A stretch of 64,000 nt of DNA from IMG/VR virus record IMGVR_UViG_3300030102_006934, positions 124,001 through 188,000 of that record, one strand, 5' to 3'. Positions within the stretch are counted from its first letter, which is position 1. The number at the start of each line of letters is the position of its first letter. A model generated the notes under the pieces. The model was given only the letters and a program-made list of their open reading frames with translations. It did no database searches and was not told the DNA's origin. Shown here in pieces: positions 1 through 64,000 of this stretch. A program made the translations under genes and the position numbers.

Positions 1-16
1 AGAAGTTTTTAGTGGT

Positions 17-211
17 ATGATAGAAGGTTTGGGAGAAGTTTTGGTAGATTTAGACTTTATAAAAAATAAAGAAGGTGATGTAAAAATCTATAAAAAATAT
101 AATAAACATCTATATGCCGATAATCATTTAAATACTTTAATTAACAAATTAGAAGATGTTATCAATGAATTAAGTTTCTTAGTAGAGGGTGAAGATACTG
201 AAGATGTTTAA
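17..211 (+). CDS. hypothetical protein, probably 5'-truncated by the window edge
   Basis: ORF track; frame is open back to the window start; no recognisable motif. Confidence 0.5.
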   Translation: MIEGLGEVLVDLDFIKNKEGDVKIYKKYNKHLYADNHLNTLINKLEDVINELSFLVEGEDTEDV

Positions 212-222
212 CATTACTTATA

Positions 223-1344
223 TTGAGTAAAATACATAAATTAAATAAAAATAATAACCAAGAACTACTATTGTGGTTAAACTCTTTGTGCGAACCCAAC
301 GATAGTGTTTTTTGTAAACCAAATAAGGGTTTAATATTCTTATCTGAAAACTTACCCAGAAACTACCCACTAAATAATTTTATAAAAGACATAAAAATCA
401 TATACAAAGAACTTAAACCATATGGTAATAACAATATGGTTATTTTTAGGGGTTTAATAGAGAATATAATAAACCTAGATACACCAATAAACACCATAAA
501 AATAATATCTGAATACGTTAAAAGAGCTGACAATAGTGAAGATATAAAATCAAAGTTAAGGAAATTTAAAGAAGGTGATTGGTCACCCACTAGTTTGGAT
601 GATTTTATTAAAAGAACAAAACACCAAACCTACAATGAGTATGAAAATTCTTTTAATGGTGATAATTTTGAATCACATAGAACTAGATTAATTTTAAATT
701 TCAAAAAAGAGGAAGGAATTAACAACGTAGAGACTATTAAAAAAATATTAAAAGAAGATAAAAATAATACACCTAAAATAGCGAAAGACTTATATAAAAA
801 TATTATAGATAATTTTGTGGGTGATTTAGTAAAGTCTGACCTTAAATGTGTTAAAAATATTTTAGACACTGAAGGTAACCTTGTGATAGAAAAGGGTGAC
901 TTAGTCGAGGTTAAGAAAATAGATTATGAAGCCGATAGTTATTTGTCAGAATTTTTTAGTGTTTATAAGAGTAGTGTGGATAAATTGCCAAGTTACGCGA
1001 AAAAAAGAGGTTTTAAGGATAATTATAATGATTTAATTGATAGTGTCTATAATTTACTTTTAAAAAACGATGGTGGTATAATAAATTCGGTGAAAGATAG
1101 TTTCGTGGGTATTATTTACGATGAAAATATCTTTATAAAAAAAGAAAATTTAGAGTTATACTGGAGTAACAAAGGCAGGTCTAGTTGTGAGTCAGACCAC
1201 AGATTATCTATTAGGTATAGGGTTGTTAAAAAAGGTAATAAACCAATATATGGTTATGTCTACAAAGAAGGTGAACCATTACAGAAAGTAAAGTTAAATA
1301 TTCCCAACATAAACAAACAAAAAGTTTATTGTAAATGTAATTAA
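223..1344 (+). CDS. hypothetical protein (373 aa, TTG start)
   Basis: long ORF with phage-like K/N-rich composition; no motif recognised. Confidence 0.6.
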   Translation: MSKIHKLNKNNNQELLLWLNSLCEPNDSVFCKPNKGLIFLSENLPRNYPLNNFIKDIKIIYKELKPYGNNNMVIFRGLIENIINLDTPINTIKIISEYVKRADNSEDIKSKLRKFKEGDWSPTSLDDFIKRTKHQTYNEYENSFNGDNFESHRTRLILNFKKEEGINNVETIKKILKEDKNNTPKIAKDLYKNIIDNFVGDLVKSDLKCVKNILDTEGNLVIEKGDLVEVKKIDYEADSYLSEFFSVYKSSVDKLPSYAKKRGFKDNYNDLIDSVYNLLLKNDGGIINSVKDSFVGIIYDENIFIKKENLELYWSNKGRSSCESDHRLSIRYRVVKKGNKPIYGYVYKEGEPLQKVKLNIPNINKQKVYCKCN

Positions 1345-1362
1345 ATTATATGTAATTTATAG

Positions 1363-1370
1363 ATATTTAT
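1363..1370 (+). promoter_or_regulatory. putative phage late promoter ATATTTAT (representative copy; all copies listed in findings)
   Basis: motif recurs in sense orientation just upstream of about 19 transcription units on both strands. Confidence 0.7.
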
Positions 1371-1379
1371 TTATAAGTT

Positions 1380-2924
1380 ATGAAAAATATAATAAAAGAA
1401 GAGTTATTAGTTAAAGTCTTATTAGAGGGTAGATTAGAAGACGTTGTTAACAAATATGCCGATAATCAAGATGATGTTGATGACATACTCTATTTTTCAA
1501 AAAACGATCCATCTGGTAATAATAAATATTTAAAATGGATGGCGAACCAATGGTTAAAACCAGTACCAACTGGTGGAGCCAATAATAAAGGGGATATAGT
1601 TTTAGTTGTTAAATCTTTCCACGAAAATCTACAAAGAATAAATAATAAAGATATTAATAGTTACAAAACTTTTGGTGAATTAAAAAAAGTAACCGATGAG
1701 GCTGAAGAAAAGAAAAAAGAGGCTGAAGAAAAGAAAGCGGTTAAAAATCAAAAAGTTGTAATTTATAATGACGATGATTGGTTGGTCGTGTCCCCATTAT
1801 CGTGGGAAGCTTCTTGTTACTACGGTGCTGGAACAAAGTGGTGTGTGGCCTCAAAACAAACTGACACCCATTGGAAAGGTTACAATAAAAGATCTACCTT
1901 TTTTTATGTGATAGATAAAAATAAAAATCAAAAAGACCCACTTTATAAAGTCGCTTACAGAATGTTAAAGGATAATAGAAGGGAGTTTTGGGATGCTGAG
2001 GATTTAGAGTTTAGTAAACAAGAAAGGGGTGAGACATGGTTCGAAAGATTACCCAAAAGAATGATAGATAATCTTAATCAATATCACATGGATAATTATC
2101 CAACACGTCCCACTGATACTGAATGGATCGATGATGATAATCGAGCACAGGCTTTAGAAAATTTACTTGGACACAGTAATATCACTCCAGTCGAAAATGA
2201 TTTATGGTACAAATTAAGAATTTATTTAGATGAAAATGATAATCAGTACTATGCTGTTGGTGATGAAGATGATATAGAAGAATCTATACAAGAATATTAC
2301 GAAATGATGGATGAAAGTGAGATATTTCAAATAATGGATCCAAGTAGTTTAGAAAGTCATATATCAATGGACGATTCAAGAGGTTACGCGGAGGAAGAAG
2401 CTACATATATGTTAGATGGCTTTGATGACCGTGAAATATGTGTAGAAAAGGGTAGAGGTTTAGACTATGATAATCTACAATCTGAAATCGAAGATTTAGA
2501 TAGTGATATAGATAGCCTTGAGTCAGACCAAAGACAATACGCAGAAACCGAAGAAGAGATAGAAGAAATAGATGAACAAATAACTGATTTGGAGATGCAG
2601 AGAGATGATAAAGAAGGTGAATTCGAACAGTTAATTGAAGACTGTAAAACAGACTATGTGGATGATAAAGCAGATGAAATAGAGTATCAAATAGACACTT
2701 ATGGTCCTGTAGATTATTTCATCAATGAACTAGGTCATTTTAAGGGTATAGCTCAAATGATGGGGGTAGGTGGTTTTTCGTTTGATCGGGATGATTGGAT
2801 TTCTAATGAGATTTTAGTATATACAACAGGTGATATGGCTTATACTATTTTTGAGGACGACTTTACCACTGAAGATGATGACGAAGGTGGCGAACATTAC
2901 CTAGGTAAAATAAGTTACCAATAA
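1380..2924 (+). CDS. YGxGTKWC-domain protein (tentatively PcfJ-like) with acidic coiled-coil C-terminus; putative head cargo
   Basis: DPSGNNKYLKWM...WLVVSPLSWEASCYYGAGTKWCVAS...YVIDK; paralogous to 33685-34425; leader MKNIIKEE..VLLE. Confidence 0.55.
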   Translation: MKNIIKEELLVKVLLEGRLEDVVNKYADNQDDVDDILYFSKNDPSGNNKYLKWMANQWLKPVPTGGANNKGDIVLVVKSFHENLQRINNKDINSYKTFGELKKVTDEAEEKKKEAEEKKAVKNQKVVIYNDDDWLVVSPLSWEASCYYGAGTKWCVASKQTDTHWKGYNKRSTFFYVIDKNKNQKDPLYKVAYRMLKDNRREFWDAEDLEFSKQERGETWFERLPKRMIDNLNQYHMDNYPTRPTDTEWIDDDNRAQALENLLGHSNITPVENDLWYKLRIYLDENDNQYYAVGDEDDIEESIQEYYEMMDESEIFQIMDPSSLESHISMDDSRGYAEEEATYMLDGFDDREICVEKGRGLDYDNLQSEIEDLDSDIDSLESDQRQYAETEEEIEEIDEQITDLEMQRDDKEGEFEQLIEDCKTDYVDDKADEIEYQIDTYGPVDYFINELGHFKGIAQMMGVGGFSFDRDDWISNEILVYTTGDMAYTIFEDDFTTEDDDEGGEHYLGKISYQ

Positions 2925-2965
2925 TCTTTCTGATTGATTAGATATTTATAAATAAAAAAAAGAAA

Positions 2966-5900
2966 ATGCCAATAAATTGCCCATTAGTATTAAGAACAAT
3001 TAAAGGTAGTAAATTAACTTTTAACGAATTAGACGGAAATTTTTTAAATCTTAGAAGTTGTTTATACCAATTAGAAAGTCAAATAACAACACAAGATAAT
3101 TTTGTAACAGGAGGTACTTATAATTCAACCACAGCATCCTTAGATTTTGATGGTACCGTTGGATTTACACCTTTCTCTGTGGATGTATCTTCATTAGATT
3201 CAGATAATAATGTTTTTGTTAATAGTGGAAACGCAAACGTTGCCACACAACAATTAACATTCACAAATACCACGGGAGGTACATTTAATGTTACCAATGC
3301 TGCAGCACTTTACAGTGATAACGATATTAATGTAACTGGTGGGACATATAACCCAACCAATGGTTGTGTCACATTTAGTACAAATAGTGGGTCAACTTTT
3401 GATATTTGTGGTTTTGTAACTGGGTTAACCGATACATTTATTACAGGTGCTACTTTAGTGGGAACTGTATTAGAATTAGAAAGAAATAATGGTTTGTCAG
3501 ATGTTACCGTAGATTTATCACCGTTAAGTGGGATAAGTGAAAATAACTTTGTAACTGGAGGTACATTTAATTCTGGTTCTGGAACACTATCATTATTTAA
3601 TAATAATGGTGATACTTTTAATGTCACTGGTTTTACTTCTGGTGGGGGTTCGGGTGGTGTTATAACTACTAAAAATATTTTACATGGTTTAATCACAAAT
3701 TTTGCGAGTGGTTCTAACCCCGAATTTGTAGATTGGTCAGGTACTTTGAGTCCGAGTGGGACTCATAATTCGTCATTACCCATTCCGTTTGATTTAACAA
3801 TAAAGCGGATAATGTTAAAATATTTAGATACTACATCAGCAAGTGTGGACGCCACTTTTAATTATGAAGTAAGTATTGGGAGGTTGTCTTCTAATACGGA
3901 TTCATCTGAAGATGTTAATTATGTAGATTATGTGGGAGGTTCAAATGTTGTAACCTTAACAAATGCAAATATAAATGGGACACATTTTTATAGTGATACA
4001 GGTGGTTTAAGTATTGATGTAAGTGCAGGAGATGTACTTGTGGTTAAAGGTGATAAGACTGCTGGTAATAATACAGGGGGATCTAACGAAGAGGTAATGG
4101 TTTCCATCGAATATGAAAAAACATATACAGGTACTGGTGGTGGAGCAGATACTTTCGTTACAGGAGCAACCCTAAATGGTACAGATCTAGAGATAGATAG
4201 AAATCATGGAGAACCACAAATTATAGTAGATTTATCACCGTTAAGTGCAAGTACAGTATATTGGGTTAAAGAAAATGATGGTTTGATAAGTGACTTTGCT
4301 AATGAAGGTGCTTTCTTGAGTTCATCTCCAGGTTCTGTAATAATGGGTGGTACACTTAATAGTAACTTCATAGATGACAGTAATAACTCAGTGATTCTTG
4401 GTTCTGTGGGTTCTAATGAAATAATTTCTGGTTCTTCTTCTACTATTATGTCTTCATTTGGTTCAGAAATAATAAACGAATCATACGCAGTAATAGTTGG
4501 TGGTACTATGAATAGTGTGAGTCGTACTAACCCTGGTGCGAATTCTACTTCCGAAGTTATCTTAGGTTCTAGTAATAGTGAAATAATAAACACTAATGGT
4601 GCTGCTATTATTGGTTTGGGTGGGGGGTTAATAGATGAGTCTTTTACGTCTAGTCTAATCGGTGGTTTTCAAAATGTCATAGATTCATCTAGTAGTTCGG
4701 TTATAGTTGGTGGTGTTATGAATAAACTAGATGGTATTAGTAGGTCAGTAATTTTAGGTGGTAATAATATTACTGGTACTACTAACGATACGGTTTATGT
4801 CCCTAATTTAAACATTGGAACTATTGGTAGTGGTACTCCATTGATAAATTTAGGATTAGATACTAATGGATTTGTTGTTACTGGAACTACGGGTAGTAGT
4901 AGTGGTGGAACAGATACTTTCGTTACAGGAGCCACCCTAAATGGTACGGATTTAGAGATAGATAGGAACAACGGACAATCTCAAATCACAGTAGACTTAA
5001 GTTCATTAGCTTCAGATAATAACGTTTTTGTTAATAGTGGAAACGCAGATTTTGCCACCCAACAATTAACATTCACAAACACTACAGGAGGTACTTTTAA
5101 CGTTACTAACGCAGCAGCACTTTACAGTGATAACGATATTAATGTAACAGGTGGTACTTATGATTTAACTACTGGGTGTGTTACATTTGGTACAAACAGT
5201 GGAACCACTTTTGATGTCTGTGGTTTCATAAGTGGTTTTACAGATACATTTACTACAGGTGGTACTTACGATAACACTACTGGTGAAATCACCTTTACTA
5301 AATCAGATAGTTCTACTTATGAGGTTGATTTGGGGGTTGTGTCTAATGTTACAGGATTTACATATTTAAATAATAATTTTACAATAAGTCAAAATAGTGG
5401 TTTACCAGATTTAGTATCAAACATTAGTGTTATGACAGGTTTAACTGTTAATGGTCAAACAACTATGTCAGGGGATAATCAAAATTTATTAAGTATAATA
5501 GGTTCTGGAGGTACGGAACCATTGTTAACAGTAGAAGGGTCCAATGGGGAACTATTTAGTATAAGTGATAATTTAACGGGTTCTTTATTTTCAGTTAGTG
5601 ATATATCTGGATTACCGATATTAGAGGTTTACGATGATGACACTGTCCATATAGGTAACTATCAAGCACCTTGTCTCAACACCACAGTAAAAACTAGTTA
5701 TAGTAGTGGACCCGCAGTAAAAACTATTTATTCCGTTCCTATAAGTGCTTACACTGGAGCTTTCTTTGATTACACAGTTTCTCACCCATTGGGTGTTAGA
5801 GCTGGTACTATAATGTCTATTTGGAGTGGTTCTACTGTTGAGTATAGGGAAAACGTTACAAACGATATAGGTTCCACAACACCATTAACACTTAGTGTCA

Positions 5901-5989
5901 CCTCTGATGGTTCAGAAGCTTCATTAATAGGAACATTAACTGGTACTACTGCAGGTTGGGTGGTTAAGACAATTGTAAGAAGTATATAA
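2966..5989 (+). CDS. Thr/Gly/Ser-rich virion fibre or appendage protein (1007 aa)
   Basis: N-terminal LRTIKGSKLTFNELDGNF as in phage fibre anchors; many TGGT/TGAT repeats; beta-helix-like S-x-I-x-GG repeats; internal duplications. Confidence 0.7.
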   Translation: MPINCPLVLRTIKGSKLTFNELDGNFLNLRSCLYQLESQITTQDNFVTGGTYNSTTASLDFDGTVGFTPFSVDVSSLDSDNNVFVNSGNANVATQQLTFTNTTGGTFNVTNAAALYSDNDINVTGGTYNPTNGCVTFSTNSGSTFDICGFVTGLTDTFITGATLVGTVLELERNNGLSDVTVDLSPLSGISENNFVTGGTFNSGSGTLSLFNNNGDTFNVTGFTSGGGSGGVITTKNILHGLITNFASGSNPEFVDWSGTLSPSGTHNSSLPIPFDLTIKRIMLKYLDTTSASVDATFNYEVSIGRLSSNTDSSEDVNYVDYVGGSNVVTLTNANINGTHFYSDTGGLSIDVSAGDVLVVKGDKTAGNNTGGSNEEVMVSIEYEKTYTGTGGGADTFVTGATLNGTDLEIDRNHGEPQIIVDLSPLSASTVYWVKENDGLISDFANEGAFLSSSPGSVIMGGTLNSNFIDDSNNSVILGSVGSNEIISGSSSTIMSSFGSEIINESYAVIVGGTMNSVSRTNPGANSTSEVILGSSNSEIINTNGAAIIGLGGGLIDESFTSSLIGGFQNVIDSSSSSVIVGGVMNKLDGISRSVILGGNNITGTTNDTVYVPNLNIGTIGSGTPLINLGLDTNGFVVTGTTGSSSGGTDTFVTGATLNGTDLEIDRNNGQSQITVDLSSLASDNNVFVNSGNADFATQQLTFTNTTGGTFNVTNAAALYSDNDINVTGGTYDLTTGCVTFGTNSGTTFDVCGFISGFTDTFTTGGTYDNTTGEITFTKSDSSTYEVDLGVVSNVTGFTYLNNNFTISQNSGLPDLVSNISVMTGLTVNGQTTMSGDNQNLLSIIGSGGTEPLLTVEGSNGELFSISDNLTGSLFSVSDISGLPILEVYDDDTVHIGNYQAPCLNTTVKTSYSSGPAVKTIYSVPISAYTGAFFDYTVSHPLGVRAGTIMSIWSGSTVEYRENVTNDIGSTTPLTLSVTSDGSEASLIGTLTGTTAGWVVKTIVRSI
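3200..5260 (+). repeat. intragenic duplications: ~3200-3445 with ~5012-5255, and ~4146-4230 with ~4911-4997
   Basis: near-identical DNA and peptides SDNNVFVNSGNA..AAALYSDNDINVTGGTY..CVTF..CGF and DTFVTGATLNGTDLEIDRN. Confidence 0.85.
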
Positions 5990-5991
5990 TT

Positions 5992-7077
5992 ATGGCTATT
6001 ATAGTAGAAGGTAAAAACGTACAAATATCACCTAAAGTTATAACAGATGGTTTAGTTTTTTATGTGGACCCATTTAACTTTAAATCTAGAGATAGAGATT
6101 TAGGTTTAACTGGTGGTACTATTTTTGACTTAACAAGTTCTTACCCCATGACTGGTACATTTGAGAATGAACCTACAATATCTAGTGATTTTAAATATAT
6201 AACTTTCGATGGCACTGATGATTTTATTCTATTTACTTCTAATTCTCTCGAATACCTTCAGTTACAACAACCATTTTATAGATACAAACCAAAAACATAT
6301 ACTATGTCAGCTTGGATTAAATCGGGTACAACAGGTCCTGGTGGTGTTATGTTTTGGGGTGGTGGTAATGATTATTTCCTAAAAACACCAGCATTAACCG
6401 CTAGTACGACATATACACCAGGAACTTACACGGGTGTTGTTGGTGAGAATTGGAGTGGAAAAACGGTTACACAGTCTAATAGAGATCTCCCCTCGTTTGA
6501 GGTTACGATAGATGGTAGTGGCTCAATAAGTAAAGTTGTTGCTGAAAGTATTAGAAGTATAGATGGTGGTGGTACGCCAGATAACCTAGGGGTTATTGTT
6601 AAATTATCTGGTGACACTATAGGTGGCACTACACCAGCAGATGACGCATACTTACTTTATAGGTCAGGTACATCTAGTCGTATGAGATGGGGGTTTTCTA
6701 TAGGGGTTAATTATGCTATGACGATAACAGACTCAATTAATAGAGTTACTTTTACTACAAATAGAGTGAGTAATGAACCGAATGAATGGAATTTAATTAC
6801 TATTACAGATACGGGAATATTAGAACCAAATAATTTAAAATGTTATGTTAATGGGGAATTGGTTAATCAAGCTGCCTCTACATTCTTAAATGGTTCACAA
6901 ATGAGACCTGGAACTATTAATTCAGGACAACTACATATTGGTAAGGGTGCTGCTTCTCTTTTTAGTAGTTTCTTGAAGGGTAGTTTAGGTGCTTGTATGG
7001 TATATGATAGAGCTTTAACTGGTGAAGAAATATTGAGGAATTATAATACAATAAAAAGTAGATTCGATTTATCATGA
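5992..7077 (+). CDS. LamG/concanavalin A-like virion protein
   Basis: ITDGLVFYVD, YITFDGTDD, TMSAWIK, YVNGEL, VYDRALTGEEILRNYN. Confidence 0.75.
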   Translation: MAIIVEGKNVQISPKVITDGLVFYVDPFNFKSRDRDLGLTGGTIFDLTSSYPMTGTFENEPTISSDFKYITFDGTDDFILFTSNSLEYLQLQQPFYRYKPKTYTMSAWIKSGTTGPGGVMFWGGGNDYFLKTPALTASTTYTPGTYTGVVGENWSGKTVTQSNRDLPSFEVTIDGSGSISKVVAESIRSIDGGGTPDNLGVIVKLSGDTIGGTTPADDAYLLYRSGTSSRMRWGFSIGVNYAMTITDSINRVTFTTNRVSNEPNEWNLITITDTGILEPNNLKCYVNGELVNQAASTFLNGSQMRPGTINSGQLHIGKGAASLFSSFLKGSLGACMVYDRALTGEEILRNYNTIKSRFDLS

Positions 7078-7874
7078 GTGTTTCAATTTCAAACAAATTA
7101 GTGACTAGGGGGCTGGAATTATACTTAGATTCGGCAAACCCTAAATCTTTCGTCCCTGGTAACACGTCTTTCGGTGGTCTACCTTTGTGGAATAGTATAG
7201 GTACCACAAATCAAGTTAACTTAGAAGGTGGTAATAGTTTTAATAATGATTTTGCTGGAGTAATAAATTTTGATGGGGTAGATGGTACCACTAGCCGGAG
7301 TAGATTTTTCTACCCCTCAATAAGAAATGGTGATGAGGTGGGTGAGACCGTTATCAAAGACTTTGAGTTAACTTTTGAAATGGTTTTTAGATTACTAGAG
7401 ACTGTACCTAGTGGTACCCCAACTAATCTTTTTAGGACCACAGCCTCATCGAGTGGTGTACAAATGCTACCATTATATAGAACAACAGCACCAGCTGATA
7501 ATAATTTTATTTCATCTGCTGGATATAAGAATGTTGGTGGGACTAAACAAACCCTATTTTCAATAAATGAATATGAAATAAATAAGTGGTACCATGTGAC
7601 TATGTCTATGAGGAAGACATCTCCCACAACGGGTGAGTGGTTACTATTAATAAATGGTAATGTAATAGAACATAGTACTTTGAATGATATCGATTTTTGG
7701 GGTAATTATAGTGAACTTAACATAAATGAATTAGGTAATCAAATAGAATCTATGCCTAACACAAACTATTTTTCCCATGATAAAGCAATTATTAGAGTTT
7801 ACAGGAAAGGATTGACATTAGATGAGTGTTTACAAAATTATAGGGTACTTAAAAAAAGATTTAAATTAAATTAA
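7074..7874 (+). CDS. LamG/concanavalin A-like virion protein
   Basis: VTRGLELYLDSANPKS, INFDGVD, KWYHVT, RVYRKGLT..ECLQNY; paralogous to the upstream gene. Confidence 0.75.
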   Translation: MSVSISNKLVTRGLELYLDSANPKSFVPGNTSFGGLPLWNSIGTTNQVNLEGGNSFNNDFAGVINFDGVDGTTSRSRFFYPSIRNGDEVGETVIKDFELTFEMVFRLLETVPSGTPTNLFRTTASSSGVQMLPLYRTTAPADNNFISSAGYKNVGGTKQTLFSINEYEINKWYHVTMSMRKTSPTTGEWLLLINGNVIEHSTLNDIDFWGNYSELNINELGNQIESMPNTNYFSHDKAIIRVYRKGLTLDECLQNYRVLKKRFKLN

Positions 7875-7876
7875 TT

Positions 7877-8143
7877 ATGTTGGATGCTGTTACTAAAAAT
7901 TCAGTTGATTTTACTAAAAGAAATTTTATGATTTTAGATGTGTCGGAAATTGGTTCTCTAAATTTTGGTGATATAATGGAGACCTCACCAGAAAGTCTTA
8001 GAAAATCTGTTAATGAAACAAAAACATTTGTTAAATGGAAAGGTGAAAAAATACCGAACTCAGTGAATAACTTAAAAACAAAAGTTGGTCCTTATTCTTA
8101 TGATGATATGATTAAAATATTGTCTACTCCCGAGTGGTCTTAA
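7877..8143 (+). CDS. small phage protein following the LamG genes (possible fibre chaperone)
   Basis: ETSPESLRKS..KTFVKW..ILSTPEW; tightly coupled to the LamG genes. Confidence 0.55.
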   Translation: MLDAVTKNSVDFTKRNFMILDVSEIGSLNFGDIMETSPESLRKSVNETKTFVKWKGEKIPNSVNNLKTKVGPYSYDDMIKILSTPEWS

Positions 8144-8285
8144 CCTCTAATACCCTTAAATAAAGTTCCATATTTATAAAGGAGTTTTCTCTACTCCAAT
8201 AATCAATAATATCTATCATATTAACCCTAGTATAAGGTCTGTCGTTTCTTTTTGGTGGGATAGAAGTTGATTTTATTTTTACCAT
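8124..8285 (-). CDS. small hypothetical protein (53 aa, not in ORF track) MVKIKSTSIPPKRNDRPY...KTTRE
   Basis: hand-translated; fills the gap; TATATTTG (Bacteroidota -7 box) on the - strand at 8309-8316. Confidence 0.45.
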   Translation of the reverse strand: MVKIKSTSIPPKRNDRPYTRVNMIDIIDYWSRENSFINMELYLRVLEVKTTRE

Positions 8286-8343
8286 GTTTTAAAATTTACT
8301 ATTTAACACAAATATAGTAAATTTATTTAAAATAAAGAAAAAT

Positions 8344-8556
8344 ATGGCAAAAAAAGATAAAGAAAGGGTTATACACCCTAATCATTATAATAGAGGTATA
8401 GAAATGTGGGATTATGCTCATTCACACAAACTAGACTTTTTCGAAGGTAACATTGTGAAATATGTTACTAGGTGGAAAGATAAAAATGGTTTAGAAGATT
8501 TAAAAAAAGCCAAACAATATTTAGACAAACTCATATCCTTAGAGAGTGGAGAATAA
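8344..8556 (+). CDS. DUF3310-like phage protein
   Basis: VIHPNHY..GIE..F.EGNIVKY..RW..KNGLEDLKKA..YL. Confidence 0.85.
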   Translation: MAKKDKERVIHPNHYNRGIEMWDYAHSHKLDFFEGNIVKYVTRWKDKNGLEDLKKAKQYLDKLISLESGE

Positions 8557-8626
8557 CATATAACCAATTGTTATTAAATGACGACATATTTATAGTAGAG
8601 TTTGATGACTAAAAATTGATAATTAA

Positions 8627-10030
8627 ATGGGTGGTATTAGAAATATAAAAAATTTAGCTAAAAGGTACAAGAAAGCCAAAATATATTTTCACCAAGATTT
8701 AGATGGTGTTACCACCGCTCTAGCTATGAAAGATTATTTAAAAAATAATGGCATAGATGTCGTTGACTCTGAAGTGATACAATATGGTGATAGGGAGTTT
8801 GCCGTTAAAAAACCTTCCGCCACTGGTGATGTGATGCCTGTTTTGGTTGATTTTTCTCACGGTAAACCGATGTTCATAATACATACAGACCACCACGATA
8901 GACAAATTGGGGCAGAAGATAATACATCTAAATCTTTTAGACAAGCTCGTTCAAACGTTGAAACTATATCACAAATTGTTTCCGATAAAGAGATATTCCC
9001 CTCAGATGATATTAAAATGATTTCTACTGTAGATAGCGCTGATTTCGCTAAACTAGGAATAAAACCAGAACAACTAATGAATTATATTTTTAAGTATAAC
9101 AATGAAAAAGACCTACTTAAAAATAAAATAGCTATGGCATTAGTAACAAATAAATTACTTTTAGCTTACAAAAACAAACCTAAGTTTTTAGAGTATTTAG
9201 TTATGAACTCAACCCCAAGTATTAAAAATATTTATCTAAATATAGTTAAAATGGCTAAAGAAGATGGTTATGTATCTCCAGAAGTAATGAAGTTGAATTT
9301 ACAAAATTATATTGAGTCTCAAAGTAAAAGTGATAAGGTAAACTATGATGAGGAATTCGGTATAATATCTCAATACGGTGGTGGAGCTTTATTCAAACCA
9401 GGTTCTTATGATAGGTATGTACCCTTTAAATTGTACCCAAAAGCCAATTTTTTAGTTATAGCTTGGCCTCTAGGATTATTACAAGCTTCTTGTAACCCAT
9501 TTAAAAAAGATAGAGAACTTAAAGGTGTTAATTTAGGGGAAATAGCTGATATAGTTTTAGAAAAATTTAAAGGAGAGTTAAAAGAAAAGAAAATAACAAT
9601 AGATAGTATAAAATATTTTGCTGAAAAAAGTAAGTACTTCAATGAGGATTCAGTGGGTTTTAATTTTAAAGATATGATATCTATGTTTGATGGTTCTGAT
9701 GATGGTATTATTGGTTTAGGTCAACCACCTGAAGGTACTTCAGAAGATTACACAACAGAAAGGTGGGTAGAAGCGATAAAAAAGGTTATGTCTAAACCAT
9801 ATGACTCCTTATCAAAAAGAGAATTAAAAGCTTTAAAAATGTTATCTGTTACGGGTTGGGATATGATTAAAGCCAACAGCGGTGGTCATAAATGTATTAC
9901 CAACATATCTGGATTAACTTACTTTGGTAAGGATGGTAAGGAGTTTTTGAAAAAATTTCAATCAGAGTTTGTTGATGAACTTAAAAGTAGGATTAGAAAT
10001 AGTAAATTAAAAGAGGGAATACATACCTAG
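8627..10030 (+). CDS. DHH-family phosphoesterase
   Basis: YFHQDLDG, VLVDF, HTDHHD and C-terminal GGH motifs; late motif at 8586. Confidence 0.75.
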   Translation: MGGIRNIKNLAKRYKKAKIYFHQDLDGVTTALAMKDYLKNNGIDVVDSEVIQYGDREFAVKKPSATGDVMPVLVDFSHGKPMFIIHTDHHDRQIGAEDNTSKSFRQARSNVETISQIVSDKEIFPSDDIKMISTVDSADFAKLGIKPEQLMNYIFKYNNEKDLLKNKIAMALVTNKLLLAYKNKPKFLEYLVMNSTPSIKNIYLNIVKMAKEDGYVSPEVMKLNLQNYIESQSKSDKVNYDEEFGIISQYGGGALFKPGSYDRYVPFKLYPKANFLVIAWPLGLLQASCNPFKKDRELKGVNLGEIADIVLEKFKGELKEKKITIDSIKYFAEKSKYFNEDSVGFNFKDMISMFDGSDDGIIGLGQPPEGTSEDYTTERWVEAIKKVMSKPYDSLSKRELKALKMLSVTGWDMIKANSGGHKCITNISGLTYFGKDGKEFLKKFQSEFVDELKSRIRNSKLKEGIHT

Positions 10031-10094
10031 AATCTTTGTAAGAAGAAAACTAGGATAATAACACTAAAATTTATTTAGTGAAAAATAATCTCTA

Positions 10095-10319
10095 ATGAGA
10101 TATAAAAAAAAAACGATTATGAATTGGAAAAATTTAAGAAAAGACTCTATACACATATTACAAATATTGTTTGGGTTGGTTATGTGTGTACTATACCCTT
10201 TTTGGTGGTATAATGGTTACTTAGATACTCTTTATCTGAAAATAGCTGTAGGTGTTGCTGCCTATGGTGGTTTTTTAGGTTCTTTGGTTTGGTATATAAG
10301 ACATAAAAAAAATAATTAA
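10095..10319 (+). CDS. small membrane protein (two predicted TM helices)
   Basis: hydrophobic stretches ILQILFGLVMCVLYPFWW and IAVGVAAYGGFLGSLVWYI. Confidence 0.6.
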   Translation: MRYKKKTIMNWKNLRKDSIHILQILFGLVMCVLYPFWWYNGYLDTLYLKIAVGVAAYGGFLGSLVWYIRHKKNN

Positions 10320-10322
10320 AAG

Positions 10323-10346
10323 ATAACCCCCATAAAGGGGGGTTAT
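10323..10346. terminator. hairpin terminator between convergent genes
   Basis: ATAACCCCC-ataaag-GGGGGTTAT. Confidence 0.7.
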
Positions 10347-10358
10347 TTAAATAACTAA

Positions 10359-12824
10359 CTACTTAACGGTGACTACAATATCATCTTTAGAGACACCAAC
10401 TTTTATGGTAGAACCCTGTTTCAATGTGCCTTCTAACATTTTTTCAGCTATTGGATCTTCTACATATTTTTGTATAGCCCTATTCAAAGGTCTAGCCCCA
10501 TACTTTTCATCATAACCTTTCTCCACTAAGAAATCTTTTAGTTTTGATGATACGTTTAATTTATAACCCATTTCAGACATCCTATCAATTAGTTCATTTA
10601 ATGGTAAGTCTATTATTTTCTTAATATCTGATTTATCTAAAGACTTAAAAACTATGATATCATCTAATCTGTTTAAGAATTCTGGTGAGAAGGCTTTTTT
10701 AACAGAATCATTAATAACACCATCTCTTATATCTTCAAGATTATCTATTTTAGCCTTGGTACCAAAACCTACACCTGTACCAAAGTCTTGTAGTTTTCTA
10801 GCCCCTACGTTTGATGTCATTATTATTAGGGTGTTTTTAAAATTTATCTTCCTACCTAAACTATCTGTTAGAAACCCTTCATCTAATACTTGTAGTAAAA
10901 TATTAAATACATCTGTGTGAGCTTTCTCAATTTCATCTAATAGTATAACAGAATAAGGTTTTCTACGTACCTTTTCAGTGAGTTGTCCACCCTCTTCATA
11001 CCCAACGTATCCTGGAGGAGCACCAATTAACTTAGAAGTACTATGTTTCTCCATATACTCAGACATGTCAACCCTAATTATAGAATCTTCCGAACCAAAT
11101 ATATTTTTGGCTAAAGTTTTAGCTAAATGAGTTTTACCAACACCAGTTGGGCCTAGAAACATAAAAGACCCAATTGGTTTATCTTCTGATTTTATACCCA
11201 TTCTATTTCTTCTGATAGCTTTGGTTACTTGTTCAACAGCATCATCCTGACCAATAACTAAACCTTTCAAATCTTTAGACATACTTTTCAGTTTTTCTAA
11301 ATCTGATTGATTTATTTTGTTGACGGGTATACCAGTTATTTTTGACACTACTTCGGCAACATTCTCTGATGTTACTACCCTTCTTTCGGTGTTTATAGAT
11401 TCTAACCACTCGGCCGTTTTGTTCTCTAACTCTTGTTTTAACTTTCTTTCCTCATCTCTCAAATTAGCAGCATCTTCATATTTTTGAGCTTTTATCACCT
11501 TTTTCTTTTTCTCATCTATTTTTAAGATATTTTCTTCTAAAGTGATTATCTCTTTAGGTGCTTCTATTTTAGTTTGACTTCTAGCTCCAACCTCATCTAA
11601 AATATCTATAGATTTATCTGGTTGTTCTCTATCCGTAATGTATCTACCAGCTAGTTTAACACAAGATTTTATAGAATCCTCTGTGTATGATACTTTATGA
11701 TGGTCTTCATAACGGTCTTTTATGTTATTTAATATAGTTAAAGTGTCTTCATTCGATGGTGGGTCTATAAGTACTGTTTGAAACCTTCTAGTCAATGCTC
11801 CATCCTTTTCAAAGTTTTCCCTAAACTCATCTAAAGTTGTGGCTCCTATACATTGAATTTCACCTCTAGCCAAAGCAGGTTTTAATATATTGGAAGCGTC
11901 TAAGGAGCCAGACGAATTACCAGCACCAACCATTGTATGTATTTCATCAATGAATAATATAACATCAAAAGTTTTCTCCAATTCATCCATAATACCTTTA
12001 AGTCTTTCTTCAAATTGGCCTCTGTATTTGGTTCCAGCCACTAGTAAAGCTAAGTCTAATGAGACCACTCTTTTATCAAAAAGTACTCTTGGGCATTTTT
12101 TCTCAATTATTTTCAAAGCTAAACCTTCTACTATTGCGGTTTTACCCACCCCAGGTTCACCAATTAAAAGGGGGTTATTTTTTTTCCTCCTAGATAAAAC
12201 TTGTGTGACCCTCTCTATTTCATCATTACGACCTATTATTGGGTCTATTTTACCTTGTTCAGCCAACTTTGTTATATCTCTGCCAAAATTATCTAAAATA
12301 GGTGTGTCTGTTTTTTCCCCTTTTGGTTTTTTGTAGTAACTACTTTTACCATCATTAAAATCATCAGCTATTCCACTCATATTTACTTCTTTTTTTATTT
12401 GTTTTAATTTTTCTTTAAATGTCTTATAGGTTATGTTCCTATTTGTTAAAACTTGGGTACATCCAAGTTCTTTTATTCTTAATATAGATAACATTAAGTG
12501 TTCAACACCCACATAGGGGTCACCTAATTTATCTGATTCTAACTCACAACTGTTTATTATTAAATTAGATTCACTGCTCAAATATAGTAATTTTTTCTTT
12601 AAACTAGGGTTTTTTACTTGTAATCTTTGGTATCCTTCTAATCTAGATATTAAATCTTCGATATCAAAACCCATGGCCTCAAGGGTTTCTATGACAATAT
12701 TACCCTCATCACTGATTATAGAAATTAATATGTGTACTGGTTCTATCATGTTAGAACCAGAATTAAGTGACTCGGTATAAGACCTTTTAATTATAGATTT
12801 TATTTCTTTATTCATGTTTTTCAT
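10359..12824 (-). CDS. clpC: ClpC-type AAA+ unfoldase (Hsp100)
   Basis: Clp N repeats; GEPGVGKT and GPTGVGKT Walker A motifs; UVR coiled coil QKYEDAANLRD; GVGFG ClpP-docking loop; YGARPL. Confidence 0.92.
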   Translation of the reverse strand: MKNMNKEIKSIIKRSYTESLNSGSNMIEPVHILISIISDEGNIVIETLEAMGFDIEDLISRLEGYQRLQVKNPSLKKKLLYLSSESNLIINSCELESDKLGDPYVGVEHLMLSILRIKELGCTQVLTNRNITYKTFKEKLKQIKKEVNMSGIADDFNDGKSSYYKKPKGEKTDTPILDNFGRDITKLAEQGKIDPIIGRNDEIERVTQVLSRRKKNNPLLIGEPGVGKTAIVEGLALKIIEKKCPRVLFDKRVVSLDLALLVAGTKYRGQFEERLKGIMDELEKTFDVILFIDEIHTMVGAGNSSGSLDASNILKPALARGEIQCIGATTLDEFRENFEKDGALTRRFQTVLIDPPSNEDTLTILNNIKDRYEDHHKVSYTEDSIKSCVKLAGRYITDREQPDKSIDILDEVGARSQTKIEAPKEIITLEENILKIDEKKKKVIKAQKYEDAANLRDEERKLKQELENKTAEWLESINTERRVVTSENVAEVVSKITGIPVNKINQSDLEKLKSMSKDLKGLVIGQDDAVEQVTKAIRRNRMGIKSEDKPIGSFMFLGPTGVGKTHLAKTLAKNIFGSEDSIIRVDMSEYMEKHSTSKLIGAPPGYVGYEEGGQLTEKVRRKPYSVILLDEIEKAHTDVFNILLQVLDEGFLTDSLGRKINFKNTLIIMTSNVGARKLQDFGTGVGFGTKAKIDNLEDIRDGVINDSVKKAFSPEFLNRLDDIIVFKSLDKSDIKKIIDLPLNELIDRMSEMGYKLNVSSKLKDFLVEKGYDEKYGARPLNRAIQKYVEDPIAEKMLEGTLKQGSTIKVGVSKDDIVVTVK

Positions 12825-12864
12825 TATTACAATAATAGGTTAAATATTTAAAATTAACAAGCTG

Positions 12865-12895
12865 TTTGATTTTTTGTTTATTATAACTATATTTG
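12865..12895 (+). promoter_or_regulatory. Bacteroidota-type housekeeping promoter (-33 TTTG / -7 TATATTTG)
   Basis: TTTG at 12865-12868, 19-nt spacer, TATATTTG at 12888-12895. Confidence 0.7.
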
Positions 12896-12932
12896 TTGTG
12901 TTTAAAAATAATAAAATTTTAATAATAAATAA

Positions 12933-13157
12933 ATGATAAACATCCAAGATAAAAAACTTTTTAATATAACACTAGTTATTAAAAACGATCCAAACGATGA
13001 AGATGGTTTTGATAGTGGTACATATACTGTTGACTTTAAAAACTCTTTTATGTCTATTAATGGTAATAGTATGATTATAGAGACAAAAAATGAAGATAGT
13101 ATAATTGGGAAGGTATTTAATTTAAGGAGCGTTGAATCCTATAAGATATGGCAGTAA
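12933..13157 (+). CDS. hypothetical protein
   Basis: ORF downstream of the host-type promoter. Confidence 0.6.
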   Translation: MINIQDKKLFNITLVIKNDPNDEDGFDSGTYTVDFKNSFMSINGNSMIIETKNEDSIIGKVFNLRSVESYKIWQ

Positions 13158-13447
13158 TAAAAAAAACAGAAAAAGACGGTATTGTTGAGTGTTTAATAGA
13201 TTCTAGTAATATATTACATTCCGAGTATGATAAATCTAAAAATACTTTAAAGTTAACTTTTAAGTCTGGAACTAGGTACGTCTATAAAAATATTATTAAT
13301 AGAGATTACGTTAGATTTGAGGTATCTGAAAGCCAAGGTTCAGTTTTTAATAAAACAATGACTAAATACGATTATAATAAGTTAATCTCTTTAACTGAAG
13401 AGGATTTATTGGTTTTAAAAGAAGAGATTATTAACCATAAAGATTAA
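13148..13447 (+). CDS. KTSC domain protein
   Basis: DSSNI..EYD....L.LTFKSG..YVY.N......F..SESQG..FN. Confidence 0.85.
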   Translation: MAVIKKTEKDGIVECLIDSSNILHSEYDKSKNTLKLTFKSGTRYVYKNIINRDYVRFEVSESQGSVFNKTMTKYDYNKLISLTEEDLLVLKEEIINHKD

Positions 13448-13777
13448 TTAAGTTCTTAAGTATGGTATAACACTAAGAACTTCCATACAAGGTGGTGATA
13501 CTTTGGAGTTACTAATAGTTTCTACCACAAAAATAGGCCCTTCTGTATGGACTATGTAATTTAATAATTTATTACTTTCACCATAATTTAGGAATTTGAC
13601 AGTAACGTCTTTGAACCCATACTCTAACAATTTTTTAGATATTAAACTTTTAACACTCTGACCCGTACAAGGTATAGTTTCTAATACTTTAGCTACTTCG
13701 GCTGCGGTTACCTCATTTATTCTAACTTCAGTTAATTTAGCCATTTGTGACTCAGTTAATCTTATAATTTTTTTCAT
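13448..13777 (-). CDS. hypothetical protein with MKKIIRLTESQ leader; putative head cargo
   Basis: leader type shared with 28592 and 34543. Confidence 0.6.
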   Translation of the reverse strand: MKKIIRLTESQMAKLTEVRINEVTAAEVAKVLETIPCTGQSVKSLISKKLLEYGFKDVTVKFLNYGESNKLLNYIVHTEGPIFVVETISNSKVSPPCMEVLSVIPYLRT

Positions 13778-13783
13778 TTTTAA

Positions 13784-14335
13784 TTAATTTTCGTATTCAA
13801 AGTCTAATCCACTTTGTCTTTTTTCATATTCTTCGGAATCTAAACCAGCCTCATACATCCTACCTTCTTCGAAACCTTTATTATATACAATTTCCTTTAT
13901 TTCATTAAATTCTTTTTCGGCTTGGTCTTTACCTTCTTCTTCTCCTTCTTTAAGTCCATCAGCGTAACCTTCATCGTATCCTTCATCGTGAGCGTTGAGT
14001 TTCGCATCAAGCATATCATCTTCACAGTCATCCTTTCCTTCTCTAAAACCTTCATTGTAACCCTCTCTATGACCTTCTCCCCAAGCCAACTGTTTACCAT
14101 CTTCTTGTGAGGTTTCTGCCACTTGTTTTATTATATCGGTCAATAGATTCAGTTCTTTATTTAATAAACCTAATCCATGTACTTTTTTGGCGATATGATT
14201 TAAAAACCAATTGCTGGCCCCATAGTCAGTTATAACATCAATCTTATCCTCTATTTGTTCTACACTAATAGGTTCAACATCTTTAGTCCAATCAAAATCA
14301 TTTTCTTTTAATATTTTCTTAATAGTATTTCTCAT
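13784..14335 (-). CDS. acidic protein with FliH/Yae1-like GxxxG repeats, KILKE leader and DFDWTKDV motif
   Basis: GHREGYNEGFREG, GYDEGYADGLKEG; late motif at 14344-14351 (-). Confidence 0.6.
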   Translation of the reverse strand: MRNTIKKILKENDFDWTKDVEPISVEQIEDKIDVITDYGASNWFLNHIAKKVHGLGLLNKELNLLTDIIKQVAETSQEDGKQLAWGEGHREGYNEGFREGKDDCEDDMLDAKLNAHDEGYDEGYADGLKEGEEEGKDQAEKEFNEIKEIVYNKGFEEGRMYEAGLDSEEYEKRQSGLDFEYEN

Positions 14336-14343
14336 TACATTTA

Positions 14344-14363
14344 ATAAATATTGTGATATTTAT
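14344..14363. promoter_or_regulatory. back-to-back divergent late promoters
   Basis: ATAAATAT-tgtg-ATATTTAT between divergent starts at 14335 and ~14368. Confidence 0.65.
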
Positions 14364-14367
14364 GAAT

Positions 14368-16242
14368 ATGGAGGTAAATGAGAAAGAAATTGAAAAATCT
14401 GATAGATCTATAGATTTATCTGGTTTTAAAGTGCAGGATGAACTTAATCCTAAAATATGGGATGAAGATCAAAAAATGAAATCTGACGTTAGAAAAACTT
14501 TGTTAAAGATTGCTGACGATTATTTTGAGTCTTTGGAATTACCTAAAGTTGATATTGAGGACGTAACCATGACTGGTTCTTTGGCTAATTATAATTGGTC
14601 TAAGTACTCCGATGTTGATTTACATATTGTGGTGGATTATGATGATATTCCAGTAGATGAGGAGTTGGTACAGGACTTTCTTAAATCTAAAAGTTCTAAT
14701 TGGAATAAAGAACATGACGTTACCATTTATGGTTATGATGTGGAATTGTATGTACAAGATATAAACGAACCACATCACTCTACTGGTGTTTATTCCATAT
14801 TAAAAGATGAGTGGGTGACTAAACCCAAAAAACAAAAAATATCATTTAATGACAAATCTGTGAAAGAAAAATCTAACCGTTTAATGGATAGGGTGGAAGA
14901 GATTTATGATGAAATGGATGAGGTAGATAATGAGGTCACAATTAAACGTGTTGATAAATTAACTGAAAAAATAAAAAAAATGCGTCAGTCTGGTCTAGAG
15001 TCTGGTGGTGAGTTTTCTGTTGAAAATATTGTTTTTAAAGTTTTAAGGCGTAATGGTATGTTAGATAGGTTGTATGATATTAAAACTGTGGCCTATGATA
15101 ATTCAGTAACACTAGAATCGACTAAATTAAATACCTTGATAGAGTCAATGTTAGATGATTCTTTGGATTGGATAAGGGATGTCACACCTAAAACTCCTAT
15201 AAAAAAAGAATGTTGTACTGCGTATCAGGGTCATTTTAACATTGTTATGGATTATTTCAATGCTATAACAAGCAAATTAAAATATGGTGATTGGCAGTAT
15301 TCAATAGATGGTCACAGTGGATCGGTTCTTTGGGAATCACCTACCATACCTGACTATGTTTTTTACGCAACACCTTATTGGGAGGGTGTTTCCAATGAAT
15401 TACCTATTGATTATTCGGGAGATATGGGAGACTACGATACTTTAGAAGATGTAGAATTACCAAAGTTCAATTATGAGGAGGATTTAATTAATTGGTTAAA
15501 CTCTGAATACCCAAAGTTGGTTTCTAATAAGTTGAACCACCATGTAACCAATTTTTCAACATATAATGTTGAACACAGGATAAAAAAGGGTAAGTTACTA
15601 GAATTATTTAGTAAAAAAAATATGAGTAAGGGCGAATTAAAAAAAAAATTCAATAATTTTCTTTCTAAAGTAAAACAAGAAGGTGGTGAAACTAAAGAAG
15701 CGTATAAAATTTTAGTAAACTCAATAAAAAGTGGTCAAAACTTATCTAAAGAAGAAAGAGACAAGGTAACCGAACAACTCAAAGATATACTTAAGTTGGC
15801 TGGGTTTACTGTAGCTTCTATATTACCAGGTGGTATCTTATATTTAATGTTATCTAAAGTTGATAAATTTAAAAAGCATTTATTACCATCTTCTTTTCTT
15901 GAAGAAACAAAAGATTTTGATTGGGTAAAGGACGTTAAAGAAACTGATTCATGGAAAAGAATTGATTTTGTGGTGTTTAAGGATGGGGGTTATATTGGTA
16001 CCCCCACTATTCTAAGACAAGATTTTTTTGAAAGGGAGAAAAAAATTGGTAATAGTATTTGGGTTGAAGATGATTATGAAATAGTTGATGAATTTCACGT
16101 TTTATACCCACCTAATAATTTTAGTGGTTCAGCTGTCTCAAACCTTTTGGATGAGTGTTACCATCATTTAAAGTTGGGTGTTATGCCTTCCGATTCTTAC
16201 GTATACAATGAAGAACTTAATAAATTCGAACCTAACACATAA
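14368..16242 (+). CDS. Pol-beta-superfamily nucleotidyltransferase with three further C-terminal modules (start probably 14368, not 14353)
   Basis: MTGSLANYNWSKYSDVDLH (GS..DxD) and third acidic residue in DVELYV. Confidence 0.75.
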   Translation: MEVNEKEIEKSDRSIDLSGFKVQDELNPKIWDEDQKMKSDVRKTLLKIADDYFESLELPKVDIEDVTMTGSLANYNWSKYSDVDLHIVVDYDDIPVDEELVQDFLKSKSSNWNKEHDVTIYGYDVELYVQDINEPHHSTGVYSILKDEWVTKPKKQKISFNDKSVKEKSNRLMDRVEEIYDEMDEVDNEVTIKRVDKLTEKIKKMRQSGLESGGEFSVENIVFKVLRRNGMLDRLYDIKTVAYDNSVTLESTKLNTLIESMLDDSLDWIRDVTPKTPIKKECCTAYQGHFNIVMDYFNAITSKLKYGDWQYSIDGHSGSVLWESPTIPDYVFYATPYWEGVSNELPIDYSGDMGDYDTLEDVELPKFNYEEDLINWLNSEYPKLVSNKLNHHVTNFSTYNVEHRIKKGKLLELFSKKNMSKGELKKKFNNFLSKVKQEGGETKEAYKILVNSIKSGQNLSKEERDKVTEQLKDILKLAGFTVASILPGGILYLMLSKVDKFKKHLLPSSFLEETKDFDWVKDVKETDSWKRIDFVVFKDGGYIGTPTILRQDFFEREKKIGNSIWVEDDYEIVDEFHVLYPPNNFSGSAVSNLLDECYHHLKLGVMPSDSYVYNEELNKFEPNT

Positions 16243-16284
16243 ATTTAAACAATAATAAACATATTTATATAAAAAGACAAAATT

Positions 16285-16581
16285 ATGACACTACATTCAG
16301 TTATGCATTTAAGTACAGAGGCTAATTATTCAGCATATACTTATACCGCTTTTATAATTATAGATAACGCAACTGGTTCACCATTTACAATTAATGGAAC
16401 AACCTTCTCCCCACCCAACAATTGGGATGGTAAAGTCATACCACTGACAATAGACCCTAGTGGTACGCCTAGTAACGCTCAATTAATGTTTTTGGGTAAC
16501 CCTAAACCTGAGTTTTTCAGACCAGGACCTCCAGGACAAGGTGGTGTTACTACCGATGGTTTTAACAACATAAAAGGTTAA
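16285..16581 (+). CDS. hypothetical late protein
   Basis: ORF preceded by ATATTTAT at 16261. Confidence 0.55.
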   Translation: MTLHSVMHLSTEANYSAYTYTAFIIIDNATGSPFTINGTTFSPPNNWDGKVIPLTIDPSGTPSNAQLMFLGNPKPEFFRPGPPGQGGVTTDGFNNIKG

Positions 16582-16592
16582 CATAAAAATAT

Positions 16593-18629
16593 ATGAAAAT
16601 GAAAAAAAGTACTTTAAATAAAATGTTAGATTTATCTAATATTAATCCAACAAAAGAAAGTGATGGTTTACCATCTTTTGACTTGGTTAAAGAATGTATT
16701 AATGGTAATACATACGCTATTAGTAGAGAGAATAAAAAATATTATATAAAAGAAAGTAAGACTAAAGAAAAACTAAAAGAGTCCGATTTTGAATATGTAG
16801 GTGGTGTTGCTAATAAAGGTAAAAACAATTTTAAATCTTTTAGTGAGGCGGCAAAACATTTAAATTTAATGTTTGAAGAAATTAATAATCATTTTGATGT
16901 TGGTAATGTTAACATTTTAGAATCCGATTCTTTAAATGAAAAAAAATATGTCTTAAAACTAAACAAAAAAAAATCTAAAAAAGAAGAACCTAAAGAAGTT
17001 GAGTCTTCTGTAGAAGATGACTTCAGTTTTGGTGATGAAGAAGAGAAAGAAGGTGGTGAAGAATCTTTTGACTTTGAATCTGAAGAAGGTGATGAGTCTG
17101 GAGAGGAATCTTTTGACTTTGAGTCTGAAGAAGGTGATGAGTCTGGAGAGGAATCTTTTGACTTTGAGTCTGAAGAAGGTGATGAGTCTGGAGAAGGTGA
17201 TGAGTCTGGGGAAGAGTCTTTTGACTTTGAGTCTGAAGAAGGTGATGAGTCTGGAGAAGAGTCTTTTGATGATACCGAAGATGAGATAAAAGACATACAA
17301 AGCACCACTGGTAAATTAGGTCAACAACTTAGGGACATTGAGGATATTTCTTCTGATATGCAGAAATGGGTTGCTAAATCCGTATTATCAGCTTTAGATT
17401 TAGATACTATGGATTCTGAAGATAAAAAAGATATTATTAAAACTGTTAAAAGTTCCGAAGACAATGGTGATGAAACTGAAGAAGAAGTCCCATCTGAAGA
17501 AATGGAAATGGAGGAAAGTTATGACAACTATATGGATGACGAATTTGATGGTATGAGTCAATATAACTGGGAACCAATTGAATCAAATGATGAATATGAT
17601 TCTTATATGGATGAGGATACTAATATAGATGTTAGTGGAGCTAATAGGTACAACGGTGGGTTAACCAGAGCTTATGAATCAGAAGATAAAGAAGAAGATA
17701 CTGAGATGGGTGGTGATGAAGAAGATAAAGTTGCTAAACCTGAAGATAAGAATGTTGAGGACAAATTACTATTGGATATTGAGGAAGACGAAATGGGTCC
17801 AGAGGAAATGGAAGCTCTTTACGGTCCTAAACCTAGTATGGTTGCTAAATATAAAAGATCACCATATAAAACAGCCTATAAACAAGCTGAAAAAGATATA
17901 TCTAAACATTACCACAAACAATCAGCACCAGGTTATGATTTAGACCCTGTTGAAAAATGGTCAAAACATAAATTACCTTATGATACAAAATTTATGGAAG
18001 AAGGTGATTATATGACTGAAGACCACTTGAACGACCAAATGGAAACCTACGAACAAGAGAAAGCTTACGAAGATATTGAGAAGGTTATGAGAAGATATGG
18101 GATGGGTGTTGAATTAAGAAAAAAAGAAACATCGGAAGACCCAGAAGAAAGTGTAATTTATTTAGATATCATCAATGGTGATGGTAAAAAAGTTCTTGTT
18201 TCTAGGGTTAACTCTGTGGGTGATATTGAAGTTGGTGAAATGAAAGGTAATAACTTTTCGGGTGAACCTGTTGACAGTGTCGAAGATTTTATCGAAATTT
18301 TTGGAGAAGATTTAACTAAAAAAGAAAAACAAGAATTAGAGATAGATATGGTAGAAGATATAGAAATGAGTCCAGCACCACAGAGAACTCCAGATAAAAG
18401 ACCTAGTCAACCAGATACAAAACCTGGTAAACCAGAAAGAAAGTCTCCAAGTGAGAGACCTTCAAGAAGACCATTTACACCACCACCTTCAATAGACCCT
18501 AATGACCCAGACGCATTACCAAATCCAAAAGCGGCTGACGGGCAAGATAAGGTAGATAAAAATACAAGGTACGATAAGGATAATGAAAAGTGGAGTTGGG
18601 AAAAAGGAGATGAAGTAGAGTTTGAATAA
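16593..18629 (+). CDS. very acidic protein, probably prohead core or internal protein
   Basis: E/D-rich, many (I/L/F)xE sites, tandem repeats, Pro-rich tail; upstream of terminase. Confidence 0.55.
   Translation: MKMKKSTLNKMLDLSNINPTKESDGLPSFDLVKECINGNTYAISRENKKYYIKESKTKEKLKESDFEYVGGVANKGKNNFKSFSEAAKHLNLMFEEINNHFDVGNVNILESDSLNEKKYVLKLNKKKSKKEEPKEVESSVEDDFSFGDEEEKEGGEESFDFESEEGDESGEESFDFESEEGDESGEESFDFESEEGDESGEGDESGEESFDFESEEGDESGEESFDDTEDEIKDIQSTTGKLGQQLRDIEDISSDMQKWVAKSVLSALDLDTMDSEDKKDIIKTVKSSEDNGDETEEEVPSEEMEMEESYDNYMDDEFDGMSQYNWEPIESNDEYDSYMDEDTNIDVSGANRYNGGLTRAYESEDKEEDTEMGGDEEDKVAKPEDKNVEDKLLLDIEEDEMGPEEMEALYGPKPSMVAKYKRSPYKTAYKQAEKDISKHYHKQSAPGYDLDPVEKWSKHKLPYDTKFMEEGDYMTEDHLNDQMETYEQEKAYEDIEKVMRRYGMGVELRKKETSEDPEESVIYLDIINGDGKKVLVSRVNSVGDIEVGEMKGNNFSGEPVDSVEDFIEIFGEDLTKKEKQELEIDMVEDIEMSPAPQRTPDKRPSQPDTKPGKPERKSPSERPSRRPFTPPPSIDPNDPDALPNPKAADGQDKVDKNTRYDKDNEKWSWEKGDEVEFE
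17058..17270 (+). repeat. 45-bp coding tandem repeat (ESFDFESEEGDESGE), about 4 copies plus an 18-bp partial
   Basis: gaatcttttgactttgagtctgaagaaggtgatgagtctggagag repeated. Confidence 0.9.
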
Positions 18630-19045
18630 TGTATTTAATTTATATCAATAGAATAGGGACAACATTTAAAGGGGAACACATTTTTGAGTTCCTCTTTTCG
18701 GATTCAATAGATTGGGAGTGGGATGATGCTTGGTATGAGTCTTCTGTTATGACTGAGACTAGGGAGTTATCACCCGATGAAACCATCATTAAAACTGTTG
18801 GTACACTTAAAACAAATCTATTCAACATGGAATTAGTTCAGGAAGATGGTGTTCGTGATATTTATAATGCGGTTGAGGGTATTATTGCCTTGGGTTGGGA
18901 GCAATTAGAGGAGGAGTATGACGAAATACCTAAGAAGCGTAGGGTTTTTAATTTTGGGGATACTAAAGAGTCTGTAGATGAACAACTTTATGAGTATGAC
19001 CTAGTATTAAAATACAAAGAAAATAAAATAACAAACGATTTTTAA
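18629..19045 (+). CDS. hypothetical protein
   Basis: coupled to the upstream gene by a TAATG overlap. Confidence 0.65.
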   Translation: MYLIYINRIGTTFKGEHIFEFLFSDSIDWEWDDAWYESSVMTETRELSPDETIIKTVGTLKTNLFNMELVQEDGVRDIYNAVEGIIALGWEQLEEEYDEIPKKRRVFNFGDTKESVDEQLYEYDLVLKYKENKITNDF

Positions 19046-19060
19046 TAAAAAAAATAAGAC

Positions 19061-20980
19061 ATGAAAATTTTCCACATTCTTGAAGCAAGAGATTCTGAAA
19101 CTAGACATTTAGAACACCGTAGGGTATACACCACAGAAGAGCAGTACGAAAAAAGAGGTTTAAAACAAGTAGAAAAATTTAATAAGACATATAATGTAGT
19201 AGTAACCAAGTATGTGTGTAATGAATCTATTGAAGTCTTAAACTTAAAACCCAATCAATATAATGACTTAGGTGAGAGTACAAAGAGTGAAAAACAAGCA
19301 TATCTATTAAATGATGAGGAATTATCTGAAGTAGAGGAAGTTACTAGAGAGGTACCAGCTAACAAATATGATATAGGTGTTAATGATAAGGGTGAATTTA
19401 ATAATCCAGAAGACTTCAATAAGTACAAAGAAAAAATAGAGAAAATGGAACCTAGGGATTCTAGTAAACTTAGAGTATCTAAAGATAACCAAACTGCTAC
19501 AATAGATAAAGATGAAACTTCAGAATCTATTAAAAAAACAGAAATAAATTTGTCTGAGTCAGAAATTATGAGTATTATTGCTGAAAGTAAACGTATTATA
19601 AAAAAATCTGATTTAAGAAATCAAATAATTACTGAAGCAAATATGGAAGATAGTGTAAGAGATGGTTTTGAGAGTGGTAATAACGACTACCGAGATATTT
19701 TAAGTAGAGAAATGACTAATCAATTGGCTCAAGAATCTTTTAGGGATATTGCTGATTCTATAAGAAGAAAAACTGGTAAAACAAACGTTAGTTTAATGGA
19801 TGTTCAAAGATTACTGATGAGTTCATTAGTTGAATCAGCTAGAGAAGAGTATCGTTTAGGTATTGAAAATTTAGAAAGAAAGGCTGTTGATATGATTAGA
19901 AAAGAATTTAACATCCCTGTTGACGCCGTTGAGTTTGATGCTAAAATAGTTGGTTTACCCCCACAAATGTTGATTGGTTCTGACGCATCCCCAGAACAAA
20001 TAGAACAGCTGTCTAATCAAGTGGGTGTTAAGATTGGTACGATTAATAGACAAAACTTAAAAATGGAAAAGGGTAATACACCCCCACCACAAGATAAAAC
20101 TTCTGACGAATTAAAACCAAAAGTGAAGAGACGTAGATTAACTAACGCGATGATTCATGGAGCGGCTAGAAAATCACAAAATCTACATCACATGGATGAC
20201 GTTCTCAGACAAGAAAACCCACAGCTGGGTCAACACTACTCTAATGTTATGGCAGCCAATGATGCAAACTACTTTTTATTGGATAATCAATCTATAAAAT
20301 CTGAAGGCGAGAGTGGTATTCACGCTGGTAACGTTAAATTAGATTTATCTAACCCACAGAAACCTAAAATAATAGCACAAGGAATGGTGTTCCCATTTCT
20401 ATTACATGAATTAAGTAAGGGTGTATTAGAATTAATGTCTTTATGGGGTTTACCAAAAAATTCAGAAGAAAGAAAGTATGTCTTAGATAAAACAGATAAT
20501 TTAGAATCAGAAACTAATGATATTAGGTTAGGTGCTAAAATATGGGAGAAGTTTGTACAACAAATACCAGTAGATAACCAAGAGGTTCTTTCGTTAACTT
20601 GGAATATGTTACAAGGTTTGGGGGATGATGAGTTTAACTCAACCATAGAAGGTTTAATATCTGGAAGTGGTGATGCACAAAATAAAGTTAGAAGATTAGC
20701 TGATGAAGCTTTAGAAGAGTTGAGACAAGAATCTTCGGATGAGGTTCTTGGTGGTTATGATGAAGAGGATGATGAAGAGGATGGTGATACACTAACACCA
20801 CCAGAGGATGATACGTCTGATGTTGATATAAGTGATGTTATGTCTAGTGATGATGATGATGAGGAAACTAACTATGAAACAATGTCTAAAAGAGAGTTAG
20901 AACGTGAAATAGATTTAGCTTTAGATTCTGGTGATATGGACTTAGTTAGACAATTAGGATCAATACTAAATAAGAAATAA
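19061..20980 (+). CDS. hypothetical head-module protein (639 aa)
   Basis: internal leader-like segments INLSESEI..IIAE..QIITE; LLHELSKG; acidic tail. Confidence 0.6.
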   Translation: MKIFHILEARDSETRHLEHRRVYTTEEQYEKRGLKQVEKFNKTYNVVVTKYVCNESIEVLNLKPNQYNDLGESTKSEKQAYLLNDEELSEVEEVTREVPANKYDIGVNDKGEFNNPEDFNKYKEKIEKMEPRDSSKLRVSKDNQTATIDKDETSESIKKTEINLSESEIMSIIAESKRIIKKSDLRNQIITEANMEDSVRDGFESGNNDYRDILSREMTNQLAQESFRDIADSIRRKTGKTNVSLMDVQRLLMSSLVESAREEYRLGIENLERKAVDMIRKEFNIPVDAVEFDAKIVGLPPQMLIGSDASPEQIEQLSNQVGVKIGTINRQNLKMEKGNTPPPQDKTSDELKPKVKRRRLTNAMIHGAARKSQNLHHMDDVLRQENPQLGQHYSNVMAANDANYFLLDNQSIKSEGESGIHAGNVKLDLSNPQKPKIIAQGMVFPFLLHELSKGVLELMSLWGLPKNSEERKYVLDKTDNLESETNDIRLGAKIWEKFVQQIPVDNQEVLSLTWNMLQGLGDDEFNSTIEGLISGSGDAQNKVRRLADEALEELRQESSDEVLGGYDEEDDEEDGDTLTPPEDDTSDVDISDVMSSDDDDEETNYETMSKRELEREIDLALDSGDMDLVRQLGSILNKK

Positions 20981-21012
20981 CAGATTAGGGCTGTTATGGT
21001 CTACGGACTACT

Positions 21013-21047
21013 AAACCCACTAAAGTTCGCTACTATAGTGGGTTTTT
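21013..21047 (+). terminator. intrinsic terminator with 13-nt loop
   Basis: AAACCCACTA-aagttcgctacta-TAGTGGGTTT followed by TT. Confidence 0.6.
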
Positions 21048-21072
21048 AATTTCTAGTAGAATATTTATATGT

Positions 21073-21276
21073 ATGAAAAAAAATGTATACGTATTATCAC
21101 AATCAGTAGAAAAAAAATATGTTTTATCAGTAGATGAGGATATAGTACTCTTCGAAATCAAGTCGATCGAGGGTGTAACCTCATACTTTATCAATAAAGA
21201 ACCCTACAACCCTAAGAATAGTTATCATGAGTCAATTATAAATAACTGGCCATTTGGTTTTGATAGATATTTATAG
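21073..21276 (+). CDS. hypothetical protein
   Basis: ATATTTAT at 21061; abuts terminase. Confidence 0.5.
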   Translation: MKKNVYVLSQSVEKKYVLSVDEDIVLFEIKSIEGVTSYFINKEPYNPKNSYHESIINNWPFGFDRYL

Positions 21277-21278
21277 TT

Positions 21279-23126
21279 ATGAGTCTAACTAAAACACAAA
21301 TGTTATACGAGATAGGTAAGTCAATCAAAGACCCTATCTATGCTATAGAATCTTACCTAGAAACTGAAGATAGGACTCAAGGAGGATTCGTACCATTCAA
21401 ATTATTTCCAAGACAAAAAGAATTAGTGGAAGCTTACCGTGTGAATGACCATAATATAGTTATGAAACCTAGACAAGCTGGTATATCCACAACGACTGCG
21501 GCGTATTTGGCTATATTAACTGCTTTGGCTTCCGACAAAAGTACACAAAAGATATTGGTCGCGGCTAATAAACAAGAAACAGCTAAGGAATTTTTAAAAA
21601 AAATAAGGGACTTTACAACACAGTTACCTAGTTGGATGGATGTTTACAGACCTGCTGGTTCTGAGACTTGGTTTGACCCAGAGAAAAATTCTAGTTCACA
21701 CTATAAGTTGTGGAATGGTTCAGAGGTAAAGGCGGTAGCATCTTCAAAAGATGCTCTTAGGGGATATACACCTTCTTGTATTGTTGTTGATGAAGCGGCC
21801 TTTATTGAGGGTAACAAGGGTGAAGAGTTTTATACGGCAGCACAACCATCCTTATCGACAGGTGGTAGGTCAATATTAATTTCAACACCAAACGGTCATG
21901 ATCCACTTTACCATAAAGCCTATACAACAGCTGAAAGAGGTAAAAATAATTTTAATATTGTTTCGATGAAATGGTATGAAGATCCACGTTATAATGGTAA
22001 AAACGATGGTTCGGGTATGTCTTGGATTTTACGTGACGAAAAAAGTGGTGATGTCGTTGAAGAAATAGTGGATCCTAAAAGTGGTTTTGGGGAAGATTCC
22101 ACTGTACCTGAAAGCAGGTGGGATGAGATGATTAAAAATGGTTATACACCTAGGTCTAAGTGGTTTGATGATATGTGTGCTCAATTAAATCATAATACAA
22201 GATCTATAGCACAAGAATTGTTATGTTCCTTTGTTGGTTCTGGTGATAACGTTATTGATGATAAATATAAAACCAGACAAGAGAGGGATAATGTTAGAGA
22301 ACCAATTAGAAAAGAGTGGGTAGACGGTAATATGTGGATTTGGGAAGACCCTATAGAAGGTCATCAATATATACTGGCTGCTGACCCTTCTTCTGGTTCT
22401 TCAGATGATTTTGCTGGCCTCGTTATTTGGGATTTCACTACTGGCAATCAAGTTGCTGAGTATCACGGTAAAGTCGCTCCAGATGTACTAGGTGAAATAT
22501 GTAAATACTACGGTGAATCTTATAACGCATTTATTGTGGTTGATATTACTGGTGGTTGGGGAGCTTCTGTTGTTTTAAAATTAATAGAACTAGGTTACCC
22601 CAAAAAGAATCTTTACTATGATGTTACTGTTGGTATAGACTCTGTTGAAAACAACAAAGCGTTACAAAAACACATGGATAGGGGTAAATTACCTGGTTTA
22701 AATTTTCAAAAAAACAGAAACACAATAGTCTCTAAATTAGAAGAAGCTATTAGGATGGACTCATTTAAGATTCGTTCTAAAAGAGCTTTAATGGAAATAG
22801 AAACTTTTGTCTTCATTGGGGGTAGAGCCGACCATATGAAAGGTTATCATGATGATTTATTAATGTCAATAGCTATGTGTTGTTTTGTTGCAGCAACTTC
22901 TTTTAAAGACCTAGAAAAATCTAAGGGTCAGGCTAAAGCTATGGTTAGTAGTTGGTCTGTTCATGTAGGTAATGCTGAAGATGATGATATCTTGAGTGAG
23001 GTTATAAATACTGGTTTTTATACTGACAATGAAAGTTTGAAAAAAAATAAACAAACACTAACACAAACACAAGAACATATGTGGTTATTTAGTGGTATGG
23101 CTGGATTTAAAAAAAATAGGAAATGA
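21279..23126 (+). CDS. terL: terminase large subunit (T4 gp17-like)
   Basis: KPRQAGISTT Walker A, IVVDEAAFI Walker B, ISTPNG, AADPSSG and HDDLLM nuclease motifs. Confidence 0.95.
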   Translation: MSLTKTQMLYEIGKSIKDPIYAIESYLETEDRTQGGFVPFKLFPRQKELVEAYRVNDHNIVMKPRQAGISTTTAAYLAILTALASDKSTQKILVAANKQETAKEFLKKIRDFTTQLPSWMDVYRPAGSETWFDPEKNSSSHYKLWNGSEVKAVASSKDALRGYTPSCIVVDEAAFIEGNKGEEFYTAAQPSLSTGGRSILISTPNGHDPLYHKAYTTAERGKNNFNIVSMKWYEDPRYNGKNDGSGMSWILRDEKSGDVVEEIVDPKSGFGEDSTVPESRWDEMIKNGYTPRSKWFDDMCAQLNHNTRSIAQELLCSFVGSGDNVIDDKYKTRQERDNVREPIRKEWVDGNMWIWEDPIEGHQYILAADPSSGSSDDFAGLVIWDFTTGNQVAEYHGKVAPDVLGEICKYYGESYNAFIVVDITGGWGASVVLKLIELGYPKKNLYYDVTVGIDSVENNKALQKHMDRGKLPGLNFQKNRNTIVSKLEEAIRMDSFKIRSKRALMEIETFVFIGGRADHMKGYHDDLLMSIAMCCFVAATSFKDLEKSKGQAKAMVSSWSVHVGNAEDDDILSEVINTGFYTDNESLKKNKQTLTQTQEHMWLFSGMAGFKKNRK

Positions 23127-23371
23127 GTAAACGATATTCTTCAAATAACCCATTTAAGGGTAGAGCAAATAATAGACCTGGTGCGGGTACTTTAAGATAC
23201 ACATGGAAGGTACCAGCAAGGGAGAATGCGACTAATGGTATTAATAGTACTAAAAAATCAGAGTTTCGTGATTGTTATGGTCCTTATGATAATACTGTTG
23301 GTTACGCATTTGAGGTGGATACAACCAACGGAAACAATTTTGCGTATGTTGATTGTGACTACGTAAGTTAA
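23123..23371 (+). CDS. hypothetical protein
   Basis: 4-nt overlap with terL. Confidence 0.55.
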   Translation: MSKRYSSNNPFKGRANNRPGAGTLRYTWKVPARENATNGINSTKKSEFRDCYGPYDNTVGYAFEVDTTNGNNFAYVDCDYVS

Positions 23372-23458
23372 CCACACTATTCACATTAACTTAGGATGTG
23401 TTTATATTTGATTAGCATATTTATATGTAATAAATAAAATTTTTAAAATACCATTATA

Positions 23459-25342
23459 ATGGCAGATAAAAAAGATAATCTAACTATATATCAAAAGTTG
23501 TTCACAGTTTTTGGTCAAGGTGGTGGTACAATGAGGAGTGATACTAACCTTAACCCAAAGTATAATTTAACCGATAAAGATTTAATTGTTACTAAGTCCA
23601 GAGAGGATTTTGAAAAAACTAAATTACAACTACAACAACAGAGTTACTTAGATTCTCAATGGCAAAAAATTGAGAACGATATGTACCAAAAAGCTACATA
23701 TTATGAAACTACTAGATTAGCTTCCTATATGGATTATGAAGCTATGGAATTTACACCAGAGATAGCTGTTTCTCTTGAAACAATGGCTGAGGAAAGTTGT
23801 ACTTTAAATGAACAAGGACAAATAATGTCCATATATTCAGATTCTTCTAGAATTAAAAAGGTATTAGAAGATTTATTTTTCAATGTTTTAGACATTCACT
23901 CTAACCTACCCATGTGGACTAGAAACACATGTAAATATGGTGATAATTTCGTACACTTAAAATTGAACTATAAGTATGGTGTGATTGGTGCTACACAGTT
24001 GACCAATATTGAAATAAGTAGAAGCGATTCTAATAATTTCGACTATAATGAAACAAATTCTACGACAAACGAAGATTCCAAAAAAGAGGTTAAGTTCGAA
24101 TGGAAGTCAAAAAATATGAGTTTTAACGCTTGGGAAGTAGCTCATTTTAGATTATTAGGTGATGATAGAAAATTACCTTATGGTACATCTGTTTTAGATA
24201 AAGTTAGAAGAACATGGAGACAATTATTATTAGCTGAAGATGCTATGTTAGTGTATCGTGTAACTAGAGCACCAGAAAGAAGGGTGTTTAAGGTATATGT
24301 AGGTAACATAGACGATGAAGACGTGGAATCTTATGTTCAGAAGGTTGCTAATAAATTTAAAAGAACTCAGACAGCAGATAATAAAACAGGTCAACTAGAC
24401 GTTAGGTATAATACTTTGGCTGTAGACCAAGATTATTTTGTACCCGTTAGAGACCCTAACGCACAGAGCCCTATAGAAACCTTACCTGGAGCGACAAATC
24501 TAGACCAAATAGCCGACATACAATTCATACAAAGAAAAATGGTAACAGCACTTAGAGTACCTAAAACGTTTTTAGGTTTTGAGGAACCTATTGGTGAGGG
24601 TAAGAATTTGGCTTTAATGGATATTAGATTTGCGAGAACTATCAATAGGATACAACAAGCTATGATACAAGAATTAAATAAGATAGCTATAGTACATCTA
24701 TATATGTTAGGTTTCCATGAAGAACTTAGTAATTTCAAATTATCATTAAACAACCCATCTACACAAGGTGAAATGTTAAAAGTGGAACAATGGAAAGAAA
24801 AAGTATTGTTATATAAAGACCTAGTTGCTGCCACTGATGGTATAGCACCAACGTCACATACATGGGCTAAAAAGAATATATTTAATTGGTCTGAAGATGA
24901 AATTAAATTAGATTTAGAACAACAAAGATTAGAGAAAGCTGCAGCAGCTGAATTAGAAAAAACACCTGAAGTTATAACTAAGACTGGATATTTCGATAAA
25001 GTAGATAAATTGTATGGAGATATAATGACTCAAAAAATGGGTGGTGATGAAAGTGGTGATACTGGAGATGATGCTGGAGGTGGATTCGGAGGTGACACTG
25101 GAGGTGGATTCGGAGATGATACTGGAGGTGGATTCGGAGATGATACTGGAGGTGGATTCGGAGATGATACTGGAGGTGGTGACACAGAAGGATTTGGTGA
25201 AGGGTTTAGAGGTGACGAAGGAGTGATCGATAATCTTTTATTAGAAGGTAAAAAGAAAAATGAGGATATTATCATGATGACTGATGGTATAGATAGGTTA
25301 TTGAAAGAAGAAAATTTTGACGAAAGTGATATATTAACATAA
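23459..25342 (+). CDS. portal protein (T4 gp20-like)
   Basis: QLLLAEDAMLVYRVTRAPERRVFKVYVGN, IETLPGA, ALRVPK, DIRFARTINRIQ. Confidence 0.95.
   Translation: MADKKDNLTIYQKLFTVFGQGGGTMRSDTNLNPKYNLTDKDLIVTKSREDFEKTKLQLQQQSYLDSQWQKIENDMYQKATYYETTRLASYMDYEAMEFTPEIAVSLETMAEESCTLNEQGQIMSIYSDSSRIKKVLEDLFFNVLDIHSNLPMWTRNTCKYGDNFVHLKLNYKYGVIGATQLTNIEISRSDSNNFDYNETNSTTNEDSKKEVKFEWKSKNMSFNAWEVAHFRLLGDDRKLPYGTSVLDKVRRTWRQLLLAEDAMLVYRVTRAPERRVFKVYVGNIDDEDVESYVQKVANKFKRTQTADNKTGQLDVRYNTLAVDQDYFVPVRDPNAQSPIETLPGATNLDQIADIQFIQRKMVTALRVPKTFLGFEEPIGEGKNLALMDIRFARTINRIQQAMIQELNKIAIVHLYMLGFHEELSNFKLSLNNPSTQGEMLKVEQWKEKVLLYKDLVAATDGIAPTSHTWAKKNIFNWSEDEIKLDLEQQRLEKAAAAELEKTPEVITKTGYFDKVDKLYGDIMTQKMGGDESGDTGDDAGGGFGGDTGGGFGDDTGGGFGDDTGGGFGDDTGGGDTEGFGEGFRGDEGVIDNLLLEGKKKNEDIIMMTDGIDRLLKEENFDESDILT
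25064..25180 (+). repeat. 24-bp coding tandem repeat (GDDTGGGF), about 5 copies, in the portal tail
   Basis: ggagatgatactggaggtggattc repeated. Confidence 0.9.
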
Positions 25343-25372
25343 TTCTATATATTTATATAATAAACAATTAAT

Positions 25373-26170
25373 ATGGATTTTGGTACGTTAAAAGATTTAT
25401 TTACTGATAAGTTAATAGAGTCTTACTCCAATAAGAATGAAGAGGGGAAAGTATTATTTAAAAAATTTATGAAAACTTTAAAGGAAAGTGAGACTTTGAG
25501 AACAGCCTTTATTGTTTATAAAAACATTGAGACTAATACAATAAAAAGTGAAATTAGGGCAAATGATTACCTAAAAGAATCCATATCTCTGTTTAATAAA
25601 TTTACTAATGATAAATCTTTAGTTTCTGAAAATAAGAAATTAATTTCTATTTTAAATGAACATGGTGTTAATTTAGATACTTTAACTAAAAAAGATTTAC
25701 ACAGTAATTTAGAAATAGTTTTATCAACAGATTTAAAAGCATCTACGTTAAATAAAATAGAAGAAAGTAAATCTAAGCTAATTGAGTGGTTGATGTCTGA
25801 AAAAAAACCTACTATAGTGGATGATAGTAAGGATTATGTAAAAGAAGGTATCGATACCCAAAAGTTTTTGGAAATAGTTACTAATAAGTTTAATGAAAAA
25901 TATTCTGACCTAACAAAACAAGAGAAGAGTATTTTAAAAGTTTTACGTGAGAATAACACCCAAGAGGGAAAAGAGGTAATAAATACTTTAGTTAAAGAGA
26001 CTATAAGTATTATAAATACTAAAATAAACTCTCACAAAGACAACATTAATATAAAAGAAAAGTTACTTGAAACCAAAGATTTGATTTACTCCATGTTGGA
26101 AGATACTGAGAGTTTAAATAAAAATATATTAAAGTTGTATGATTTGAAAAATAATCTAAAAGATGAATAA
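25373..26170 (+). CDS. hypothetical helical head-module protein
   Basis: follows portal; late motif at 25349; many LxE sites. Confidence 0.55.
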   Translation: MDFGTLKDLFTDKLIESYSNKNEEGKVLFKKFMKTLKESETLRTAFIVYKNIETNTIKSEIRANDYLKESISLFNKFTNDKSLVSENKKLISILNEHGVNLDTLTKKDLHSNLEIVLSTDLKASTLNKIEESKSKLIEWLMSEKKPTIVDDSKDYVKEGIDTQKFLEIVTNKFNEKYSDLTKQEKSILKVLRENNTQEGKEVINTLVKETISIINTKINSHKDNINIKEKLLETKDLIYSMLEDTESLNKNILKLYDLKNNLKDE

Positions 26171-26196
26171 TATTTATTTAAACAACAGAGTTAAAA

Positions 26197-26805
26197 ATGG
26201 AAAATATATTTAATGTAGTAATTGCGTTTATTACTGGTGTAATGGGTCCAGTAATACTATTAATATTGAAAAGTAGACTAGAAAAAAAGAATAAACCAGA
26301 CATGGTTACCGAAGCTTTAATGGTTAGTGAACTAGTCCAACATAAAATAGAAGAGATAAGAGAAGGCGTTAAAGCTGATAGAGTTTGGGTTACTCAATTT
26401 CATAATGGAGGCCACTTCTACCCAACAGGTAAATCAATAGCTAAATTTTCTGTAATGTATGAAACTGTCAACACAGGAGTTTCTTCAATACAACACAGTT
26501 TTCAAAACATACCAGTAAATTTGTTCTCTAAATCTATGAACCGTTTAGTGGTTGCTGATACTATTGAAATACCTAATTTCAAAGATGAAAATATATTAAC
26601 TTATGGGTTGAAATATGTTGCGGAAGATAATGGGTGTAAATCTACTTATTTATTCGCTATTAAAACCATTGATGATAGGTTTATTGGTGTTTTAGGTATA
26701 GATTACACCAAGAAAAAAATTGTATTGGATGACGATGTTGTAAACAATGTTTTGGTACAAACCTCTACTCTGGGTGGTGTACTAATGAATCATCTTAGGG
26801 TGTGA
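26197..26805 (+). CDS. putative holin, T4 T-like architecture (one TM plus GAF-like domain)
   Basis: N-terminal TM VVIAFITGVMGPVILLIL; ADRVWVTQFHNG...IGVLGIDY GAF-like pattern. Confidence 0.5.
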   Translation: MENIFNVVIAFITGVMGPVILLILKSRLEKKNKPDMVTEALMVSELVQHKIEEIREGVKADRVWVTQFHNGGHFYPTGKSIAKFSVMYETVNTGVSSIQHSFQNIPVNLFSKSMNRLVVADTIEIPNFKDENILTYGLKYVAEDNGCKSTYLFAIKTIDDRFIGVLGIDYTKKKIVLDDDVVNNVLVQTSTLGGVLMNHLRV

Positions 26806-26830
26806 TAACAATTTTAATGTTTTTTTAATT

Positions 26831-27124
26831 ATGATTTTAGTGAGAAAGATTATGAAAATTTTTAAAGATATGTTAACAGAAAGGGGTAAATATTCTCAGG
26901 GTAGAGTTTACCTATTTTGGTCAGTTTTGGCTTACTACATAACACTAGGTATCTTGTTGTTTGCGGGAATGAATAAACACAGTAATGTAGATGTAGATAA
27001 ATTTAAATTAATTACTGAAGCTTTAGAATATGCTATGGTATTATTCGGTGGTTATGTGTTTGGTGGTAAGTTTTTAGACATGGTTAAAGTAGTGGGTACT
27101 AATAAGTCGGAAACTAAGTCTTAA
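26831..27124 (+). CDS. small two-TM membrane protein (holin-like)
   Basis: GKYSQGRVYLF followed by two hydrophobic helices. Confidence 0.5.
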   Translation: MILVRKIMKIFKDMLTERGKYSQGRVYLFWSVLAYYITLGILLFAGMNKHSNVDVDKFKLITEALEYAMVLFGGYVFGGKFLDMVKVVGTNKSETKS

Positions 27125-27143
27125 CCAAAGAAATAAAAATATT

Positions 27144-27176
27144 AAAAGTCACCTAAATTTTAGGGGGCTTTTTTTT
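27144..27176 (+). terminator. intrinsic terminator
   Basis: AAAAGTCACCTAA-at-TTTAGGGGGCTTTT then T-run. Confidence 0.7.
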
Positions 27177-27237
27177 GTGCTTTAAAATGTTTATAATTAA
27201 CTAAAAATAACAATGAATTACAATAAAATGACAAAAA

Positions 27238-27675
27238 ATGGGAAGAGGGAAAGAAATAAAATTAGATCTACCTTTTGGATATAATGTGGTTTCGGGTACT
27301 GTTGATAATAAGAATCCAAAATCAATATACATTCAAATATCAGCTTGGGGTAAACCCACTGATTACGTAGAATCTGGTTACGAACAAATAATGAAACAAA
27401 AAGCTAAAGGCATTAAGAAAAAGTTATATAGTATAGTTAGAGATGATTTTTTCTATAAAAAAAAGAGTATAGTAGATTTTAATATGGCTTCTTCTGGTAT
27501 AAAAAAAGATAAACGTAGTTATATGTCAGTAGAGTTAACTTTATTTAAAAAAGAACCATTATTACCTTTAACATCTAAAAATTTAATACATGAGGTGGGG
27601 GATATATCTGAAAAGTTAATTACCGACTTTTTTGAAAGGGATAAAGATTTTAAATTTTTCAAAACTAAAGGTTAA
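27238..27675 (+). CDS. hypothetical protein
   Basis: monocistronic ORF between two terminators. Confidence 0.65.
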   Translation: MGRGKEIKLDLPFGYNVVSGTVDNKNPKSIYIQISAWGKPTDYVESGYEQIMKQKAKGIKKKLYSIVRDDFFYKKKSIVDFNMASSGIKKDKRSYMSVELTLFKKEPLLPLTSKNLIHEVGDISEKLITDFFERDKDFKFFKTKG

Positions 27676-27676
27676 T

Positions 27677-27705
27677 AAAAAAGAGACTTAGGTCTCTTTT
27701 TTTTT
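27677..27705 (+). terminator. intrinsic terminator
   Basis: AAGAGAC-ttag-GTCTCTT then T-run. Confidence 0.8.
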
Positions 27706-27746
27706 GCTTTAAACCATAACAGCATATTTATAGAGAAAGTATAAAT

Positions 27747-28478
27747 ATGAAAATATTAAAACCAGGAGAAGAAGGATATGGATATCTTGTAGAATATGAT
27801 TCAGGGTTCATATCTTCTGAACTAACTTGTCAAGATGGAGTTTGTTCTAACCATAACCTAATAAAAGAGTTTAAATCGGGATTAAGTTTAGGTCAAGATG
27901 GTACATTACCAGATAAAATAGAAATTTATGCCGTACTACAAAAGTGGGGTGTAGAGAACAAGAATGGGAGGGTATACCCAGAAGAGATTTTGAAAAGAGA
28001 ATCTAAGAGATATCAAGAGTTTATAGATATGGGTACGTCTTTGGGGGAATTAAACCACCCAGAGTCTTCAATTATTGATGCTGACAGAGTTTCACATATG
28101 ATTTCAGAGATTTGGTGGAACGGTAGAACACTTATGGGAAAAATGGAGTTAGATACAACACCAGGTTACCTTAAATCAGGTATTATCTCATCTGTAGGTG
28201 ATAAAGTATTAAATATGATTAGGAAGGGTTGGACCGTTGGTATTTCATCTAGAGGAGTAGGTTCTTTAAAGAATGAAAATGGTAAAAATATTGTACAGGA
28301 GGATTTCGAATTAATTTGTTGGGATATAGTTACTTCTCCATCAACACCAGGTTCTTGGATATCTACCTCGGAAAAAGATTTAAAACCTTTCATGGAGTCT
28401 ACCAAAGGGGATAAAACAAAATTAATAATAGAAGATGACTCTGACTTATTAGATAGTTTAGATAAATTTTTATTGTAA
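27747..28478 (+). CDS. prohead core protease (T4 gp21-like)
   Basis: ENKNGRVYP, LGELNHP, VSH, GISSRGVGSL, WDIVTSPSTPG. Confidence 0.95.
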   Translation: MKILKPGEEGYGYLVEYDSGFISSELTCQDGVCSNHNLIKEFKSGLSLGQDGTLPDKIEIYAVLQKWGVENKNGRVYPEEILKRESKRYQEFIDMGTSLGELNHPESSIIDADRVSHMISEIWWNGRTLMGKMELDTTPGYLKSGIISSVGDKVLNMIRKGWTVGISSRGVGSLKNENGKNIVQEDFELICWDIVTSPSTPGSWISTSEKDLKPFMESTKGDKTKLIIEDDSDLLDSLDKFLL

Positions 28479-28491
28479 TTAAAAAAAAATC

Positions 28492-28579
28492 AGATCTAAT
28501 TTAGATCTTTTAATATTAATATAATATTTAAATATATAAGTTGCGCAGCAAGCAGCTTAAGCAGTAAGCAGCTTAAGCA
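28492..28579. repeat. inverted repeat, AT-only tract and 14-bp direct repeats
   Basis: AGATCTAA-T-TTAGATCT at 28492-28508; A/T only at 28509-28539; AAGCAGCTTAAGCA at 28550 and 28566. Confidence 0.8.
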
Positions 28580-28591
28580 AATTAAAAAAAA

Positions 28592-28915
28592 ATGAAAATG
28601 AAAAAAAGAATTGTAAAATTAAACGAATCTGACTTAGAGTTATTAGTCAAAAAAATTATTAGAGAAGAAGAAATGGATCCTAACTCATCTGATGAAGGTG
28701 GTGAAGAAGAGACGGATAACCCAAAAGATGTTGAGATGTTCTTAGACGCTATGAAAAAGTATTTTATGGACAAATACCCAAGGTTCGCTAATAAAATAAA
28801 TACTAGAAAAGAAAAAGCGATGTTGTTAGCTGCCTTAGCTGAAGAATTGGGTGTAGATACTAATTTGATTAATATGGCTAAAGGAGAATTGAAGAAAGCT
28901 GGTTTAGGCAAGTAA
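28592..28915 (+). CDS. hypothetical protein with IVKLNESDL..KKIIREE leader; putative head cargo
   Basis: leader nearly identical to that of 34543. Confidence 0.6.
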   Translation: MKMKKRIVKLNESDLELLVKKIIREEEMDPNSSDEGGEEETDNPKDVEMFLDAMKKYFMDKYPRFANKINTRKEKAMLLAALAEELGVDTNLINMAKGELKKAGLGK

Positions 28916-28916
28916 T

Positions 28917-29438
28917 ATGAATATCCGTAAAATCATAAAAGAAGAACTCCTTAAAGAGGTTGGTGGTTATGATGATTTAAGTGTTATGGGTCAACATGCT
29001 GGAGCTAGTATGGGAGTATTAACTAGTAGTTACCAAATTTTAATAGATCTATTAACAGATATAGCAAACTCACTTTTAGATAGTGAAAAAGGTTATAGTA
29101 AATTCTCTTTATCTAATTCAGTTATAGGTGATTTAGACAAAGTTACATCTGTAGTGATTAGTGATACTGAAAAAATTTTACAGGATTTTACGGAAGACGA
29201 TGTTATAAAAGAAGGTAAAAGATTTATTGCCCACCTTAAATCATTAGTAAAAAGAATTAGGTTAATATCTAACATGGTTTCTACTTACACAAAATCTGAA
29301 TACGAAGAAGAACTAAGAAAATTAGTGATGGAGTTTTTACCTAAAGCTAAAAAATATGGTGATACTTTGATAAAAAGTAATAACATGTTTAAAGGTAGAT
29401 TTTCTAGAGCAACTGGAGGAAATACTTTTTTCAATTAA
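28917..29438 (+). CDS. hypothetical protein with MNIRKIIKEELLKE leader; putative head cargo
   Basis: leader matches those of 1380 and 35503. Confidence 0.6.
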   Translation: MNIRKIIKEELLKEVGGYDDLSVMGQHAGASMGVLTSSYQILIDLLTDIANSLLDSEKGYSKFSLSNSVIGDLDKVTSVVISDTEKILQDFTEDDVIKEGKRFIAHLKSLVKRIRLISNMVSTYTKSEYEEELRKLVMEFLPKAKKYGDTLIKSNNMFKGRFSRATGGNTFFN

Positions 29439-29510
29439 AACTATTCACAACTAAATTTATTTTCCATATTATTGAACTAATAATTATTAATTTTAAAAAA
29501 GTTTAAAAAA

Positions 29511-29744
29511 ATGGATGACCAAATTACAAATTACTTTTTAGTAAAAGTACAGTTTGAGACTATTAACGAATCAAACGGAAAAACAAAAAAAATAAAAACA
29601 CAGTACTTGGTAGATTCGATGAGTTGTACTGAAGCAGAAACTAGGACACACCAATACTTAGAAGGTACTGTTTTAGATTATGAAATTGTATCAGCAGTTA
29701 AATCACCAATCGAGGATGTTATTAAAGTTGCTGTTCCAGCATAA
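29511..29744 (+). CDS. DUF4494-like protein
   Basis: VKVQFE....GKTKK...QYLVDSMSCTEAE; a family I associate with Bacteroidota. Confidence 0.7.
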   Translation: MDDQITNYFLVKVQFETINESNGKTKKIKTQYLVDSMSCTEAETRTHQYLEGTVLDYEIVSAVKSPIEDVIKVAVPA

Positions 29745-29767
29745 CAAATAAAAATCTTTAAACTATT

Positions 29768-29797
29768 AAAAGACTCAGAAATGGGTCTTTTTTTTTT
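29768..29797 (+). terminator. intrinsic terminator, probably bidirectional
   Basis: AAAAGACTCA-gaaa-TGGGTCTTTT then T-run. Confidence 0.8.
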
Positions 29798-30200
29798 AAT
29801 CCCAATATTCTTTAGGTAAACCAATCTTCTCAGCTAATTTCTTAAATAAACCTTCATGTTCTTCTGATTTGGGTAAGTCCTTACCAACTGCAGCATGTAT
29901 AAGTTCATGGGTTATAACCCATTTTAAGTATTCTACATCCTCTAAAGCTTTGGATTTAATACCCATTTTACCATTCTCACCATTTTTTGGGTGGTTAAAT
30001 CCCGCTATCTTACCATCTTTTATAGTATCATCTATTTTAATATCTATTGGTGGTAGTACTAGTTTATCACCTGTGACATCTAGGTAAACCCTTCCCAAAT
30101 CGTCCACAACATTATTTTTTATTTTAGATATCAAATAATTTGGGTTTTCAACACTTGGTACATCAGCTTCTCTCAGTACTTTTTTAATTAAACTTCTCAT
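29796..30200 (-). CDS. SprT-like zinc metalloprotease with MRSLIKKVLRE leader
   Basis: VITHELIHA...HEGLFKKLA; start set at 30200, downstream of the late motif at 30208-30215. Confidence 0.7.
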   Translation of the reverse strand: MRSLIKKVLREADVPSVENPNYLISKIKNNVVDDLGRVYLDVTGDKLVLPPIDIKIDDTIKDGKIAGFNHPKNGENGKMGIKSKALEDVEYLKWVITHELIHAAVGKDLPKSEEHEGLFKKLAEKIGLPKEYWD

Positions 30201-30337
30201 ACAAAAAATAAATATCACTCTTTTTTAACAAGAGAAATAAAAAAATAAAACTTTTCCACACTTTTAACATATTTATTGAGAAACACGCAACGAGTTGCGC
30301 TGTTTTAAATAATAATTTTTTTAAAAAAAAATAAAAA

Positions 30338-31576
30338 ATGGCAAATGAAAGAAAGTCTATCATCGATGAAGCCCTTTTAGAAAGCGCTCAAATTGAGAAA
30401 GCTTTTGAAGCCAACGCAAAAGAAATACTGACTCGTACAATGAGTTCAGAAATTGAAGAAATGGTAAAGGAATCTTTAGAAGGTTCGATTGGTTTAACGG
30501 AGGATGAAGATGAAGAGAAAGATGAGTTAGAGTTAGATCTAGAATTAGGTGACTCTGATGAAATGGATGCCAGCGGTGCTGGTGAAGAAGTTGACCTAGA
30601 AATGGGTGAACTAGAAATGGATGATGAACCAATGGATGGTGAAATCGAAATGGATGATGTTGAAAGTATTGACTTAACAACAACAGAAATGCCTGAAGTA
30701 ATTAACGTATTCAAGAAAATGAGTGACGATGATGAAATAGAGGTTGTAACTGATGGTGGTAATGTTGAGATTAAAGACACAGAAACTGGTGCTGAGTACA
30801 GAATAGAACTTGGTGGTGAAGAAAGTGAAATGGAGGACATGGAAGCAGATATGGTTGACATGGAACCAGAAATGGGAGATATGGACCCTATGGAACTTGA
30901 TAACGAAGATGAGTCTGAAGAAGAAGAAGTCGAATACCAAGTGGTACTAGATGATGAAGATGAAGATGATGAAGATGGAATGGAAGACGAAATGTCTGGA
31001 GGTGATTACATGGATGACATGGAAGAGGGTAAATCCCCAAGAACACTTTCTAAGGCAAGTAAGCAACCTAATAGAAAATCTGCTGATATCAATAGTAATC
31101 GTATGAAAATGGGTGAGTCTAAAAAACCAAAGTTCTTAAAATTAATTAACGAAAACAAAGATCTTAAAAATAAAGTAGGTTCTATCACTAGTGAAAATGA
31201 AACATTAAAAGAAGACTACAACAAAATGGTTGATGCTTTAAAACAATTTAGAGATAAACTTAATGAAGTAGCCGTTTTCAATAGTAATTTAACTTATTCA
31301 GTTAGATTGTTCACAGAGAACACAACTACAAAAGAAGAAAAATTAGAAATAATCAAGAGATTTGATGACGTTAAAACTTTGAAGGAATCTAAAGCTACCT
31401 ATAAAGGTTTAGTAAAAGAGATTTCTAAAAAAGAACCTATCAAAGAATCTGTTGAGGAAAAATTAAATGAAACTAAAACAAGTGGTTCATCAACAGAAAT
31501 TAATGAATCACAAGTGTATGTTAATCCAGAGTTAGAAAAAATGAAGAAACTTTGGGATTACCAATATAAGCACTAA
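30338..31576 (+). CDS. prohead scaffold/core protein (gp22-like)
   Basis: acidic region plus coiled coil, immediately upstream of the MCP; many (I/L)xE sites. Confidence 0.8.
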   Translation: MANERKSIIDEALLESAQIEKAFEANAKEILTRTMSSEIEEMVKESLEGSIGLTEDEDEEKDELELDLELGDSDEMDASGAGEEVDLEMGELEMDDEPMDGEIEMDDVESIDLTTTEMPEVINVFKKMSDDDEIEVVTDGGNVEIKDTETGAEYRIELGGEESEMEDMEADMVDMEPEMGDMDPMELDNEDESEEEEVEYQVVLDDEDEDDEDGMEDEMSGGDYMDDMEEGKSPRTLSKASKQPNRKSADINSNRMKMGESKKPKFLKLINENKDLKNKVGSITSENETLKEDYNKMVDALKQFRDKLNEVAVFNSNLTYSVRLFTENTTTKEEKLEIIKRFDDVKTLKESKATYKGLVKEISKKEPIKESVEEKLNETKTSGSSTEINESQVYVNPELEKMKKLWDYQYKH

Positions 31577-31603
31577 TAACAAAAAATTAAAAAACCTAAA
31601 AAA

Positions 31604-33406
31604 ATGGGATATTTATTAAAATCAGGAGAAGTTGGTAACATCGGACTTAAGCACCAAAAAGCTGTTCGTGAAGCGACTGTCTCTAAATGGAATGACTTAG
31701 GGTTCTTAGAAGGACTTAATGGTCACACAAGAGAAAACATTGCTTTGTTATATGAAAACACTGCATCTTCTCTAATTAGCGAAACTACTGACGCGGGGAA
31801 CTCTGGTTCTTTCGAAACTGTAGTTTTCCCAATCGTTAGAAGAGTATTTTCTAAATTATTAGCTAACGATATCGTATCTGTACAAGCTATGAACTTACCA
31901 ATCGGTAAATTGTTCTACTTCGTACCTAAAACATCTGACAGAATTTTCGAAAATGGATGGCCAGCATCAGGTGGTACAGCAAAACATGGTGAACCAATCG
32001 TTACTACTTGTTTAACAGGTGGTGACTGTGACCCAACTACTTACTCTGAATGTGCTAAAAATCTATATGATAGATTCTACAATGACGGAATGTTTGACCA
32101 ATCAAAAGGTAAAATTACTGTTGTTGCGACTAACGCTGACCCAGTTGTTTGGACGGCTTGTACTGACGGTCAAGCTGGTAATGAATTTACTGGTGGTGTT
32201 TCTGCATTTGCTGGTGACGGTTCGGTTAGAACTCAAATCCTTAAAATGTGTGAATTCAATGACGCTGGAGCTGGTAGATTAACTGGTCCTAACGGAAACG
32301 AAATGGATACTGAGGAATTCTTAGCATCTTTAATGGTTACTGTTGATGGTCCTATCGTTGATAAAGATAACCAAGTTATTTTTGAATCTGGTGACCAAGT
32401 ACCAGTAAGAGTTGTTACTCAAAAATACGGAAGAGGTATCGTTGATTACGGTGATATCTGTGACGCTGATGGATGTATATACTTAGAGGCTGATTTAACT
32501 CACCCAGTATGTGCAACTTGTGAAAGTGGTACTTTAGATGGTTACATCGGAGCTACTTCTGGAACAACAGCTATCGTTCCTGGTGTTGCTTCAACTGACT
32601 TAGGTGGAACTAACTTCGTAGTTACTTTCAGACAGTACGCAAACTTAGAACTTGAATCTCAAATGGGAGAAGTTTCTTTCGAATTAGAATCTGTAACTGT
32701 TTCTGTAACAGAAAGAAAACTAAGAGCTACTTGGACTCCTGAGTTAGCACAAGATGTATCAGCATTCCATAACATTGATGCTGAAGCTGAATTAACAGCA
32801 TTATTATCTGAACAAGTTGCGGCGGAAATTGACCGTGAAATCTTAAGAGACTTAAGAACAGGTGCGGCTTGGACATTAAGATGGGATTATGACGGATGGA
32901 AGAGATTACCTTCTGGTCAAGCTGCTTACACTCAAAAAGATTGGAACCAGACTTTGATTACGGCAATCAACCAAATTTCAGCACAAATCCATAAGTCTAC
33001 TTTAAGAGGTGGGGCTAACTTTATCGTGGTTTCTTCTGAGGTATCAGCTATTTTTGATGACTTAGAGTACTTCCACGTATCTAACGCTTCTCCAGAACAA
33101 GATAACTATAACATGGGTATTGAGAGAGTAGGTTCTTTATCAGGTAGATATACTGTATATAGAGACCCATACGCTCCAGCTAACACCGTGTTACTTGGAC
33201 ATAAAGGTCAATCATTATTGGATACTGGGTACATTTACGCACCTTACGTTCCATTACAATTGACACCTACAATGTATAACCCATTCAACTTCGTACCTGT
33301 TAAAGGTATCATGACTCGTTACGCTAAGAAAATGGTTAATAACCGTTTCTACGGAACAATCAACGTTGATGGTATTCGTACATTTGATGTTAGAGAATTA
33401 AGATAA
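31604..33406 (+). CDS. major capsid protein (T4 gp23-like)
   Basis: PIVRRVF..LLANDIVSVQAM..P.G, RKLRATWTPELAQD..AFHNIDAEAEL, YAPYVPL, GIMTRY; likely cleavage at LISE|T. Confidence 0.96.
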   Translation: MGYLLKSGEVGNIGLKHQKAVREATVSKWNDLGFLEGLNGHTRENIALLYENTASSLISETTDAGNSGSFETVVFPIVRRVFSKLLANDIVSVQAMNLPIGKLFYFVPKTSDRIFENGWPASGGTAKHGEPIVTTCLTGGDCDPTTYSECAKNLYDRFYNDGMFDQSKGKITVVATNADPVVWTACTDGQAGNEFTGGVSAFAGDGSVRTQILKMCEFNDAGAGRLTGPNGNEMDTEEFLASLMVTVDGPIVDKDNQVIFESGDQVPVRVVTQKYGRGIVDYGDICDADGCIYLEADLTHPVCATCESGTLDGYIGATSGTTAIVPGVASTDLGGTNFVVTFRQYANLELESQMGEVSFELESVTVSVTERKLRATWTPELAQDVSAFHNIDAEAELTALLSEQVAAEIDREILRDLRTGAAWTLRWDYDGWKRLPSGQAAYTQKDWNQTLITAINQISAQIHKSTLRGGANFIVVSSEVSAIFDDLEYFHVSNASPEQDNYNMGIERVGSLSGRYTVYRDPYAPANTVLLGHKGQSLLDTGYIYAPYVPLQLTPTMYNPFNFVPVKGIMTRYAKKMVNNRFYGTINVDGIRTFDVRELR

Positions 33407-33428
33407 TATAAATCTTAAATAATAACTG

Positions 33429-33459
33429 AAGGGGGAACTAAATTAGTTCCCCCTTTTTT
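33429..33459 (+). terminator. intrinsic terminator after MCP
   Basis: AAGGGGGAACTA-aat-TAGTTCCCCCTT then TTTT. Confidence 0.9.
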
Positions 33460-33633
33460 ATTTTAACTAAATTACTAGATATTTATTTAATGAGATAATA
33501 ATAAAATTAAAAAAATACAAAACGGTATAATAATTACCGATTCGGTGTATAAAATTACTGATGAACTAAGTTAGACCCTAACACATCGATTTCTTTTGAA
33601 GTTTTCAGTTAGTAGTTGATAACTTGAATATAT

Positions 33634-33665
33634 AAAAAAAAGGGAATCATTTAGATTCCCTTTTT
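33634..33665. terminator. bidirectional intrinsic terminator
   Basis: A-run, GGGAATC-attta-GATTCCC, T-run. Confidence 0.85.
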
Positions 33666-33684
33666 GAATAATAAAGAACTTAGG

Positions 33685-34425
33685 TTATTCCCTAACACCC
33701 CTTTTTTGAGCCTGTTCTTTATTTGTTAAACCACTCTCTAACCTTTTGTTAATAATATCCATAGCTTCACTAGGTAACATGGAGTAGACTTTCATGGCGT
33801 TACTAACTCCCATTTGTGAATCTTTCACATCCCAAAGGGTAATCCCATCTGATTTCTTTAGGTCATTATGAAAGGCTATTTTAGCGAAGTCGTTGGTTCG
33901 AGATTCGGCGTCAGTGACTTTTTTATCAATTACAAAAACTAAAATACCATTATCAGTGTATTGTTTATAGTATTTACCGTAGTTATGGTCTTCACTAGAA
34001 ACACACCATTTAGTCCCTTTACCATATAAGTTAGAACTTCTAACACTTAATGGGAATAAAACCAACCATCTATCATCTTCATATAGTACTTCTGTTTCTT
34101 TCTTTTTAACTTCAGAACGTGTAATTTTTTCTTTAGCTACTTTAACAGCGTTGATAATATCTTGATTGGATTCGTAGGAGTAAATATCTTTATTATCTAA
34201 CAAATTTCTTTCAGATAAATCTTCGAAGTCTTTGATTACCTCAAACATTTCTTTAAAAGTTTCGTTTTTAAGTTCAGTATTAATCCACTTGACCCAATCT
34301 GAGGTACACTTTATCATAAAGGGTAGGTACTTATTTGTTTTAGTTGGGTCCATCTCCGCTAGAACACCAATAACATCAATAAGGTAGGTTGGGTTTTTTT
34401 CTTTTAGTTCCTTAATTTTTGCCAT
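33685..34425 (-). CDS. YGxGTKWC-domain protein (tentatively PcfJ-like), paralog of 1380-2924; start probably 34425
   Basis: DPTKTNKYLPFM...WLVLFPLSVRSSNLYGKGTKWCVSS...FVIDK. Confidence 0.6.
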   Translation of the reverse strand: MAKIKELKEKNPTYLIDVIGVLAEMDPTKTNKYLPFMIKCTSDWVKWINTELKNETFKEMFEVIKDFEDLSERNLLDNKDIYSYESNQDIINAVKVAKEKITRSEVKKKETEVLYEDDRWLVLFPLSVRSSNLYGKGTKWCVSSEDHNYGKYYKQYTDNGILVFVIDKKVTDAESRTNDFAKIAFHNDLKKSDGITLWDVKDSQMGVSNAMKVYSMLPSEAMDIINKRLESGLTNKEQAQKRGVRE

Positions 34426-34454
34426 TTTTTTATCTTTTTTGATTATTAACAATA

Positions 34455-34485
34455 CAAATATAGTTATTTTTTATAAACTAACAAA
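34455..34485 (-). promoter_or_regulatory. Bacteroidota-type housekeeping promoter
   Basis: - strand TTTG (34485-34482), 19-nt spacer, TATATTTG (34462-34455). Confidence 0.7.
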
Positions 34486-34542
34486 CATTTTATTAAAAAT
34501 TTTTATAAAAACTTAGATATTTATATAAAAAACAAATTTGTA

Positions 34543-34950
34543 ATGAAAAAAGTAATAAAAATAAACGAGTCTCAATTAGAGTACCTAGTTAAGAAAGTTA
34601 TAAAAGAAGAAGAAAAAGAAACTAAAAAAACTACAGTAACTAAACATCCAGCTTATCCAGCCGTGGATAAATTAGAAAGAGCTTTAGAAGATTTAAAGAT
34701 GGAGTTTAAAGATAGTATTGCTAATGCAGTATCTGGTTCTGATGGTTATCACAGTGAAATAGATAAGTTTTCTGAAGATTTTGGTAAATTTATTACTAAG
34801 GTTTCTAAAATGAAAAGTAAAATCAATGATTATCAAATAGCGAATAAAGATAAGGAGGTGGCTGAAGCTAAGAAACGGAAAGAAAAACAGCGTCAGTACC
34901 AAAATTATATGAGAGAAAAGGCTAGAAATGAAGGTCGTAACTATTATTAA
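34543..34950 (+). CDS. hypothetical protein with VIKINESQL..KKVIKEE leader; putative head cargo
   Basis: late motif at 34517; leader shared with 28592. Confidence 0.6.
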   Translation: MKKVIKINESQLEYLVKKVIKEEEKETKKTTVTKHPAYPAVDKLERALEDLKMEFKDSIANAVSGSDGYHSEIDKFSEDFGKFITKVSKMKSKINDYQIANKDKEVAEAKKRKEKQRQYQNYMREKARNEGRNYY

Positions 34951-34961
34951 AATAAATTGTT

Positions 34962-35501
34962 ATGAGAAGATTTGACAAAAGAAATATTATTACAGAAGCT
35001 AATCAAAGATTAGAAAGAGAATACATAAAAAGTAAAACACTTATAAAAGAAGATATTTTAGAATTAAAACAAATGTCTAAACAAATCTATTCTTACCTAA
35101 AAAAGAAAGGTTACGAGGTTAAAATGAAAACTGAAAAAGGTGAGTCTAGAAAGTCTTTTGATACTAATTTAGATTTAAATGATACTATTCAGTTAGTGAT
35201 ACAAGAAGGAACTGAAGTAGTCATGATAGCTTTACCAGTTCGTGCTGTCGTTAAGAAGTTAACCGGTGATAAGGACCTTAATTCAAGTACGGAAGCTGAT
35301 AAATACGGTAAAGATTTTCAAGATTGGTATGTAAATAAAGAGGTGACTAACTACGTTGATAAATTAGGTGATGAATTAGTTTCACAGTTAAAATCTAAAT
35401 ACCCAACTATGAGACATGGTTTTGATAAAGATGATTCTAGAATGTTTTATTTTATGAGATTTGGTTACGGTAGAAATAAAAAGGGTGGTGATATAAAATA
35501 A
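34962..35501 (+). CDS. hypothetical protein with MRRxDKR..I.EANQRLE leader
   Basis: leader shared with 35791 and 36255. Confidence 0.65.
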   Translation: MRRFDKRNIITEANQRLEREYIKSKTLIKEDILELKQMSKQIYSYLKKKGYEVKMKTEKGESRKSFDTNLDLNDTIQLVIQEGTEVVMIALPVRAVVKKLTGDKDLNSSTEADKYGKDFQDWYVNKEVTNYVDKLGDELVSQLKSKYPTMRHGFDKDDSRMFYFMRFGYGRNKKGGDIK

Positions 35502-35502
35502 A

Positions 35503-35781
35503 GTGAGAAACTTAATCCGTAAAATATTAAAAGAAGAATCAGATAAGCAAACTGATTTAGCCAACTCTAATAGTACTGAACGTAATATATGTGATGATTT
35601 TAGTGTTGATACTTACGAGGAATTGATTGATTTGATTAATAAAGCACACGTCTCAAAAGAAGATGACCCAAAAATAGAAAAATTACTAATTCAGTTGAAG
35701 AAGGATAATGACCGATTGGGTAATGATTTGGATAACTTAAACACCTATCAACATAAGATAGCTAATTTACTGTGTAAATAA
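35503..35781 (+). CDS. hypothetical protein with MRNLIRKILKEE leader (GTG start)
   Basis: leader shared with 14335 and 30200. Confidence 0.6.
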   Translation: MRNLIRKILKEESDKQTDLANSNSTERNICDDFSVDTYEELIDLINKAHVSKEDDPKIEKLLIQLKKDNDRLGNDLDNLNTYQHKIANLLCK

Positions 35782-35790
35782 AAAATAAAA

Positions 35791-36249
35791 ATGAGAAGAC
35801 AGGATAAAAGAATGGTTATTAAGGAAGCTAATCAAAGATTAGAATTAAACCATGTTTTAAAAACAAAACATTTCTTAACAGAAGAAGAAATACAAAATTT
35901 AGATGAGGGTATCAAAGATTGGATAGCTAAAGGTTTAATAGCCATTACATTATTGGGTGGGGGTATGAAATTATACCACATGGACCAACAAGCAGCACAA
36001 GATAAACATGATAGGACTGAGTATTATGAAAAAGCTTTAAAAGACCAAGTGACTAAAACAGAGACTAGGGACTTAGCTAAGTTAGGTTTAGAGATAAATA
36101 AAGAAACTAATAAAGTTAAATTAGCTTACGGTACTTCATCCGAAGATGCTGATGGATTGTTTAAGTCTTACGCTGAGTCTTACATGAAACAACACCCACA
36201 TGAATTTGGTATTGGTACTGACGGTACTATCTATTGGTTACAAAAGTAA
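35791..36249 (+). CDS. hypothetical protein with MRRxDKR leader and one hydrophobic helix
   Basis: MRRQDKRMVIKEANQRLE; WIAKGLIAITLLGGGM. Confidence 0.65.
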   Translation: MRRQDKRMVIKEANQRLELNHVLKTKHFLTEEEIQNLDEGIKDWIAKGLIAITLLGGGMKLYHMDQQAAQDKHDRTEYYEKALKDQVTKTETRDLAKLGLEINKETNKVKLAYGTSSEDADGLFKSYAESYMKQHPHEFGIGTDGTIYWLQK

Positions 36250-36254
36250 TTGAC

Positions 36255-37241
36255 ATGAGAAGGTATGATAAGCGAAGGAATATTATGGAATCTAACTTAA
36301 GGTTAGAGAGGGAATTTATTGCCAGTAAATCTATAACAGTAAATGATTTTATTTTAGAAAATATATCCGAAAGTCAATATATTTCTATGTTAAAAGAATC
36401 ATGTGATGAGCTAGGGATAGAATACGATAATCAACTTAATGAAGAAAGGGGTTTAATAACTGAAGAAGGCTTTACTTTAATGGCAATAAGTGCGGCGTTA
36501 GCGTCTGGTAAATTGTTCGATTTAATTGGTTCATTTTTTAGAAAAGCTTGGAATTTTATTAGTAAACAAATAGCTAAAAAAAGTAAAACATGCAAAGAGG
36601 TATCAAAGGATGAAAGAGGTAAGTGTGCTGAAGCTTTGTTAGCTTCAGGTAAAGGCCCTAAAATTTTAGGTAAGACTTGGTTTGAAAAGGCTGGTGAGTG
36701 GATACATGAAAATATAATAATGACTTTATTTAGGGTTGTCGCTATTGTTTTGTTAGATACCGCACAAGGGATTTTTAGTTCTGGTAAAAAATCTGATGAA
36801 GTACAACAAGACTATTACGGTGGGCCGAAAGGTACCTTTATTGAGGGTGGTAAGTGGGTTGATGATGATAAATTAGTCGATATGGTTGCAAATACTTTAT
36901 TTTATGCAACAATTACTATTGTTGGTTATTTTGGCTTAAAAGAACTATATGCTCTTGGAAAGGATGGTATTGCCACTTTTACTGGTGTAGTAGAGATTGT
37001 TACTTCGGTAACTAAAGGTTATGAATTAATATTACTAGTTATAGCAACAGTAGTAATAAAAAGAGGTTTAGTTAAGTCTTCAGACACTTCTGGTGTTGCT
37101 CATACATTGGGTGAGTGTTTAGAGGGTGGTGGTAAAATAGGTAAAATATTTAAACAGGTAAAAAAGATGAAAAAGGATGATAGTTATAGTCAGGAGGTTC
37201 TAGCTTGTTTAAATAAAAGTTTAGAATTAGCTCATCATTAA
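36255..37241 (+). CDS. hypothetical protein with MRRxDKR leader and several hydrophobic helices (start 36255)
   Basis: MRRYDKRRNIMESNLRLE; FTLMAISAALA, LFRVVAIVLL, LFYATITIVGYFG, LILLVIATVVI. Confidence 0.65.
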   Translation: MRRYDKRRNIMESNLRLEREFIASKSITVNDFILENISESQYISMLKESCDELGIEYDNQLNEERGLITEEGFTLMAISAALASGKLFDLIGSFFRKAWNFISKQIAKKSKTCKEVSKDERGKCAEALLASGKGPKILGKTWFEKAGEWIHENIIMTLFRVVAIVLLDTAQGIFSSGKKSDEVQQDYYGGPKGTFIEGGKWVDDDKLVDMVANTLFYATITIVGYFGLKELYALGKDGIATFTGVVEIVTSVTKGYELILLVIATVVIKRGLVKSSDTSGVAHTLGECLEGGGKIGKIFKQVKKMKKDDSYSQEVLACLNKSLELAHH

Positions 37242-37394
37242 TTTTTTTAAGAAAAAATTATAATAAAATAAAAAATGGGGCGGGATATGAAATTAAAGAT
37301 ATCACGTATTATGAAATGGGGTCTAAAGAACCTTCTTTAGTAAAAGTATTGGTTACAAAAATAAAATTGCGAACAAACTATATCGATAGTTAGG

Positions 37395-37419
37395 AAGGTC
37401 TGAGAAATCAGACCTTTTT
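37395..37419. terminator. terminator at the convergence of the two large gene blocks
   Basis: AAGGTCTGA-gaaa-TCAGACCTT then T-run. Confidence 0.85.
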
Positions 37420-37426
37420 ATTTTTT

Positions 37427-38935
37427 TTAACACCAATCTTTTTCAGAAACTATTTCAAATGGTATAATGTCTTGGTAGGTTCTTACCTCATTACCAGAGG
37501 TTATTTTAAACTCCATGTAATAGTCGTTGGGAATTAACCAAGATGTATCAATAAAGAAGAAATTACCGTCTGGGGTTCTACTAACTTCATTCCATTCAAC
37601 GTAAGGTATTTCTATTTCACCCTCTTTAATGTATATTCTGTAAAATATACCGTCTAAAGCTTGTGATTGGTCGTATGTGAAAGGTATTCTAGCAATCACA
37701 TTAACTCTTCTAGTATCACCTCTTTTAATTTTTTCCCTTCTTTGGATTCCATTAAAGGCGAATTCATAATCAAATATAGATAGGTTGTTGGAATCACCCA
37801 CACCTAGTCCAGAAGCTCCAGCACTATTGTTAGAACCTATGTTATAATAAGAATCTTGTTCTTTAACAATAAAGTCTAATTCTATATCACCCAAATTATT
37901 ACCATCTATTGTAACACCACTCCAAGTATCATAGAATTGTATATTACCACAATAATTAGATGTCTTTGGCACATTTACTGAAACACAATAAACACCAGTA
38001 CTGACTTGTGTGATACCAGATGGTGATATCACCTCATAAATTTCATCTTCATGGTCATATATGGTAACACCTGAGATATCAGCATTTACTCTCTCACCAC
38101 CAGCATTTACATATAGACATAAATTGTTGCTCTTATTGATTATAAAGTTGTCTCTGTCATCTTTTATAGTATCATCGTATAAAGTCTCCATAAACGGTTC
38201 GTATACGGTCTGAGTGTCTTTTGTGAAGAATCCTACATAAAATGTATCTTCAGATAACACATTTTCTTCAATATATTCAAAAGCTACACCTAAATTAGCT
38301 TCGGTTACACCACTACTAATTAATCCATTGATGTAATCAGATACGTCTATACATAAATTTTCACTACCCCTATCAAAATGTTGTGTTCCTTTAATTAGGT
38401 TCACAGTGGTTCCAGTATAACCAGATGTAGAACCAGAATACCAAGCTGATGGAATGGTGTATACACCTAGTTGAGACCATGGGGTATTAAATTCCCTATC
38501 TTCCCAATTGGCAGCTCCCTCACAATATGGTTTGTCACCATCATCACAAGTAACGACACTAGATTCGATATAGTCATAACCATTACCTTCATCCCACGAC
38601 TCAGGTATTTCAAATAATATTAAATTAAATGAGGTTGCTCTTTTAACGTGACCACAAGAACTAGACACAGTTTTACAATAAGTTTCTTTATCGAAACAAG
38701 AAGTGTTAGTAATTTTAATTTCATGAGTCATTTTGTCTGTAAACAACTCTTTATTATCTTTTTTTTGTATTAAATCAGTTAGGTCTATGTTAAAAAGGTA
38801 TCTAGAATATGTTAATCTATTACCATCCAAAGAACCACCGTGAAATATCTCAGCTATTGGGTTTCTACCTGTATTAGCACAAGAGTTTTTGACTATTACA
38901 GTATCTTTATTAAAATATGTTCTATAAACACTCAT
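37427..38935 (-). CDS. virion structural protein (DNRLRE-like domain plus Ig-like C-terminus), Cys-rich
   Basis: SRYLFNIDL...WDEGNG...ANW...W..G pattern; late motif at 38950. Confidence 0.55.
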   Translation of the reverse strand: MSVYRTYFNKDTVIVKNSCANTGRNPIAEIFHGGSLDGNRLTYSRYLFNIDLTDLIQKKDNKELFTDKMTHEIKITNTSCFDKETYCKTVSSSCGHVKRATSFNLILFEIPESWDEGNGYDYIESSVVTCDDGDKPYCEGAANWEDREFNTPWSQLGVYTIPSAWYSGSTSGYTGTTVNLIKGTQHFDRGSENLCIDVSDYINGLISSGVTEANLGVAFEYIEENVLSEDTFYVGFFTKDTQTVYEPFMETLYDDTIKDDRDNFIINKSNNLCLYVNAGGERVNADISGVTIYDHEDEIYEVISPSGITQVSTGVYCVSVNVPKTSNYCGNIQFYDTWSGVTIDGNNLGDIELDFIVKEQDSYYNIGSNNSAGASGLGVGDSNNLSIFDYEFAFNGIQRREKIKRGDTRRVNVIARIPFTYDQSQALDGIFYRIYIKEGEIEIPYVEWNEVSRTPDGNFFFIDTSWLIPNDYYMEFKITSGNEVRTYQDIIPFEIVSEKDWC

Positions 38936-38958
38936 CTGTTTCTTTTACTATAAATATC

Positions 38959-40113
38959 TTAATTAATTCTAATGTTTGGTGATACTATAGAATTTAAATC
39001 AAACTTCTCTATCTCAACCTTAGAATTTGCGTTAGTGGATGGTTTTTGGTGGTACGGGTGGTTGTGTTTTTTAACATAATCTTTAATTAGATTTAAGAAT
39101 GATATTAAACGGTCACCCCTAACTAATGGGGATAATGAATTATGAAAGTTTACTATGTCCTTATCTTGTTCAATAATTGGGTTTACATTAAACACTTTGG
39201 CGTAATCACTAGAACCATCACTGTTTTTGTAAGAAACTAAACTTATAAAATCAGAATACATCATGGTGTGTGTTTCGTTTTTATTAACCACCTTTAATCT
39301 TAAATAACCTGGATTTTTTTTATTTAAAGATAGGTCATTAACACTACTGTCAAACGAAAATTTACCAGCTCTTATTAAAACCTCACCACCACTATTTACA
39401 GAACCCCCATCGGTAGATAGGGTAGGCATGACAATGTCGGCATTATTTCTAGACATTAAAGAAACATCTAGTTTTTCTGGAAAACCTCCAGTGAATTCAC
39501 CCCTCTTAATTAACTTTTCGGATTTTGTGATATTTTTTGAACTAGACGGTACTACAGCAGTATTTAAATTGTCAGCACCTGTCGTATAATCATTGTAAGA
39601 AAGATCTTTTTTACTAGATATCATAGGAGCTAACCAACCCCTATTACCCTGTTCTTTACCGTCCTGAAAAATCAAGACAGTACACATCTCACCAACTTTT
39701 GGCATTACTTGAAAATGTTTAGGTAACAATGGTACACACCATGGTATATTAGACCCCCCTTGGTTGTTGACTTCTTCGTTGTTAATTGTTTTTTTGTTTC
39801 TATCAATACTTATCGGTGTATTACCAAAAGTACCAGATTCATTAGAGATGATACTATTTTTAGGGTTGTTAGGGACTCCTTGAACTCTTTTACCCTTTTT
39901 TTTATTACCCTTCTTTTCTTTGGTTTCTTTTGTATCACTTTGTCGGTCTAAAGCTGGTATATCTACTTTTATACGACCCTCGTCTAATGGATCTTCAATA
40001 TCAACAACTTTACCAATAAATATATTAAACTTATTAGTATTATTATTTTTATTTTTTCCAGGTTTGTCACCTGTTTTAACTCTACCAGTAGACCTATCTC
40101 TAAAATTAGCCAT
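38959..40113 (-). CDS. baseplate hub/central spike (gp5/VgrG-like OB fold)
   Basis: GKVVDIEDPLDEGRIKV...PWC.PL....MPKVGE; C-terminal HNHPYH. Confidence 0.8.
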   Translation of the reverse strand: MANFRDRSTGRVKTGDKPGKNKNNNTNKFNIFIGKVVDIEDPLDEGRIKVDIPALDRQSDTKETKEKKGNKKKGKRVQGVPNNPKNSIISNESGTFGNTPISIDRNKKTINNEEVNNQGGSNIPWCVPLLPKHFQVMPKVGEMCTVLIFQDGKEQGNRGWLAPMISSKKDLSYNDYTTGADNLNTAVVPSSSKNITKSEKLIKRGEFTGGFPEKLDVSLMSRNNADIVMPTLSTDGGSVNSGGEVLIRAGKFSFDSSVNDLSLNKKNPGYLRLKVVNKNETHTMMYSDFISLVSYKNSDGSSDYAKVFNVNPIIEQDKDIVNFHNSLSPLVRGDRLISFLNLIKDYVKKHNHPYHQKPSTNANSKVEIEKFDLNSIVSPNIRIN

Positions 40114-40291
40114 TTATATTTCTTTTATTAAGTTCTTCCTGTATATCTAGATAGTCACTTTCTATTGAACGCCAATGGTCAAACATTTTAACTATTTTAA
40201 ATCTTACTGACTCGAACTCGTCTTTTTTCTGTTTTTTTAACAATTCTAATTCTGAATTAGTTAAATTATTTACTTTTCTTATATCACCCAT
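40106..40291 (-). CDS. small coiled-coil hypothetical protein
   Basis: in operon; overlaps the spike gene start. Confidence 0.6.
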   Translation of the reverse strand: MGDIRKVNNLTNSELELLKKQKKDEFESVRFKIVKMFDHWRSIESDYLDIQEELNKRNING

Positions 40292-40295
40292 AATT

Positions 40296-40727
40296 CTAAG
40301 ACATTACACCATAACCAGTACTGGTTGTTAGTGAGGTACCATATACTTGAACGGGTCCACCAGCATTACCACCTGTGGCCGTTATTTGTTGTCCAGGTAA
40401 ATTAATAATTGTTATTCTAGCGTCAGATATTATAGCCTCACAAATCGCCTTAACTCTTATAAACTCCATTTTTTCACTAATATTATCAGAACCATCGTCA
40501 TTTTCACCAATAATTACCCCCACTTTACTGGATTCTGAAATTATATTTGCGGCTATTTTATTATAATCTAAACCAGGTCTAAGAACAGCACTAAGTGCTA
40601 CTTGTTTGGAAACTGGTGGTGCTGGTGTTGAGGGTACTTTAAATAAATTTATTAAAGCTCTAATAACCTCCTTTGCTTTACTGAAATCTATATTAGATTC
40701 TGATGTGTTTGATTCTACTTTTGCCAT
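40296..40727 (-). CDS. hypothetical protein, probably baseplate
   Basis: operon context; C-terminal ATGGNAGGPVQV. Confidence 0.55.
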   Translation of the reverse strand: MAKVESNTSESNIDFSKAKEVIRALINLFKVPSTPAPPVSKQVALSAVLRPGLDYNKIAANIISESSKVGVIIGENDDGSDNISEKMEFIRVKAICEAIISDARITIINLPGQQITATGGNAGGPVQVYGTSLTTSTGYGVMS

Positions 40728-40737
40728 TTTTATTTTT

Positions 40738-42261
40738 TTAACTACCTAAATTATTTATAAAAGAGAGTAAATTTTTAACATTCTTTAATAACTCTTTAGC
40801 TTTTTCTATATGTAATCTATAATTTTGAAATTGTGTACTCAAAAGAATTTGGACCCTAACTTTAAGTAAAATTAATACCTCTTTTTTAATTATATCGAAT
40901 AAAAACTCTATTATCGTGGAGTAAATATCTTTTATTATACAAGTATTTAAGGATTTAAATTTTTGAAAATAATCTTCTACTGGACTTTTATTTAAATCAC
41001 TGGTTTTAATTTCAACACCTGGTGCACCAATATTGGTTGTTGGGTTAACACTTCCATTATTCATCAAACCTTCACCTATCTGTTGTAATATAACATTAAA
41101 TGGTTTCATTGTTTGACTAAATATTATAGTGGTTAAGTTATCGAATATTTCAGATATTATATTTAATTCAACAGTCTTTTTGTTATCTTCATCTAACCCA
41201 TTGGTGGAGTTTTTTAATATTTTATCGGTAGATTCAGTCAAACCCCTTTTAACAGAAGAAGGTGAAGAATCTTCTAATAATTTAAAAGCATTGTCAAACT
41301 CAGCTAAATCTATTGAATTTTCAACAATACCACAACCTAAATCAGCTAAATTATTACCCCTAGCTAAAGCATTAGTAGCAGCATTTATTCTTTTTTTCTC
41401 TTCTTCATTGAAATTAAAAAACTCATTGTCATAAACAACTGGTTCACCCCTTTTAGATAAACCCTCTTTATCTACCACTTTATCTACCAATTCCTTCAGT
41501 TTCATTTTATTTTCCAACCATTCAGCACCAGCATCCGTTAAAGATGATATAGCACCAAATAAAGAATCTAATATAGTACTTAGTAGTAACCCAAGGTCCA
41601 ATATTTTAACACTATCTAAAAACTCTGTTAAAAAGTTTTCAAAACTTTTGGACCCATCTTGGTAACTTTGATCTAAATTTACTTTAATTTCTTCACTACC
41701 AGAAGGCCACTCTATATTTAAAATATTTTTCCAATTACCAGAACCATTTTTTTTGACATCTGATAAAAATCTTGTAAAATCTCCACCAGGTTCTGTAGAT
41801 ACGTTAACTGAGGGTTCGTTTGGTAAGGAGGGTACTGTTTTAGCCGCTTTACCATAATAAAATTTACCTACGTCAGTATCTGGGTCTATTTTTAATGTAC
41901 CTTCAATGTCTATGTTTTTAACTTTCGTCTCTAGTATGGGATTTTGTATTGATTGTAAATTAAAATCTTTTTTCTTAGAAGTATTTTTCATTACGGTTGA
42001 TACGATGCCTTTTTTTACTTTGGTTTCTATTTTATCGGTTTTCAGTAACAAGTCGTCAAAAGTACCTTTTAAATTACTACCTATTAATTGTTTCAGTAAA
42101 TCTAATAACAGGGGGACTATATTACCAGATTTAGATTTTACGGAATCAGCACCACTAGTTAAATCTTTTTGTATATCACCAAAACCAGGAAATAATTCTT
42201 CCATTGTTTTTGTAATATTAACTTCATTAAAAAGATCTTGTTTATCACTAATAAAACCCAT
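40738..42261 (-). CDS. hypothetical helical virion protein (507 aa)
   Basis: operon context with the spike gene. Confidence 0.55.
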   Translation of the reverse strand: MGFISDKQDLFNEVNITKTMEELFPGFGDIQKDLTSGADSVKSKSGNIVPLLLDLLKQLIGSNLKGTFDDLLLKTDKIETKVKKGIVSTVMKNTSKKKDFNLQSIQNPILETKVKNIDIEGTLKIDPDTDVGKFYYGKAAKTVPSLPNEPSVNVSTEPGGDFTRFLSDVKKNGSGNWKNILNIEWPSGSEEIKVNLDQSYQDGSKSFENFLTEFLDSVKILDLGLLLSTILDSLFGAISSLTDAGAEWLENKMKLKELVDKVVDKEGLSKRGEPVVYDNEFFNFNEEEKKRINAATNALARGNNLADLGCGIVENSIDLAEFDNAFKLLEDSSPSSVKRGLTESTDKILKNSTNGLDEDNKKTVELNIISEIFDNLTTIIFSQTMKPFNVILQQIGEGLMNNGSVNPTTNIGAPGVEIKTSDLNKSPVEDYFQKFKSLNTCIIKDIYSTIIEFLFDIIKKEVLILLKVRVQILLSTQFQNYRLHIEKAKELLKNVKNLLSFINNLGS

Positions 42262-42269
42262 TTTAGTAT

Positions 42270-42629
42270 TTATTTTTCGTCATCTTTATCGTTAAACATG
42301 GTTTTTAATAATTCTATATCCTCTGGTAATAATTTTTCATCAGATTTACCATTACTAACACCTTCACCTTTGAATACTAATTGACTAATTAATTTAACCA
42401 AAGATAGTTTTTTATCTATTGTAACATCCACTAACTTTAATAAGTCAGTGTTGGCTTTATTAATGTTAACTAAATCATGAACATCATCTATCTCAACCTT
42501 TTTTTTGTTCTCATTGATTTGTCTAATAGCTGTTGTTCTTTGTTCAACAAGTTCATTATAAGCTTCTTGTGCTATTGATAAAAAACTATCTGTATTTAGT
42601 TTAACCTCTTTTTTCTTTGGTCTAGCCAT
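42270..42629 (-). CDS. hypothetical coiled-coil late protein
   Basis: late motif at 42645-42652; basic N-terminus MARPKKK. Confidence 0.6.
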   Translation of the reverse strand: MARPKKKEVKLNTDSFLSIAQEAYNELVEQRTTAIRQINENKKKVEIDDVHDLVNINKANTDLLKLVDVTIDKKLSLVKLISQLVFKGEGVSNGKSDEKLLPEDIELLKTMFNDKDDEK

Positions 42630-42666
42630 TATATCTTTTATTTAATAAATATTGTGGTGTTGTATT

Positions 42667-43440
42667 TTATATGTCGTCTTTAAGAACTTGATATATTACT
42701 TTATACCTTTTCATGGCGTTTCTAATATCTTTTGTGGTTAGTGATGTCATATTTCTCATGTACAAAAGAATTAGGTTTTTATTATATTTTTTATTTTTAC
42801 CAGATTCATCACTGAATATATTATCCCACTCATCCAGTATTCTAACTAAAGAAGAACCCACTTTAAATTCGTTTTCCGTTAATATCTTAGTTTCCATCTC
42901 TTCCTTTATAGTATCTGATATTTTTTTTATAAAAACAGTTAAATCCAAATCATCCTCATCTATTGTATAACTTTTATCTTCGTCATTTTCTATTGATGTA
43001 GAATAATCTTCATAGGGTAATATGGATTTCATTTTTTTATCTTCTTTTATTAATTTACCTAATAAGTAATGTTTACAAACGGTACCGTAATATGAATAAG
43101 ATTTTTTGTTTTTATCTGGTTTAAATTTATGGAATTTTATCATTAAAAATGATAGTGCGTCTGAATGAGCGTCCTCATAGGTTAATGACTTTGGGTATAA
43201 CTTGTACTTTCTAATAATACTTTCAACCATTTTATTTAATGGTGCTCTTAAATATTCTCTATAAATTCTTTCTCTTTTTACAACGTCTTCTGTTGAACCA
43301 GTCCATCTATATCCGTCTTGTGTATTTTCATCTTCTACTAAACCACCTAGGGATAAAAATTCTCTTACAGCCTCTTCTTGTTCTTGACCAAAGTAAGGTT
43401 TCGTCTTGGGTTTTCTACCCCTAGTTTTTTTCTCGGACAT
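42667..43440 (-). CDS. phage sigma factor, gp55-like (late transcription)
   Basis: sigma region 2-like KMVESII..Y....EDAHSDALSFL..KF.KF.P....KSYSYYGTVCKHYL. Confidence 0.65.
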   Translation of the reverse strand: MSEKKTRGRKPKTKPYFGQEQEEAVREFLSLGGLVEDENTQDGYRWTGSTEDVVKRERIYREYLRAPLNKMVESIIRKYKLYPKSLTYEDAHSDALSFLMIKFHKFKPDKNKKSYSYYGTVCKHYLLGKLIKEDKKMKSILPYEDYSTSIENDEDKSYTIDEDDLDLTVFIKKISDTIKEEMETKILTENEFKVGSSLVRILDEWDNIFSDESGKNKKYNKNLILLYMRNMTSLTTKDIRNAMKRYKVIYQVLKDDI

Positions 43441-43444
43441 CTCT

Positions 43445-44257
43445 TTACTCCACGTTTTCCCCTGCGTATTTTATTCCTCTATCGTTTTTAAAATAACATT
43501 CTTTCTTTGAGGTATTGTACCAAAACTTGGATTCTAGTGGGTCCATGAAGTACTCTTTATCGTTTTTATATTTCCAAAATAAAGAATTCTCTCTCATATT
43601 ATATTTTTTATACCCTATTTTGGGTATAGTCATCATTGTTTTATCATAATAAGACATCCTTAGTAGGAATTCATAATTAAAGAACATTTTTACACTAGAC
43701 TTTAAACCACCCACCGAATTAAATGCTTCTGTTTTGATTATAGAACCACAAACTTGAAAGTTGGGGAAATTTAATAATGAGTCATAGTCTACGTAACCCA
43801 TTTTTTCACTAAAATCTCTTGCCCAGACAGGTTCATTACTAAAGTGTAAGAATTGATTTTCTTCATTCACATCTAACACTATAGGTAAGAATAAATCAAC
43901 ATTTTGATAGTGTTCTCTGTACTCGATGAAATTATCGAACCATATAGAAGAGTAAATATCATCCACTTCTAGAATTGAGAACCATTCGGTTTTACAATTT
44001 TCTACACCTAAATTTACTTGGCTAGAAAAATCTGTATCACCTTCATTTTCTAATACTGTTGTTATAGATTTAATTTCATCTGAAAAATCATAAGAGTCTA
44101 AAGTTTTTTTAGCGTCACTATTTTTAGGTACAACGATTAATAATTTTTCTACACCAACCTTTTGGTCCTCAATACTTTTTACGGCGTTAGCAAATAAATC
44201 TTTTTCTTTTTCATCCAATGTTAATATTGGCATTATTACTGTTAAATTAGTTTCCAT
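43445..44257 (-). CDS. glycosyltransferase family 2 (GT-A)
   Basis: LTVIMPI, AVKSI..Q, NLGVE..KTEWFSILEVDD. Confidence 0.8.
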   Translation of the reverse strand: METNLTVIMPILTLDEKEKDLFANAVKSIEDQKVGVEKLLIVVPKNSDAKKTLDSYDFSDEIKSITTVLENEGDTDFSSQVNLGVENCKTEWFSILEVDDIYSSIWFDNFIEYREHYQNVDLFLPIVLDVNEENQFLHFSNEPVWARDFSEKMGYVDYDSLLNFPNFQVCGSIIKTEAFNSVGGLKSSVKMFFNYEFLLRMSYYDKTMMTIPKIGYKKYNMRENSLFWKYKNDKEYFMDPLESKFWYNTSKKECYFKNDRGIKYAGENVE

Positions 44258-44260
44258 TTT

Positions 44261-45364
44261 TTAATTATTTTTTTCTTCTAAATTATTAACCTCATATTTG
44301 GCTAAAGTTTCTTTTATTTCTTTTTCTCTATTACTAAAAAGTTCACCATAAACAGATTCTACAGAACTTTTCATAATTGTTTCAGAGTAATCATCTACAG
44401 TTGTATCCATCTCCGAGAATATATCAGAAGGAACTGCGTCCTCCAACCAAGATTGTAGATATTGTGATAGTAATTCTGGGATAATGACTGTATTATCTAC
44501 CCATATACCATTTTTTTCGGTAATCCACCCATTTGATAGGTTAGGTAACTTACCAATGACAGGAGTTCCACAAGCCATTGATTCGATTGGAAATGTTCCG
44601 AATCCAGCTATATCATCAACCCATATAGAAACACACGACTCTTTTAAAGCTTCTGAAAAAACATCTTTTGTCATTCCACGCATATCTCTAAATGTAATCC
44701 ACTTTAAATGTGGATACTTAATATAAAAGTTTTTAAATATCTTAACAGTATCTCTTTGGTCTCTAGTCATTATAGCTACTATTGGTTTTTTTGGTTCGGT
44801 ATTTTTAACAAACCTTTTGTCGATACCCACTGGTACTACATTAGTGGTTACTTTACCATTAAAAAGATTGTCTATATACTCTTTTTGTTTTTCTGTTGTA
44901 GTCACACAATCAGTAATACCGTAATCTAACCAAGTCTTACCTGGTTGTAATGTTTCTGTTATATAATCATATGATTGGCAAAACACAACTCTTTTACCTG
45001 GTAAATTAACTGTCTGTTCCATAACATTAGCAAATAATTCTGGTACCATAATAATATCCGTCATATTTATTTTAACTTCTTTATCTTCTATCGATACGTG
45101 TGACAAAGAAGAGTATTCTTCACCTAACCAAGATTTAACATACTCTAGTTGTTTAGTTGAGTATTCATTTTTTTCATGTAATATATGTGCTTGGTAACCT
45201 AGTTCTGTTAACATTTTGACATGTTCATATATGTTAGCCACAGCACCAGTCGGTGCACCATTTGTGTCAATTACGAAGAAGTAGATTGAAAAATCTTTTT
45301 CTTCCATTTTCTTTAAATTTGTTTTTAATGTTTCTACAATTTCTTGTGTGTTTAATTTATCCAT
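44261..45364 (-). CDS. glycosyltransferase, GT-B (GT4-like)
   Basis: GAVANIYEH...GFGTFPIESMACGTPVI. Confidence 0.8.
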   Translation of the reverse strand: MDKLNTQEIVETLKTNLKKMEEKDFSIYFFVIDTNGAPTGAVANIYEHVKMLTELGYQAHILHEKNEYSTKQLEYVKSWLGEEYSSLSHVSIEDKEVKINMTDIIMVPELFANVMEQTVNLPGKRVVFCQSYDYITETLQPGKTWLDYGITDCVTTTEKQKEYIDNLFNGKVTTNVVPVGIDKRFVKNTEPKKPIVAIMTRDQRDTVKIFKNFYIKYPHLKWITFRDMRGMTKDVFSEALKESCVSIWVDDIAGFGTFPIESMACGTPVIGKLPNLSNGWITEKNGIWVDNTVIIPELLSQYLQSWLEDAVPSDIFSEMDTTVDDYSETIMKSSVESVYGELFSNREKEIKETLAKYEVNNLEEKNN

Positions 45365-45710
45365 TTTTCTTTATTAATTTGTTTTTTAGTAATGTATTAA
45401 AGGCTAACCTAAAAGGTATTGATAGTTGGCTTTCCAACTTTCTAAAACCCATTGACTCGTCTATAATACCATTTTCTTGTAAAAGTGATTCTATTAACGC
45501 TCTAACTGTTTCCCATTTTACAACATCAATCATTTGACCACCACTATCTGGGTTTGGGATCATATATTCAATTTCAGTATTACCAGACAATACATTTATT
45601 TCTCTCCTCTCCAATATCTCATCTATTGTCGGTTCCATTTTTATGAAATTAGATATTTTATCTAAATCTAGATAATACTCTTCGTCAGCTATATTAAATA
45701 ATTTACCCAT
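45357..45710 (-). CDS. hypothetical protein
   Basis: ORF in operon, overlapping the next gene. Confidence 0.6.
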   Translation of the reverse strand: MGKLFNIADEEYYLDLDKISNFIKMEPTIDEILERREINVLSGNTEIEYMIPNPDSGGQMIDVVKWETVRALIESLLQENGIIDESMGFRKLESQLSIPFRLAFNTLLKNKLIKKNG

Positions 45711-45750
45711 ATTTTATATTTAATTAATTTTTATCATATGTAAACAGTTT

Positions 45751-46449
45751 TTATCGTAAATAAAGGTTGGGATCAGCTCCGCCGAGTACTAACTCAAAAT
45801 TATCTAAAAGTTCTCCATTTATTTCTTTAATTGTTTTTACCCTATAACCTGATTGTACTATTTTTTTATTATAATCTTTATCGATAACGATATTGAATTT
45901 ATCTAGTGGTTTAGTGTTTATAATTTTTGGGTGGTCAGTAATCATAATGTCTACATAGTCCCAAACCTTTTTATATTCGGTCACAAATTTTATGTTAGGA
46001 CAACTAGATTTTGTTTTAGCTAAAAAGAAGTGGGTAGAAGGTATTGCCATACCACCTTCTCTACTGATTATAATAAATTCATGTTGTGGATTATCTATAA
46101 TTAATCTGTTTAAAGATTCCACAGCAGAACTAACAGATTCTTCCGCATAACCAAAAACTTCTACGGTACATTTTTCATATAAAAACTCTTCTATAGTTAC
46201 TCTTGTTTTTTTTGTTTCTAATTTAATATCTTCTTTTTCTTTAACCAACTCCTCCTCGAAGTCTAAATCAAACTCAATTTCGTTTTGTTTAACCTCTTCT
46301 TCTGGGAAAGTTAACCATTTCTCTAAATCGTAATCTAAAACTTCTACAGTATCCTCCCCTTCCAAAGGTGGGAAGTATTTAGTGTGGGTCTCCTCTATTT
46401 TACCTAATAAGTCTCTTAATACACCATCTATTGATACACCTATTTTCAT
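45751..46449 (-). CDS. HAD-fold 5'(3')-nucleotidase-like protein with atypical motif I
   Basis: MKIGVSIDGVLRD, IIISRE, IMITDHP, YN. Confidence 0.6.
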   Translation of the reverse strand: MKIGVSIDGVLRDLLGKIEETHTKYFPPLEGEDTVEVLDYDLEKWLTFPEEEVKQNEIEFDLDFEEELVKEKEDIKLETKKTRVTIEEFLYEKCTVEVFGYAEESVSSAVESLNRLIIDNPQHEFIIISREGGMAIPSTHFFLAKTKSSCPNIKFVTEYKKVWDYVDIMITDHPKIINTKPLDKFNIVIDKDYNKKIVQSGYRVKTIKEINGELLDNFELVLGGADPNLYLR

Positions 46450-46451
46450 AA

Positions 46452-47234
46452 TTAACTTTTTAACAATACTTTATTATTATCAGTAGATTCGTCCAAATCA
46501 TCAAACACAGCCTCAATGGTTTTGATGATAGGGTTTCTAACCACGTCATTTGGGTCTCTAAGTTCTACACAACCAAAGTTGTCTATGTTATTAAACTTAT
46601 CTATAATCACCTCCAAAGAACTATCCTTTTTATTTCTTATGTCTTTTTGTTTAACATCACCTAAAATAACCATCTTCGAGTCATCACCTATACGTGTCAT
46701 TAAAGTCCTCATATTGTCTAATGTGATATTTTGTGCCTCATCAACAATTATAATAGTATTGTCAATACTCCTACCTCTAATGAATGCTAGGGGTTGAACA
46801 TTTATTAAACCTAGTTCTCTGAATTTACGAGTTAATGACTCACCAATTATCTTCTCAAAGTTATCTATAAAAGAACCTAAAAAAGGATCAAATTTTTCGT
46901 TTAAATCACCTGGTAAAGAACCTAACTCTTCATGTCTTAACTGAGTAATTGATTTAACTAAAAGTACTTTTTTATATTTAGGTTTTGATTTTATTAGCTT
47001 AAGTGCTTCAGCACAAGCGATGTAAGTTTTTCCAGTACCTGGTAAACCAGAAACAATGGTTATCTCATTGTTTCTTATTGAATCCCTAACTTTTCCTTGA
47101 TTTTCATTTTTACACTTATAGTGTACTGACATTGAGGTTAAGAACTTATCCTCTTCTTGGTTTTTTCTATATACGAATTCTTCTATTTGTTGTAAGTCTT
47201 CGTCTGATAGATTTTTATTTCTTCTTCTTGCCAT
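46452..47234 (-). CDS. phoH: PhoH-family ATPase
   Basis: GLPGTGKT, LGSLPGD, PLAFIRGRS, IIVDEAQN, TRIG, GDVKQ.D, VVRNP. Confidence 0.93.
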   Translation of the reverse strand: MARRRNKNLSDEDLQQIEEFVYRKNQEEDKFLTSMSVHYKCKNENQGKVRDSIRNNEITIVSGLPGTGKTYIACAEALKLIKSKPKYKKVLLVKSITQLRHEELGSLPGDLNEKFDPFLGSFIDNFEKIIGESLTRKFRELGLINVQPLAFIRGRSIDNTIIIVDEAQNITLDNMRTLMTRIGDDSKMVILGDVKQKDIRNKKDSSLEVIIDKFNNIDNFGCVELRDPNDVVRNPIIKTIEAVFDDLDESTDNNKVLLKS

Positions 47235-47298
47235 AAAATTTTATTATTAAATTAATTTAATAATGAAAATATACTAACATTATGTACAATGTACACAG

Positions 47299-47613
47299 TT
47301 ATTTAATAAAGGATTTTGGATCGTCAAAGAAATCTAGACTGTTAAATGTTTTGTCATCGACAAAAATATCAAAAAATGGTTTATCTAACCTTAATTCATG
47401 GTATTTCACACCAAAGTCTTTTAATTGTTGTTCAGTTAGTACCCTCCAATCAATACCACTAACTGCTCCTCTAGCAGTCCACATTGTTATATGATGGCCC
47501 TCATCATATAATTTATTCACTATATCTATATTTTTTTTTATCGGTTTAGATGAGTTGTAATCCGTTTTTTTAGTGTTGAAAATGGTTTCATCTATATCTA
47601 CGAATATTTTCAT
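47299..47613 (-). CDS. small HAD phosphatase (capsule-biosynthesis type)
   Basis: FVDIDETI, WTARG, KP..DIFVDDK. Confidence 0.8.
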   Translation of the reverse strand: MKIFVDIDETIFNTKKTDYNSSKPIKKNIDIVNKLYDEGHHITMWTARGAVSGIDWRVLTEQQLKDFGVKYHELRLDKPFFDIFVDDKTFNSLDFFDDPKSFIK

Positions 47614-48257
47614 TTCTTTATATTTGTGAATTTCATTATTTTATTATTGATAGTAATGTTCACATCACCAAATAGATTAGTTATGGAATCTTCGGTGAAA
47701 AAACTATAATGAGGGTTAGTTGAACTTTCCACAATACGATCTTTAGTTTTACAATAAGGAACTTCAAACACGAAGTATTTACTAACATTTTTAACAAATT
47801 GTACGAAGTCTTTTAATTGGTTTGTTGGTATGTGTTCTAAAGTGTGTATACAAAATAAAATATCAATATCTTTAGTTAATAGTGTTTCTTTATTTTCGTG
47901 AAATTCTATATAATTAGGTAATTCGTTTTTGATTATATCATGTGAATACAATGATATTTTTGGAAAATTTTTATTTACCTTCTTGAGGAAATCATAATTA
48001 GGTGGGGTACCTATCTCCAATAAGTTATTAATACTTATGTTTATTTTAGATAAATATTTAATATATGAATCGTTCCTAATTAAATTATTACCAAAACCAC
48101 TGACATGACTTTTTTGATGTTGGCTAATTTCTTCGTGTGAATAACCTTCGCAATCAACAAAAGTAAAATAACAATTAGAACATTTTAAAATATCACAATC
48201 AATTAGTTTATGTTTTAAAATATTATTTGTTACTGATTCACATATTGGGCATTTCAT
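47610..48257 (-). CDS. SAM-dependent methyltransferase with N-terminal Zn ribbon
   Basis: CPIC..CSNC, LLEIG, HTLEHIP, FVFEVP. Confidence 0.75.
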   Translation of the reverse strand: MKCPICESVTNNILKHKLIDCDILKCSNCYFTFVDCEGYSHEEISQHQKSHVSGFGNNLIRNDSYIKYLSKINISINNLLEIGTPPNYDFLKKVNKNFPKISLYSHDIIKNELPNYIEFHENKETLLTKDIDILFCIHTLEHIPTNQLKDFVQFVKNVSKYFVFEVPYCKTKDRIVESSTNPHYSFFTEDSITNLFGDVNITINNKIMKFTNIKK

Positions 48258-49267
48258 ATCAATTCCATCAACTTATCAAATACATTATGTGTCTCATTTA
48301 TTTCAATAAAATTATTATTATTTGTATCATCACAGAAATACCTTAATTTGGGGTGAGAGACTAAACTAATCGTTTTAATACCTAAACCATGAGACATCAT
48401 TTGACTATGTCCAGCACTACACAGTATTGTTTTCACTTTGGAATAGTTTTCTTTTATTTTAGTCTCATTACCACTAGAATTGTCTAATAATGGTATGTTA
48501 ATATTTGACGACCTTAAGTGGTTATAGAAATTTTTACTACCATCGTGGGACATATAAGCCACAGGTATATTTTTAGTGATACAATATTTAACTAATTTTG
48601 TTAATTCACTGTAAAATTTTGACTTACCTATTTTACCATATCTCCTCCATTCACGGTCATCTTTAATCTCTATAGTAATAAATTTTTTATTTTCTTCATC
48701 CATACTTGACGACCAAAACTCTTTTACATACCATATACTTGGGCAAAATTCAAATTTTACTTTATCAGAAAAATCAGAACCAATAATACCTAATAAACTA
48801 TTTCTATCACCATTATGTCTCATGGAGAAATGTTCGGCTTTATTTATCAATTTCTTAATGTTTTCTTTAAACAATGGTAATTTACTCTCTGTTTTAATTG
48901 AATTCTCTCTAGAAGACATAGTCATATCTTGCCCATAAAATAGGTTATAACCAATCGATATAACGTAAATTGGTTTATCAATCTTATCGTACATATCTTT
49001 AGGTATTACCCACTGCCAACCCGAAACATTGTTTGGTGCTGAATCAGGTAATATTAAACCACCCCCTCCAACTAATATGTAGTCAAACTTATTTAGTGAA
49101 TTTATTTTAGTTTCATTAAATGTGACTCTACAATCGAAATCAGTAAACTCACAATCAACACCGTCTAAGTATTTTTCTTGAAAATATTTCTTAGTTGACT
49201 TCCCTAGTATTAGGTCACCACTGTTGAATTTGGCTTGTGAGGCATATATATGTGCTATTTTTATCAT
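48254..49267 (-). CDS. polysaccharide pyruvyl transferase family protein
   Basis: NSGDLIL, ILVGGGGLI, SIG, FSMR, HS..MSHGLG. Confidence 0.7.
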   Translation of the reverse strand: MIKIAHIYASQAKFNSGDLILGKSTKKYFQEKYLDGVDCEFTDFDCRVTFNETKINSLNKFDYILVGGGGLILPDSAPNNVSGWQWVIPKDMYDKIDKPIYVISIGYNLFYGQDMTMSSRENSIKTESKLPLFKENIKKLINKAEHFSMRHNGDRNSLLGIIGSDFSDKVKFEFCPSIWYVKEFWSSSMDEENKKFITIEIKDDREWRRYGKIGKSKFYSELTKLVKYCITKNIPVAYMSHDGSKNFYNHLRSSNINIPLLDNSSGNETKIKENYSKVKTILCSAGHSQMMSHGLGIKTISLVSHPKLRYFCDDTNNNNFIEINETHNVFDKLMELI

Positions 49268-50115
49268 TTTCTAAGTGATTTTTGTTTTAATAATTCACCA
49301 CCCATTACTTTTCTTGGTCCATAACCTCCCATAGCTTTTTCAATATCCCTAATTGATTTAACTAATTTTATTAAACCTTGTGGTTCTACTGAAGCCATTT
49401 GGTCTGACCCCCATAAAGTTCTATCTGTTGTTATATGACGTTCAACCCACGTAGAGCCCAATAATATTGTGGAAACAGTTGTCATTAGACCAAACTCATG
49501 TCCTGAATAACCTACATCGACATTGGGTTTAGCTATAACATCTTTTATCCACTTTATATACTCTAAATTTAATTCATCTACTTGGGATGGGTATGTAGAG
49601 TTTGTATGCATTATTAAGTTTGGGTTACATGTATCTACACACTTAACAATCTCTTCTTCAGTACTCATACCAGTACTAATAATTAGGTATCTACATTTTT
49701 CTCTAGCATAAGAACATAAATCTAAATCAGTAATTAGAGCTGAGGGTATTTTCATTATGTCAGTAAATTTAGACATAAAGTCAACAGAATCTTTATCCCA
49801 AACTGAAGCAAACCATTTAATACCTTTTAACTTACAATAATTATCAATGTTAACATAATCACTATGTGTTAACTCTATATCTTTTTTATAATCTAAGTAA
49901 GTTATTTCTTCATCCCTCCATGGAACATTTTTAGGTTTATTTTTTTGTTCTTCTGGTACGCACACAATGGGGTTTCTTTTTTGAAACTTAACGTAATCAC
50001 AACCAGAAATGTAAGCTACATCAATTAATTTTTTAATGTTATCTAAAAAACCACTCTTATCTTTACCGTAAGCAAAATTAATACCAATCTCACCTATTAT
50101 TTTTGTCCTTTCCAT
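49264..50115 (-). CDS. neuB: nonulosonate (sialic acid-type) synthase, NeuB family, lacking the C-terminal SAF domain
   Basis: EIGIN, VKFQKR, KIPSA, ISTGM, HTNSTYP, GYSGHE, VERHIT, SDQMAS. Confidence 0.9.
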   Translation of the reverse strand: MERTKIIGEIGINFAYGKDKSGFLDNIKKLIDVAYISGCDYVKFQKRNPIVCVPEEQKNKPKNVPWRDEEITYLDYKKDIELTHSDYVNIDNYCKLKGIKWFASVWDKDSVDFMSKFTDIMKIPSALITDLDLCSYAREKCRYLIISTGMSTEEEIVKCVDTCNPNLIMHTNSTYPSQVDELNLEYIKWIKDVIAKPNVDVGYSGHEFGLMTTVSTILLGSTWVERHITTDRTLWGSDQMASVEPQGLIKLVKSIRDIEKAMGGYGPRKVMGGELLKQKSLRK

Positions 50116-50741
50116 TTTAAAACGTCTTTTTTTGTATCAATGTCTATAATATCGTCATTATTTATGGTAAAATAAATAGTATCTTCATTATATAAGTTAT
50201 TATTTAGTCTAGGTAGTTCTTCGATATTAAAAATAGTTACGTAATGTGTTAATTCGAATACTTTAGGGTAATCCTGTCTTCTATATAAATTATGTGGTGT
50301 TATTTGTTTACCATTAATACCATCCTCTACCATTAAAAGATATGGGTGGATACCATCATAAGGTTTTTTACATAATAATGATTTAGCTTCATTATCAATA
50401 AAGTATTCATAACTGTCAACAACATCACCCCATTTTCTAGTTGGGTATACAACGTATAACATAATACAATTACCCTTAGTTACACCTAAACTATTAAAAA
50501 ATGATAACATAGTGTCTTTAGTTGATGTCTTATCACCAGAATATTTGGGGGGTCTTGGTACGTGTTTGTAATTTTTGTATTTATCTATGATAAATTCATC
50601 GTCACTGTAAATGTAAACATTATCTTTATATTTCGATGGTATAGTTCTTAATGTTTGTTCTATTAGTAACCTATTTTTGAAGGGTACCCCCTTGGACCCC
50701 TTTCTAGCGGGAATAACTATAATATCATCCTTTGTAAACAT
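50097..50741 (-). CDS. neuA: CMP-nonulosonate synthetase (acylneuraminate cytidylyltransferase)
   Basis: IPARKGSKGVPFKN, RRQD.P, IDIDT..D. Confidence 0.88.
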   Translation of the reverse strand: MFTKDDIIVIPARKGSKGVPFKNRLLIEQTLRTIPSKYKDNVYIYSDDEFIIDKYKNYKHVPRPPKYSGDKTSTKDTMLSFFNSLGVTKGNCIMLYVVYPTRKWGDVVDSYEYFIDNEAKSLLCKKPYDGIHPYLLMVEDGINGKQITPHNLYRRQDYPKVFELTHYVTIFNIEELPRLNNNLYNEDTIYFTINNDDIIDIDTKKDVLKWKGQK

Positions 50742-51375
50742 GACCCTCTAGTTTGAAATTAATAAATGGGTTTATACTATAAACATTAACACCCAAAGAC
50801 TTTAATTTTTCTTTTAATATAACAGTATCCCTATCTAATTTATTCAACCATTCCTTATATTGTGACCAATCACTCCAAGGGGTTTCACTAATATTTTTAT
50901 AATAGTTTTTGAATGTGTGTTGCCCATCTAAAATACCGTGGTCAACTCCTATCAAAATAATGTTTTTAGCACCTAAATGATATGCGAAATGTATAGAAGA
51001 TGTTATAGTGGAATCACTAACAACTAAATGGTTGGGTTTATCGAAAGCTTTCAAATTTATTCTACTAACGTTAACTAAGTGGTCAAAATAATATAGTTTA
51101 TTTATATTATTATTTACATCTAAGGGTACCCCAGAGCCACAATTAAGTCTAGCCACTATTATATCAGAATTAGAATTTTTTAAAGTATCTCGTATTAGAG
51201 AATGTTCCTTCCTAACAATATAACTAGTATCAAATTTTCTGTAAGTTTGATTAGTTCCTACAGAAATTTTATTTTCTAAGAATGAGGGGTCTATAAAATC
51301 ACAAGATGGACCAGAACCAATAACATATATATCCTCCCCCTTATGTATGTTTTTAAATTTATTTATATCCTCCAT
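50725..51375 (-). CDS. Maf/DUF115-like putative nonulosonate transferase
   Basis: FKNIHKGE.IYVIGSGPS, AYHLGAKNIILIGVD. Confidence 0.7.
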   Translation of the reverse strand: MEDINKFKNIHKGEDIYVIGSGPSCDFIDPSFLENKISVGTNQTYRKFDTSYIVRKEHSLIRDTLKNSNSDIIVARLNCGSGVPLDVNNNINKLYYFDHLVNVSRINLKAFDKPNHLVVSDSTITSSIHFAYHLGAKNIILIGVDHGILDGQHTFKNYYKNISETPWSDWSQYKEWLNKLDRDTVILKEKLKSLGVNVYSINPFINFKLEGHVYKG

Positions 51376-51394
51376 TTATAGTTCTAATTTAGTT

Positions 51395-52072
51395 TTACCC
51401 CCATTTTTTATTAAAATTTTTACTTAAACCATGTGTCATTTCATTTTGTTTTTTAGGGTCAACTAATCCATGACTTTTACTTAAATGATGTAAAACTATA
51501 GAGTTTTTTATTAACCCATGTTTAATTTTATACTTTTGTAGATTCATAGAGTAGTCATTGTCTTGATACCAAAAAGAAAATTGTTCATCAAAATTACCTA
51601 TAATATCAATAACTTTTCTATTTAGTAAAATAGACCAGCCAGTCAATTCGTATGAAGTTCTATAACCATAAAAAACTTCTTTCTTCTCTTTAAAATTACT
51701 TTTATGGACATTCCATATTGGACAATAGGGGGACATTGATAATAATTCGTTGTCCTTTTCAAACTGTTTTAACATTTCTGAAAACCAACCACCAACGTAC
51801 TCAGTGTCATTATTAGATATCAATATCCATTCGTTTGTACAATAATTTAAACCTATATTTAAGAATTTATTATAATTAAATTCTCCTTTAGGTACGATGG
51901 TTTCGACCTCATCATAGTCGTACTTATATTTACCTGTTTTTTCTGTTTCTATAAGTTTTATACTAAAATTATGATTTTTTTCAGAGTTTAAGATACTCTC
52001 AACACACTGTTTAGTCATATTGTAAATTCTATCATCTTTTGTGTAAGTCAATAAAATAACATCTATTTTCAT
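51395..52072 (-). CDS. glycosyltransferase family 2
   Basis: IDVILLT, NIGL..CTNEWILISNND, FDEQF.FWYQDND. Confidence 0.85.
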   Translation of the reverse strand: MKIDVILLTYTKDDRIYNMTKQCVESILNSEKNHNFSIKLIETEKTGKYKYDYDEVETIVPKGEFNYNKFLNIGLNYCTNEWILISNNDTEYVGGWFSEMLKQFEKDNELLSMSPYCPIWNVHKSNFKEKKEVFYGYRTSYELTGWSILLNRKVIDIIGNFDEQFSFWYQDNDYSMNLQKYKIKHGLIKNSIVLHHLSKSHGLVDPKKQNEMTHGLSKNFNKKWG

Positions 52073-53616
52073 TATCCTCTGTTTTGATATATTGCTTGTA
52101 ATTGTTTTTGTACCATCTCTTGTGGTGTTAAAGGTGTTTCTGTTGGGGTAACACCATGTTTCTTTTTATACCACATAGTACCTTTCCTAAAGTTGTCATT
52201 CCATGTTGGTGTTCTAGCTATTGTGCTCTCTTCTATTGAATTGGGTATATCTGTCAAATACTCCCAACTTTTATCAATATCAGCGAAGTACCAAAAAGCT
52301 GGGTGATAACCCTTTTTAATCGTTTGATAGGTATGTTCTACATGTTCCCATGCGTTTTTAAAGTTAGGGTCAAAACCACCTATATCTTCTAGAACTGGTC
52401 TGTAATAATAAGAAAAGGCACCAACACAATTTGGGTATAAAGCGATACTTAACCTTGTTTGGTCACCTTCACTATCCTTATAAGGTACTAACATCCTAGG
52501 ATTAGGTTCCCCCTCACTATCTTCCCTATCTTCTAAACTTGTAAAACCTTTACTACCTTTTTTATTGGCTGGTCCATGTAAGGCAAAATTTAAATGTTTA
52601 ATACCAGAAACAAGAGAGTGTTTTATATACTCTTCAAATACCTTCTCATCTTTTATTAGAATATCATCTTCCATGATGAATATATGTTCACAATCAGTAT
52701 TTTCCAATAAGTAATTAATGGCTGTAGTTTTAGCCGCTCCTACTGATTTATTTACTTCGTGTTGTATTATCTTTGCGTGTTTAGGGTAAGAGTCTTCATT
52801 GTATGGTGTACCATCGTTCACAATTACAAAATTTTCTATCCAATCTGGAATAGTAAAGGCACTTTGTTTTATTCTATGTTCCGCATTGTAAGTTACCATA
52901 CCAAAACCAACAGATTTTGGGTCGAATTCTAACTTCTCCTCAAAGGTTTTATTTTTTGTTAACCTAATCGGTAATTTGTCTTTATACTTTTCTTCAAACC
53001 TTACTTTATGACCTTCCCATTGTTGGTTTGTCTGACCAATAGATAAATGTGTAATTCTTATCTGTGTTGTTAAACCTATTTTAACACCATCTAAGTAGTT
53101 TGGGAAACAAAAAGAAATATCATAGAAATGGAAACCATGAAACTCCTCATCGAAATTATGTTTTATTTTAGTTTTATCAACCCCAAAGAATAAACCATCT
53201 AAAACAACCATATCGGTTATTTTTTTACCTTGGTCTTTTGAGTAATAATTAGTCCATTTTTTACCTTCGTTTTGGTGAGACACTATCCCATTCATGGATT
53301 CTTTGATTGTCCACCATCTACCATCGACTAAATCTGTTGTACCCGCTATACCGATAATACCATATTTAGGGTTTTTTTCAAATAAGGATTTTAATTTCCT
53401 ACCCCAGTTTTTAGTATCGAAAATAATGTCATCATGACAAAAAACCACAATATCATTTGTGGTTTGTTCTAAACCTTTGTTATAGGCTTGTGTTAATGAC
53501 ATCTCGCCATCATTAATGATTTGTATCACCTCTATTTTATGAACACCAGAGGTTTTTTTAATATCTTCAATAAAATTGGGTTTATCTCTTTTTGTTGAAT
53601 ATACTACACTAATCAT
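52072..53616 (-). CDS. two-domain glycosyltransferase (two GT-A domains)
   Basis: AYNKG..VFCHDD..LDG..FHFYD; second domain VNDG..IFIMEDD..GGFD..WEH. Confidence 0.82.
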   Translation of the reverse strand: MISVVYSTKRDKPNFIEDIKKTSGVHKIEVIQIINDGEMSLTQAYNKGLEQTTNDIVVFCHDDIIFDTKNWGRKLKSLFEKNPKYGIIGIAGTTDLVDGRWWTIKESMNGIVSHQNEGKKWTNYYSKDQGKKITDMVVLDGLFFGVDKTKIKHNFDEEFHGFHFYDISFCFPNYLDGVKIGLTTQIRITHLSIGQTNQQWEGHKVRFEEKYKDKLPIRLTKNKTFEEKLEFDPKSVGFGMVTYNAEHRIKQSAFTIPDWIENFVIVNDGTPYNEDSYPKHAKIIQHEVNKSVGAAKTTAINYLLENTDCEHIFIMEDDILIKDEKVFEEYIKHSLVSGIKHLNFALHGPANKKGSKGFTSLEDREDSEGEPNPRMLVPYKDSEGDQTRLSIALYPNCVGAFSYYYRPVLEDIGGFDPNFKNAWEHVEHTYQTIKKGYHPAFWYFADIDKSWEYLTDIPNSIEESTIARTPTWNDNFRKGTMWYKKKHGVTPTETPLTPQEMVQKQLQAIYQNRG

Positions 53617-53785
53617 TTTTAAATTTATGTTTTTTAATTTTACCTAACTTGGTTTCGATGTCAATTATTTTTTGTTTTAACCATTCTATGGTCCATCCAT
53701 CTAACCTATCCCTCATTGAAAACTCTATTTTAATTTTTTTTAAATAAGTCTCTAACCTATTTTTTTCTGTCTCTGAAAAAATCAT
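53609..53785 (-). CDS. small hypothetical protein (58 aa, not in ORF track) MIFSETEKNRLETYLKK...KND
   Basis: hand-translated; ATGA overlap with the upstream stop; overlaps the downstream start. Confidence 0.6.
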   Translation of the reverse strand: MIFSETEKNRLETYLKKIKIEFSMRDRLDGWTIEWLKQKIIDIETKLGKIKKHKFKND

Positions 53786-54276
53786 TTTTTAACTTCCATT
53801 ATATTGATAGGTTCTTCACAATAAACAGATAGATGACAAGCGGCTTTTATTGACTCTTTAACGGAGTTACCTAAATAAAGTGCTGCTAATGAAAAATCCA
53901 TTCCTGCTCCAATGGCGGTATAATCTGTTATTTCTTTAACAAAAAATCCCTCAACTAAGAAGGCTTTCTTTTCTAAAACTAAAACATACTCATTCCTTAA
54001 TTTACTTTCATCTGTTTTGTTCTTCATCCATTCTTGGAACTCGGACATAAATTCTATTAAAGCCTCAACAGAAGCCTCTCTAGGTTTACGTGTTTTACAA
54101 AACATAAGAAATAAACCACCTTCTTGTGCATCACCCACATCACCGATTATAATATCATTTACCTTATTTAATTTAGCAAATTTATCTTTTTCTTGTGTGG
54201 TACCATGGGATACTAATATACTATCAGCTCCAATGGTTATTTTTTTATCCGTTACTTTAATTGCTACAACACTCAT
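53782..54276 (-). CDS. HslV/proteasome-beta-like Ntn hydrolase with Ser at position 1
   Basis: S1-VVAI..IGAD17-S, K34, GDVG, AIGAG..ALYLG. Confidence 0.65.
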   Translation of the reverse strand: MSVVAIKVTDKKITIGADSILVSHGTTQEKDKFAKLNKVNDIIIGDVGDAQEGGLFLMFCKTRKPREASVEALIEFMSEFQEWMKNKTDESKLRNEYVLVLEKKAFLVEGFFVKEITDYTAIGAGMDFSLAALYLGNSVKESIKAACHLSVYCEEPINIMEVKK

Positions 54277-54854
54277 TACATTCTACCAGTTGAACCAAAA
54301 CCACCTAAACCTCTTTCAGACTCAGTTAACTCTTTAACTTCCTCTAACTCACCAAAATCCGTACTAACTCTAGATGTTATTACTCCTTGAGCTATTCTCT
54401 CACCTATATCCCAAGTAAAATCTTCATCACTCAAATTAACTAAAAGTACTTTTATTTCACCTCTATAACCAGTGTCTACTGTACCTGGTGAATTTAATAC
54501 TGTTATACCATTTTTATAGGCTAAACCACTTCGAGGTCTAATTTGTAATTCGTAACCCTCTTGTAACTCAAAATAAAGTCCTGTAGGAACTAATTTCCTT
54601 TCTAAAGACTTTAGTGTACCACCTTCATTAGCTCTTAAGTCAAAACCAGAATCACCTTCTTTGGCATAAGTTGGGTTTTTGTTTTCTGATTTATTAATAA
54701 ATTTAGTTTTTATTTTGTTAGACTCTTGTTTATAGTGACTAACTTCTCTCATTAAAGACAAAGCTTGTTCTATTTCCGCTTTTTGTTCATCATGTAATAA
54801 GTCTAAAGTTAGTAACCTCTCTAACTCTTCTATTTGTTCTTTAATTTCAGCCAT
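54276..54854 (-). CDS. dut: dUTPase (trimeric)
   Basis: SGFDL, RPRSG, GTVDTGYRGEI, RIAQ, RG.GGFGSTG. Confidence 0.95.
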   Translation of the reverse strand: MAEIKEQIEELERLLTLDLLHDEQKAEIEQALSLMREVSHYKQESNKIKTKFINKSENKNPTYAKEGDSGFDLRANEGGTLKSLERKLVPTGLYFELQEGYELQIRPRSGLAYKNGITVLNSPGTVDTGYRGEIKVLLVNLSDEDFTWDIGERIAQGVITSRVSTDFGELEEVKELTESERGLGGFGSTGRM

Positions 54855-55564
54855 TATTTTAAATCATTAATTTTAGTAATTATATCAACTAAAGCCTTAA
54901 CATCACGTTCACAATATTCTTTAATTTCTTCGTGTTTACCTTCCCAATAACCAGTGGTTACACTATCACCTTTAACATCACCGTTTTTAGGTGAGTCTAT
55001 GTCTAAAGCTGAACATACTAAATCTAAAGAACTTAGTGACCAATTATTACCAAATTGCCAAACTTCTTTGGTGTCCACAACTTTAATTTCCCAAGGTTTT
55101 GTCTCATGTGTGGGAAATATTTTTGGTGTTTTAAGACCGTTTATGAAAAACCTTTTACCTAAAAATGGTATGTCAAACATTTTTATACTTTGGCCACATA
55201 GGTCGAAACCAAGTGACTCTACTTTATCAAAAACTTTTCTAGTATTTAACAATATCTCCATTTCATCTTCCCCATAAAATGATTCATATCTAACTTCACC
55301 TTCTTTAGTAACAAAGGCCATAGAAACACAAGCTACCTTACCAAATTCTGGGAAAAAAGCTGCTGTTTGTCTATACACTTCTTGGAATATCTCTTTATCC
55401 CCCATATCTAATTTTATTTTAGACTCTTCTGTAACCCTCTTCCGAAATGAGTTATAATATCTCATCCACATTTGAAAGTCTCTTTCTGGTAAATCGTACA
55501 AATCTTTATACTGACTCACCGTTTCTATATCAAAAAATAATAATTTATCTACTTTAAACTGCAT
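54854..55564 (-). CDS. PolB-related stand-alone 3'-5' exonuclease
   Basis: FFDIETV, FDIPFL, EYCERDV (DEDDy). Confidence 0.85.
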   Translation of the reverse strand: MQFKVDKLLFFDIETVSQYKDLYDLPERDFQMWMRYYNSFRKRVTEESKIKLDMGDKEIFQEVYRQTAAFFPEFGKVACVSMAFVTKEGEVRYESFYGEDEMEILLNTRKVFDKVESLGFDLCGQSIKMFDIPFLGKRFFINGLKTPKIFPTHETKPWEIKVVDTKEVWQFGNNWSLSSLDLVCSALDIDSPKNGDVKGDSVTTGYWEGKHEEIKEYCERDVKALVDIITKINDLK

Positions 55565-56873
55565 TTGTTTCTTCTATTAATTGTTTTACTTCTTTTTTAT
55601 TGTTTTCTAGTATTTTCTTATAGAATTCAGCTCTTTTTTTAGTTACTGTGTCTATATGATACTTGTCTTTCACGGTATTATACAAATTATTTTGTAATAA
55701 ATCAACTAATTCTGGATTTTCTATCAATTTTTTCATTGATTTAAACCAATCTTTATGGTTTTTGTGTTTTTCTATTAAAATAGCGTTACCATTTTCATTT
55801 ATAGTACCACCTCGTTCTATTAGATTAATACAATCTATTTGATATGGCCCAAAGTCTTGTGCTATTAAAGCTTTTTTATGGAATCCAGCTTCAATTACTT
55901 TTAACTGTGACTTCATTAAATTAAAAGTATGATCTTTAAGTGGTGCCATCGATACATCAAATAAATTATAGTTTGAAGCAAAAGTGGTTATTGGTTGTGT
56001 CCAAACTCTTCTGTACAAATCATCTTTAATACCCATTTTCTCTTCATTTTCTCTATCATATTTAACTAAAACATTAGAGTATTCAGAATTAACTAATTTT
56101 AAGTTATTTGTGAACATATCTTCATATCTAGACCACACACTTTCTCTTGGTGTAATCGGTCTGGTTTTTTGTTGTCCAGTATTTCTATCTATTTCTGTTA
56201 TATTACCTCTAGTATCAAAACCACATAAAACAAACTGAGTTTTATCTTTATAGGTTTTTAAAAATTGTGAAACACCAGAACTCATTAATTTTAAATCATG
56301 TTCATGTGAAGAACCACCTAACCAGCCAAATCTAAGTTCTTTGTTAGTTTTTTCAGGGTTTGGTGTAAATTGTTTCTCAGAAGGGTCAATAGCATTTGGT
56401 AAGACTACAACATTTTTATTGTACTTACCTATTTCTTTGGCGAAAATAGGTGTAGTTGTTGTTACAAAATCAGCTCTTTTTAAATTTTCTTTTATTTTAT
56501 GTGGTAAATTTTCCCTAACCATTAACTGATAGGCTGGGTGTTCCTTAGTTGGTGACCAATAATCATCTAAATCCATTACGGTTAAGATGTTTAATGATTT
56601 TAATTTATCTAAAATTTTAAAAGAATCCTCTAAATAGGTTTGTTTTACTTGATTATTTTCTCTTTTTGGAATCGTCCTATGAAAATGTACAATATCATAG
56701 TTTTTATAAACTGACTCATCTTCCCAATCAAATTCTATCGTACCAGCAGTTATTATATCTACATGGAAATCCTCACCATATAATTCTTGTAATTTTGTGT
56801 GTGGCTCTACTGAACGAAATTTAGAGACACCAGTCCTATCTGATGGTAGGACTAAAACTTTGATTTTACTCAT
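55554..56873 (-). CDS. glycosyltransferase, GT-B
   Basis: GVSKFR..P, DLDD.W, PNAID, GWLGGSSH..D, APL....FN..KSQLKVIEAG. Confidence 0.82.
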   Translation of the reverse strand: MSKIKVLVLPSDRTGVSKFRSVEPHTKLQELYGEDFHVDIITAGTIEFDWEDESVYKNYDIVHFHRTIPKRENNQVKQTYLEDSFKILDKLKSLNILTVMDLDDYWSPTKEHPAYQLMVRENLPHKIKENLKRADFVTTTTPIFAKEIGKYNKNVVVLPNAIDPSEKQFTPNPEKTNKELRFGWLGGSSHEHDLKLMSSGVSQFLKTYKDKTQFVLCGFDTRGNITEIDRNTGQQKTRPITPRESVWSRYEDMFTNNLKLVNSEYSNVLVKYDRENEEKMGIKDDLYRRVWTQPITTFASNYNLFDVSMAPLKDHTFNLMKSQLKVIEAGFHKKALIAQDFGPYQIDCINLIERGGTINENGNAILIEKHKNHKDWFKSMKKLIENPELVDLLQNNLYNTVKDKYHIDTVTKKRAEFYKKILENNKKEVKQLIEETNAV

Positions 56874-56935
56874 ACTATATATTTTTTAAAAATATAGTTA
56901 AATATGAGTTTTAGTAAATAATAAACTTAAAGTTA

Positions 56936-56989
56936 TTATTTTTTGGTTTTACCTTTATTGCCTTTACAGCCACATCCCTTTGTTCTCAT
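56936..56989 (-). CDS. putative 17-aa CxC micropeptide MRTKGCGCKGNKGKTKK
   Basis: hand-translated; starts 6 nt after the upstream stop with a poly-A leader; ends TAA TAA. Confidence 0.4.
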   Translation of the reverse strand: MRTKGCGCKGNKGKTKK

Positions 56990-56995
56990 TTTTTT

Positions 56996-57541
56996 TTATT
57001 TTTTAATCGGTTTTATTTTTAATGATTTTAATGTTCTAATATTTTCTTGTATCATTTTTTTGTCAAAGTACTTTTCTACAATACTAGGTAAAGCTTTAGC
57101 TATTTCTTCAGCTATCATTTTTCTAATTTCACTGTTATTCACAGTAACACTACTCTTAGTGGTTGTTGAAGGAATTGAAGCTTCTGTTATTGTCTCACCA
57201 TAGTTAGGGTTAACTTCTTTTATCATTTCCTCACTCATAGAAAAAGTACCAGGTGAGTCCGCTTGTTGAATTGGGTTATCTAACATGGCTTTACGTATTT
57301 CTGGTGGTAAATTAGATTCTTCAACCCTTTGTCTATAGGCCTCACTATTTACATCAATCTTTGGTTGTGGTCTACTACTTGGTAACCCCATTTGTGATGT
57401 TGTGTTTGGTTGCATTGTCATTGACTCTGTTAATGTTGGTGTCATGGTGTTATCACCAGTGATTTTACCCCTATCTATTTGACTAGCTCTTTTATCTACA
57501 GCTTTAGCTTTTTTTAATATTTCTGTTAACTTTGGATTCAT
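56996..57541 (-). CDS. hypothetical late protein
   Basis: in the late operon from 59309; LTE, IKE and ITE sites. Confidence 0.6.
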   Translation of the reverse strand: MNPKLTEILKKAKAVDKRASQIDRGKITGDNTMTPTLTESMTMQPNTTSQMGLPSSRPQPKIDVNSEAYRQRVEESNLPPEIRKAMLDNPIQQADSPGTFSMSEEMIKEVNPNYGETITEASIPSTTTKSSVTVNNSEIRKMIAEEIAKALPSIVEKYFDKKMIQENIRTLKSLKIKPIKK

Positions 57542-57544
57542 AAT

Positions 57545-57910
57545 TTAAAATTGTGTTATTTTATAAACTCTACTCATACTTTTATCACCTTCTGGATTAA
57601 AAAGTTCTCTAGGTTGGTTAAAAGTACCACCAAGAATTCTGAACCCATTTATCCTATCAGTTCTAAATGTTTTCCAACCAGGTTGTATTGTTTTTGTATC
57701 ACCGCCTAATTGATATACTCTTATAATGTCGTTATCTACTAATGAAGAGCCGTAACAATAAACTTCTACCCATCTTTGTCCTTTTCCACCAGGATCTTCT
57801 TCATCGTCATAACGTAAAGTAACGATTCTACGTTTGTTCATCGCTTCCTCTATTTCATTCTTATTAGCAACCTCTAATATAAGGTCTTTAAATAAAGAGT
57901 AAAGTTTCAT
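57545..57910 (-). CDS. stand-alone WYL-like protein with MKLYSLFKDLILE leader (start 57910)
   Basis: IEEAM..RRIVTLRY...R.VEVYCYG....RVYQ...WKTFRTDRI. Confidence 0.7.
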   Translation of the reverse strand: MKLYSLFKDLILEVANKNEIEEAMNKRRIVTLRYDDEEDPGGKGQRWVEVYCYGSSLVDNDIIRVYQLGGDTKTIQPGWKTFRTDRINGFRILGGTFNQPRELFNPEGDKSMSRVYKITQF

Positions 57911-57911
57911 T

Positions 57912-58262
57912 TTACCAATATTGTTGGTTGTAATCAATATTGTTGTAACCACTACCTGGTTTGTACTTATTACCAGAAGAATAAAGTAAAGTTTTTACTT
58001 TTTGTTTATCCGTTTTTGTACCAACACCTTTTCCAGAATCACCTCTACCATATTCATCACCATCACTAACCGCGTTTGGGTGAGTACTATCGTACCTATC
58101 ACTATCAACGTCTGTGTACTGATTGAACTTTATGTTATCTTTTCTAATGGTTTCAGCAGTTTCTTTAAGTGATGGTAGTTGGTTTAACAATCCACCTGGT
58201 CCAAAATCCTCTACTGATGAGTTGTCAGTTAGGATTGGGGATATTTTTTGTCCTTGTGCCAT
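57912..58262 (-). CDS. hypothetical protein
   Basis: HPNAVSDGDEYGRG; in operon. Confidence 0.6.
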   Translation of the reverse strand: MAQGQKISPILTDNSSVEDFGPGGLLNQLPSLKETAETIRKDNIKFNQYTDVDSDRYDSTHPNAVSDGDEYGRGDSGKGVGTKTDKQKVKTLLYSSGNKYKPGSGYNNIDYNQQYW

Positions 58263-58735
58263 GATTTTTTATTTTTATATATCTCATTTATTAATGAATC
58301 TACGATTCCTATATTATAAATACCCTCTTGTCTCAAAATTTTATTAACGTCTGAGTCATGTTGGTCTATTTTAATACCGTCTTTAGTATGTGTTTTTATG
58401 TATTGGTTGGGCATTCCTATGGAACTCATCGCTTTTTTCTTACCTTCTATATCCATCCTTAAGTCATTCAGACTTATATTAACCCAATCCTTCATTTTAC
58501 TACCACCATTTAGTAAGTAGGGAGTATCGTTTCTGTTACCCTCAAAGTTGTCAAAGAAGTTTTTTATTCTTTTAAGTTGTTCATAACTTATTTCATCCGA
58601 ATCACATAAATTTTTTAATCTACTAAAACCTTCTTTTTTTTGGTCACCTCTATAGGCGTTATATATTTTAAGTAAGTGTTTTTTTAATTCACTATCTATC
58701 TTTATGCATTTACCCTTAAGTGAACTATTAGCCAT
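58229..58735 (-). CDS. hypothetical protein
   Basis: LKRIKNFF..LNGG..MKDWV; C-terminal KILRQE..LINE. Confidence 0.6.
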   Translation of the reverse strand: MANSSLKGKCIKIDSELKKHLLKIYNAYRGDQKKEGFSRLKNLCDSDEISYEQLKRIKNFFDNFEGNRNDTPYLLNGGSKMKDWVNISLNDLRMDIEGKKKAMSSIGMPNQYIKTHTKDGIKIDQHDSDVNKILRQEGIYNIGIVDSLINEIYKNKKSWHKDKKYPQS

Positions 58736-59295
58736 TATTTTATTTTATTTTTTAAAATATTTTTATATTCAGAAGGAACATCACTCAAATCTAAGTCTAG
58801 TAAGTAGTTTATAACTACCGCTATTTCCTCACCAGAAGAAATATTCTTTTCTATAATATCTTTTAAGGCACTAACTTTTCTTATTAAGATTGGATTGGTT
58901 TCTCTGATAAATTCAAGATTAGGTATTTTATCTAATTTAATACTAGAATCCTTTTTTTCAACAAATTCTTTATCGAAATCTTTTTTTGTGAAGATACCCT
59001 CTAATACAGATTTAGATTCTTTTATTTTTTTCTTTTTAGATTTCTTTTTACCCTTTTTCTTTTTAGTGTCCTCTTTTGGTTCTTTAACATCAGCATTTGT
59101 CTCATCATCTTCAGTATAAAAGGACCTAAACATATATAAACTTTTTCCCTGTTTAGTGGCTTTCATGTAATCATCAGTTGTAACTGGTGGTTCTGAAGGT
59201 GAGGTAGTCATGGAATTTATTTGGTCTATCTTATAGTCACCCCCTATTTTAGAGCCATTTTTATTCACTAATTCAGATAATAAAATGATATTCAT
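58735..59295 (-). CDS. hypothetical late protein with Lys-rich segment
   Basis: late motif at 59309-59316. Confidence 0.6.
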   Translation of the reverse strand: MNIILLSELVNKNGSKIGGDYKIDQINSMTTSPSEPPVTTDDYMKATKQGKSLYMFRSFYTEDDETNADVKEPKEDTKKKKGKKKSKKKKIKESKSVLEGIFTKKDFDKEFVEKKDSSIKLDKIPNLEFIRETNPILIRKVSALKDIIEKNISSGEEIAVVINYLLDLDLSDVPSEYKNILKNKIK

Positions 59296-59347
59296 AATAT
59301 TTTTATCTATAAATATCTTTTATTTATTAATAAATTAACTTTTTTAT

Positions 59348-62221
59348 TTAAAAATACTCTTTTTCTTCCTTAGATTGTATCTTACCACTAAGTCTATCAT
59401 TAATCATGTAGTTAGAATCTACTGATTGATTAGACCAAAACACCAATTCTTCCTCGCTAGGTGTTAGTAGTTCATTTAAATCGTCTTGGTCCCCTGGTTT
59501 ACTAGATATACCATTAACCAACTCTAACTCACTTCTAGTAAAAAATTGTTTTTCGGATGGGTCGGTTATTAGTAAAGATTCTCTAATATGTGTTCTAAAA
59601 ACAACTAACAAAGGTTCTACTTTTTTATTAAAAGCTTCAACATATTTAGGTACATTATACTCCCCTTTTAGATTTGGGTTTTTATCCATCTGTTCTGAAG
59701 TAATTAGATAAGAGTTAAAGATTAAAGTTCCTTCTACTGGGTCAGTTTTTCTTTTTCTAACCTGTATATCACCATGTGATTTTCTAGTACCATTATTAAC
59801 ATAATACACACTATCACCTAATTGTGGTTCAATACCTTCTTTAATCAATAACTCCATGTGGGCTTGTCTAGGTAACGGTTGTCCATTTTTGTTGTTACCC
59901 CTACGCTTATATTGTTTAATAGTTTTTTTGACCTTAGAATTGTTAGCTATCTCAGATAGTGGTATGTCCATATTATATATCCTTTCTAAATATTCATTAT
60001 AATAATCCACAAATTCCTTACCTTGGCCATCTAATAACATTTTAATACCCTTATTTAAAAAGGTTTTTATGTATTTTTGTATAGTCTTACCTTTGATGGT
60101 ATTACCAGTCAATTTAATTTTACCATTTGGTTTTAGTGTTGCATAATTTTTCCTAGATAAATTAATTGTTGCTGGCCAAAGTTCATCAATGTCTAACCCC
60201 ATCGCTTCGTGCATGAATCTGTCATTGTATTCAGCAACGTCAGCCTCAATACCTTCATAAGTTTTACCTTTTTCTACAAATCTATGTAACCCCATACCAA
60301 CATACTTATGTTCTCTAACTTTTTGTCCATAGGAAAAGTTAACACCGTCAGTGTCTAAAACTAGTGGGTCATAACCCCTATCAATAAAGAATTGTATCAT
60401 ATGTCTAAGGTATTGCCTACCCGTACATGTAATCATTTCCCCAATATTAATATCACCCCAAGGAAATATGTACGGAGCTGAAATAGAACCAAAAGCTGAA
60501 TTATTAAATATTTTTATAGGTAACTGTTTTTTGTCGAACTTACTACCTAATTTATTGTTACCATCTTTATAATATTTACCAGCCAAATATTTGTACTCAT
60601 TACGAGTATCCAAAAGATAACGTAACATGGCTCTTAAAGCTCCTGATATATCTACTTTTGGAAAAACTTCGTGTGTTAACTGTATCGATGGGTAAAGAGA
60701 AGCATAATCAAACTTAGCTATATTTTGACTAAATCCTAATTTTAAAAGTCTAGATAACCCCCCAACAAAATCTCTCTTCGGTTGTGTATCGGGTAATGCT
60801 AAACCGTTTTCGTATGACCAAGCCATCATAAGTGTTTTCCACATTGTGGCCGTACCCATAGTAATAGACCTTGTAAAATTAGTTGGTACTAAAGCTGCGG
60901 TTAAAAACCCAGCTTGTGTGTAGGTGTCATCTACTTGTTCTGTCTCTAAAAGATCATCATTTAAGTATTCAGTTAATAAAAACCTACCATCCACTATTTT
61001 CCACTCATCTTTATAACCATACATTACTTCACCATCTACCATTTTAGGGGAGGGTTTAGTACCATCAAGTGAGTACCACTGACCAGATGTTGGGTTATAG
61101 TTATAATCCCTATTTTCTTTCCATATTTTACCTAACTGACCACCATCTATGTAGACCCTATTATCTCTTTCTATACCAGCTTCTTTAGCTATATATTTCA
61201 AACTACCACTTTGTAAACTAGAATTTAATGCCATAGCTTGTCTAACCCTATGGTAAGTATCCATAATATTATAACCCCACATGGTGGTTTGATTATACTC
61301 CTCTATCTCTGCACCCAATTTTAATGTAGAAGGTTTTCTATAACAACCCACTAATGGGTGTTTTGTTTTTATTATCTCATTCTCTATGTTGATAGCTGTT
61401 ACTCTACCAGTTTTCTTAGATTTTTTTATTTTACTTTCAGAAATACCCAATAACTCCATTCTACGAAAAATGTAATTCCAGTCAAAATTCTCAGAATTGT
61501 AACCGATAATTATGGTAGGTTGTATTTCGTGTATAATCTCAAAAAATTCTTCATACATCATTTTTTCATACTCCTGATTGTAATCACCATTAGCGTCATA
61601 TGCGGTGAGTATTTTTTTAAAACCTCTATTGTCTTTAATACCAATCATAAAAGAATGTCCAGTTTCTGGTGTTAAACTAGTGGTTTCGATATCAAAAGTT
61701 AGTTTATGTACTTCCGTATAATCCTCATAACCTTTAAAAAGTCTTTTACCCGTTTGAATCATAAATTGTTCAACTGGTGATAGTATTTGTACCAAATTTT
61801 TATCTCTATCCCAAGGGTTGATCCCACCCCTTTTGAGGAAATCAACTAAATTTCTATAAGTACCAGTAGTTTTTACAATATATTTGTAACCATCTTCTAA
61901 CCTCTTATTATCACCTGTCTGTAATTTTTCGGTATAGATACCAAACTTCTTAGCATTTTCTGTTATTTTATCTAAATCATCATCATAAAATCCACTACCT
62001 CTTAATGATTTAGTCCAACAAAATGGTGTAAATTTTTGTGTTTTTATTTTTTTACCCTTTTTAGGGTCGTCAATAACAATATAAACTCTGTTTGTTTCGT
62101 CAATTGACCAATCACCTGTTTGGTCTAACTCTATGGATACGATGTACTTTTCATCGTCATGACCCTCTAGAAATTTTTTAATGTCTTCGGGTGTTGCCTG
62201 TTTTATTTCTCCTTCATTCAT
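59348..62221 (-). CDS. family B DNA polymerase
   Basis: FDIETT, GYNSENFD, FDYASLYPS, KIFNNSAFG, LDTDG, KNY. Confidence 0.95.
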   Translation of the reverse strand: MNEGEIKQATPEDIKKFLEGHDDEKYIVSIELDQTGDWSIDETNRVYIVIDDPKKGKKIKTQKFTPFCWTKSLRGSGFYDDDLDKITENAKKFGIYTEKLQTGDNKRLEDGYKYIVKTTGTYRNLVDFLKRGGINPWDRDKNLVQILSPVEQFMIQTGKRLFKGYEDYTEVHKLTFDIETTSLTPETGHSFMIGIKDNRGFKKILTAYDANGDYNQEYEKMMYEEFFEIIHEIQPTIIIGYNSENFDWNYIFRRMELLGISESKIKKSKKTGRVTAINIENEIIKTKHPLVGCYRKPSTLKLGAEIEEYNQTTMWGYNIMDTYHRVRQAMALNSSLQSGSLKYIAKEAGIERDNRVYIDGGQLGKIWKENRDYNYNPTSGQWYSLDGTKPSPKMVDGEVMYGYKDEWKIVDGRFLLTEYLNDDLLETEQVDDTYTQAGFLTAALVPTNFTRSITMGTATMWKTLMMAWSYENGLALPDTQPKRDFVGGLSRLLKLGFSQNIAKFDYASLYPSIQLTHEVFPKVDISGALRAMLRYLLDTRNEYKYLAGKYYKDGNNKLGSKFDKKQLPIKIFNNSAFGSISAPYIFPWGDINIGEMITCTGRQYLRHMIQFFIDRGYDPLVLDTDGVNFSYGQKVREHKYVGMGLHRFVEKGKTYEGIEADVAEYNDRFMHEAMGLDIDELWPATINLSRKNYATLKPNGKIKLTGNTIKGKTIQKYIKTFLNKGIKMLLDGQGKEFVDYYNEYLERIYNMDIPLSEIANNSKVKKTIKQYKRRGNNKNGQPLPRQAHMELLIKEGIEPQLGDSVYYVNNGTRKSHGDIQVRKRKTDPVEGTLIFNSYLITSEQMDKNPNLKGEYNVPKYVEAFNKKVEPLLVVFRTHIRESLLITDPSEKQFFTRSELELVNGISSKPGDQDDLNELLTPSEEELVFWSNQSVDSNYMINDRLSGKIQSKEEKEYF

Positions 62222-62362
62222 AATTTTTGATTTTTTTGGACGGGTTAAATCTTAACCACTCGTATTGTTTGATTTTAATTATAGATAAAATAAGATTCAT
62301 AGTAAAGACACATATTTAGAAAGATTAATAAATGTGGTGCATATTTATAAGAAAAAACAATA

Positions 62363-63511
62363 ATGAGTTTAATTATATCTGATTCTGAAAGAGAAAAATT
62401 GTTTAGACAAGTAAAACACCGATTAGGTGCACCAATAAGAAAAATCGAGTTAGAGGATGAAATGTTGGAAACCTTATTAGAGATTTCAATAGAAGATCAT
62501 TCGTCTTACATAAATGAGTGGTTAATAGAATCACAGTGGACTTCTTTATATGGTAAAGATTTGACCACAACAGATTTAACCAAAGCTTTAACAGTTAGAG
62601 AAATGGCCTATGAAGATTCTTTTACTTATGCCTATTCTAAGATTGTTGGGTTACAGGCTAGAGGTCCTTGGGAACTTAAAAAAGATTATGTCACAGTTAA
62701 AGCTGGGCAACAAGTTTATGAAATACCAGCAGGTAGAGAAATAAATGAAGTTTTATGGATTACACCACCTACAATAGATCACGCACTTTATGCTTCATAT
62801 GGTTTTGGGGATGCAGGTTTTGGTGGTGGTTTTGGTCAACTACCCTTCGCTGGTGGGGGTGGAGGTTTGGGATATGGAGGATTCTTTTTAGGTTCTTCTT
62901 ACGATATTTTAAGTAGAGACGCCGATTATAGTCTAAAACAAAGAATTATTTCTGGTGATTTAATTTATAAAATAACGGCTGGAGCAAATGGTACTAAATT
63001 ACTACATCTAATACCACCCCCAGGTTCAAGAATAATCTTTGGTACAATCGGTGGAGGAAGAAATGGTATTGATGTCACAGGTAGTAAGGTTTGGTACCAT
63101 TATTATGAAACTAAAGATGACGATGACAGAAAAAGATGTCTTAATGATAATAAGGATATAGTTAAATTACCTTCAGACGTTCCTATTGATGTTGTTGACT
63201 TTGATGAATTAAATACACCCTCCAAACAATGGGTTAGAGATTATTTTACGGCTATGTGTAAAGAAACCCTAGGTAGAGTTAGAGGTAAATTTAGTGGTTC
63301 TTTAGGTATAACTGACGCAGATGTTACTATGGATTATGATTCATTATTAAATGAGTCTAAAGAAGATAAAGATAAACTTTGGGAAAGACTGAAAGAAAGA
63401 TTAGAAAGACTAAGACCAGACAAGATGTTAGAAAGAAAGGCTTTAGAGGCAGAAAATTTAAACAAGTCATTACAATTTAGACCGTTGGGTCATCATTGGA
63501 ACGTTATTTAA
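62363..63511 (+). CDS. neck/head-completion protein (T4 gp13-like)
   Basis: RLGAPIRKIEL..E, WVRDY..A.CKE.LG.VRGKF; late motif at 62341. Confidence 0.75.
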   Translation: MSLIISDSEREKLFRQVKHRLGAPIRKIELEDEMLETLLEISIEDHSSYINEWLIESQWTSLYGKDLTTTDLTKALTVREMAYEDSFTYAYSKIVGLQARGPWELKKDYVTVKAGQQVYEIPAGREINEVLWITPPTIDHALYASYGFGDAGFGGGFGQLPFAGGGGGLGYGGFFLGSSYDILSRDADYSLKQRIISGDLIYKITAGANGTKLLHLIPPPGSRIIFGTIGGGRNGIDVTGSKVWYHYYETKDDDDRKRCLNDNKDIVKLPSDVPIDVVDFDELNTPSKQWVRDYFTAMCKETLGRVRGKFSGSLGITDADVTMDYDSLLNESKEDKDKLWERLKERLERLRPDKMLERKALEAENLNKSLQFRPLGHHWNVI

Positions 63512-63513
63512 TT

Positions 63514-64000
63514 ATGTCAGGAATTTTTAATACAAGACCTAGGTTTCAAGATAGAGATATGAAACAAATGAGTGGTGACACTATGACACTTTCTGGTGAC
63601 ACCATAATCACAGGTAATTTAGCGTATAATAATGGCGCTACTATTGGTTATGTTTTAACAGCTATAGACACTAATGGTAATGTTGGTTGGTCACCATTAT
63701 CATCGGTAACACCAGGTATTTTTTGGACTTCTGGTTCAACTAACTTAAGTAATATAATTGCTGACAATGGTACTGGTACGGATGCTACAGGTCAGTTTGC
63801 GGTCTCTTGGGGTAAGGGTAATTTGTCTAGTGGATTTCTTTCTACCTCCATGGGTCAAGATAATTTAGCTTCTGGACCTACTTCTTTAGCTCAAGGTAGG
63901 GATACTATAGCTTCTGGTTTTTATTCACATTCACAAGGTTCTCTAACTAAGGCTAGTGGTGATAGTTCTCACGCGGAAGGTGATAATACTTTAGCTAGTG
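63514..64000 (+). CDS. fibre protein with YadA-head-like repeats (runs off the window; not in ORF track)
   Basis: hand-translated MSGIFNTRPRF..GYVLTA..GNVGW..ASG..S.AQG..T.ASG..SHAEG 14-residue repeats. Confidence 0.75.
   Translation, partial: MSGIFNTRPRFQDRDMKQMSGDTMTLSGDTIITGNLAYNNGATIGYVLTAIDTNGNVGWSPLSSVTPGIFWTSGSTNLSNIIADNGTGTDATGQFAVSWGKGNLSSGFLSTSMGQDNLASGPTSLAQGRDTIASGFYSHSQGSLTKASGDSSHAEGDNTLAS

What the first reader, a model, noticed from the sequence alone, without database searches (positions are those of the whole stretch)
1380..57910. Candidate tag-and-cleave system: unrelated late proteins share short N-terminal leaders ending in (I/L)xE
Seen: at least 12 otherwise unrelated ORFs start with one of three leader classes. 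Class A: MKNIIKEE (1380), MRNTIKKILKE (14335-), MNIRKIIKEELLKE (28917), MRSLIKKVLRE (30200-), MRNLIRKILKEE (35503) and, more loosely, MKLYSLFKDLILE (57910-). Class B: MKKIIRLTESQ (13777-), KRIVKLNESDLELLVKKIIREE (28592) and KKVIKINESQLEYLVKKVIKEE (34543). Class C: MRRxDKR..I.E (34962, 35791, 36255). Most lie behind the ATATTTAT late motif, and the replication and glycosylation enzymes lack such leaders. Known: T4 gp21 cleaves after (I/L)-x-E, and T4 internal proteins carry a ~10-aa capsid-targeting sequence that it removes. Inference: a modular address tag loads a varied arsenal (SprT-like protease, WYL, YGxGTKWC domain, membrane proteins) into the head for injection with the DNA.
Basis: partly seen in the sequence, partly recalled or inferred. 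Interest (0 to 1): 0.8.

Follow-up and report, generated by a model that had tools for sequence, protein, structure and literature searches.

The report
Head-loading leader peptides in a jumbo phage
A giant T4-like phage, and hundreds of uncultured relatives, put the same few short N-terminal leaders ending in hydrophobic-x-Glu on many unrelated proteins, most likely as cleavable tags that load them into the phage head as in T4, but this has not been shown at the protein level.

Summary
Eleven ORFs in the window (a twelfth only loosely) have unrelated bodies but share N-terminal leaders. Classes A and B are one family: core [LI][IV][KR]K[IV][IL][KR]E, with B carrying an added MKKxI+LTESxL. Class C is MRRxDK..I..AN..LE.

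The same leaders recur in 80 related loci. More than 120 IMG/VR stretches match the class B DNA pattern, against 2 in 596 Gb of cellular genomes. A class B profile finds 6,797 protein clusters.

Orthologous bodies swap leader classes. In one family the leader is 0, 7, 16 or 22 residues long, and the leaderless window protein starts exactly after the leader's Glu. Codon use shows selection on the peptide, not the DNA.

The phage encodes a T4 gp21-type S77 prohead protease with the catalytic His and Ser conserved. The predicted capsid maturation site ([VLIT][KR]E|N, placed as in T4 gp23) and the scaffold and core proteins use the same triplet.

Best reading (about 0.6): T4-style capsid targeting sequences, in new and multi-class form. 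Cleavage, packaging and injection remain untested. This is a new variant of a known kind.

The parts
27747..28478 (+). Prohead maturation protease, Peptidase_S77 (T4 gp21 type). This is the presumed enzyme that removes the leaders.
   Evidence: Pfam PF03420 at 3.1e-28 (99 bits, cut-off 27). phrog_207 at 1e-41. 36% identity to T4 gp21, with LNHP (His) and ISSRG (Ser) aligned to the T4 residues that read Ala in the PDB 5JBL chain.
1380..2924 (+). 514-aa acidic protein with a short class A leader, MKNIIKEE (nt 1380-1403), and a YGAGTKWC motif. It is a paralogue of 33685-34425.
   Evidence: ATATTTAT lies 9 nt upstream.
13784..14335 (-). 183-aa very acidic protein with class A leader MRNTIKKILKE| (nt 14303-14335).
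   Evidence: ATATTTAT lies 8 nt upstream.
13448..13777 (-). 109-aa protein with class B leader MKKIIRLTESQMAKLTEVRINE| (nt 13712-13777).
   Evidence: It lies downstream of 13784-14335 in the same late unit.
28592..28915 (+). 107-aa protein directly after the protease gene, with class B leader ..KRIVKLNESDLELLVKKIIRE| (nt 28592-28666). It may be a prohead-core component.
28917..29438 (+). 173-aa protein with class A leader MNIRKIIKEE|LLKE| (nt 28917-28958). An orthologue in L143 carries a class B leader instead.
29796..30200 (-). 134-aa mini Zn-metalloprotease (SprT-like / minigluzincin-like, HELIH at residue 98) with class A leader MRSLIKKVLRE| (nt 30168-30200).
   Evidence: Pfam SprT-like at 6e-5, below its cut-off. 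171 homologues were found; all 120 examined have HExxH, and many carry PF10263. In the AF2 model the leader is helix 2-11 with pLDDT below 50, followed by a linker, and the body starts at residue 20. The best fold match is selecase.
34543..34950 (+). 135-aa protein with class B leader MKKVIKINESQLEYLVKKVIKE| (nt 34543-34608). The L001 orthologue carries a class C-like leader.
   Evidence: ATATTTAT lies 18 nt upstream.
34962..35501 (+). 179-aa protein with class C leader MRRFDKRNIITEANQRLERE (nt 34962-35021). The L001 orthologue carries a class D leader (..MMERLESPRLT..).
35503..35781 (+). 92-aa protein (GTG start) with class A leader MRNLIRKILKE| (nt 35503-35535).
35791..36249 (+). 152-aa protein with class C leader MRRQDKRMVIKEANQRLE (nt 35791-35844).
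36255..37241 (+). 328-aa protein with class C leader MRRYDKRRNIMESNLRLERE (nt 36255-36314). The body has a hydrophobic segment near residue 255.
57545..57910 (-). 121-aa protein with a loose leader-like N-terminus, MKLYSLFKDLILE|. This is a weak member.
   Evidence: WYL is only at E = 0.0086. It is not recovered by the PSSM.
31604..33406 (+). Major capsid protein. The predicted propeptide is residues 1-44 (nt 31604-31735), ending GHTRE|N.
   Evidence: phrog_138 at 1e-65. E44 is invariant in all MCP N-termini recovered from the 80 relatives, within GH[VLIT..][KR]E|N. It lies 29 residues before the V..VRR motif, exactly as T4 gp23 Ala66 lies before its own.
30338..31576 (+). Candidate scaffold protein (gp22 position, directly upstream of the MCP gene). 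It has a hyper-acidic centre and 9 [ILVM][KRN]E sites.
   Evidence: Position and composition. Triplet enrichment z = 3.55, third highest in the window. There is no family match, so the role is inferred.
25373..26170 (+). Conserved 265-aa protein directly after the portal gene; candidate prohead-core protein. It has 14 [ILVM]xE sites, including SILKVLRE|N.
   Evidence: z = 3.1 and 3.7. It belongs to a family of 56 in relatives.
733..756 (+). Internal perfect class A core TIKKILKE|D at residues 171-178 of ORF 223-1344. This may be an internal processing site or a fused module.
   Evidence: it is the only internal 8-mer of 17,591 that reaches the seed scores.
8627..10030 (+). DHH/DHHA1 phosphoesterase without a leader. 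Its orthologues in relatives carry 7-, 16- or 22-aa leaders that end exactly where this protein begins.
   Evidence: DHH and GGGH motifs are invariant. The AF2 model matches PggH, DhhP and RecJ.
34517..34524 (+). One example of the ATATTTAT late-promoter-like motif. Others lie at 1363, 14344(-), 30208(-), 27724, 25349, 23417 and 21267.

Best explanation
The leaders are capsid targeting sequences of the T4 kind. They are short, helical, basic-amphipathic N-terminal propeptides made from late transcripts. They bind a component of the scaffolding core while the prohead assembles, so the attached protein is enclosed in the head. The gp21-type S77 protease (27747-28478) then cuts after the terminal Glu (P3 = I/L/V, P2 often K/R/N). 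This frees the mature protein inside the head, and some of these proteins then leave with the DNA at infection.

Shown here:
- the tag exists, is modular and is selected as a peptide;
- it always ends in hydrophobic-x-Glu;
- an intact S77 protease is present;
- the predicted MCP site and the scaffold and core candidates use the same triplet;
- the tagged genes lie in late-promoter units.

Inferred:
- binding to the core;
- cleavage;
- residence in the virion;
- ejection.

Some tagged proteins (28592, 28917) may be core building blocks rather than ejected effectors.
For: 1. Non-random, N-terminal only, on unrelated bodies.

2. Modularity. Orthologous bodies carry different leaders: window 34543 has class B and L001_14134 class C-like. 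Window 34962 has class C and L001_14575 class D. One family in the relatives has short A or long B leaders. Body 28917 has class A or, in L143, class B.

3. Boundary. In the DHH family the leader is 0, 7, 16 or 22 aa long and always ends ..[IK][KT]E|[SGT]G[IL]R. The leaderless window protein starts at P1'.

4. All 97 class B leaders have [ILVMF]xE ending at residues 16-30 (61 of them at residue 22), against 22 of 97 in a control segment. All 93 SprT-like orthologues have such a site ending within residues 6-20.

5. The parts of class B that the search pattern did not fix are nevertheless conserved.

6. Codon identity at identical residues is 0.505, against 0.520 expected from the bodies' codon usage, so the peptide rather than the DNA is selected.

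7. S77 protease with the catalytic His and Ser. All characterised S77 proteases cut after Glu (PMC5694885). T4 sites read from NC_000866 include FLTE|A (gp23) and LLRE|S (gp24). Others are LIKE|E (gp67) and MKTYQEFIAE|A (IPII/IPIII).

8. An invariant [VLIT][KR]E|N in the MCP sits at the position equivalent to the T4 gp23 cleavage site. [ILVM][KRN]E is most enriched in the adaptor-like, post-portal core and scaffold proteins.

9. In the AF2 model the leader is an isolated low-confidence helix ending at E11, followed by a linker and then the folded body.

10. The tag is virus-specific: more than 120 IMG/VR stretches against 2 in 596 Gb of bacterial and archaeal genomes.

11. Late-promoter context, and absence from the sugar/replication block.

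12. The T4 literature describes exactly this logic (PMC9026906; PMC3012670).
Against: - There is no proteomic, structural or genetic evidence for this phage or any relative.
- The protease's P3 and P2 preferences are not known.
- The strict T4 motif [IL]xE is not significantly enriched in the scaffold candidate. The enrichment appears only with the broader, post hoc [ILVM][KRN]E.
- In class C the Glu at residue 12 of the window copies is not conserved in relatives, so its cleavage point is uncertain.
- Several leader classes coexist in one genome, which needs either a tolerant receptor or several receptors.
- Elsewhere in the same genome the leaders sit on ordinary-looking cytoplasmic enzymes (NUDIX, P-loop kinase). 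These need not be virion proteins.
- Some tagged bodies are very acidic, unlike the basic T4 internal proteins.
- Only 51 of 120 class B loci show a recognisable homologue of a window gene within the stretch fetched. Linkage to an S77 protease is therefore unproven for the rest.
Confidence: 0.6

Rival explanations
1. The leader is an uncleaved common N-terminal helix that docks many proteins onto one shared partner other than the prohead core. Candidates are the phage's ClpA/ClpB-like AAA+ protein (10359-12824), a replication or assembly factory, or the membrane surface. The terminal Glu would then be part of the helix rather than a cleavage site.
For: The leader is a helical amphipathic segment detached from the body. 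A phage-encoded Clp-type ATPase lies next to two leader genes and is syntenic in 7 class B loci. Tagged bodies include cytoplasmic-type enzymes.
Against: This does not explain why every leader ends in hydrophobic-x-Glu (97 of 97 and 93 of 93). It does not explain why the leaderless orthologue begins exactly after that Glu. It also does not explain why the same triplet marks the MCP maturation site and is enriched in scaffold and core proteins.
Confidence: 0.15
2. The leader is an instability or timing tag (an N-terminal degron or protease-recognition element) that limits the lifetime or activity of late accessory proteins, with no role in packaging.
For: The tag is short, transferable and N-terminal. 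Both a protease and a Clp-type ATPase are encoded.
Against: S77 proteases are only known to act inside proheads (PMC9026906). The tag is concentrated in and around the head module. No ClpP-type peptidase was seen in the window.
Confidence: 0.07
3. The shared gene starts are recombination linkers. On this view, conserved sequence at the 5' ends of cassettes lets phages swap accessory genes by homologous recombination, and the peptide itself has no function.
For: Leader genes occur in tandem arrays in variable regions. Orthologous bodies carry different leaders.
Against: There is no excess nucleotide conservation: synonymous codons are used as in the gene bodies (0.505 against 0.520). Conservation follows amino-acid properties (I/V/L, K/R).
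Confidence: 0.04
4. The pattern is a by-product of composition or translation initiation. On this view, AT-rich genomes favour Lys, Ile and Asn codons after the start codon, which gives look-alike N-termini.
For: K, R and I are 1.5-1.6x enriched in residues 2-15 of all window genes.
Against: Composition-matched shuffles of N-termini give 1.0 +/- 1.0 hits against 32 observed. The 12-residue class B pattern is essentially absent from 185,579 bacterial and archaeal genomes. Residues 13-22, which the pattern did not fix, are also conserved.
Confidence: 0.02
5. The leader is an export or membrane-targeting signal that sends the proteins out of the cytoplasm of the infected cell.
For: It is N-terminal and begins with basic residues. 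One tagged body (36255) has a hydrophobic segment.
Against: There is no hydrophobic core: the leaders are charged throughout. The pattern is absent from host-type genomes. Most bodies have a maximum 19-residue Kyte-Doolittle hydropathy below 1.4.
Confidence: 0.03

Closest known systems
T4 capsid targeting sequence (CTS) of the internal proteins IPI, IPII and IPIII and of Alt, removed by gp21
   Same: A short N-terminal propeptide on otherwise unrelated proteins. It starts MK.. and ends (I/L)-x-E. The phage has an S77 protease in a portal-protease-scaffold-MCP module, and the genes are late. The cargo set is polymorphic between related phages (PMC9026906, PMC3012670; T4 sequences).
   Different: There is no sequence similarity to MKTYQEFIAE. 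The leaders here are basic (K/R-rich) and come in at least five classes. Their length ranges from 7 to 26-30 aa, including a two-part form (LTESxL plus core). They tag far more families: 11-12 genes in 64 kb, dozens of body families in 80 loci, and 6,797 protein clusters for class B alone. Function is untested here.
Propeptides of head and ejection proteins in giant phages phiKZ, 201phi2-1 and SPN3US (S77 homologues gp175 and gp245)
   Same: A large phage with a diverged S77 protease that cuts after Glu at a three-residue motif. N-terminal propeptides are thought to target proteins to the prohead. Paralogues share identical N-termini (PMC5694885).
   Different: Those propeptides are mostly longer than 100 aa, the motif is (A/S/G)-x-E, and no short consensus tag shared by unrelated proteins has been described. 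This phage's MCP and protease are closer to T4 and to Flavobacterium phage immuto.
Encapsulin cargo-loading peptides
   Same: A short transferable terminal peptide that directs diverse enzymes into an HK97-fold shell.
   Different: These are usually C-terminal, are not removed by a protease, bind the shell protein rather than a scaffold, and belong to a cellular nanocompartment rather than a virion. This comparison rests on general knowledge and was not tested here.
Phage P1 Dar (defence against restriction) head proteins
   Same: Anti-defence proteins are packaged in the head and ejected with the DNA. Incorporation depends on N-terminal regions and on other head proteins (PMC9024508 and PMC12810830, from their abstracts and titles only).
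   Different: No short consensus tag, and no S77 protease logic.

Membership tests
T4-type capsid targeting sequence (CTS) system | A short N-terminal peptide shared by otherwise unrelated phage proteins | tested here: met
T4-type capsid targeting sequence (CTS) system | The peptide ends in the prohead-protease site (hydrophobic-x-Glu) | tested here: met
   97 of 97 class B leaders and 93 of 93 SprT-like orthologues. The leaderless orthologue starts at P1'. Class C is less clear.
T4-type capsid targeting sequence (CTS) system | The genome encodes a gp21-type (S77) prohead protease with catalytic His and Ser | tested here: met
T4-type capsid targeting sequence (CTS) system | The peptide is removed from the protein found in mature virions | not testable with these tools
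   Needs virion N-terminomics. No cultured isolate of this clade with proteomics was found.
T4-type capsid targeting sequence (CTS) system | The peptide is necessary and sufficient for incorporation into the prohead | not testable with these tools
   Needs leader-reporter fusions in a cultured phage.
T4-type capsid targeting sequence (CTS) system | Late expression together with head genes | tested here: inconclusive
   The ATATTTAT motif precedes head genes and 4 leader genes, and the others lie in the same units. The motif's role as a late promoter is inferred, and there are no transcript data.
T4-type capsid targeting sequence (CTS) system | Sequence homology to the T4 CTS (MKT[YF][QK]EF..) | tested here: not met
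   T4 IPI, IPII and IPIII N-termini share only the initial MK and the terminal (I/L)xE with the leaders here. The system is therefore analogous rather than homologous at the tag level.
Peptidase S77 (for 27747-28478) | Profile match above the curated cut-off, and catalytic residues present | tested here: met
   99.1 bits against a cut-off of 27. His and Ser align with T4 gp21 and with PDB 5JBL.
SprT-like / minigluzincin metallopeptidase (for 29796-30200) | HExxH plus a third ligand, and a family profile or fold match | tested here: inconclusive
   HELIH is present in 120 of 120 homologues, with an invariant downstream EH. The window protein scores 23.3 bits against a cut-off of 25.6. Many homologues carry PF10263. 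The best fold match is selecase at E = 5.5e-3 and TM 0.46-0.58.
Sec / lipoprotein / Tat signal peptide | A hydrophobic core of 10-20 residues after a basic N-region | tested here: not met
   The leaders are charged throughout and are absent from cellular genomes.

The most novel reading that the evidence does not exclude
The leaders are a general, multi-class 'cargo code' of a large uncultured clade of aquatic T4-like, often jumbo, phages. Any protein that carries one of a handful of N-terminal tags is loaded into the prohead and trimmed after Glu, so the packaged or ejected proteome can be read from sequence alone. That proteome would be unusually large and enzymatic: a mini-metalloprotease, a DHH phosphodiesterase, a NUDIX hydrolase, a P-loop kinase, a GNAT acetyltransferase, acidic possible DNA mimics, and thousands of families of unknown function. 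It would act as a pre-loaded counter-defence and takeover kit, exchanged between phages by swapping tag and cassette.
Probability: 0.4. Interest if true: 0.75.

Novelty: new variant of a known kind. Interest (0 to 1): 0.6.

Why it matters
If the leaders work as T4's CTS does, they give a sequence-only way to pick out virion-internal and probably ejected proteins in uncultured phages. Almost all such genes are currently of unknown function. Class B alone marks 6,797 protein clusters, and Pfam has no model for it. That would point experimenters to first-minute effectors, including candidate anti-defence enzymes. It would show that the CTS principle extends far beyond the T-even phages, in a richer multi-tag form. 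It would also supply new short tags for loading foreign proteins into phage heads in Bacteroidota-type systems.

Tried and rejected
- tblastn with a 24-aa and a 27-aa leader against 50,697 GenBank phage genomes. Result: nothing, or only an uncultured 484-kb phage and a chance hit. The query is too short, and no cultured phage with a near-identical leader exists.
- Full-text search for the leader strings (LTESEL and similar). Only unrelated hits came back.
- Search for virion proteomics of flavobacterial T4-like phages. Nothing usable was found.
- PHROGs and Pfam on the tagged bodies. Results were mostly empty.
- ESM Atlas look-alikes for 1380 and 36255. Only viral hypothetical proteins came back.
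- Genomic context of two leader-bearing database proteins. No Pfam annotation was present, although L206 showed classes B, C and E side by side.
- Strict [IL]xE enrichment in the scaffold candidate. It is not significant. Only the broader [ILVM][KRN]E is enriched, and that is a post hoc choice.
- The first candidate MCP site (AVRE|A at residue 23) was rejected, because the Glu is not conserved in relatives. The site at residue 44 was kept.
- Paralogy as the explanation for the class C trio was rejected, because the bodies fall in separate families.
- Clustering of the bodies of the top 150 profile hits was confounded by proteins with several leader copies, so it was not used.

Full report
**What the window is.** The window has about 31% G+C and encodes a T4-like head module:
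- large terminase, 21279-23126;
- portal, 23459-25342;
- Peptidase_S77 prohead protease, 27747-28478;
- major capsid protein (MCP), 31604-33406.

The MCP is only 42-44% identical to its nearest GenBank relatives. These are an uncultured 484-kb phage, Microcystis phage Mel-JY01 and Flavobacterium phage immuto. One of the window's own proteins lies on a 380,343-bp contig. IMG/VR contig 3300030102_006934 has the same length and carries two class C matches 829 nt apart, the same spacing as window genes 34962 and 35791. The window is therefore part of a jumbo phage. More than 598 related MCP loci exist in IMG/VR, and 80 of them were fetched.

**Checking the observation.** Three corrections apply:
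- 35503 starts with GTG.
- 57910 is a loose match only.
- Class B is class A with an N-terminal extension.

The shared core is [LIT][IV][KR]K[IV][IL][KR]E. With the leaders removed, the twelve bodies show no BLASTP similarity.

The statistical tests were:
- Leave-one-out PSSM: each left-out copy scores 12.8-15.4 bits. No other N-terminus in the window exceeds 10.7 bits. Only one of 17,591 internal 8-mers reaches such scores.
- The window-derived PSSM on the 80 independent loci: 32 N-terminal hits at 12 bits or more, against 1.0 +/- 1.0 in composition-matched shuffles, and a density 19 times that of internal positions.
- A model-free comparison of 10-mers between different body families: 151 high-scoring N-terminal pairs against 5 for an internal control segment.

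**Leader classes.** Clustering the cross-family N-terminal similarities recovers five classes:

| Class | Form | Body families |
|---|---|---|
| A/B | core, with or without the MKKxI+LTESxL extension | 27 |
| C | M[RK][RK]xDK...I..AN...E..YL | 9 |
| D | ..MMERLESPR[LM]T.. | 2-3 |
| E | ..E[DE]E[KR]xRILNLHExATKxQYLxE | 6 |
| F | ..M[KR]YLxGYxRGVVISEQ | 3 |

Classes B, C and E also sit side by side on an unrelated contig. Another part of the window's own genome carries two further class C genes. One of them bears an AAA_33 P-loop domain that starts at residue 41. The same stretch has a class A-like MKYFIRKRLLEE fused to a NUDIX domain that starts at residue 21.

**The leader is a discrete, exchangeable module.** Orthologous bodies carry different leaders:
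- window 34543 has class B, and L001_14134 has a class C-like leader;
- window 34962 has class C, and L001_14575 has class D;
- one family in the relatives has either the 13-aa short form or the 22-aa long form;
- the 28917 body has class A in the window and class B in L143.

The clearest case is the DHH phosphoesterase family of window gene 8627-10030. The window protein begins M|GGIRNIKNL. Its orthologues begin as follows:
- MKRIIKE|SGLRNI (7 aa);
- MKIIITESQYKMLIKE|SGIRD (16 aa);
- MKKIVKLTESELTQVIKRMITE|SGIRD (22 aa).

The leaderless form thus starts exactly one residue after the leader's terminal Glu.

In the AlphaFold2 model of the SprT-like protein, the leader is a low-confidence helix spanning residues 2-11. 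It ends at E11, is followed by a linker, and the confident fold starts at residue 20.

**The tag is selected as a peptide and is virus-specific.** The same pattern found only 2 stretches, both in MAGs, in 596 Gb from 185,579 bacterial and archaeal species.

In 104 unique copies, the residues that the pattern did not fix are nevertheless conserved:
- position 15 is L, I, V or M in 100 of 104;
- position 16 is I or V in 101 of 104;
- position 22 is E in 73 of 104, and most of the rest are a longer subtype with E at position 26.

All 97 usable copies have [ILVMF]xE ending at residues 16-30, against 22 of 97 in a control segment of the same proteins. Where two copies share the same residue, they use the same codon 50.5% of the time. 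The bodies' codon usage predicts 52.0%. There is therefore no selection at the nucleotide level.

A profile of the first 30 residues finds 6,797 representatives of 50%-identity clusters at E of 0.001 or less. Pfam has no model covering the leader, and no paper in the searchable library prints it.

**Link to the protease.** The protein at 27747-28478 is 36% identical to T4 gp21. Its His (LNHP) and Ser (ISSRG) align with the T4 residues that read Ala in the PDB 5JBL chain. Every characterised member of this protease family cuts after Glu at a three-residue motif (PMC5694885).

T4 sites read directly from NC_000866 are:
- FLTE|A in gp23 (residue 65);
- MAKINELLRE|S in gp24 (residue 10);
- LIKE|E in gp67;
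- MKTYQEFIAE|A in IPII and IPIII.

The leaders here end ..ILKE|E, ..VLRE|A and ..RLTE|S.

In the MCP, a Glu at residue 44 within GH[VLIT][KR]E|N is invariant across the relatives. It lies 29 residues before the V..VRR motif, exactly as T4 gp23 Ala66 lies before its own motif.

The triplet [ILVM][KRN]E is most enriched in three window proteins. These are the adaptor-like protein at 62363, the conserved post-portal protein at 25373 and the scaffold candidate at 30338. This motif definition was chosen after seeing the leaders. The strict [IL]xE is not significantly enriched in the scaffold candidate.

**Expression context.** ATATTTAT occurs 30 times against 17.3 +/- 4.7 expected. It lies 4-34 nt upstream of the terminase, portal, protease and other structural genes, and of four leader genes. 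The other eight leader genes follow in the same units. None of the 19 genes in the 43.4-57.5 kb block has a leader or the motif (Fisher p = 0.021). That the motif is a late promoter is an inference from which genes it precedes.

**What is tagged.** Most bodies have no known family. The recognisable ones are:
- a 134-aa Zn-metalloprotease with HELIH (29796-30200). It has 171 homologues, many with PF10263, and its best fold match is selecase;
- in relatives, the DHH/DHHA1 phosphodiesterase, whose fold matches PggH, DhhP, NrnA and RecJ and whose DHH and GGGH motifs are invariant;
- single examples of HD, PG_binding_1, GNAT and endolysin-like domains;
- NUDIX and AAA_33 domains elsewhere in this genome.

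The bodies of 13784 and 1380 are strongly acidic. Genes 28592 and 28917 sit between the protease and scaffold genes, which is where T4 keeps prohead-core proteins.

**Interpretation.** The best-supported reading is a capsid-targeting-sequence system of the T4 kind (PMC9026906; PMC3012670), realised with different, more numerous and partly longer tags. I put it at about 0.6, because cleavage, packaging and ejection are all inferred. The rivals are:
- an uncleaved docking helix, for example for the phage's Clp-type AAA+ protein;
- a degron or timing tag;
- recombination linkers;
- a compositional artefact;
- an export signal.

Each rival fails to explain at least one of four findings: the universal terminal Glu, the start of the leaderless orthologue, the match to the MCP site, or the codon and genome-scan controls.

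**Novelty.** The principle is textbook for T-even phages, so this is a new variant of a known kind and not a new category. Four things appear to be undescribed:
- the tags themselves;
- their multiplicity and nesting (7 to 26 aa);
- their spread over thousands of protein clusters in uncultured aquatic phages;
- the enzymatic nature of some cargo.

Noticed in passing
window 223-1344 (residues 171-178; nt 733-756): A perfect class A core, TIKKILKE|D, lies in the middle of a 373-aa ORF with a TTG start. It is the only internal 8-mer of 17,591 that scores like the N-terminal copies. It could be an internal processing site or a fusion of two modules.
   Followed up: partly
Proteins P0121, P0122, P0125, P0126, P0139 and P0262: 44 of the top 150 profile hits carry 2-3 copies of the class B leader, and 15 of the 54 internal copies are still preceded by an MKK-type start. 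They may be fused tandem leader genes or polyproteins, or gene calls that read through a stop codon.
   Followed up: partly
window 8627-10030: A DHH/DHHA1 phosphoesterase (the fold resembles the pGpG/c-di-NMP phosphodiesterases and RecJ) that has no leader here but is leader-tagged in relatives. A packaged nucleotide-signal phosphodiesterase would be a candidate anti-defence enzyme.
   Followed up: partly
window 10359-12824 (-): An 821-aa ClpA/ClpB-type AAA+ protein (phrog_4871, E = 7e-263) encoded by the phage, next to two leader genes. No ClpP-type peptidase was seen in the window.
   Followed up: no
window 28480-28590: A terminator-like hairpin (AGATCTAAATTTAGATC followed by a T run) lies right after the protease stop codon. 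It is followed by a relatively G+C-rich direct repeat, AAGCAGCTTAAGCA x2, before gene 28592 (fold z-score -2.35).
   Followed up: partly
It has no ATATTTAT motif and no leaders. It was not annotated here.
   Followed up: no
L282 6536-9007 (same 380-kb contig, outside the window): There are more tagged genes in this genome. Two are tandem class C genes, one bearing an AAA_33 P-loop domain. A third is MKYFIRKRLLEE fused to a NUDIX hydrolase. In both domain-bearing proteins the Pfam domain starts just after the leader.
   Followed up: partly
L202 (Flavobacterium phage immuto 2-6A, record 106971-148500): This cultured phage has an S77 protease and analogous but different N-termini (MKKSQLRQIIKE|A, MKKQILSEQFRRMQKLAGIITE|S, ..NIIKEILSE|K, ..NAQLLKE|G). 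It is a practical system for testing the hypothesis.
   Followed up: partly
window 33685-34425 (-) and 1380-2924: These are paralogues that share an NKYL..M / YGAGTKWC-type domain (phrog_28193 and phrog_17056, function unknown). Only the longer copy carries a leader, and the short copy is conserved next to the MCP gene in relatives.
   Followed up: no
window 36255: Another database starts this protein at residue 11, so the leader is missed there. Automated gene calls may therefore often truncate leaders.
   Followed up: no
window 1-64000: ARAGORN found no tRNA genes in the window.
   Followed up: yes

What the first reader, a model, noticed from the sequence alone, without database searches (positions are those of the whole stretch)
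2966..64000. Pervasive (S/T)-G-x-T motif in outer virion proteins: candidate glycosylation sequon
Seen: about 20 or more copies in the 1007-aa fibre (TGGT, TGAT, TGLT, TGFT, SGST, SGTT). It also occurs in unrelated folds: LamG (TGGT, SGTT, SGDT), the MCP insertion (SGGT, SGTT), 37427 (SGST, SGYT, TGTT, SGVT x3, SGIT) and 63514 (SGDT x2, SGST, SGPT). It appears rare in the enzymes. Recurrence across non-homologous structural proteins points to an enzyme-recognised signal more than a fold repeat. Inference: acceptor site for the phage glycosyltransferases.
Basis: inference. Interest (0 to 1): 0.6.

Follow-up and report, generated by a model that had tools for sequence, protein, structure and literature searches.

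The report
Recurring Ser/Thr-Gly-x-Thr motif on virion surface
A four-residue motif, (Ser/Thr)-(Gly/Ala)-x-Thr, is the most over-represented short pattern in the exposed virion proteins of this 380-kb jumbo phage and its relatives; it may be a sugar-attachment site, but sequence alone cannot separate that from a structural habit of these proteins.

Summary
In the window, [ST]G.T occurs 23 times in the 1007-aa fibre (4.5 expected), 7 times in the 502-aa protein (0.5 expected), 4 times in the LamG protein and 4 times in the 3'-open fibre.

- **Survives composition control.** Against 12-residue local shuffles the whole 380-kb genome shows 2.1x (z about 9). The reversed motif and close permutations stay at 1.0.
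- **Top pattern.** Of 48,000 three-residue patterns, SG.T and TG.T rank first and second across this phage and two relatives (62% MCP identity).
- **Sharp specificity.** Position 1 is S/T (not D), position 2 is G then A (not N/D), position 4 is T only (not S/V/I). Hydrophobic residues flank it and Pro is avoided.
- **Placement.** Sites sit in lineage-specific exposed parts (MCP insertion, sheath outer domains) and move between orthologues while their density is kept.
- **Controls.** T4 (1.1x) and Mel-JY01 (0.7x) lack it; immuto and RM378 show it weakly.

The glycosylation reading is plausible but unproven.

- Three glycosyltransferases are core genes beside the baseplate genes, so co-occurrence cannot be tested.
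- The NeuB part of the cluster is dispensable.
- Non-virion proteins do not avoid the motif.
- In the fibre, the motif is part of a sequence repeat.

A lineage-specific beta-strand-entry habit remains a serious rival.

The parts
2966..5989 (+). 1007-aa fibre-like protein with 23 [ST]G.T sites, mostly inside repeated units (VTGGTY-type and DTFVTGATL-type). Residues about 97-170 are duplicated at about 701-775, and 393-420 at 648-675.
   Evidence: No Pfam or PHROG hit. Paralogues elsewhere in the genome at 101-108 kb. No homologue in relatives G1/G2.
5992..7077 (+). 361-aa protein with a C-terminal LamG/concanavalin-like domain. Its 4 sites (aa 40, 111, 155, 206) all lie N-terminal to the Pfam-matched LamG core (aa 232-347).
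31604..33406 (+). gp23-type major capsid protein with a long insertion. It has 2 sites (aa 122, 319), both in the insertion.
   Evidence: In 70 orthologues all 101 motifs map to reference aa 111-340 (40.4 expected from that region's composition). None map to the conserved cores (10.6 expected).
37427..38935 (-). 502-aa tandem beta-sandwich protein next to the gp5-like spike gene. It has 7 sites: 3 in a disordered loop (aa 160-177) and 4 at or in beta-strands.
63496..63999 (+). N-terminal 168 aa of a 552-aa fibre that runs on to genome position 189154. It has YadA-head-like repeats and a Peptidase_G2 intramolecular-chaperone domain. 4 sites lie in the window and 6 in the whole protein.
43445..44257 (-). 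GT-A (GT2-like) glycosyltransferase, 270 aa, conserved in relatives G1 and G2.
   Evidence: Pfam PF10111/PF00535. phmmer 1e-58 and 4e-80 to G1/G2.
44261..45364 (-). GT-B (GT1/GT4-like, weak Pfam hit) glycosyltransferase, 367 aa. Core gene of the clade, about 11 kb downstream of the MCP.
   Evidence: Orthologue in 21 of 34 clade records; the 13 without are short fragments (6-23% complete). No homologue in 50,697 cultured-phage records.
52072..53616 (-). 514-aa enzyme with two GT-A domains (aa 15-185 and about 236-436), conserved in G1 and G2.
   Evidence: The second domain is 24% identical (pairwise E 1e-10) to the GT domain of mycobacteriophage Myrna gp234.
47610..52072 (-). Accessory sugar module specific to this phage: methyltransferase, pyruvyl transferase, NeuB-type nonulosonate synthase, PseF-like cytidylyltransferase, MptE/Maf-like protein (at threshold) and a small GT2.
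   Evidence: Absent from G1/G2, which keep the motif.

Best explanation
**What is shown.** Phi-[ST]-[GA]-x-T-Phi (x and the following residue not Pro) is a short linear motif under positive selection in this jumbo-phage lineage. It lies in the surface-exposed, fast-evolving parts of virion proteins: fibres, baseplate-associated beta-sandwich proteins, the outer domains of the tail sheath and the insertion of the capsid protein.

**Most likely mechanism (inferred, not shown).**
- The motif marks strand-loop-strand elements that serve as acceptor sites for cytoplasmic O-glycosylation.
- The enzymes would be the clade's three core glycosyltransferases (43445-44257, 44261-45364, 52072-53616), acting before or during assembly.
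- In this phage, the NeuB/cytidylyltransferase/pyruvyl/methyl module may decorate the glycan further.
- Selection would then act on the number of sites, a glycan coat, and not on their exact positions.
For: - **Statistics.** 2.0-2.4x over local shuffles in three genomes (z 8-15), with the reversed and permuted motifs at 1.0. SG.T and TG.T rank 1 and 2 of 48,000 patterns by minimum z over three genomes.
- **Specificity.** Position 1: S 2.35, T 1.95, D 1.09. Position 2: G 2.14, A 1.48, N 1.02, D 1.08. Position 4: T 2.14, S 1.04, V 0.99, I 0.87.
- **Against a plain turn.** A positive-phi turn would let N/D replace G. Beta-propensity would let V/I replace T. An Asx/ST-type turn would let D replace S/T. 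None of these is seen.
- **An independent check.** [ST]A.T is 3.6x in the 12 motif-rich non-fibre proteins, which were not selected on that pattern.
- **Non-homologous carriers**.
- **Exposed placement.** All 101 motifs of 70 MCP orthologues lie in the insertion. Sheath sites lie outside the conserved core.
- **Turnover with kept density.** 36 orthologues of the 502-aa protein carry 128 motifs in 29 site clusters, with a maximum occupancy of 24/36. The mean is about 3.5 per protein vs 0.58 expected. 19.5% of motifs fall in the 4.5% of residues that are lineage-specific insertions.
- **Not generic.** Non-virion proteins of the same phages are at 1.03x, T4 at 1.1x and Mel-JY01 at 0.7x.
- **Protein-level signal.** Codons at the motif follow genome usage.
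- **Enzymes.** Core GTs lie beside the baseplate genes. The second domain of the 514-aa GT has its only cultured-phage relatives among GTs of Myrna-type mycobacteriophages and Gordonia phages, plus one coliphage (ECP1). Myrna virion proteins are reported glycosylated (PMC12363180).
Against: - No direct evidence of modification.
- GT acceptors cannot be read from sequence. PDB, NCBIfam and Atlas searches gave only generic GT-A/GT-B matches. The same enzymes could act on DNA or on host glycans, and the genome has a thymidylate-synthase-family gene.
- Co-occurrence is confounded with ancestry because the GTs are core genes.
- immuto (1.6x) and RM378 (1.9x) lack homologues of these GTs yet show weak enrichment. 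In immuto this comes partly from GDGSGLTGIT-type fibre repeats.
- Mel-JY01 has five GT genes and no enrichment.
- Non-virion proteins do not avoid the motif.
- Hydrophobic flanks and the fibre repeats fit a structural role.
- At some aligned sites N replaces G in orthologues.
- The reported mycobacteriophage sites are C-terminal tails (as cited in PMC12619734), not internal motifs.
Confidence: 0.4

Rival explanations
1. Structural idiom. [ST]-G-x-T is a preferred way to enter or bridge beta-strands in the lineage-specific beta-rich modules of these virion proteins. Hydrophobic residues at -1 and +4 point into the core and the two hydroxyl residues face solvent. The idiom spread by module shuffling and repeat expansion, and no enzyme reads it.
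For: - Hydrophobic enrichment at -1 (V 78 vs 34; also F, I, L) and +4 (Y, F, I), with Pro excluded.
- In fibres of all three phages the motif heads repeated shaft units.
- Weak enrichment in immuto and RM378, which lack these GTs. The widespread GDGSGLTGIT-type fibre repeat carries the motif.
- T4 gp37 shows 6 vs 2.07.
- In the AF2 model, 4 of 7 sites sit at strand entries or in strands at pLDDT above 90.
- N replaces G at some aligned sites.
Against: - General structural preferences should appear in all beta-containing proteins. Non-virion proteins of the same phages are at 1.03x, T4 overall at 1.1x and Mel-JY01 at 0.7x.
- Single-residue specificity at three positions, without the expected substitutes (D at position 1, N/D at 2, V/I at 4), and with Ala as second choice at position 2.
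- Structural contexts in the one good model are mixed: a disordered loop, after a helix, mid-strand and strand entry. None is a two-residue hairpin.
- Sites are gained and lost freely while their number is kept.
Confidence: 0.35
2. The motif is read by something other than a glycosyltransferase. Candidates are another modifying enzyme (for example a kinase or acyl/methyl transferase), an assembly chaperone, or the motif itself contacting a host surface ligand.
For: The same sharp specificity and lineage restriction as above. A methyltransferase and a pyruvyl transferase are encoded nearby. Nothing ties the GTs to protein acceptors.
Against: No conserved candidate enzyme was identified. The methyl and pyruvyl transferases are absent from G1/G2. 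The motif occurs on capsid, sheath, baseplate and fibres alike, which argues against a receptor-contact role.
Confidence: 0.12
3. Statistical artefact of repeats, shared ancestry and S/T/G-rich low-complexity segments, with no selection on the motif itself.
For: 36% of the sites in this genome lie in one repeat-bearing fibre family. Orthologue counts are not independent. Choosing proteins with 3 or more sites is circular.
Against: - Local 12-residue shuffles and the reversed-motif control remove composition effects.
- The ratio is 1.71x (z 6.7) without the fibre family, and site flanks are unrelated.
- The three genomes carry largely non-homologous motif-rich fibres.
- 17 proteins have 3 or more sites vs 5.2 expected under a Poisson null.
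Confidence: 0.05

Closest known systems
Virion O-glycosylation of mycobacteriophages (Che8, Corndog, Myrna)
   Same: Phage-encoded GTs lie next to structural genes, and glycans on capsid and tail proteins shield virions (PMC12363180; PMC12619734). The second GT domain of 52072-53616 is distantly similar to Myrna gp234.
   Different: The reported sites are C-terminal tails of the capsid and tail-tube subunits. Here the candidate sites are internal four-residue motifs spread over many proteins, and the MCP has no S/T-rich C-terminal tail. The GT similarity is weak (24% identity over one GT-A domain). Nothing has been shown experimentally for this lineage.
Aah/TibC heptosylation of AIDA-I/TibA/Ag43 autotransporters
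   Same: Cytoplasmic O-glycosylation of many Ser/Thr residues in beta-rich repeat proteins. [quoted passage not shown] That geometry matches Phi-[ST]-G-x-T-Phi.
   Different: Aah has no sequence consensus, whereas here the sequence is sharply defined. The window's GTs gave GT2 and GT1 matches, not a heptosyltransferase family.
General O-glycosylation sequon of Bacteroidota, D-(S/T)-(A/I/L/V/M/T) (own knowledge, not tested here)
   Same: A short sequon used on many unrelated proteins. The likely hosts of this phage group are Bacteroidota; the nearest cultured relative infects Flavobacterium.
   Different: It is a different motif and a periplasmic host system that phage proteins made in the cytoplasm should not meet.
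Phage tail-fibre repeats of the GDGSGLTGI type (Pfam Phage_fiber_2; the Pfam assignment is own knowledge)
   Same: A fibre repeat that contains S-G-x-T. It is seen in Flavobacterium phage immuto. The window's fibre also carries the motif inside repeats.
   Different: The window's fibre has no Pfam hit. Most sites outside the fibre family are not in repeats.
Flagellin glycosylation with nonulosonic acids by Maf proteins (own knowledge for the Maf role)
   Same: A NeuB-type synthase, a PseF-like cytidylyltransferase and an MptE-like (Maf-type) domain protein sit side by side.
   Different: The MptE-like hit is at threshold (34.7 vs 34.6 bits) in a 216-aa protein. The module is missing from relatives that keep the motif. 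Flagellin sites have no such consensus.

Membership tests
Enzyme-read acceptor motif (sequon) | Over-representation beyond global and local composition, with position-specific residue requirements | tested here: met
Enzyme-read acceptor motif (sequon) | Motif residues carry the modification | not testable with these tools
   Needs glycoproteomics of virions or of co-expressed proteins
Enzyme-read acceptor motif (sequon) | Motif presence follows presence of the enzyme across lineages | tested here: inconclusive
   The three GTs are core to the clade. NeuB is dispensable. Outgroups with other GTs range from 0.7x to 1.9x.
Enzyme-read acceptor motif (sequon) | Avoidance of the motif in proteins that should stay unmodified | tested here: not met
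   115 observed vs 112 expected in non-rich proteins of three genomes. Avoidance is not obligatory for a sequon.
Mycobacteriophage-type virion glycosylation | Phage GT genes adjacent to virion genes | tested here: met
Mycobacteriophage-type virion glycosylation | Acceptors are S/T-rich C-terminal tails of the capsid and tail-tube subunits | tested here: not met
   MCP sites are internal (aa 122, 319) and the C-terminus has no such tail. The tail tube was not examined.
Mycobacteriophage-type virion glycosylation | GT homologous to those of Che8/Corndog/Myrna | tested here: inconclusive
   Only domain 2 of the 514-aa GT matches Myrna gp234, at 24% identity and pairwise E 1e-10.
Aah/TibC-type protein heptosylation | Heptosyltransferase-family enzyme | tested here: not met
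   Pfam gave GT2-type and GT1-type matches only for the window's GTs.
Aah/TibC-type protein heptosylation | [quoted passage not shown] | tested here: inconclusive
   Hydrophobic flanks fit. In the one usable model the contexts are mixed.
Fold or sequence repeat of a fibre shaft | Motif copies lie at equivalent positions of repeated sequence units | tested here: met
   Met for the fibre 2966-5989 and its paralogues and for fibres of G1/G2. Not met for the 12 other motif-rich proteins, whose flanks share at most 6 of 16 residues and mostly 1-3.
Two-residue beta-hairpin turn (type I'/II') | Gly position also accepts Asn/Asp, and sites form 2:2 hairpins | tested here: not met
   [ST]N.T is 1.02x, [ST]D.T 1.08x and Ala 1.48x. 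None of the 4 confident sites in the AF2 model is a 2:2 hairpin (small sample).
Maf/nonulosonate glycosylation | Synthase, cytidylyltransferase and Maf-type transferase present and conserved with the target motif | tested here: not met
   Present in this phage but absent from G1/G2, which keep the motif.

The most novel reading that the evidence does not exclude
A whole lineage of jumbo phages, probably infecting Bacteroidota, coats its virion surface with O-glycans attached at a defined sequon, Phi-[ST]-[GA]-x-T. Three core phage glycosyltransferases would read it. The sites drift between positions while their number is kept, like the shifting glycan shields of animal viruses. This would be the first sequence-defined acceptor motif for phage virion glycosylation. 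It would allow glycosylated phage proteins to be predicted from sequence.
Probability: 0.35. Interest if true: 0.8.

Novelty: new variant of a known kind. Interest (0 to 1): 0.6.

Why it matters
Virion glycosylation is so far documented in only a few phages, and no acceptor motif is known for it. If this motif is the acceptor, glycosylated surfaces of uncultured phages could be read from genomes. The three core GTs would gain a testable substrate. The turnover of sites would point to selection by host or environmental binders on a sugar coat.

If the motif is structural, it is still the strongest lineage-specific sequence idiom in these proteomes. It would then be a useful marker of exposed, fast-evolving modules in unannotated virion proteins.

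Tried and rejected
- **DNA-level cause.** Rejected. Codons at S/T, G and T follow genome usage apart from a shift among Ser codons: AGT is raised and TCA depleted (4 of 92 vs 26% genome-wide).
- **Avoidance in non-virion proteins.** Not found.
- **Link to the NeuB module.** Rejected. Two complete relatives lack it and keep the motif.
- **'Any GT predicts the motif'.** Rejected.
- **Natural GT-less clade member.** None found. All 13 records without the GT are fragments.
- **AF2 of fibre aa 1-420 with a 5-row paralogue alignment.** Failed at pLDDT 35, so the fold of the fibre repeat is unknown.
- **The search for related loci for the 903-aa protein L010.** Nothing found.
- **tblastn of the 44261 GT, the 43445 GT and the 502-aa protein against cultured phages.** No match.
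- **PDB sequence search for the three GTs.** Nothing useful.
- **Myrna motif count (1.65x).** Discarded. My naive ORF calls are unreliable at 65% GC, and one site-bearing ORF is out of frame with the annotated gene.
- **Freeman et al. 2023.** Not held, so it is cited only through papers that describe it.
- **Identity with the 'moraphages' of PMC12619734.** Could not be established.
Full report
**Setting**

The window is bases 124001-188000 of a 380,343-bp IMG/VR phage record rated complete. GC content is about 31%. The phage is a distant T4-type myovirus. It has a gp23-type capsid protein with a long insertion (31604-33406), a portal, a large terminase, a gp5-like spike protein and a family-B DNA polymerase.

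The nearest cultured relatives by capsid protein are at only 42-44% identity: an uncultured phage (LR756508), Microcystis phage Mel-JY01 and Flavobacterium phage immuto. IMG/VR holds at least 598 closer relatives. I fetched two complete ones, G001 (296 kb) and G002 (345 kb, terminal repeats), both about 62% identical in the capsid protein. They are called G1 and G2 below.

**The observation**

Counts against 1000 within-protein shuffles:

| Protein (window coordinates) | Observed | Expected | p |
|---|---|---|---|
| Fibre 2966-5989 | 23 | 4.46 | <0.001 |
| LamG protein 5992-7077 | 4 | 0.92 | 0.004 |
| 502-aa protein 37427-38935 (-) | 7 | 0.47 | <0.001 |
| 3'-open fibre 63496-63999 | 4 | 0.64 | 0.001 |
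| Capsid protein 31604-33406 | 2 | 0.70 | not significant |

All other window proteins have 0 or 1 site. Genome-wide there are 171 sites. Seventeen proteins hold 137 of them, against 25.8 expected. Under a Poisson null, about 5 proteins would reach three sites.

The motif-rich set includes these proteins:
- the tail sheath;
- fibres with YadA-head-like repeats and a Peptidase_G2 chaperone domain;
- LamG proteins;
- two paralogous triads of large unannotated proteins.

**Is it more than composition?**

Yes. With shuffles confined to 12-residue blocks, which keep local S/T/G richness, [ST]G.T stays at 2.0-2.1x in this genome, 2.4x in G1 and 1.9x in G2 (z 8-15). The reversed motif T.G[ST], [ST]G.S, G[ST].T, [ST]GT and [ST]N.T all stay near 1.0.

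Six three-residue geometries give 48,000 patterns. Ranked by the smallest z over the three genomes, SG.T and TG.T come first and second. The next ones are generic helix patterns.

A pooled position scan used 503 sites against 235 expected:

| Position | Favoured | Not favoured |
|---|---|---|
| -1 | V, F, I, L | charged and polar residues |
| 1 | S 2.35x, T 1.95x, N 1.41x | D 1.09x |
| 2 | G 2.14x, A 1.48x | N 1.02x, D 1.08x |
| x | mild A, G, L, D | Pro (4 vs 18) |
| 4 | T 2.14x | S 1.04x, V 0.99x, I 0.87x |
| +4 from the first residue | Y, F, I | Pro |

Codons at the motif follow genome usage apart from a shift among Ser codons (AGT raised, TCA depleted), so the signal is at the protein level.

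**Repeats or independent sites?**

Both occur. In the 1007-aa fibre the motif heads repeated sequence units, and whole blocks are duplicated within the protein and in paralogues at 101-108 kb of the genome. Fibres of G1 and G2 are not detectably homologous to it, yet they carry similar TGGT-headed units. For fibres, then, the motif is a feature of a shaft repeat.

Outside that family the flanks of sites within one protein are unrelated: at most 6 of 16 residues are identical, and usually 1-3. The genome-wide ratio without the family is still 1.71x (z 6.7). In those 12 proteins the variant [ST]A.T, on which they were not selected, is 3.6x.

**Where the sites lie**

- **Capsid protein.** In 70 orthologues all 101 motifs map to the insertion (reference aa 111-340; 40.4 expected from that region's composition). 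None map to the conserved gp23 core (10.6 expected).
- **Tail sheath.** In the three sheath proteins, sites lie outside the conserved C-terminal core.
- **LamG protein.** The four sites precede the Pfam-matched domain.
- **Internal or non-virion proteins.** The portal and the terminase are not enriched.
- **502-aa protein family.** 36 orthologues carry 128 motifs in 29 site clusters. No cluster is occupied in more than 24 sequences. 19.5% of motifs fall in the 4.5% of residues that are lineage-specific insertions. The mean is about 3.5 per protein against 0.58 expected. Density is kept while positions move.

An AF2 model of the 502-aa protein (34-row alignment, pLDDT 76) is a chain of beta-sandwich domains. 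Three sites sit in a disordered loop. One follows a helix, two precede strands and one is inside a strand. None is a two-residue hairpin.

**Controls in other phages (12-residue local shuffles)**

| Genome | [ST]G.T ratio | Note |
|---|---|---|
| This phage (G000) | 2.10x | z 9.3 |
| G1 | 2.44x | z 15 |
| G2 | 1.92x | z 8.3 |
| RM378 | 1.91x | only 30 sites |
| immuto | 1.58x | TG.T only, partly from GDGSGLTGIT-type fibre repeats |
| LR756508 | 1.34x | |
| T4 (99 kb, rich in virion genes) | 1.11x | |
| Mel-JY01 | 0.71x | |

Non-rich proteins of the three clade genomes are at 1.03x. The motif is therefore not a general property of proteins or of phage virion proteins. It is strongest in this clade, and there is a weaker echo in two phages of related hosts.

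**The glycosyltransferases**

The minus-strand block 43445-53616 encodes these proteins:
- a GT2-like enzyme;
- a GT1-like enzyme;
- PhoH;
- a methyltransferase;
- a pyruvyl transferase;
- a NeuB-type synthase;
- a PseF-like cytidylyltransferase;
- an MptE/Maf-like protein, at threshold;
- a small GT2;
- a 514-aa enzyme with two GT-A domains.

G1 and G2 keep only the GT2-like enzyme, the GT1-like enzyme and the two-domain enzyme. They also keep two flanking genes, 42667-43440 (unannotated) and 45751-46449 (NT5C-like 5'-nucleotidase). They lack NeuB and its neighbours.

The GT1-like gene is found in 21 of 34 clade records. The other 13 are short fragments, 6-23% complete. It is therefore a core gene, and no GT-less relative is available for comparison. 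All four outgroup phages also carry GT1 or GT2 genes of other kinds, so having a GT does not predict the motif.

None of the three core GTs has a close solved or named relative. The second domain of the 514-aa enzyme has its only matches among cultured phages in the annotated GTs of Myrna-type mycobacteriophages and Gordonia phages, plus one coliphage (ECP1). The pairwise match to Myrna gp234 is 24% identity at E 1e-10. Myrna is one of the phages reported to have glycosylated virion proteins (PMC12363180). This link is weak.

The genome also has a thymidylate-synthase-family gene. DNA therefore cannot be excluded as the target of the GTs.

**Weighing the readings**

Evidence for an enzyme-read site:
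- Specificity is sharp at three positions, and the substitutes a structural role would allow are missing. D does not replace S/T, N/D do not replace G, and V/I do not replace T. Ala is the second choice at position 2.
- The motif is restricted to exposed parts of virion proteins of one lineage.
- Sites turn over while their density is kept.
- Core GTs lie beside the virion genes.

Evidence for a structural idiom:
- The flanks are hydrophobic and Pro is excluded.
- The motif sits inside fibre repeats.
- There is a weak echo in phages without these GTs.
- Several sites are well ordered in the model.
- N replaces G at some aligned sites in orthologues.

The two readings are not exclusive, since a GT could read a hairpin-like element. 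I put the sequon reading at about 0.4, the purely structural reading at about 0.35, another reader at about 0.12 and artefact at about 0.05.

**Novelty**

Phage virion glycosylation and bacterial O-glycosylation sequons are known kinds. A defined internal sequon spread over the virion surface of a jumbo-phage lineage would be a new variant. As it stands, the finding is a robust, lineage-specific motif whose function can be tested directly by co-expression and mass spectrometry.

**Limits**

- Genes were called as longest non-overlapping ORFs. This is adequate at 30-35% GC but failed for Myrna at 65% GC, so that control was dropped.
- Orthologue counts are not independent events.
- Only one usable structure model was obtained.
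- The large protein searches, read mapping and complex prediction were not used.

Noticed in passing
window 13784-14335 (-) and 14353-16242 (+); genome-wide in G000, e.g. C1:100503-100946, 113578-114792, 328734-333102, 359234-373500: A second striking linear motif, DFDW[VI][KR]D, occurs in 25 proteins of the genome (DF.W 41 observed vs 5.1 expected). It usually follows an N-terminal IRKILKEE-like helix at residues 1-20. It also occurs several times inside very large proteins, as if marking domain starts. It could be a targeting, packaging or processing signal.
   Followed up: partly
window 47610-52072 (-): A nonulosonic-acid module (NeuB-type synthase, PseF-like cytidylyltransferase, MptE/Maf-like protein at threshold, pyruvyl transferase, methyltransferase, small GT2). 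It is present in this phage but absent from two complete relatives. Homologues of the synthase, the cytidylyltransferase and a HAD-like gene occur in the uncultured phage LR756508.
   Followed up: partly
G000:C1:45140-51293 and 272905-279466: Two paralogous triads of large motif-rich virion-type genes (25-35% identity, same order). These may be alternative tail-fibre or baseplate sets.
   Followed up: no
window 52072-53616 (-): The 514-aa glycosyltransferase has two GT-A domains. Two-domain GT-A enzymes often add two different sugars or polymerise a disaccharide (own knowledge). Domain 2 resembles the GT of Myrna-type mycobacteriophages.
   Followed up: partly
window 63496-63999 (+), continuing to G000:C1:189154: A fibre with YadA-head-like AxGxxSxAxG repeats (the source of the HA.G and SH.E pattern enrichments) and a C-terminal Peptidase_G2 intramolecular-chaperone domain, as in self-cleaving tailspikes and neck appendages.
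   Followed up: partly
L150-L159 (Microcystis phage Mel-JY01): This outgroup lacks the motif but shows strong GT.G (122 vs 18.9) and SG.S (100 vs 32) enrichment. That pattern suggests collagen-like or S/G-rich repeat proteins. The phage carries five GT genes.
   Followed up: no
window 42667-43440 (-): An unannotated 257-aa protein next to the GTs. It is conserved in G1 and G2 and also in immuto, Mel-JY01 and LR756508, so it is an older core gene and not part of the sugar module.
   Followed up: no
G000:C1:121021-122061 (-), just upstream of the window: A thymidylate-synthase-family gene (321 bits). Whether it is a true ThyA or a pyrimidine hydroxymethylase matters for whether the GTs could act on DNA.
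   Followed up: no
whole lineage: A 2025 paper describes 'moraphages': aquatic jumbo phages with predicted Bacteroidota hosts and four core glycosyltransferase orthogroups (PMC12619734). Whether this is the same lineage could not be settled from the text.
   Followed up: partly

What the first reader, a model, noticed from the sequence alone, without database searches (positions are those of the whole stretch)
14276..16242. Nucleotidyltransferase looks like a polyprotein punctuated by xxE sites and a DFDWxKDV motif
Seen: after the NTase domain (~aa 1-250) come TLE..LIE|SMLDDSLDWIRDVTP (~15154-15183), LLE|LF and FLEE|TKDFDWVKDVKE (15913-15936). The divergent neighbour begins ILKE|NDFDWTKDVEP (14299-14276). 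The D-(F/L)-D-W-x-(K/R)-D-V motif therefore occurs three times, each just after a putative gp21 site, in two genes sharing a back-to-back late promoter. Inference: prohead protease splits the 625-aa product into about four proteins, and DWxxDV is a second signal retained at the mature N-terminus, for example for ejection order or for docking to the portal or ClpC. I know of no described role for this motif.
Basis: partly seen in the sequence, partly recalled or inferred. Interest (0 to 1): 0.75.

Follow-up and report, generated by a model that had tools for sequence, protein, structure and literature searches.

The report
Conserved junction tag in phage polyproteins
A distant T4-like jumbo phage marks about 50 small, unrelated protein modules, either strung together in polyproteins or encoded singly, with one conserved tag, [I/L]-x-E-S…D-F-D-W-x-x-D, which most likely marks cargo that is loaded into the phage head and cut apart by the head protease; the cutting itself has not been shown.

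Summary
All three motif copies sit at the stated coordinates. Genome-wide (380 kb, one contig) there are about 50 copies in 26 ORFs, which make up 9.8% of the proteome; shuffled proteomes give about one.

- **Two contexts.** N-terminal copies read M-x-[IL]-[KR]-K-I-[IL]-K-E-E-x-x-DFDW. Internal copies read [IL]-[NK]-E-S-x-DFDW-[VI]-[KR]-D-[VI]-x-P.
- **What it precedes.** The motif sits in low-confidence linkers in front of unrelated folds.
- **Level of selection.** Synonymous codons vary freely, so selection acts on the protein.
- **Module shuffling.** Homologues keep the nucleotidyltransferase and add one to nine modules in varying order.
- **Phage type.** The phage has a T4 gp21-type protease and a gp23-type capsid protein.
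- **Link to head genes.** The same leader, without DFDW, heads small genes next to the protease gene.
- **Expression class.** Motif genes use the promoter box of the head genes, never the host-like box of the replication genes.

Best reading (confidence about 0.5): these are capsid-targeted, protease-processed polyvalent cargo. No tool result shows cleavage or packaging. The specific role of DFDW is unknown, and portal or ClpC docking has no support. I rate it a new variant of a known kind.

The parts
14368..16242 (+). Long ORF. Layout: nucleotidyltransferase, junction 1, module A, module B, junction 2, module C. It is 629 aa from the GTG at 14353, 626 aa from the ATG at 14362 and 624 aa from the ATG at 14368; 14368 is the likely start.
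   Evidence: The same 623-626-aa architecture is seen in about 18 independent metagenome clusters at 79-90% identity, so the open frame is not an assembly artefact.
14425..15081 (+). Pol-beta-type nucleotidyltransferase domain, with the GS...DxD signature at 14575-14625.
   Evidence: phrog_36119 at E = 2.5e-58, covering aa 25-243 of a 247-position profile. Weak Pfam hits to MTPAP-like and NTP_transf_2, both below cut-off. Stand-alone homologues exist in Lak phages, S-CRM01 and Maribacter phage Molly.
15136..15189 (+). Junction 1: L-I-E-S-MLDD-S-L-D-W-I-R-D-V-T-P.
   Evidence: In the AF2 model this stretch lies in a low-pLDDT region directly before a confident domain.
15190..15591 (+). Module A, an alpha/beta domain. 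It is related to module 1 of the 921-aa polyprotein at genome 116.6-119.3 kb.
   Evidence: pLDDT 72-86. BLAST family link. In homologues this module sits before or after module B, or is absent.
15592..15609 (+). K-L-L-E-L-F, a candidate (I/L)-x-E site at the boundary between modules A and B. It has no DFDW.
   Evidence: In homologues the boundary reads GPLPE-S, and ORFs that end with module A stop right after that Glu.
15610..15894 (+). Module B: two helices plus a hydrophobic hairpin (LAGFTVASILPGGILYLML, 15796-15852). It is kept in almost all homologues, including the minimal forms of 349-371 aa.
15895..15942 (+). Junction 2: F-L-E-E-T-K-D-F-D-W-V-K-D-V-K-E.
   Evidence: pLDDT is 39 for this block, and the next block is 89.
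15943..16239 (+). Module C, a beta-rich domain of about 100 aa.
   Evidence: pLDDT 71-91. Present or absent among homologues.
13784..14335 (-). Divergent 183-aa gene. Its leader plus motif, MRNTIKKILKE-N-DFDWTKDV, covers 14335-14276. A helical domain and acidic EGYxEG repeats follow.
   Evidence: In an alignment of 46 homologues, residues M1, I5-K10, N12 and W16 are invariant although overall identity falls to 35%. AF2 gives a helix at 2-11, motif pLDDT about 62 and domain pLDDT 86-90.
14344..14363 (.). Two back-to-back ATATTTAT promoter-like boxes: 14344-14351 for the minus gene and 14356-14363 for the plus gene.
27747..28478 (+). T4 gp21-type prohead serine protease.
   Evidence: Pfam Peptidase_S77, 99 bits, E = 4.5e-29.
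28592..28915 (+). Small head-cluster protein starting MKMKKRIVKLNE-S-DLELLVKKIIRE-EE. It carries both junction types in tandem, without DFDW.
   Evidence: Paralogues sit next to the protease gene in two related contigs.
28917..29438 (+). Small head-cluster protein with the leader MNIRKIIKEE and no DFDW.
29796..30200 (-). 134-aa protein with the leader MRSLIKKVLRE and an HELIH zincin motif. It is a possible second processing protease.
   Evidence: Weak SprT-like Pfam hit, 23.3 bits against a 25.6-bit cut-off.
30338..31576 (+). Acidic scaffold-like protein with I-K-E-S, L-N-E-T and I-N-E-S sites near its C-terminus.
   Evidence: It occupies the same position as the acidic protein before the capsid gene in Flavobacterium phage immuto.
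31604..33406 (+). gp23-type major capsid protein. The likely propeptide site is L-I-S-E/T at aa 57-61.
   Evidence: Pfam Gp23, E = 9.9e-63. Sequence. The immuto homologue has I-V-S-E-A at the same place. The site itself is inferred.
34543..34950 (+). Paralogue of the 28592 protein, starting MKKVIKINE-S-QLEYLVKKVIKE-EE.
35503..35781 (+). Small protein with the leader (V/M)RNLIRKILKEE-S and no DFDW.

Best explanation
The motif is the junction tag of a lineage-specific system of head-delivered cargo.

The proposed mechanism has four steps:
1. Small acidic modules, mostly 100-140 aa and mutually unrelated, are made late in infection. Each is either a single protein behind a basic amphipathic leader of about 10 aa (M-x-[IL]-[KR]-K-I-[IL]-K-E-E), or a bead on a polyprotein separated from its neighbours by [IL]-[NK]-E-S.
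2. The leader works like the T4 capsid targeting sequence and carries the protein into the prohead core.
3. The gp21-type protease cuts after the Glu of each [I/L]-x-E. This removes the leader and separates the modules.
4. The separated modules are small enough to be ejected with the DNA, like T4 internal proteins and Alt.

D-F-D-W-[VI]-[KR]-D-[VI]-x-P would then be the first residues of each released module. Its own role is not resolved; it could be a P'-side or exosite determinant of cutting, or a handle used inside the head or after ejection.

In the finding's ORF this would yield the nucleotidyltransferase and modules A, B and C.

Shown by tool results: the tag, its two contexts, protein-level selection, module shuffling, the presence of the protease, the shared promoter class, and the same leaders on head-cluster genes. 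Inferred: capsid targeting, cleavage and ejection.
For: 1. The phage is T4-like. It has an S77 protease and a Gp23 capsid protein in this window, and terminase and portal genes. Gene order matches Flavobacterium phage immuto.
2. T4 gp21 cuts after L/I-X-E. A 10-residue N-terminal capsid targeting sequence ending in that site is what loads otherwise unrelated internal proteins. IPI is small enough to pass the portal while folded (PMC9026906; PMC3012670; Alt sites ITE-6 and LTE-619 in PMC5694885).
3. [ILVM]-x-E precedes 45 of 50 motif copies, against a 9.6% background.
4. Every free-standing motif protein carries the 9-11-aa leader. The same module family occurs once with the leader (MNIKRIIKEEMDDFDW) and once internally (PINESDDFGW) in adjacent genes.
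5. The leader without DFDW heads small genes packed around the protease, scaffold and capsid genes. Five of 13 leader-only hits lie in 7 kb of the 380-kb genome. In two related contigs the genes right after the protease start MKKIIKLNE[NS]D[IL]ExLVKKIIKE[ED], which is both junction types in tandem.
6. The predicted capsid propeptide site (LISE/T) and the scaffold C-terminal sites (IKES, LNET, INES) have the same form as the junctions.
7. Promoter class. An ATATTTAT box 12-26 nt before the ATG precedes the terminase, portal, protease and scaffold genes. It also precedes 14 of 26 motif genes; the other 12 have no box of their own, and most directly follow the preceding gene. No motif gene has the Bacteroidetes-type ATATTTG box. 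That box precedes the primase, thymidylate synthase, UvdE, a nuclease and a phage sigma-70-family gene. A polyprotein in a relative has the same box.
8. The motif lies in low-confidence linkers in front of different folds.
9. Codon choice at motif positions matches genome usage, so the constraint is on the peptide.
10. The only two motif-bearing relatives large enough, or lucky enough, to test also carry the S77 protease.
11. The cargo list includes a Pol-beta nucleotidyltransferase and a T4-type lysozyme. Both are domain types listed for virion-delivered polyvalent proteins (PMC5512222).
Against: - There is no direct evidence of cleavage or of presence in virions. No cultured relative carries the motif.
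- The protease-junction co-fold gave no verdict.
- The ATATTTAT class covers about 38% of genes once operons are counted, so it is necessary for the model but not specific to it.
- (I/L)-x-E is short and common in this Lys/Glu/Ile-rich proteome.
- DFDW is more conserved than the putative cleavage site, and T4 gp21 is not known to need P' residues, so the model does not explain the most conserved part.
- The modules are strongly acidic (median pI 4.7), unlike the basic T4 internal proteins.
- Module B has a membrane-like hairpin.
- Nearly 10% of the proteome would be a large amount to package.
- The nucleotidyltransferase ORF itself lacks the long leader; it has only M(NM)EVNE-K.
Confidence: 0.5

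Rival explanations
1. The proteins stay intact. The tag is a short linear motif in flexible linkers, repeated so that many modules bind one common partner. The partner could be a phage hub, a chaperone or unfoldase such as the phage ClpC-like ATPase, or a host protein. The leader helix would belong to the same binding element.
For: DFDW is the best conserved part of the tag, and the Trp is invariant in the motif alignments. It lies in low-confidence, probably flexible segments. Acidic-aromatic peptides are typical docking motifs (general knowledge). A ClpC-like gene lies 1.5 kb away.
Against: This does not explain why [ILVM]-x-E is fixed 4-8 residues upstream. It does not explain why free-standing modules always gain a 10-aa leader. 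It does not explain why that leader alone marks small genes in the head cluster. No partner was identified.
Confidence: 0.2
2. The polyproteins are cut at the tag by a different enzyme: the small leader-bearing HExxH zincin in the head cluster (29796-30200, minus strand) or a host protease. Cutting might happen only after delivery, as proposed for the metallopeptidases of polyvalent proteins. DFDW, with Phe as P1', would be the real recognition site.
For: The 134-aa protein has an HELIH motif, a weak SprT-like hit and the same leader. An SprT-like gene lies near a 13-copy polyprotein in a relative. Zincin peptidases are the commonest processing domain of polyvalent proteins (PMC5512222). This reading would explain why DFDW is so strongly conserved.
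Against: The Pfam hit is below the cut-off. The relative's SprT-like protein lacks the leader. No peptidase domain is embedded in any motif ORF. The conserved Glu position fits gp21-type specificity.
Confidence: 0.15
3. The tag matters mainly as DNA. It would be a short in-frame homology that lets recombination insert, delete and reorder module cassettes, with no function as a peptide.
For: Module number and order differ among close homologues, and the same modules appear in different polyproteins. One metagenome protein carries a 12-aa motif-like insertion inside a module, which looks like a recombination scar.
Against: Synonymous codons at motif positions vary as in the rest of the genome (for example GAT/GAC 24/14, AAA/AAG 9/7). 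The amino acids stay fixed across homologues of only 35% identity. The selected object is therefore the peptide. Shuffling is more likely a by-product.
Confidence: 0.05

Closest known systems
T4 capsid targeting sequence and internal proteins (IPI, IPII, IPIII, Alt) processed by the gp21 prohead protease
   Same: Both are in T4-type phages with an S77 protease. Both have an N-terminal leader of about 10 aa ending in (I/L)-x-E. In both, the leader is the only thing shared by otherwise unrelated, rapidly turning-over small proteins. Enzymes occur among the cargo, as Alt does in T4. Small module size suits passage through the portal.
   Different: Here many modules are concatenated into polyproteins of up to 1,577 aa, with internal [IL]-x-E-S sites. 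A second, stronger motif (DFDWxxD) follows the site; T4 has nothing like it. The modules are acidic, not basic. The scale is about 50 modules, against three to five in T4. No experimental evidence exists here.
Polyvalent proteins of phages and conjugative elements (Iyer et al. 2017, PMC5512222)
   Same: Single polypeptides combine 2-15 unrelated domains. They are linked to virion or late genes, predicted to be delivered with the DNA and to be cut into functional units. Pol-beta nucleotidyltransferase and lysozyme are among the listed domain types.
   Different: Those proteins usually carry their own peptidase domain, and no conserved junction peptide is described for them. Here no embedded peptidase was found, almost all modules are uncharacterised, and every junction carries the same tag.
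Propeptide and inner-body protein processing in phiKZ, 201phi2-1 and SPN3US
   Same: These are jumbo phages in which a gp21-related protease cuts many head and ejection proteins after Glu in a three-residue motif. They also have paralogous ejection proteins with conserved N-terminal propeptides.
   Different: Their motif is S/A/G-x-E. They have no DFDW-like element and no bead-like polyproteins. They are a different phage lineage.

Membership tests
T4-type capsid-targeted internal proteins | The phage encodes a gp21-family (Peptidase_S77) prohead protease. | tested here: met
   99 bits, E = 4.5e-29, at window 27747-28478.
T4-type capsid-targeted internal proteins | A short N-terminal leader of about 10 aa ending in L/I-x-E. 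| tested here: met
   Of the 20 N-terminal copies, nearly all have the M-x-[IL]-[KR]-K-I-[IL]-K-E(E) form, 9-11 aa long. The nucleotidyltransferase ORF itself has only M(NM)EVNE.
T4-type capsid-targeted internal proteins | The protein is present in the virion with the leader removed after Glu. | not testable with these tools
   This needs virion mass spectrometry. No cultured relative carries the motif.
T4-type capsid-targeted internal proteins | Expressed together with the head genes. | tested here: inconclusive
   Motif genes share the ATATTTAT box with the head genes, and none has the host-like box. The class is broad, however, and its timing is inferred rather than measured.
Polyvalent proteins (Iyer et al. 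2017) | Two or more unrelated domains in one polypeptide of a phage or conjugative element. | tested here: met
Polyvalent proteins (Iyer et al. 2017) | An embedded processing peptidase domain (zincin, assemblin-like and others). | tested here: not met
   No peptidase family hit in 11 motif ORFs. Only separate genes were found: the S77 protease and a small HExxH protein.
Polyvalent proteins (Iyer et al. 2017) | A characteristic conflict-domain repertoire. | tested here: inconclusive
   A nucleotidyltransferase and a lysozyme are present. All other modules have no Pfam hit, and fold and Atlas searches gave nothing.
Pol-beta superfamily nucleotidyltransferase | The hG[GS]x9-13Dx[DE] active-site signature plus a family profile match. 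| tested here: met
   GSLANYNWSKYSDVD at 14575-14619. phrog_36119 at E = 2.5e-58. The Pfam hits are below cut-off.

The most novel reading that the evidence does not exclude
The tag is a two-part 'cut-and-carry' signal that defines a new class of phage cargo. The upstream [I/L]-x-E is cut by the head protease. The retained N-terminal DFDWxxD handle then has its own function, such as holding modules in an inner body, ordering their exit, or engaging a common target after ejection. Because every module carries the same junction in frame, the phage can shuffle cargo cassettes much as exons are shuffled, which would give a fast-evolving injected arsenal worth about 10% of its coding capacity.
Probability: 0.25. 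Interest if true: 0.85.

Novelty: new variant of a known kind. Interest (0 to 1): 0.65.

Why it matters
If this reading is right, T4-like jumbo phages have turned the capsid targeting sequence into a general packaging grammar for dozens of interchangeable injected modules. That would give a sequence rule for picking out the injected proteins, probably anti-defence or takeover factors, of an uncultured marine phage clade. The same rule finds 430 protein clusters in public metagenomes. It would also provide a natural design for loading multi-protein cargo into T4-type heads. Even if cleavage proves wrong, a peptide tag conserved on about 50 unrelated domains in one genome is an unexplained and testable signal.

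Tried and rejected
- **Co-fold of the protease (aa 1-215) with junction 2 (aa 498-540).** No verdict, score 0.00. This is evidence neither way.
- **Fold searches of the 626-aa model.** Foldseek against PDB gave nothing at E <= 0.001. VIA wide gave a best Z of 6.7, below the noise level stated for such models.
- **Atlas feature search of modules A and C.** No usable hit.
- **T4 late promoter TATAAATA.** Only 19 genes have it within 80 nt upstream, and they show no link to structural genes, so it is not the signal here.
- **tblastn of an eight-copy polyprotein against 50,697 phage records.** No match.
- **Motif profile against five specific records** (Flavobacterium phage immuto, Microcystis phage Mel-JY01, Maribacter phage Molly, LR756508, LR745206). 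No match, while the positive control found 52 copies in the phage's own genome and 36 in a relative.
- **Literature search for 'DFDW'.** Nothing relevant to phages.
- **Gene fission at the junction.** A relative with a 366-aa nucleotidyltransferase simply lacks modules A and C and has no separate gene for them.
- **A purely DNA-level element.** Rejected on codon evidence.
- **A shared-fold cap.** Rejected on the models and on the lack of homology between modules.
- **Docking to ClpC or portal.** Not tested; only one complex job was available.
Full report
**What is in the sequence.** The window is bases 124001-188000 of a single 380,343-bp virus contig with 31% G+C. The ORF in question runs from 14353/14362/14368 to 16242 on the plus strand. 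A 183-aa gene runs divergently from 14335 to 13784. All three motif copies are at the stated places:
- L-I-E-S-MLDD-SLDWIRDVTP at 15136-15189.
- F-L-E-E-TK-DFDWVKDVKE at 15895-15942.
- MRNTIKKILKE-N-DFDWTKDV at 14335-14276 on the minus strand.

The N-terminal 250 residues are a Pol-beta-type nucleotidyltransferase. The evidence is phrog_36119 at E = 2.5e-58 over a 247-position profile, a GS...DxD signature, and Pfam hits below cut-off.

**The motif is a genome-wide system, not a local oddity.**
- The strict pattern D[FL]DW.[KR]D occurs 15 times in the genome and never in 200 shuffled proteomes. A relaxed pattern occurs 48 times against a mean of 1.1.
- A profile built from the copies finds 50-52 copies in 26 ORFs, which together make up 9.8% of the proteome.
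- The copies fall into two contexts. Twenty lie 13-34 residues into the ORF behind a basic amphipathic leader, with consensus M-x-[IL]-[KR]-K-I-[IL]-K-E-E-[LMF]-[ND]-DFDW-[VI]-[KR]-D-[VI]. Thirty are internal, with consensus [IL]-[NK]-E-S-[DN]-DFDW-[VI]-[KR]-D-[VI]-x-P.
- The internal copies punctuate polyproteins of up to 1,577 aa.
- [ILVM]-x-E sits 4-8 residues before the Trp in 45 of 50 copies, against 9.6% for other Trp residues.

**What lies between the tags.**
- Segments between tags are most often 100-120 aa, with a median of 135. They are strongly acidic: median pI is 4.7, and 90% are below pI 6, against 53% of all proteins.
- They are mostly unrelated to one another by BLAST.
- A few small families link free genes to internal modules. 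The clearest case is a module that starts MNIKRIIKEEMDDFDWVRNIEVDTDLTPAQ in one gene and ...KPINESDDFGWVRDIKIDYDLTPAQ inside the next gene. The leader context and the internal context are therefore interchangeable for the same module.
- Pfam recognises almost nothing in ten further motif ORFs. The exception is a T4-type lysozyme at the end of one of them.
- Only the finding's ORF has a membrane-like segment.

**Homologues of the finding's ORF.**
- A word-index search found 1,484 relatives.
- The nucleotidyltransferase, up to ...YDKSVTLES, is constant. After it come one to nine modules in varying number and order.
- Every inserted module starts with the tag. One 1,072-aa relative, for example, has INESDFDW, ITESNDFDW, LSESNDFDW, INESNDFDW and so on.
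- Modules A and B swap order between relatives.
- The minimal form, 349-371 aa, is the nucleotidyltransferase plus module B.
- ORFs that end with module A stop right after the Glu of GPLPE. Where module B follows, the sequence reads GPLPE-S.
- Outside this clade the nucleotidyltransferase is a free protein. The match ends at query residue 246-287 in Lak phages, cyanophage S-CRM01 and others. The Maribacter phage Molly gene is 265 aa.

**Peptide or DNA?** At motif positions the synonymous codons are used about as in the rest of the genome. Examples are Asp GAT/GAC 24/14, Lys AAA/AAG 9/7, and Val spread over four codons. Across 46 homologues of the 183-aa neighbour, identity falls to 35%, yet M1, I5-K10, N12 and W16 are invariant. 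Selection therefore acts on the peptide. A DNA-only recombination signal is rejected as the main explanation, although the shared junction probably does help shuffling.

**Part of a fold, or a linker?** Two AF2 models were made with alignments.
- In the long ORF (626-aa numbering), modules A (about 278-400) and C (531-626) have pLDDT 72-91. The motif residues 267-276 and 518-527 fall in blocks with pLDDT 32-55 and 39.
- In the neighbour the leader is a helix at residues 2-11, the motif block has pLDDT 62, and the following helical domain has 86-90.
- The motif thus precedes a helical, an alpha/beta and a beta-rich domain, and elsewhere a lysozyme. It is not a buried element of one shared fold.
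- Caveat: the alignments are shallow, and the nucleotidyltransferase part of the model is poor.

**The phage and its protease.**
- The genome encodes a Peptidase_S77 (T4 gp21) protease at 27747-28478 and a Gp23 capsid protein at 31604-33406.
- Terminase and portal genes lie upstream, and an acidic scaffold-like protein sits between protease and capsid.
- The gene order is that of Flavobacterium phage immuto. Immuto and Microcystis phage Mel-JY01 are the nearest cultured relatives, at 42-43% capsid identity.
- In T4, gp21 cuts after L/I-X-E. The first 10 residues of IPIII are a capsid targeting sequence that suffices to load foreign proteins. The internal proteins share nothing but that leader (PMC9026906; PMC3012670; PMC5694885).

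**Links between the tag and head assembly.**
1. The leader without DFDW heads small genes packed around the protease, scaffold and capsid genes: 28917, 29796 (minus strand) and 35503. Two paralogues, at 28592 and 34543, start MKxxxxK[LI]NE-S-x-LExLVKK[IV]I[KR]E-EE, which is both junction types in tandem. Five of the 13 leader-only hits lie in this 7-kb stretch of a 380-kb genome.
2. In two related contigs, the genes directly after the protease gene are tandem paralogues of the same kind.
3. The likely capsid propeptide site (L-I-S-E/T, with I-V-S-E-A in immuto) and three sites in the scaffold C-terminus (IKES, LNET, INES) have the same form as the junctions. These sites are inferred, not measured.

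**Promoter classes.**
- An ATATTTAT box lies 12-26 nt before the start codon of 89 genes. About half of all genomic occurrences of the box are in that position.
- It precedes the terminase, portal, protease, scaffold and other head-cluster genes. It also precedes 14 of the 26 motif genes. The other 12 have no box of their own, and most directly follow the preceding gene.
- A second box, ATATTTG, matches what I recall as the Bacteroidetes TAnnTTTG -7 element; I did not check this against the literature. It precedes the primase, thymidylate synthase, UvdE, a PD-(D/E)XK nuclease and a phage sigma-70-family gene. It precedes no motif gene.
- A 13-copy polyprotein in a relative has the same ATATTTATTAGTATG arrangement.
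- The simplest reading is that a host-type early class includes a phage sigma factor, which then drives a late class containing both head genes and motif genes. The timing is inferred. With operons counted, the late class covers about 38% of genes, so this evidence is necessary but not specific.
- For the finding itself, the two boxes sit back to back at 14344-14351 and 14356-14363.

**Distribution.**
- The motif profile finds 430 clusters among 1.84 billion representative proteins, with up to 13 copies in one protein.
- A related 210-kb contig has 36 copies, and it carries the S77 protease.
- There are none in immuto, Mel-JY01, Molly or two uncultured megaphages. An eight-copy polyprotein finds nothing in 50,697 phage records.
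- Some homologues come from Tara assemblies, as their source labels show.
- The tag is therefore specific to an uncultured clade of low-G+C T4-like phages, some of them from marine samples. The promoter box, if I recall the Bacteroidetes element correctly, suggests Bacteroidota hosts.
- A full-text search for the motif found nothing on phages.

**Interpretation.**
- The best-supported model is that these are capsid-targeted cargo proteins, in the sense of T4 internal proteins and Alt, built as polyvalent proteins in the sense of Iyer et al. (PMC5512222). The head protease would cut them at each [I/L]-x-E into modules small enough to leave through the portal. I put this at about 0.5.
- It does not explain DFDW, which is the most conserved part. 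Two readings could. In one, the leader-bearing HExxH protein in the head cluster is the processing enzyme and DFDW is its site. In the other, the tag is a docking peptide on uncleaved proteins.
The single co-fold available, protease with junction, gave no verdict.
- The modules' own functions are unknown; fold and Atlas searches gave nothing usable.

**Verdict.**
- Novelty: a new variant of known kinds, namely the T4 capsid targeting sequence with internal proteins, and polyvalent proteins. The features not previously described are the conserved junction peptide and the scale of about 50 modules.

Noticed in passing
window 10359-12824 (-): The phage encodes an 821-aa ClpC/ClpB-type double AAA+ ATPase, with Clp_N, AAA, AAA_lid_9, AAA_2 and ClpB_D2-small domains. 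It contains a GVGFG stretch resembling the ClpP-docking loop of ClpC (the resemblance is from memory). Its upstream region has an ATATTTAA variant of the late-type box.
   Followed up: partly
window 29796-30200 (-): A 134-aa protein inside the head gene cluster has a capsid-targeting-like leader (MRSLIKKVLRE) and an HELIH zincin motif. Its SprT-like Pfam hit is weak. It is a candidate packaged metallopeptidase.
   Followed up: partly
window 16593-18629 (+), repeats at 17054-17272: A very acidic 678-aa protein lies two genes downstream, after a 98-aa ORF. It carries about five tandem 45-bp repeats encoding GEESFDFESEEGDES. The ES-FDF-ES core faintly echoes the ES...DFDW junction. The gene is syntenic in relatives (681 aa in L049).
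   Followed up: partly
whole genome; for example window 12933, 33685 (-); genome 291143-291958: There are two upstream box classes. ATATTTAT precedes head genes and many other genes. ATATTTG resembles what I recall as the Bacteroidetes TAnnTTTG element and precedes replication and repair genes and a phage sigma-70-family gene with regions 1.2, 2 and 4. The boxes lie only 12-26 nt before the ATG, which implies very short 5' leaders.
   Followed up: partly
genome 113578-114792 (locus L005): A 404-aa protein has the leader plus DFDW tag at its N-terminus and a T4-type lysozyme domain (Pfam PF00959) at its C-terminus.
   Followed up: partly
window 13784-14335 (-): Behind its tag and helical domain, the 183-aa neighbour has acidic EGYxEG-type repeats. 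Some homologues carry a precomputed Yae1_N (PF09811) label, and one source calls its homologue FliH-like. The divergent pairing with the nucleotidyltransferase gene is conserved in relatives (L049; a Tara contig).
   Followed up: partly
proteins P0136 versus P0127 (metagenome relatives): One polyprotein has a 12-residue motif-like insertion (IDLQWIKDTKSE) in the middle of a module that is otherwise collinear with its relative. This may be a recombination scar or an assembly chimera.
   Followed up: no
genome 75494-76948 and 308515-309933 (loci L040, L044): Two paralogous genes with DUF2828 and DUF7788 domains, one of them with a VWA-like region, lie behind the early-type box. I recall these domains as TROVE/Ro60-like.
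   Followed up: no
window 13148-13447 (+): A small KTSC-domain protein (Pfam PF13619, E = 7e-11) is encoded convergently between the neighbour's operon and the ClpC-like gene.
   Followed up: no
window 15796-15852 (+): Module B of the long ORF has a hydrophobic hairpin (LAGFTVASILPGGILYLML). It is the only membrane-like segment in any of the 26 motif ORFs, and it is kept in nearly all homologues, so the nucleotidyltransferase may be membrane-tethered.
   Followed up: partly
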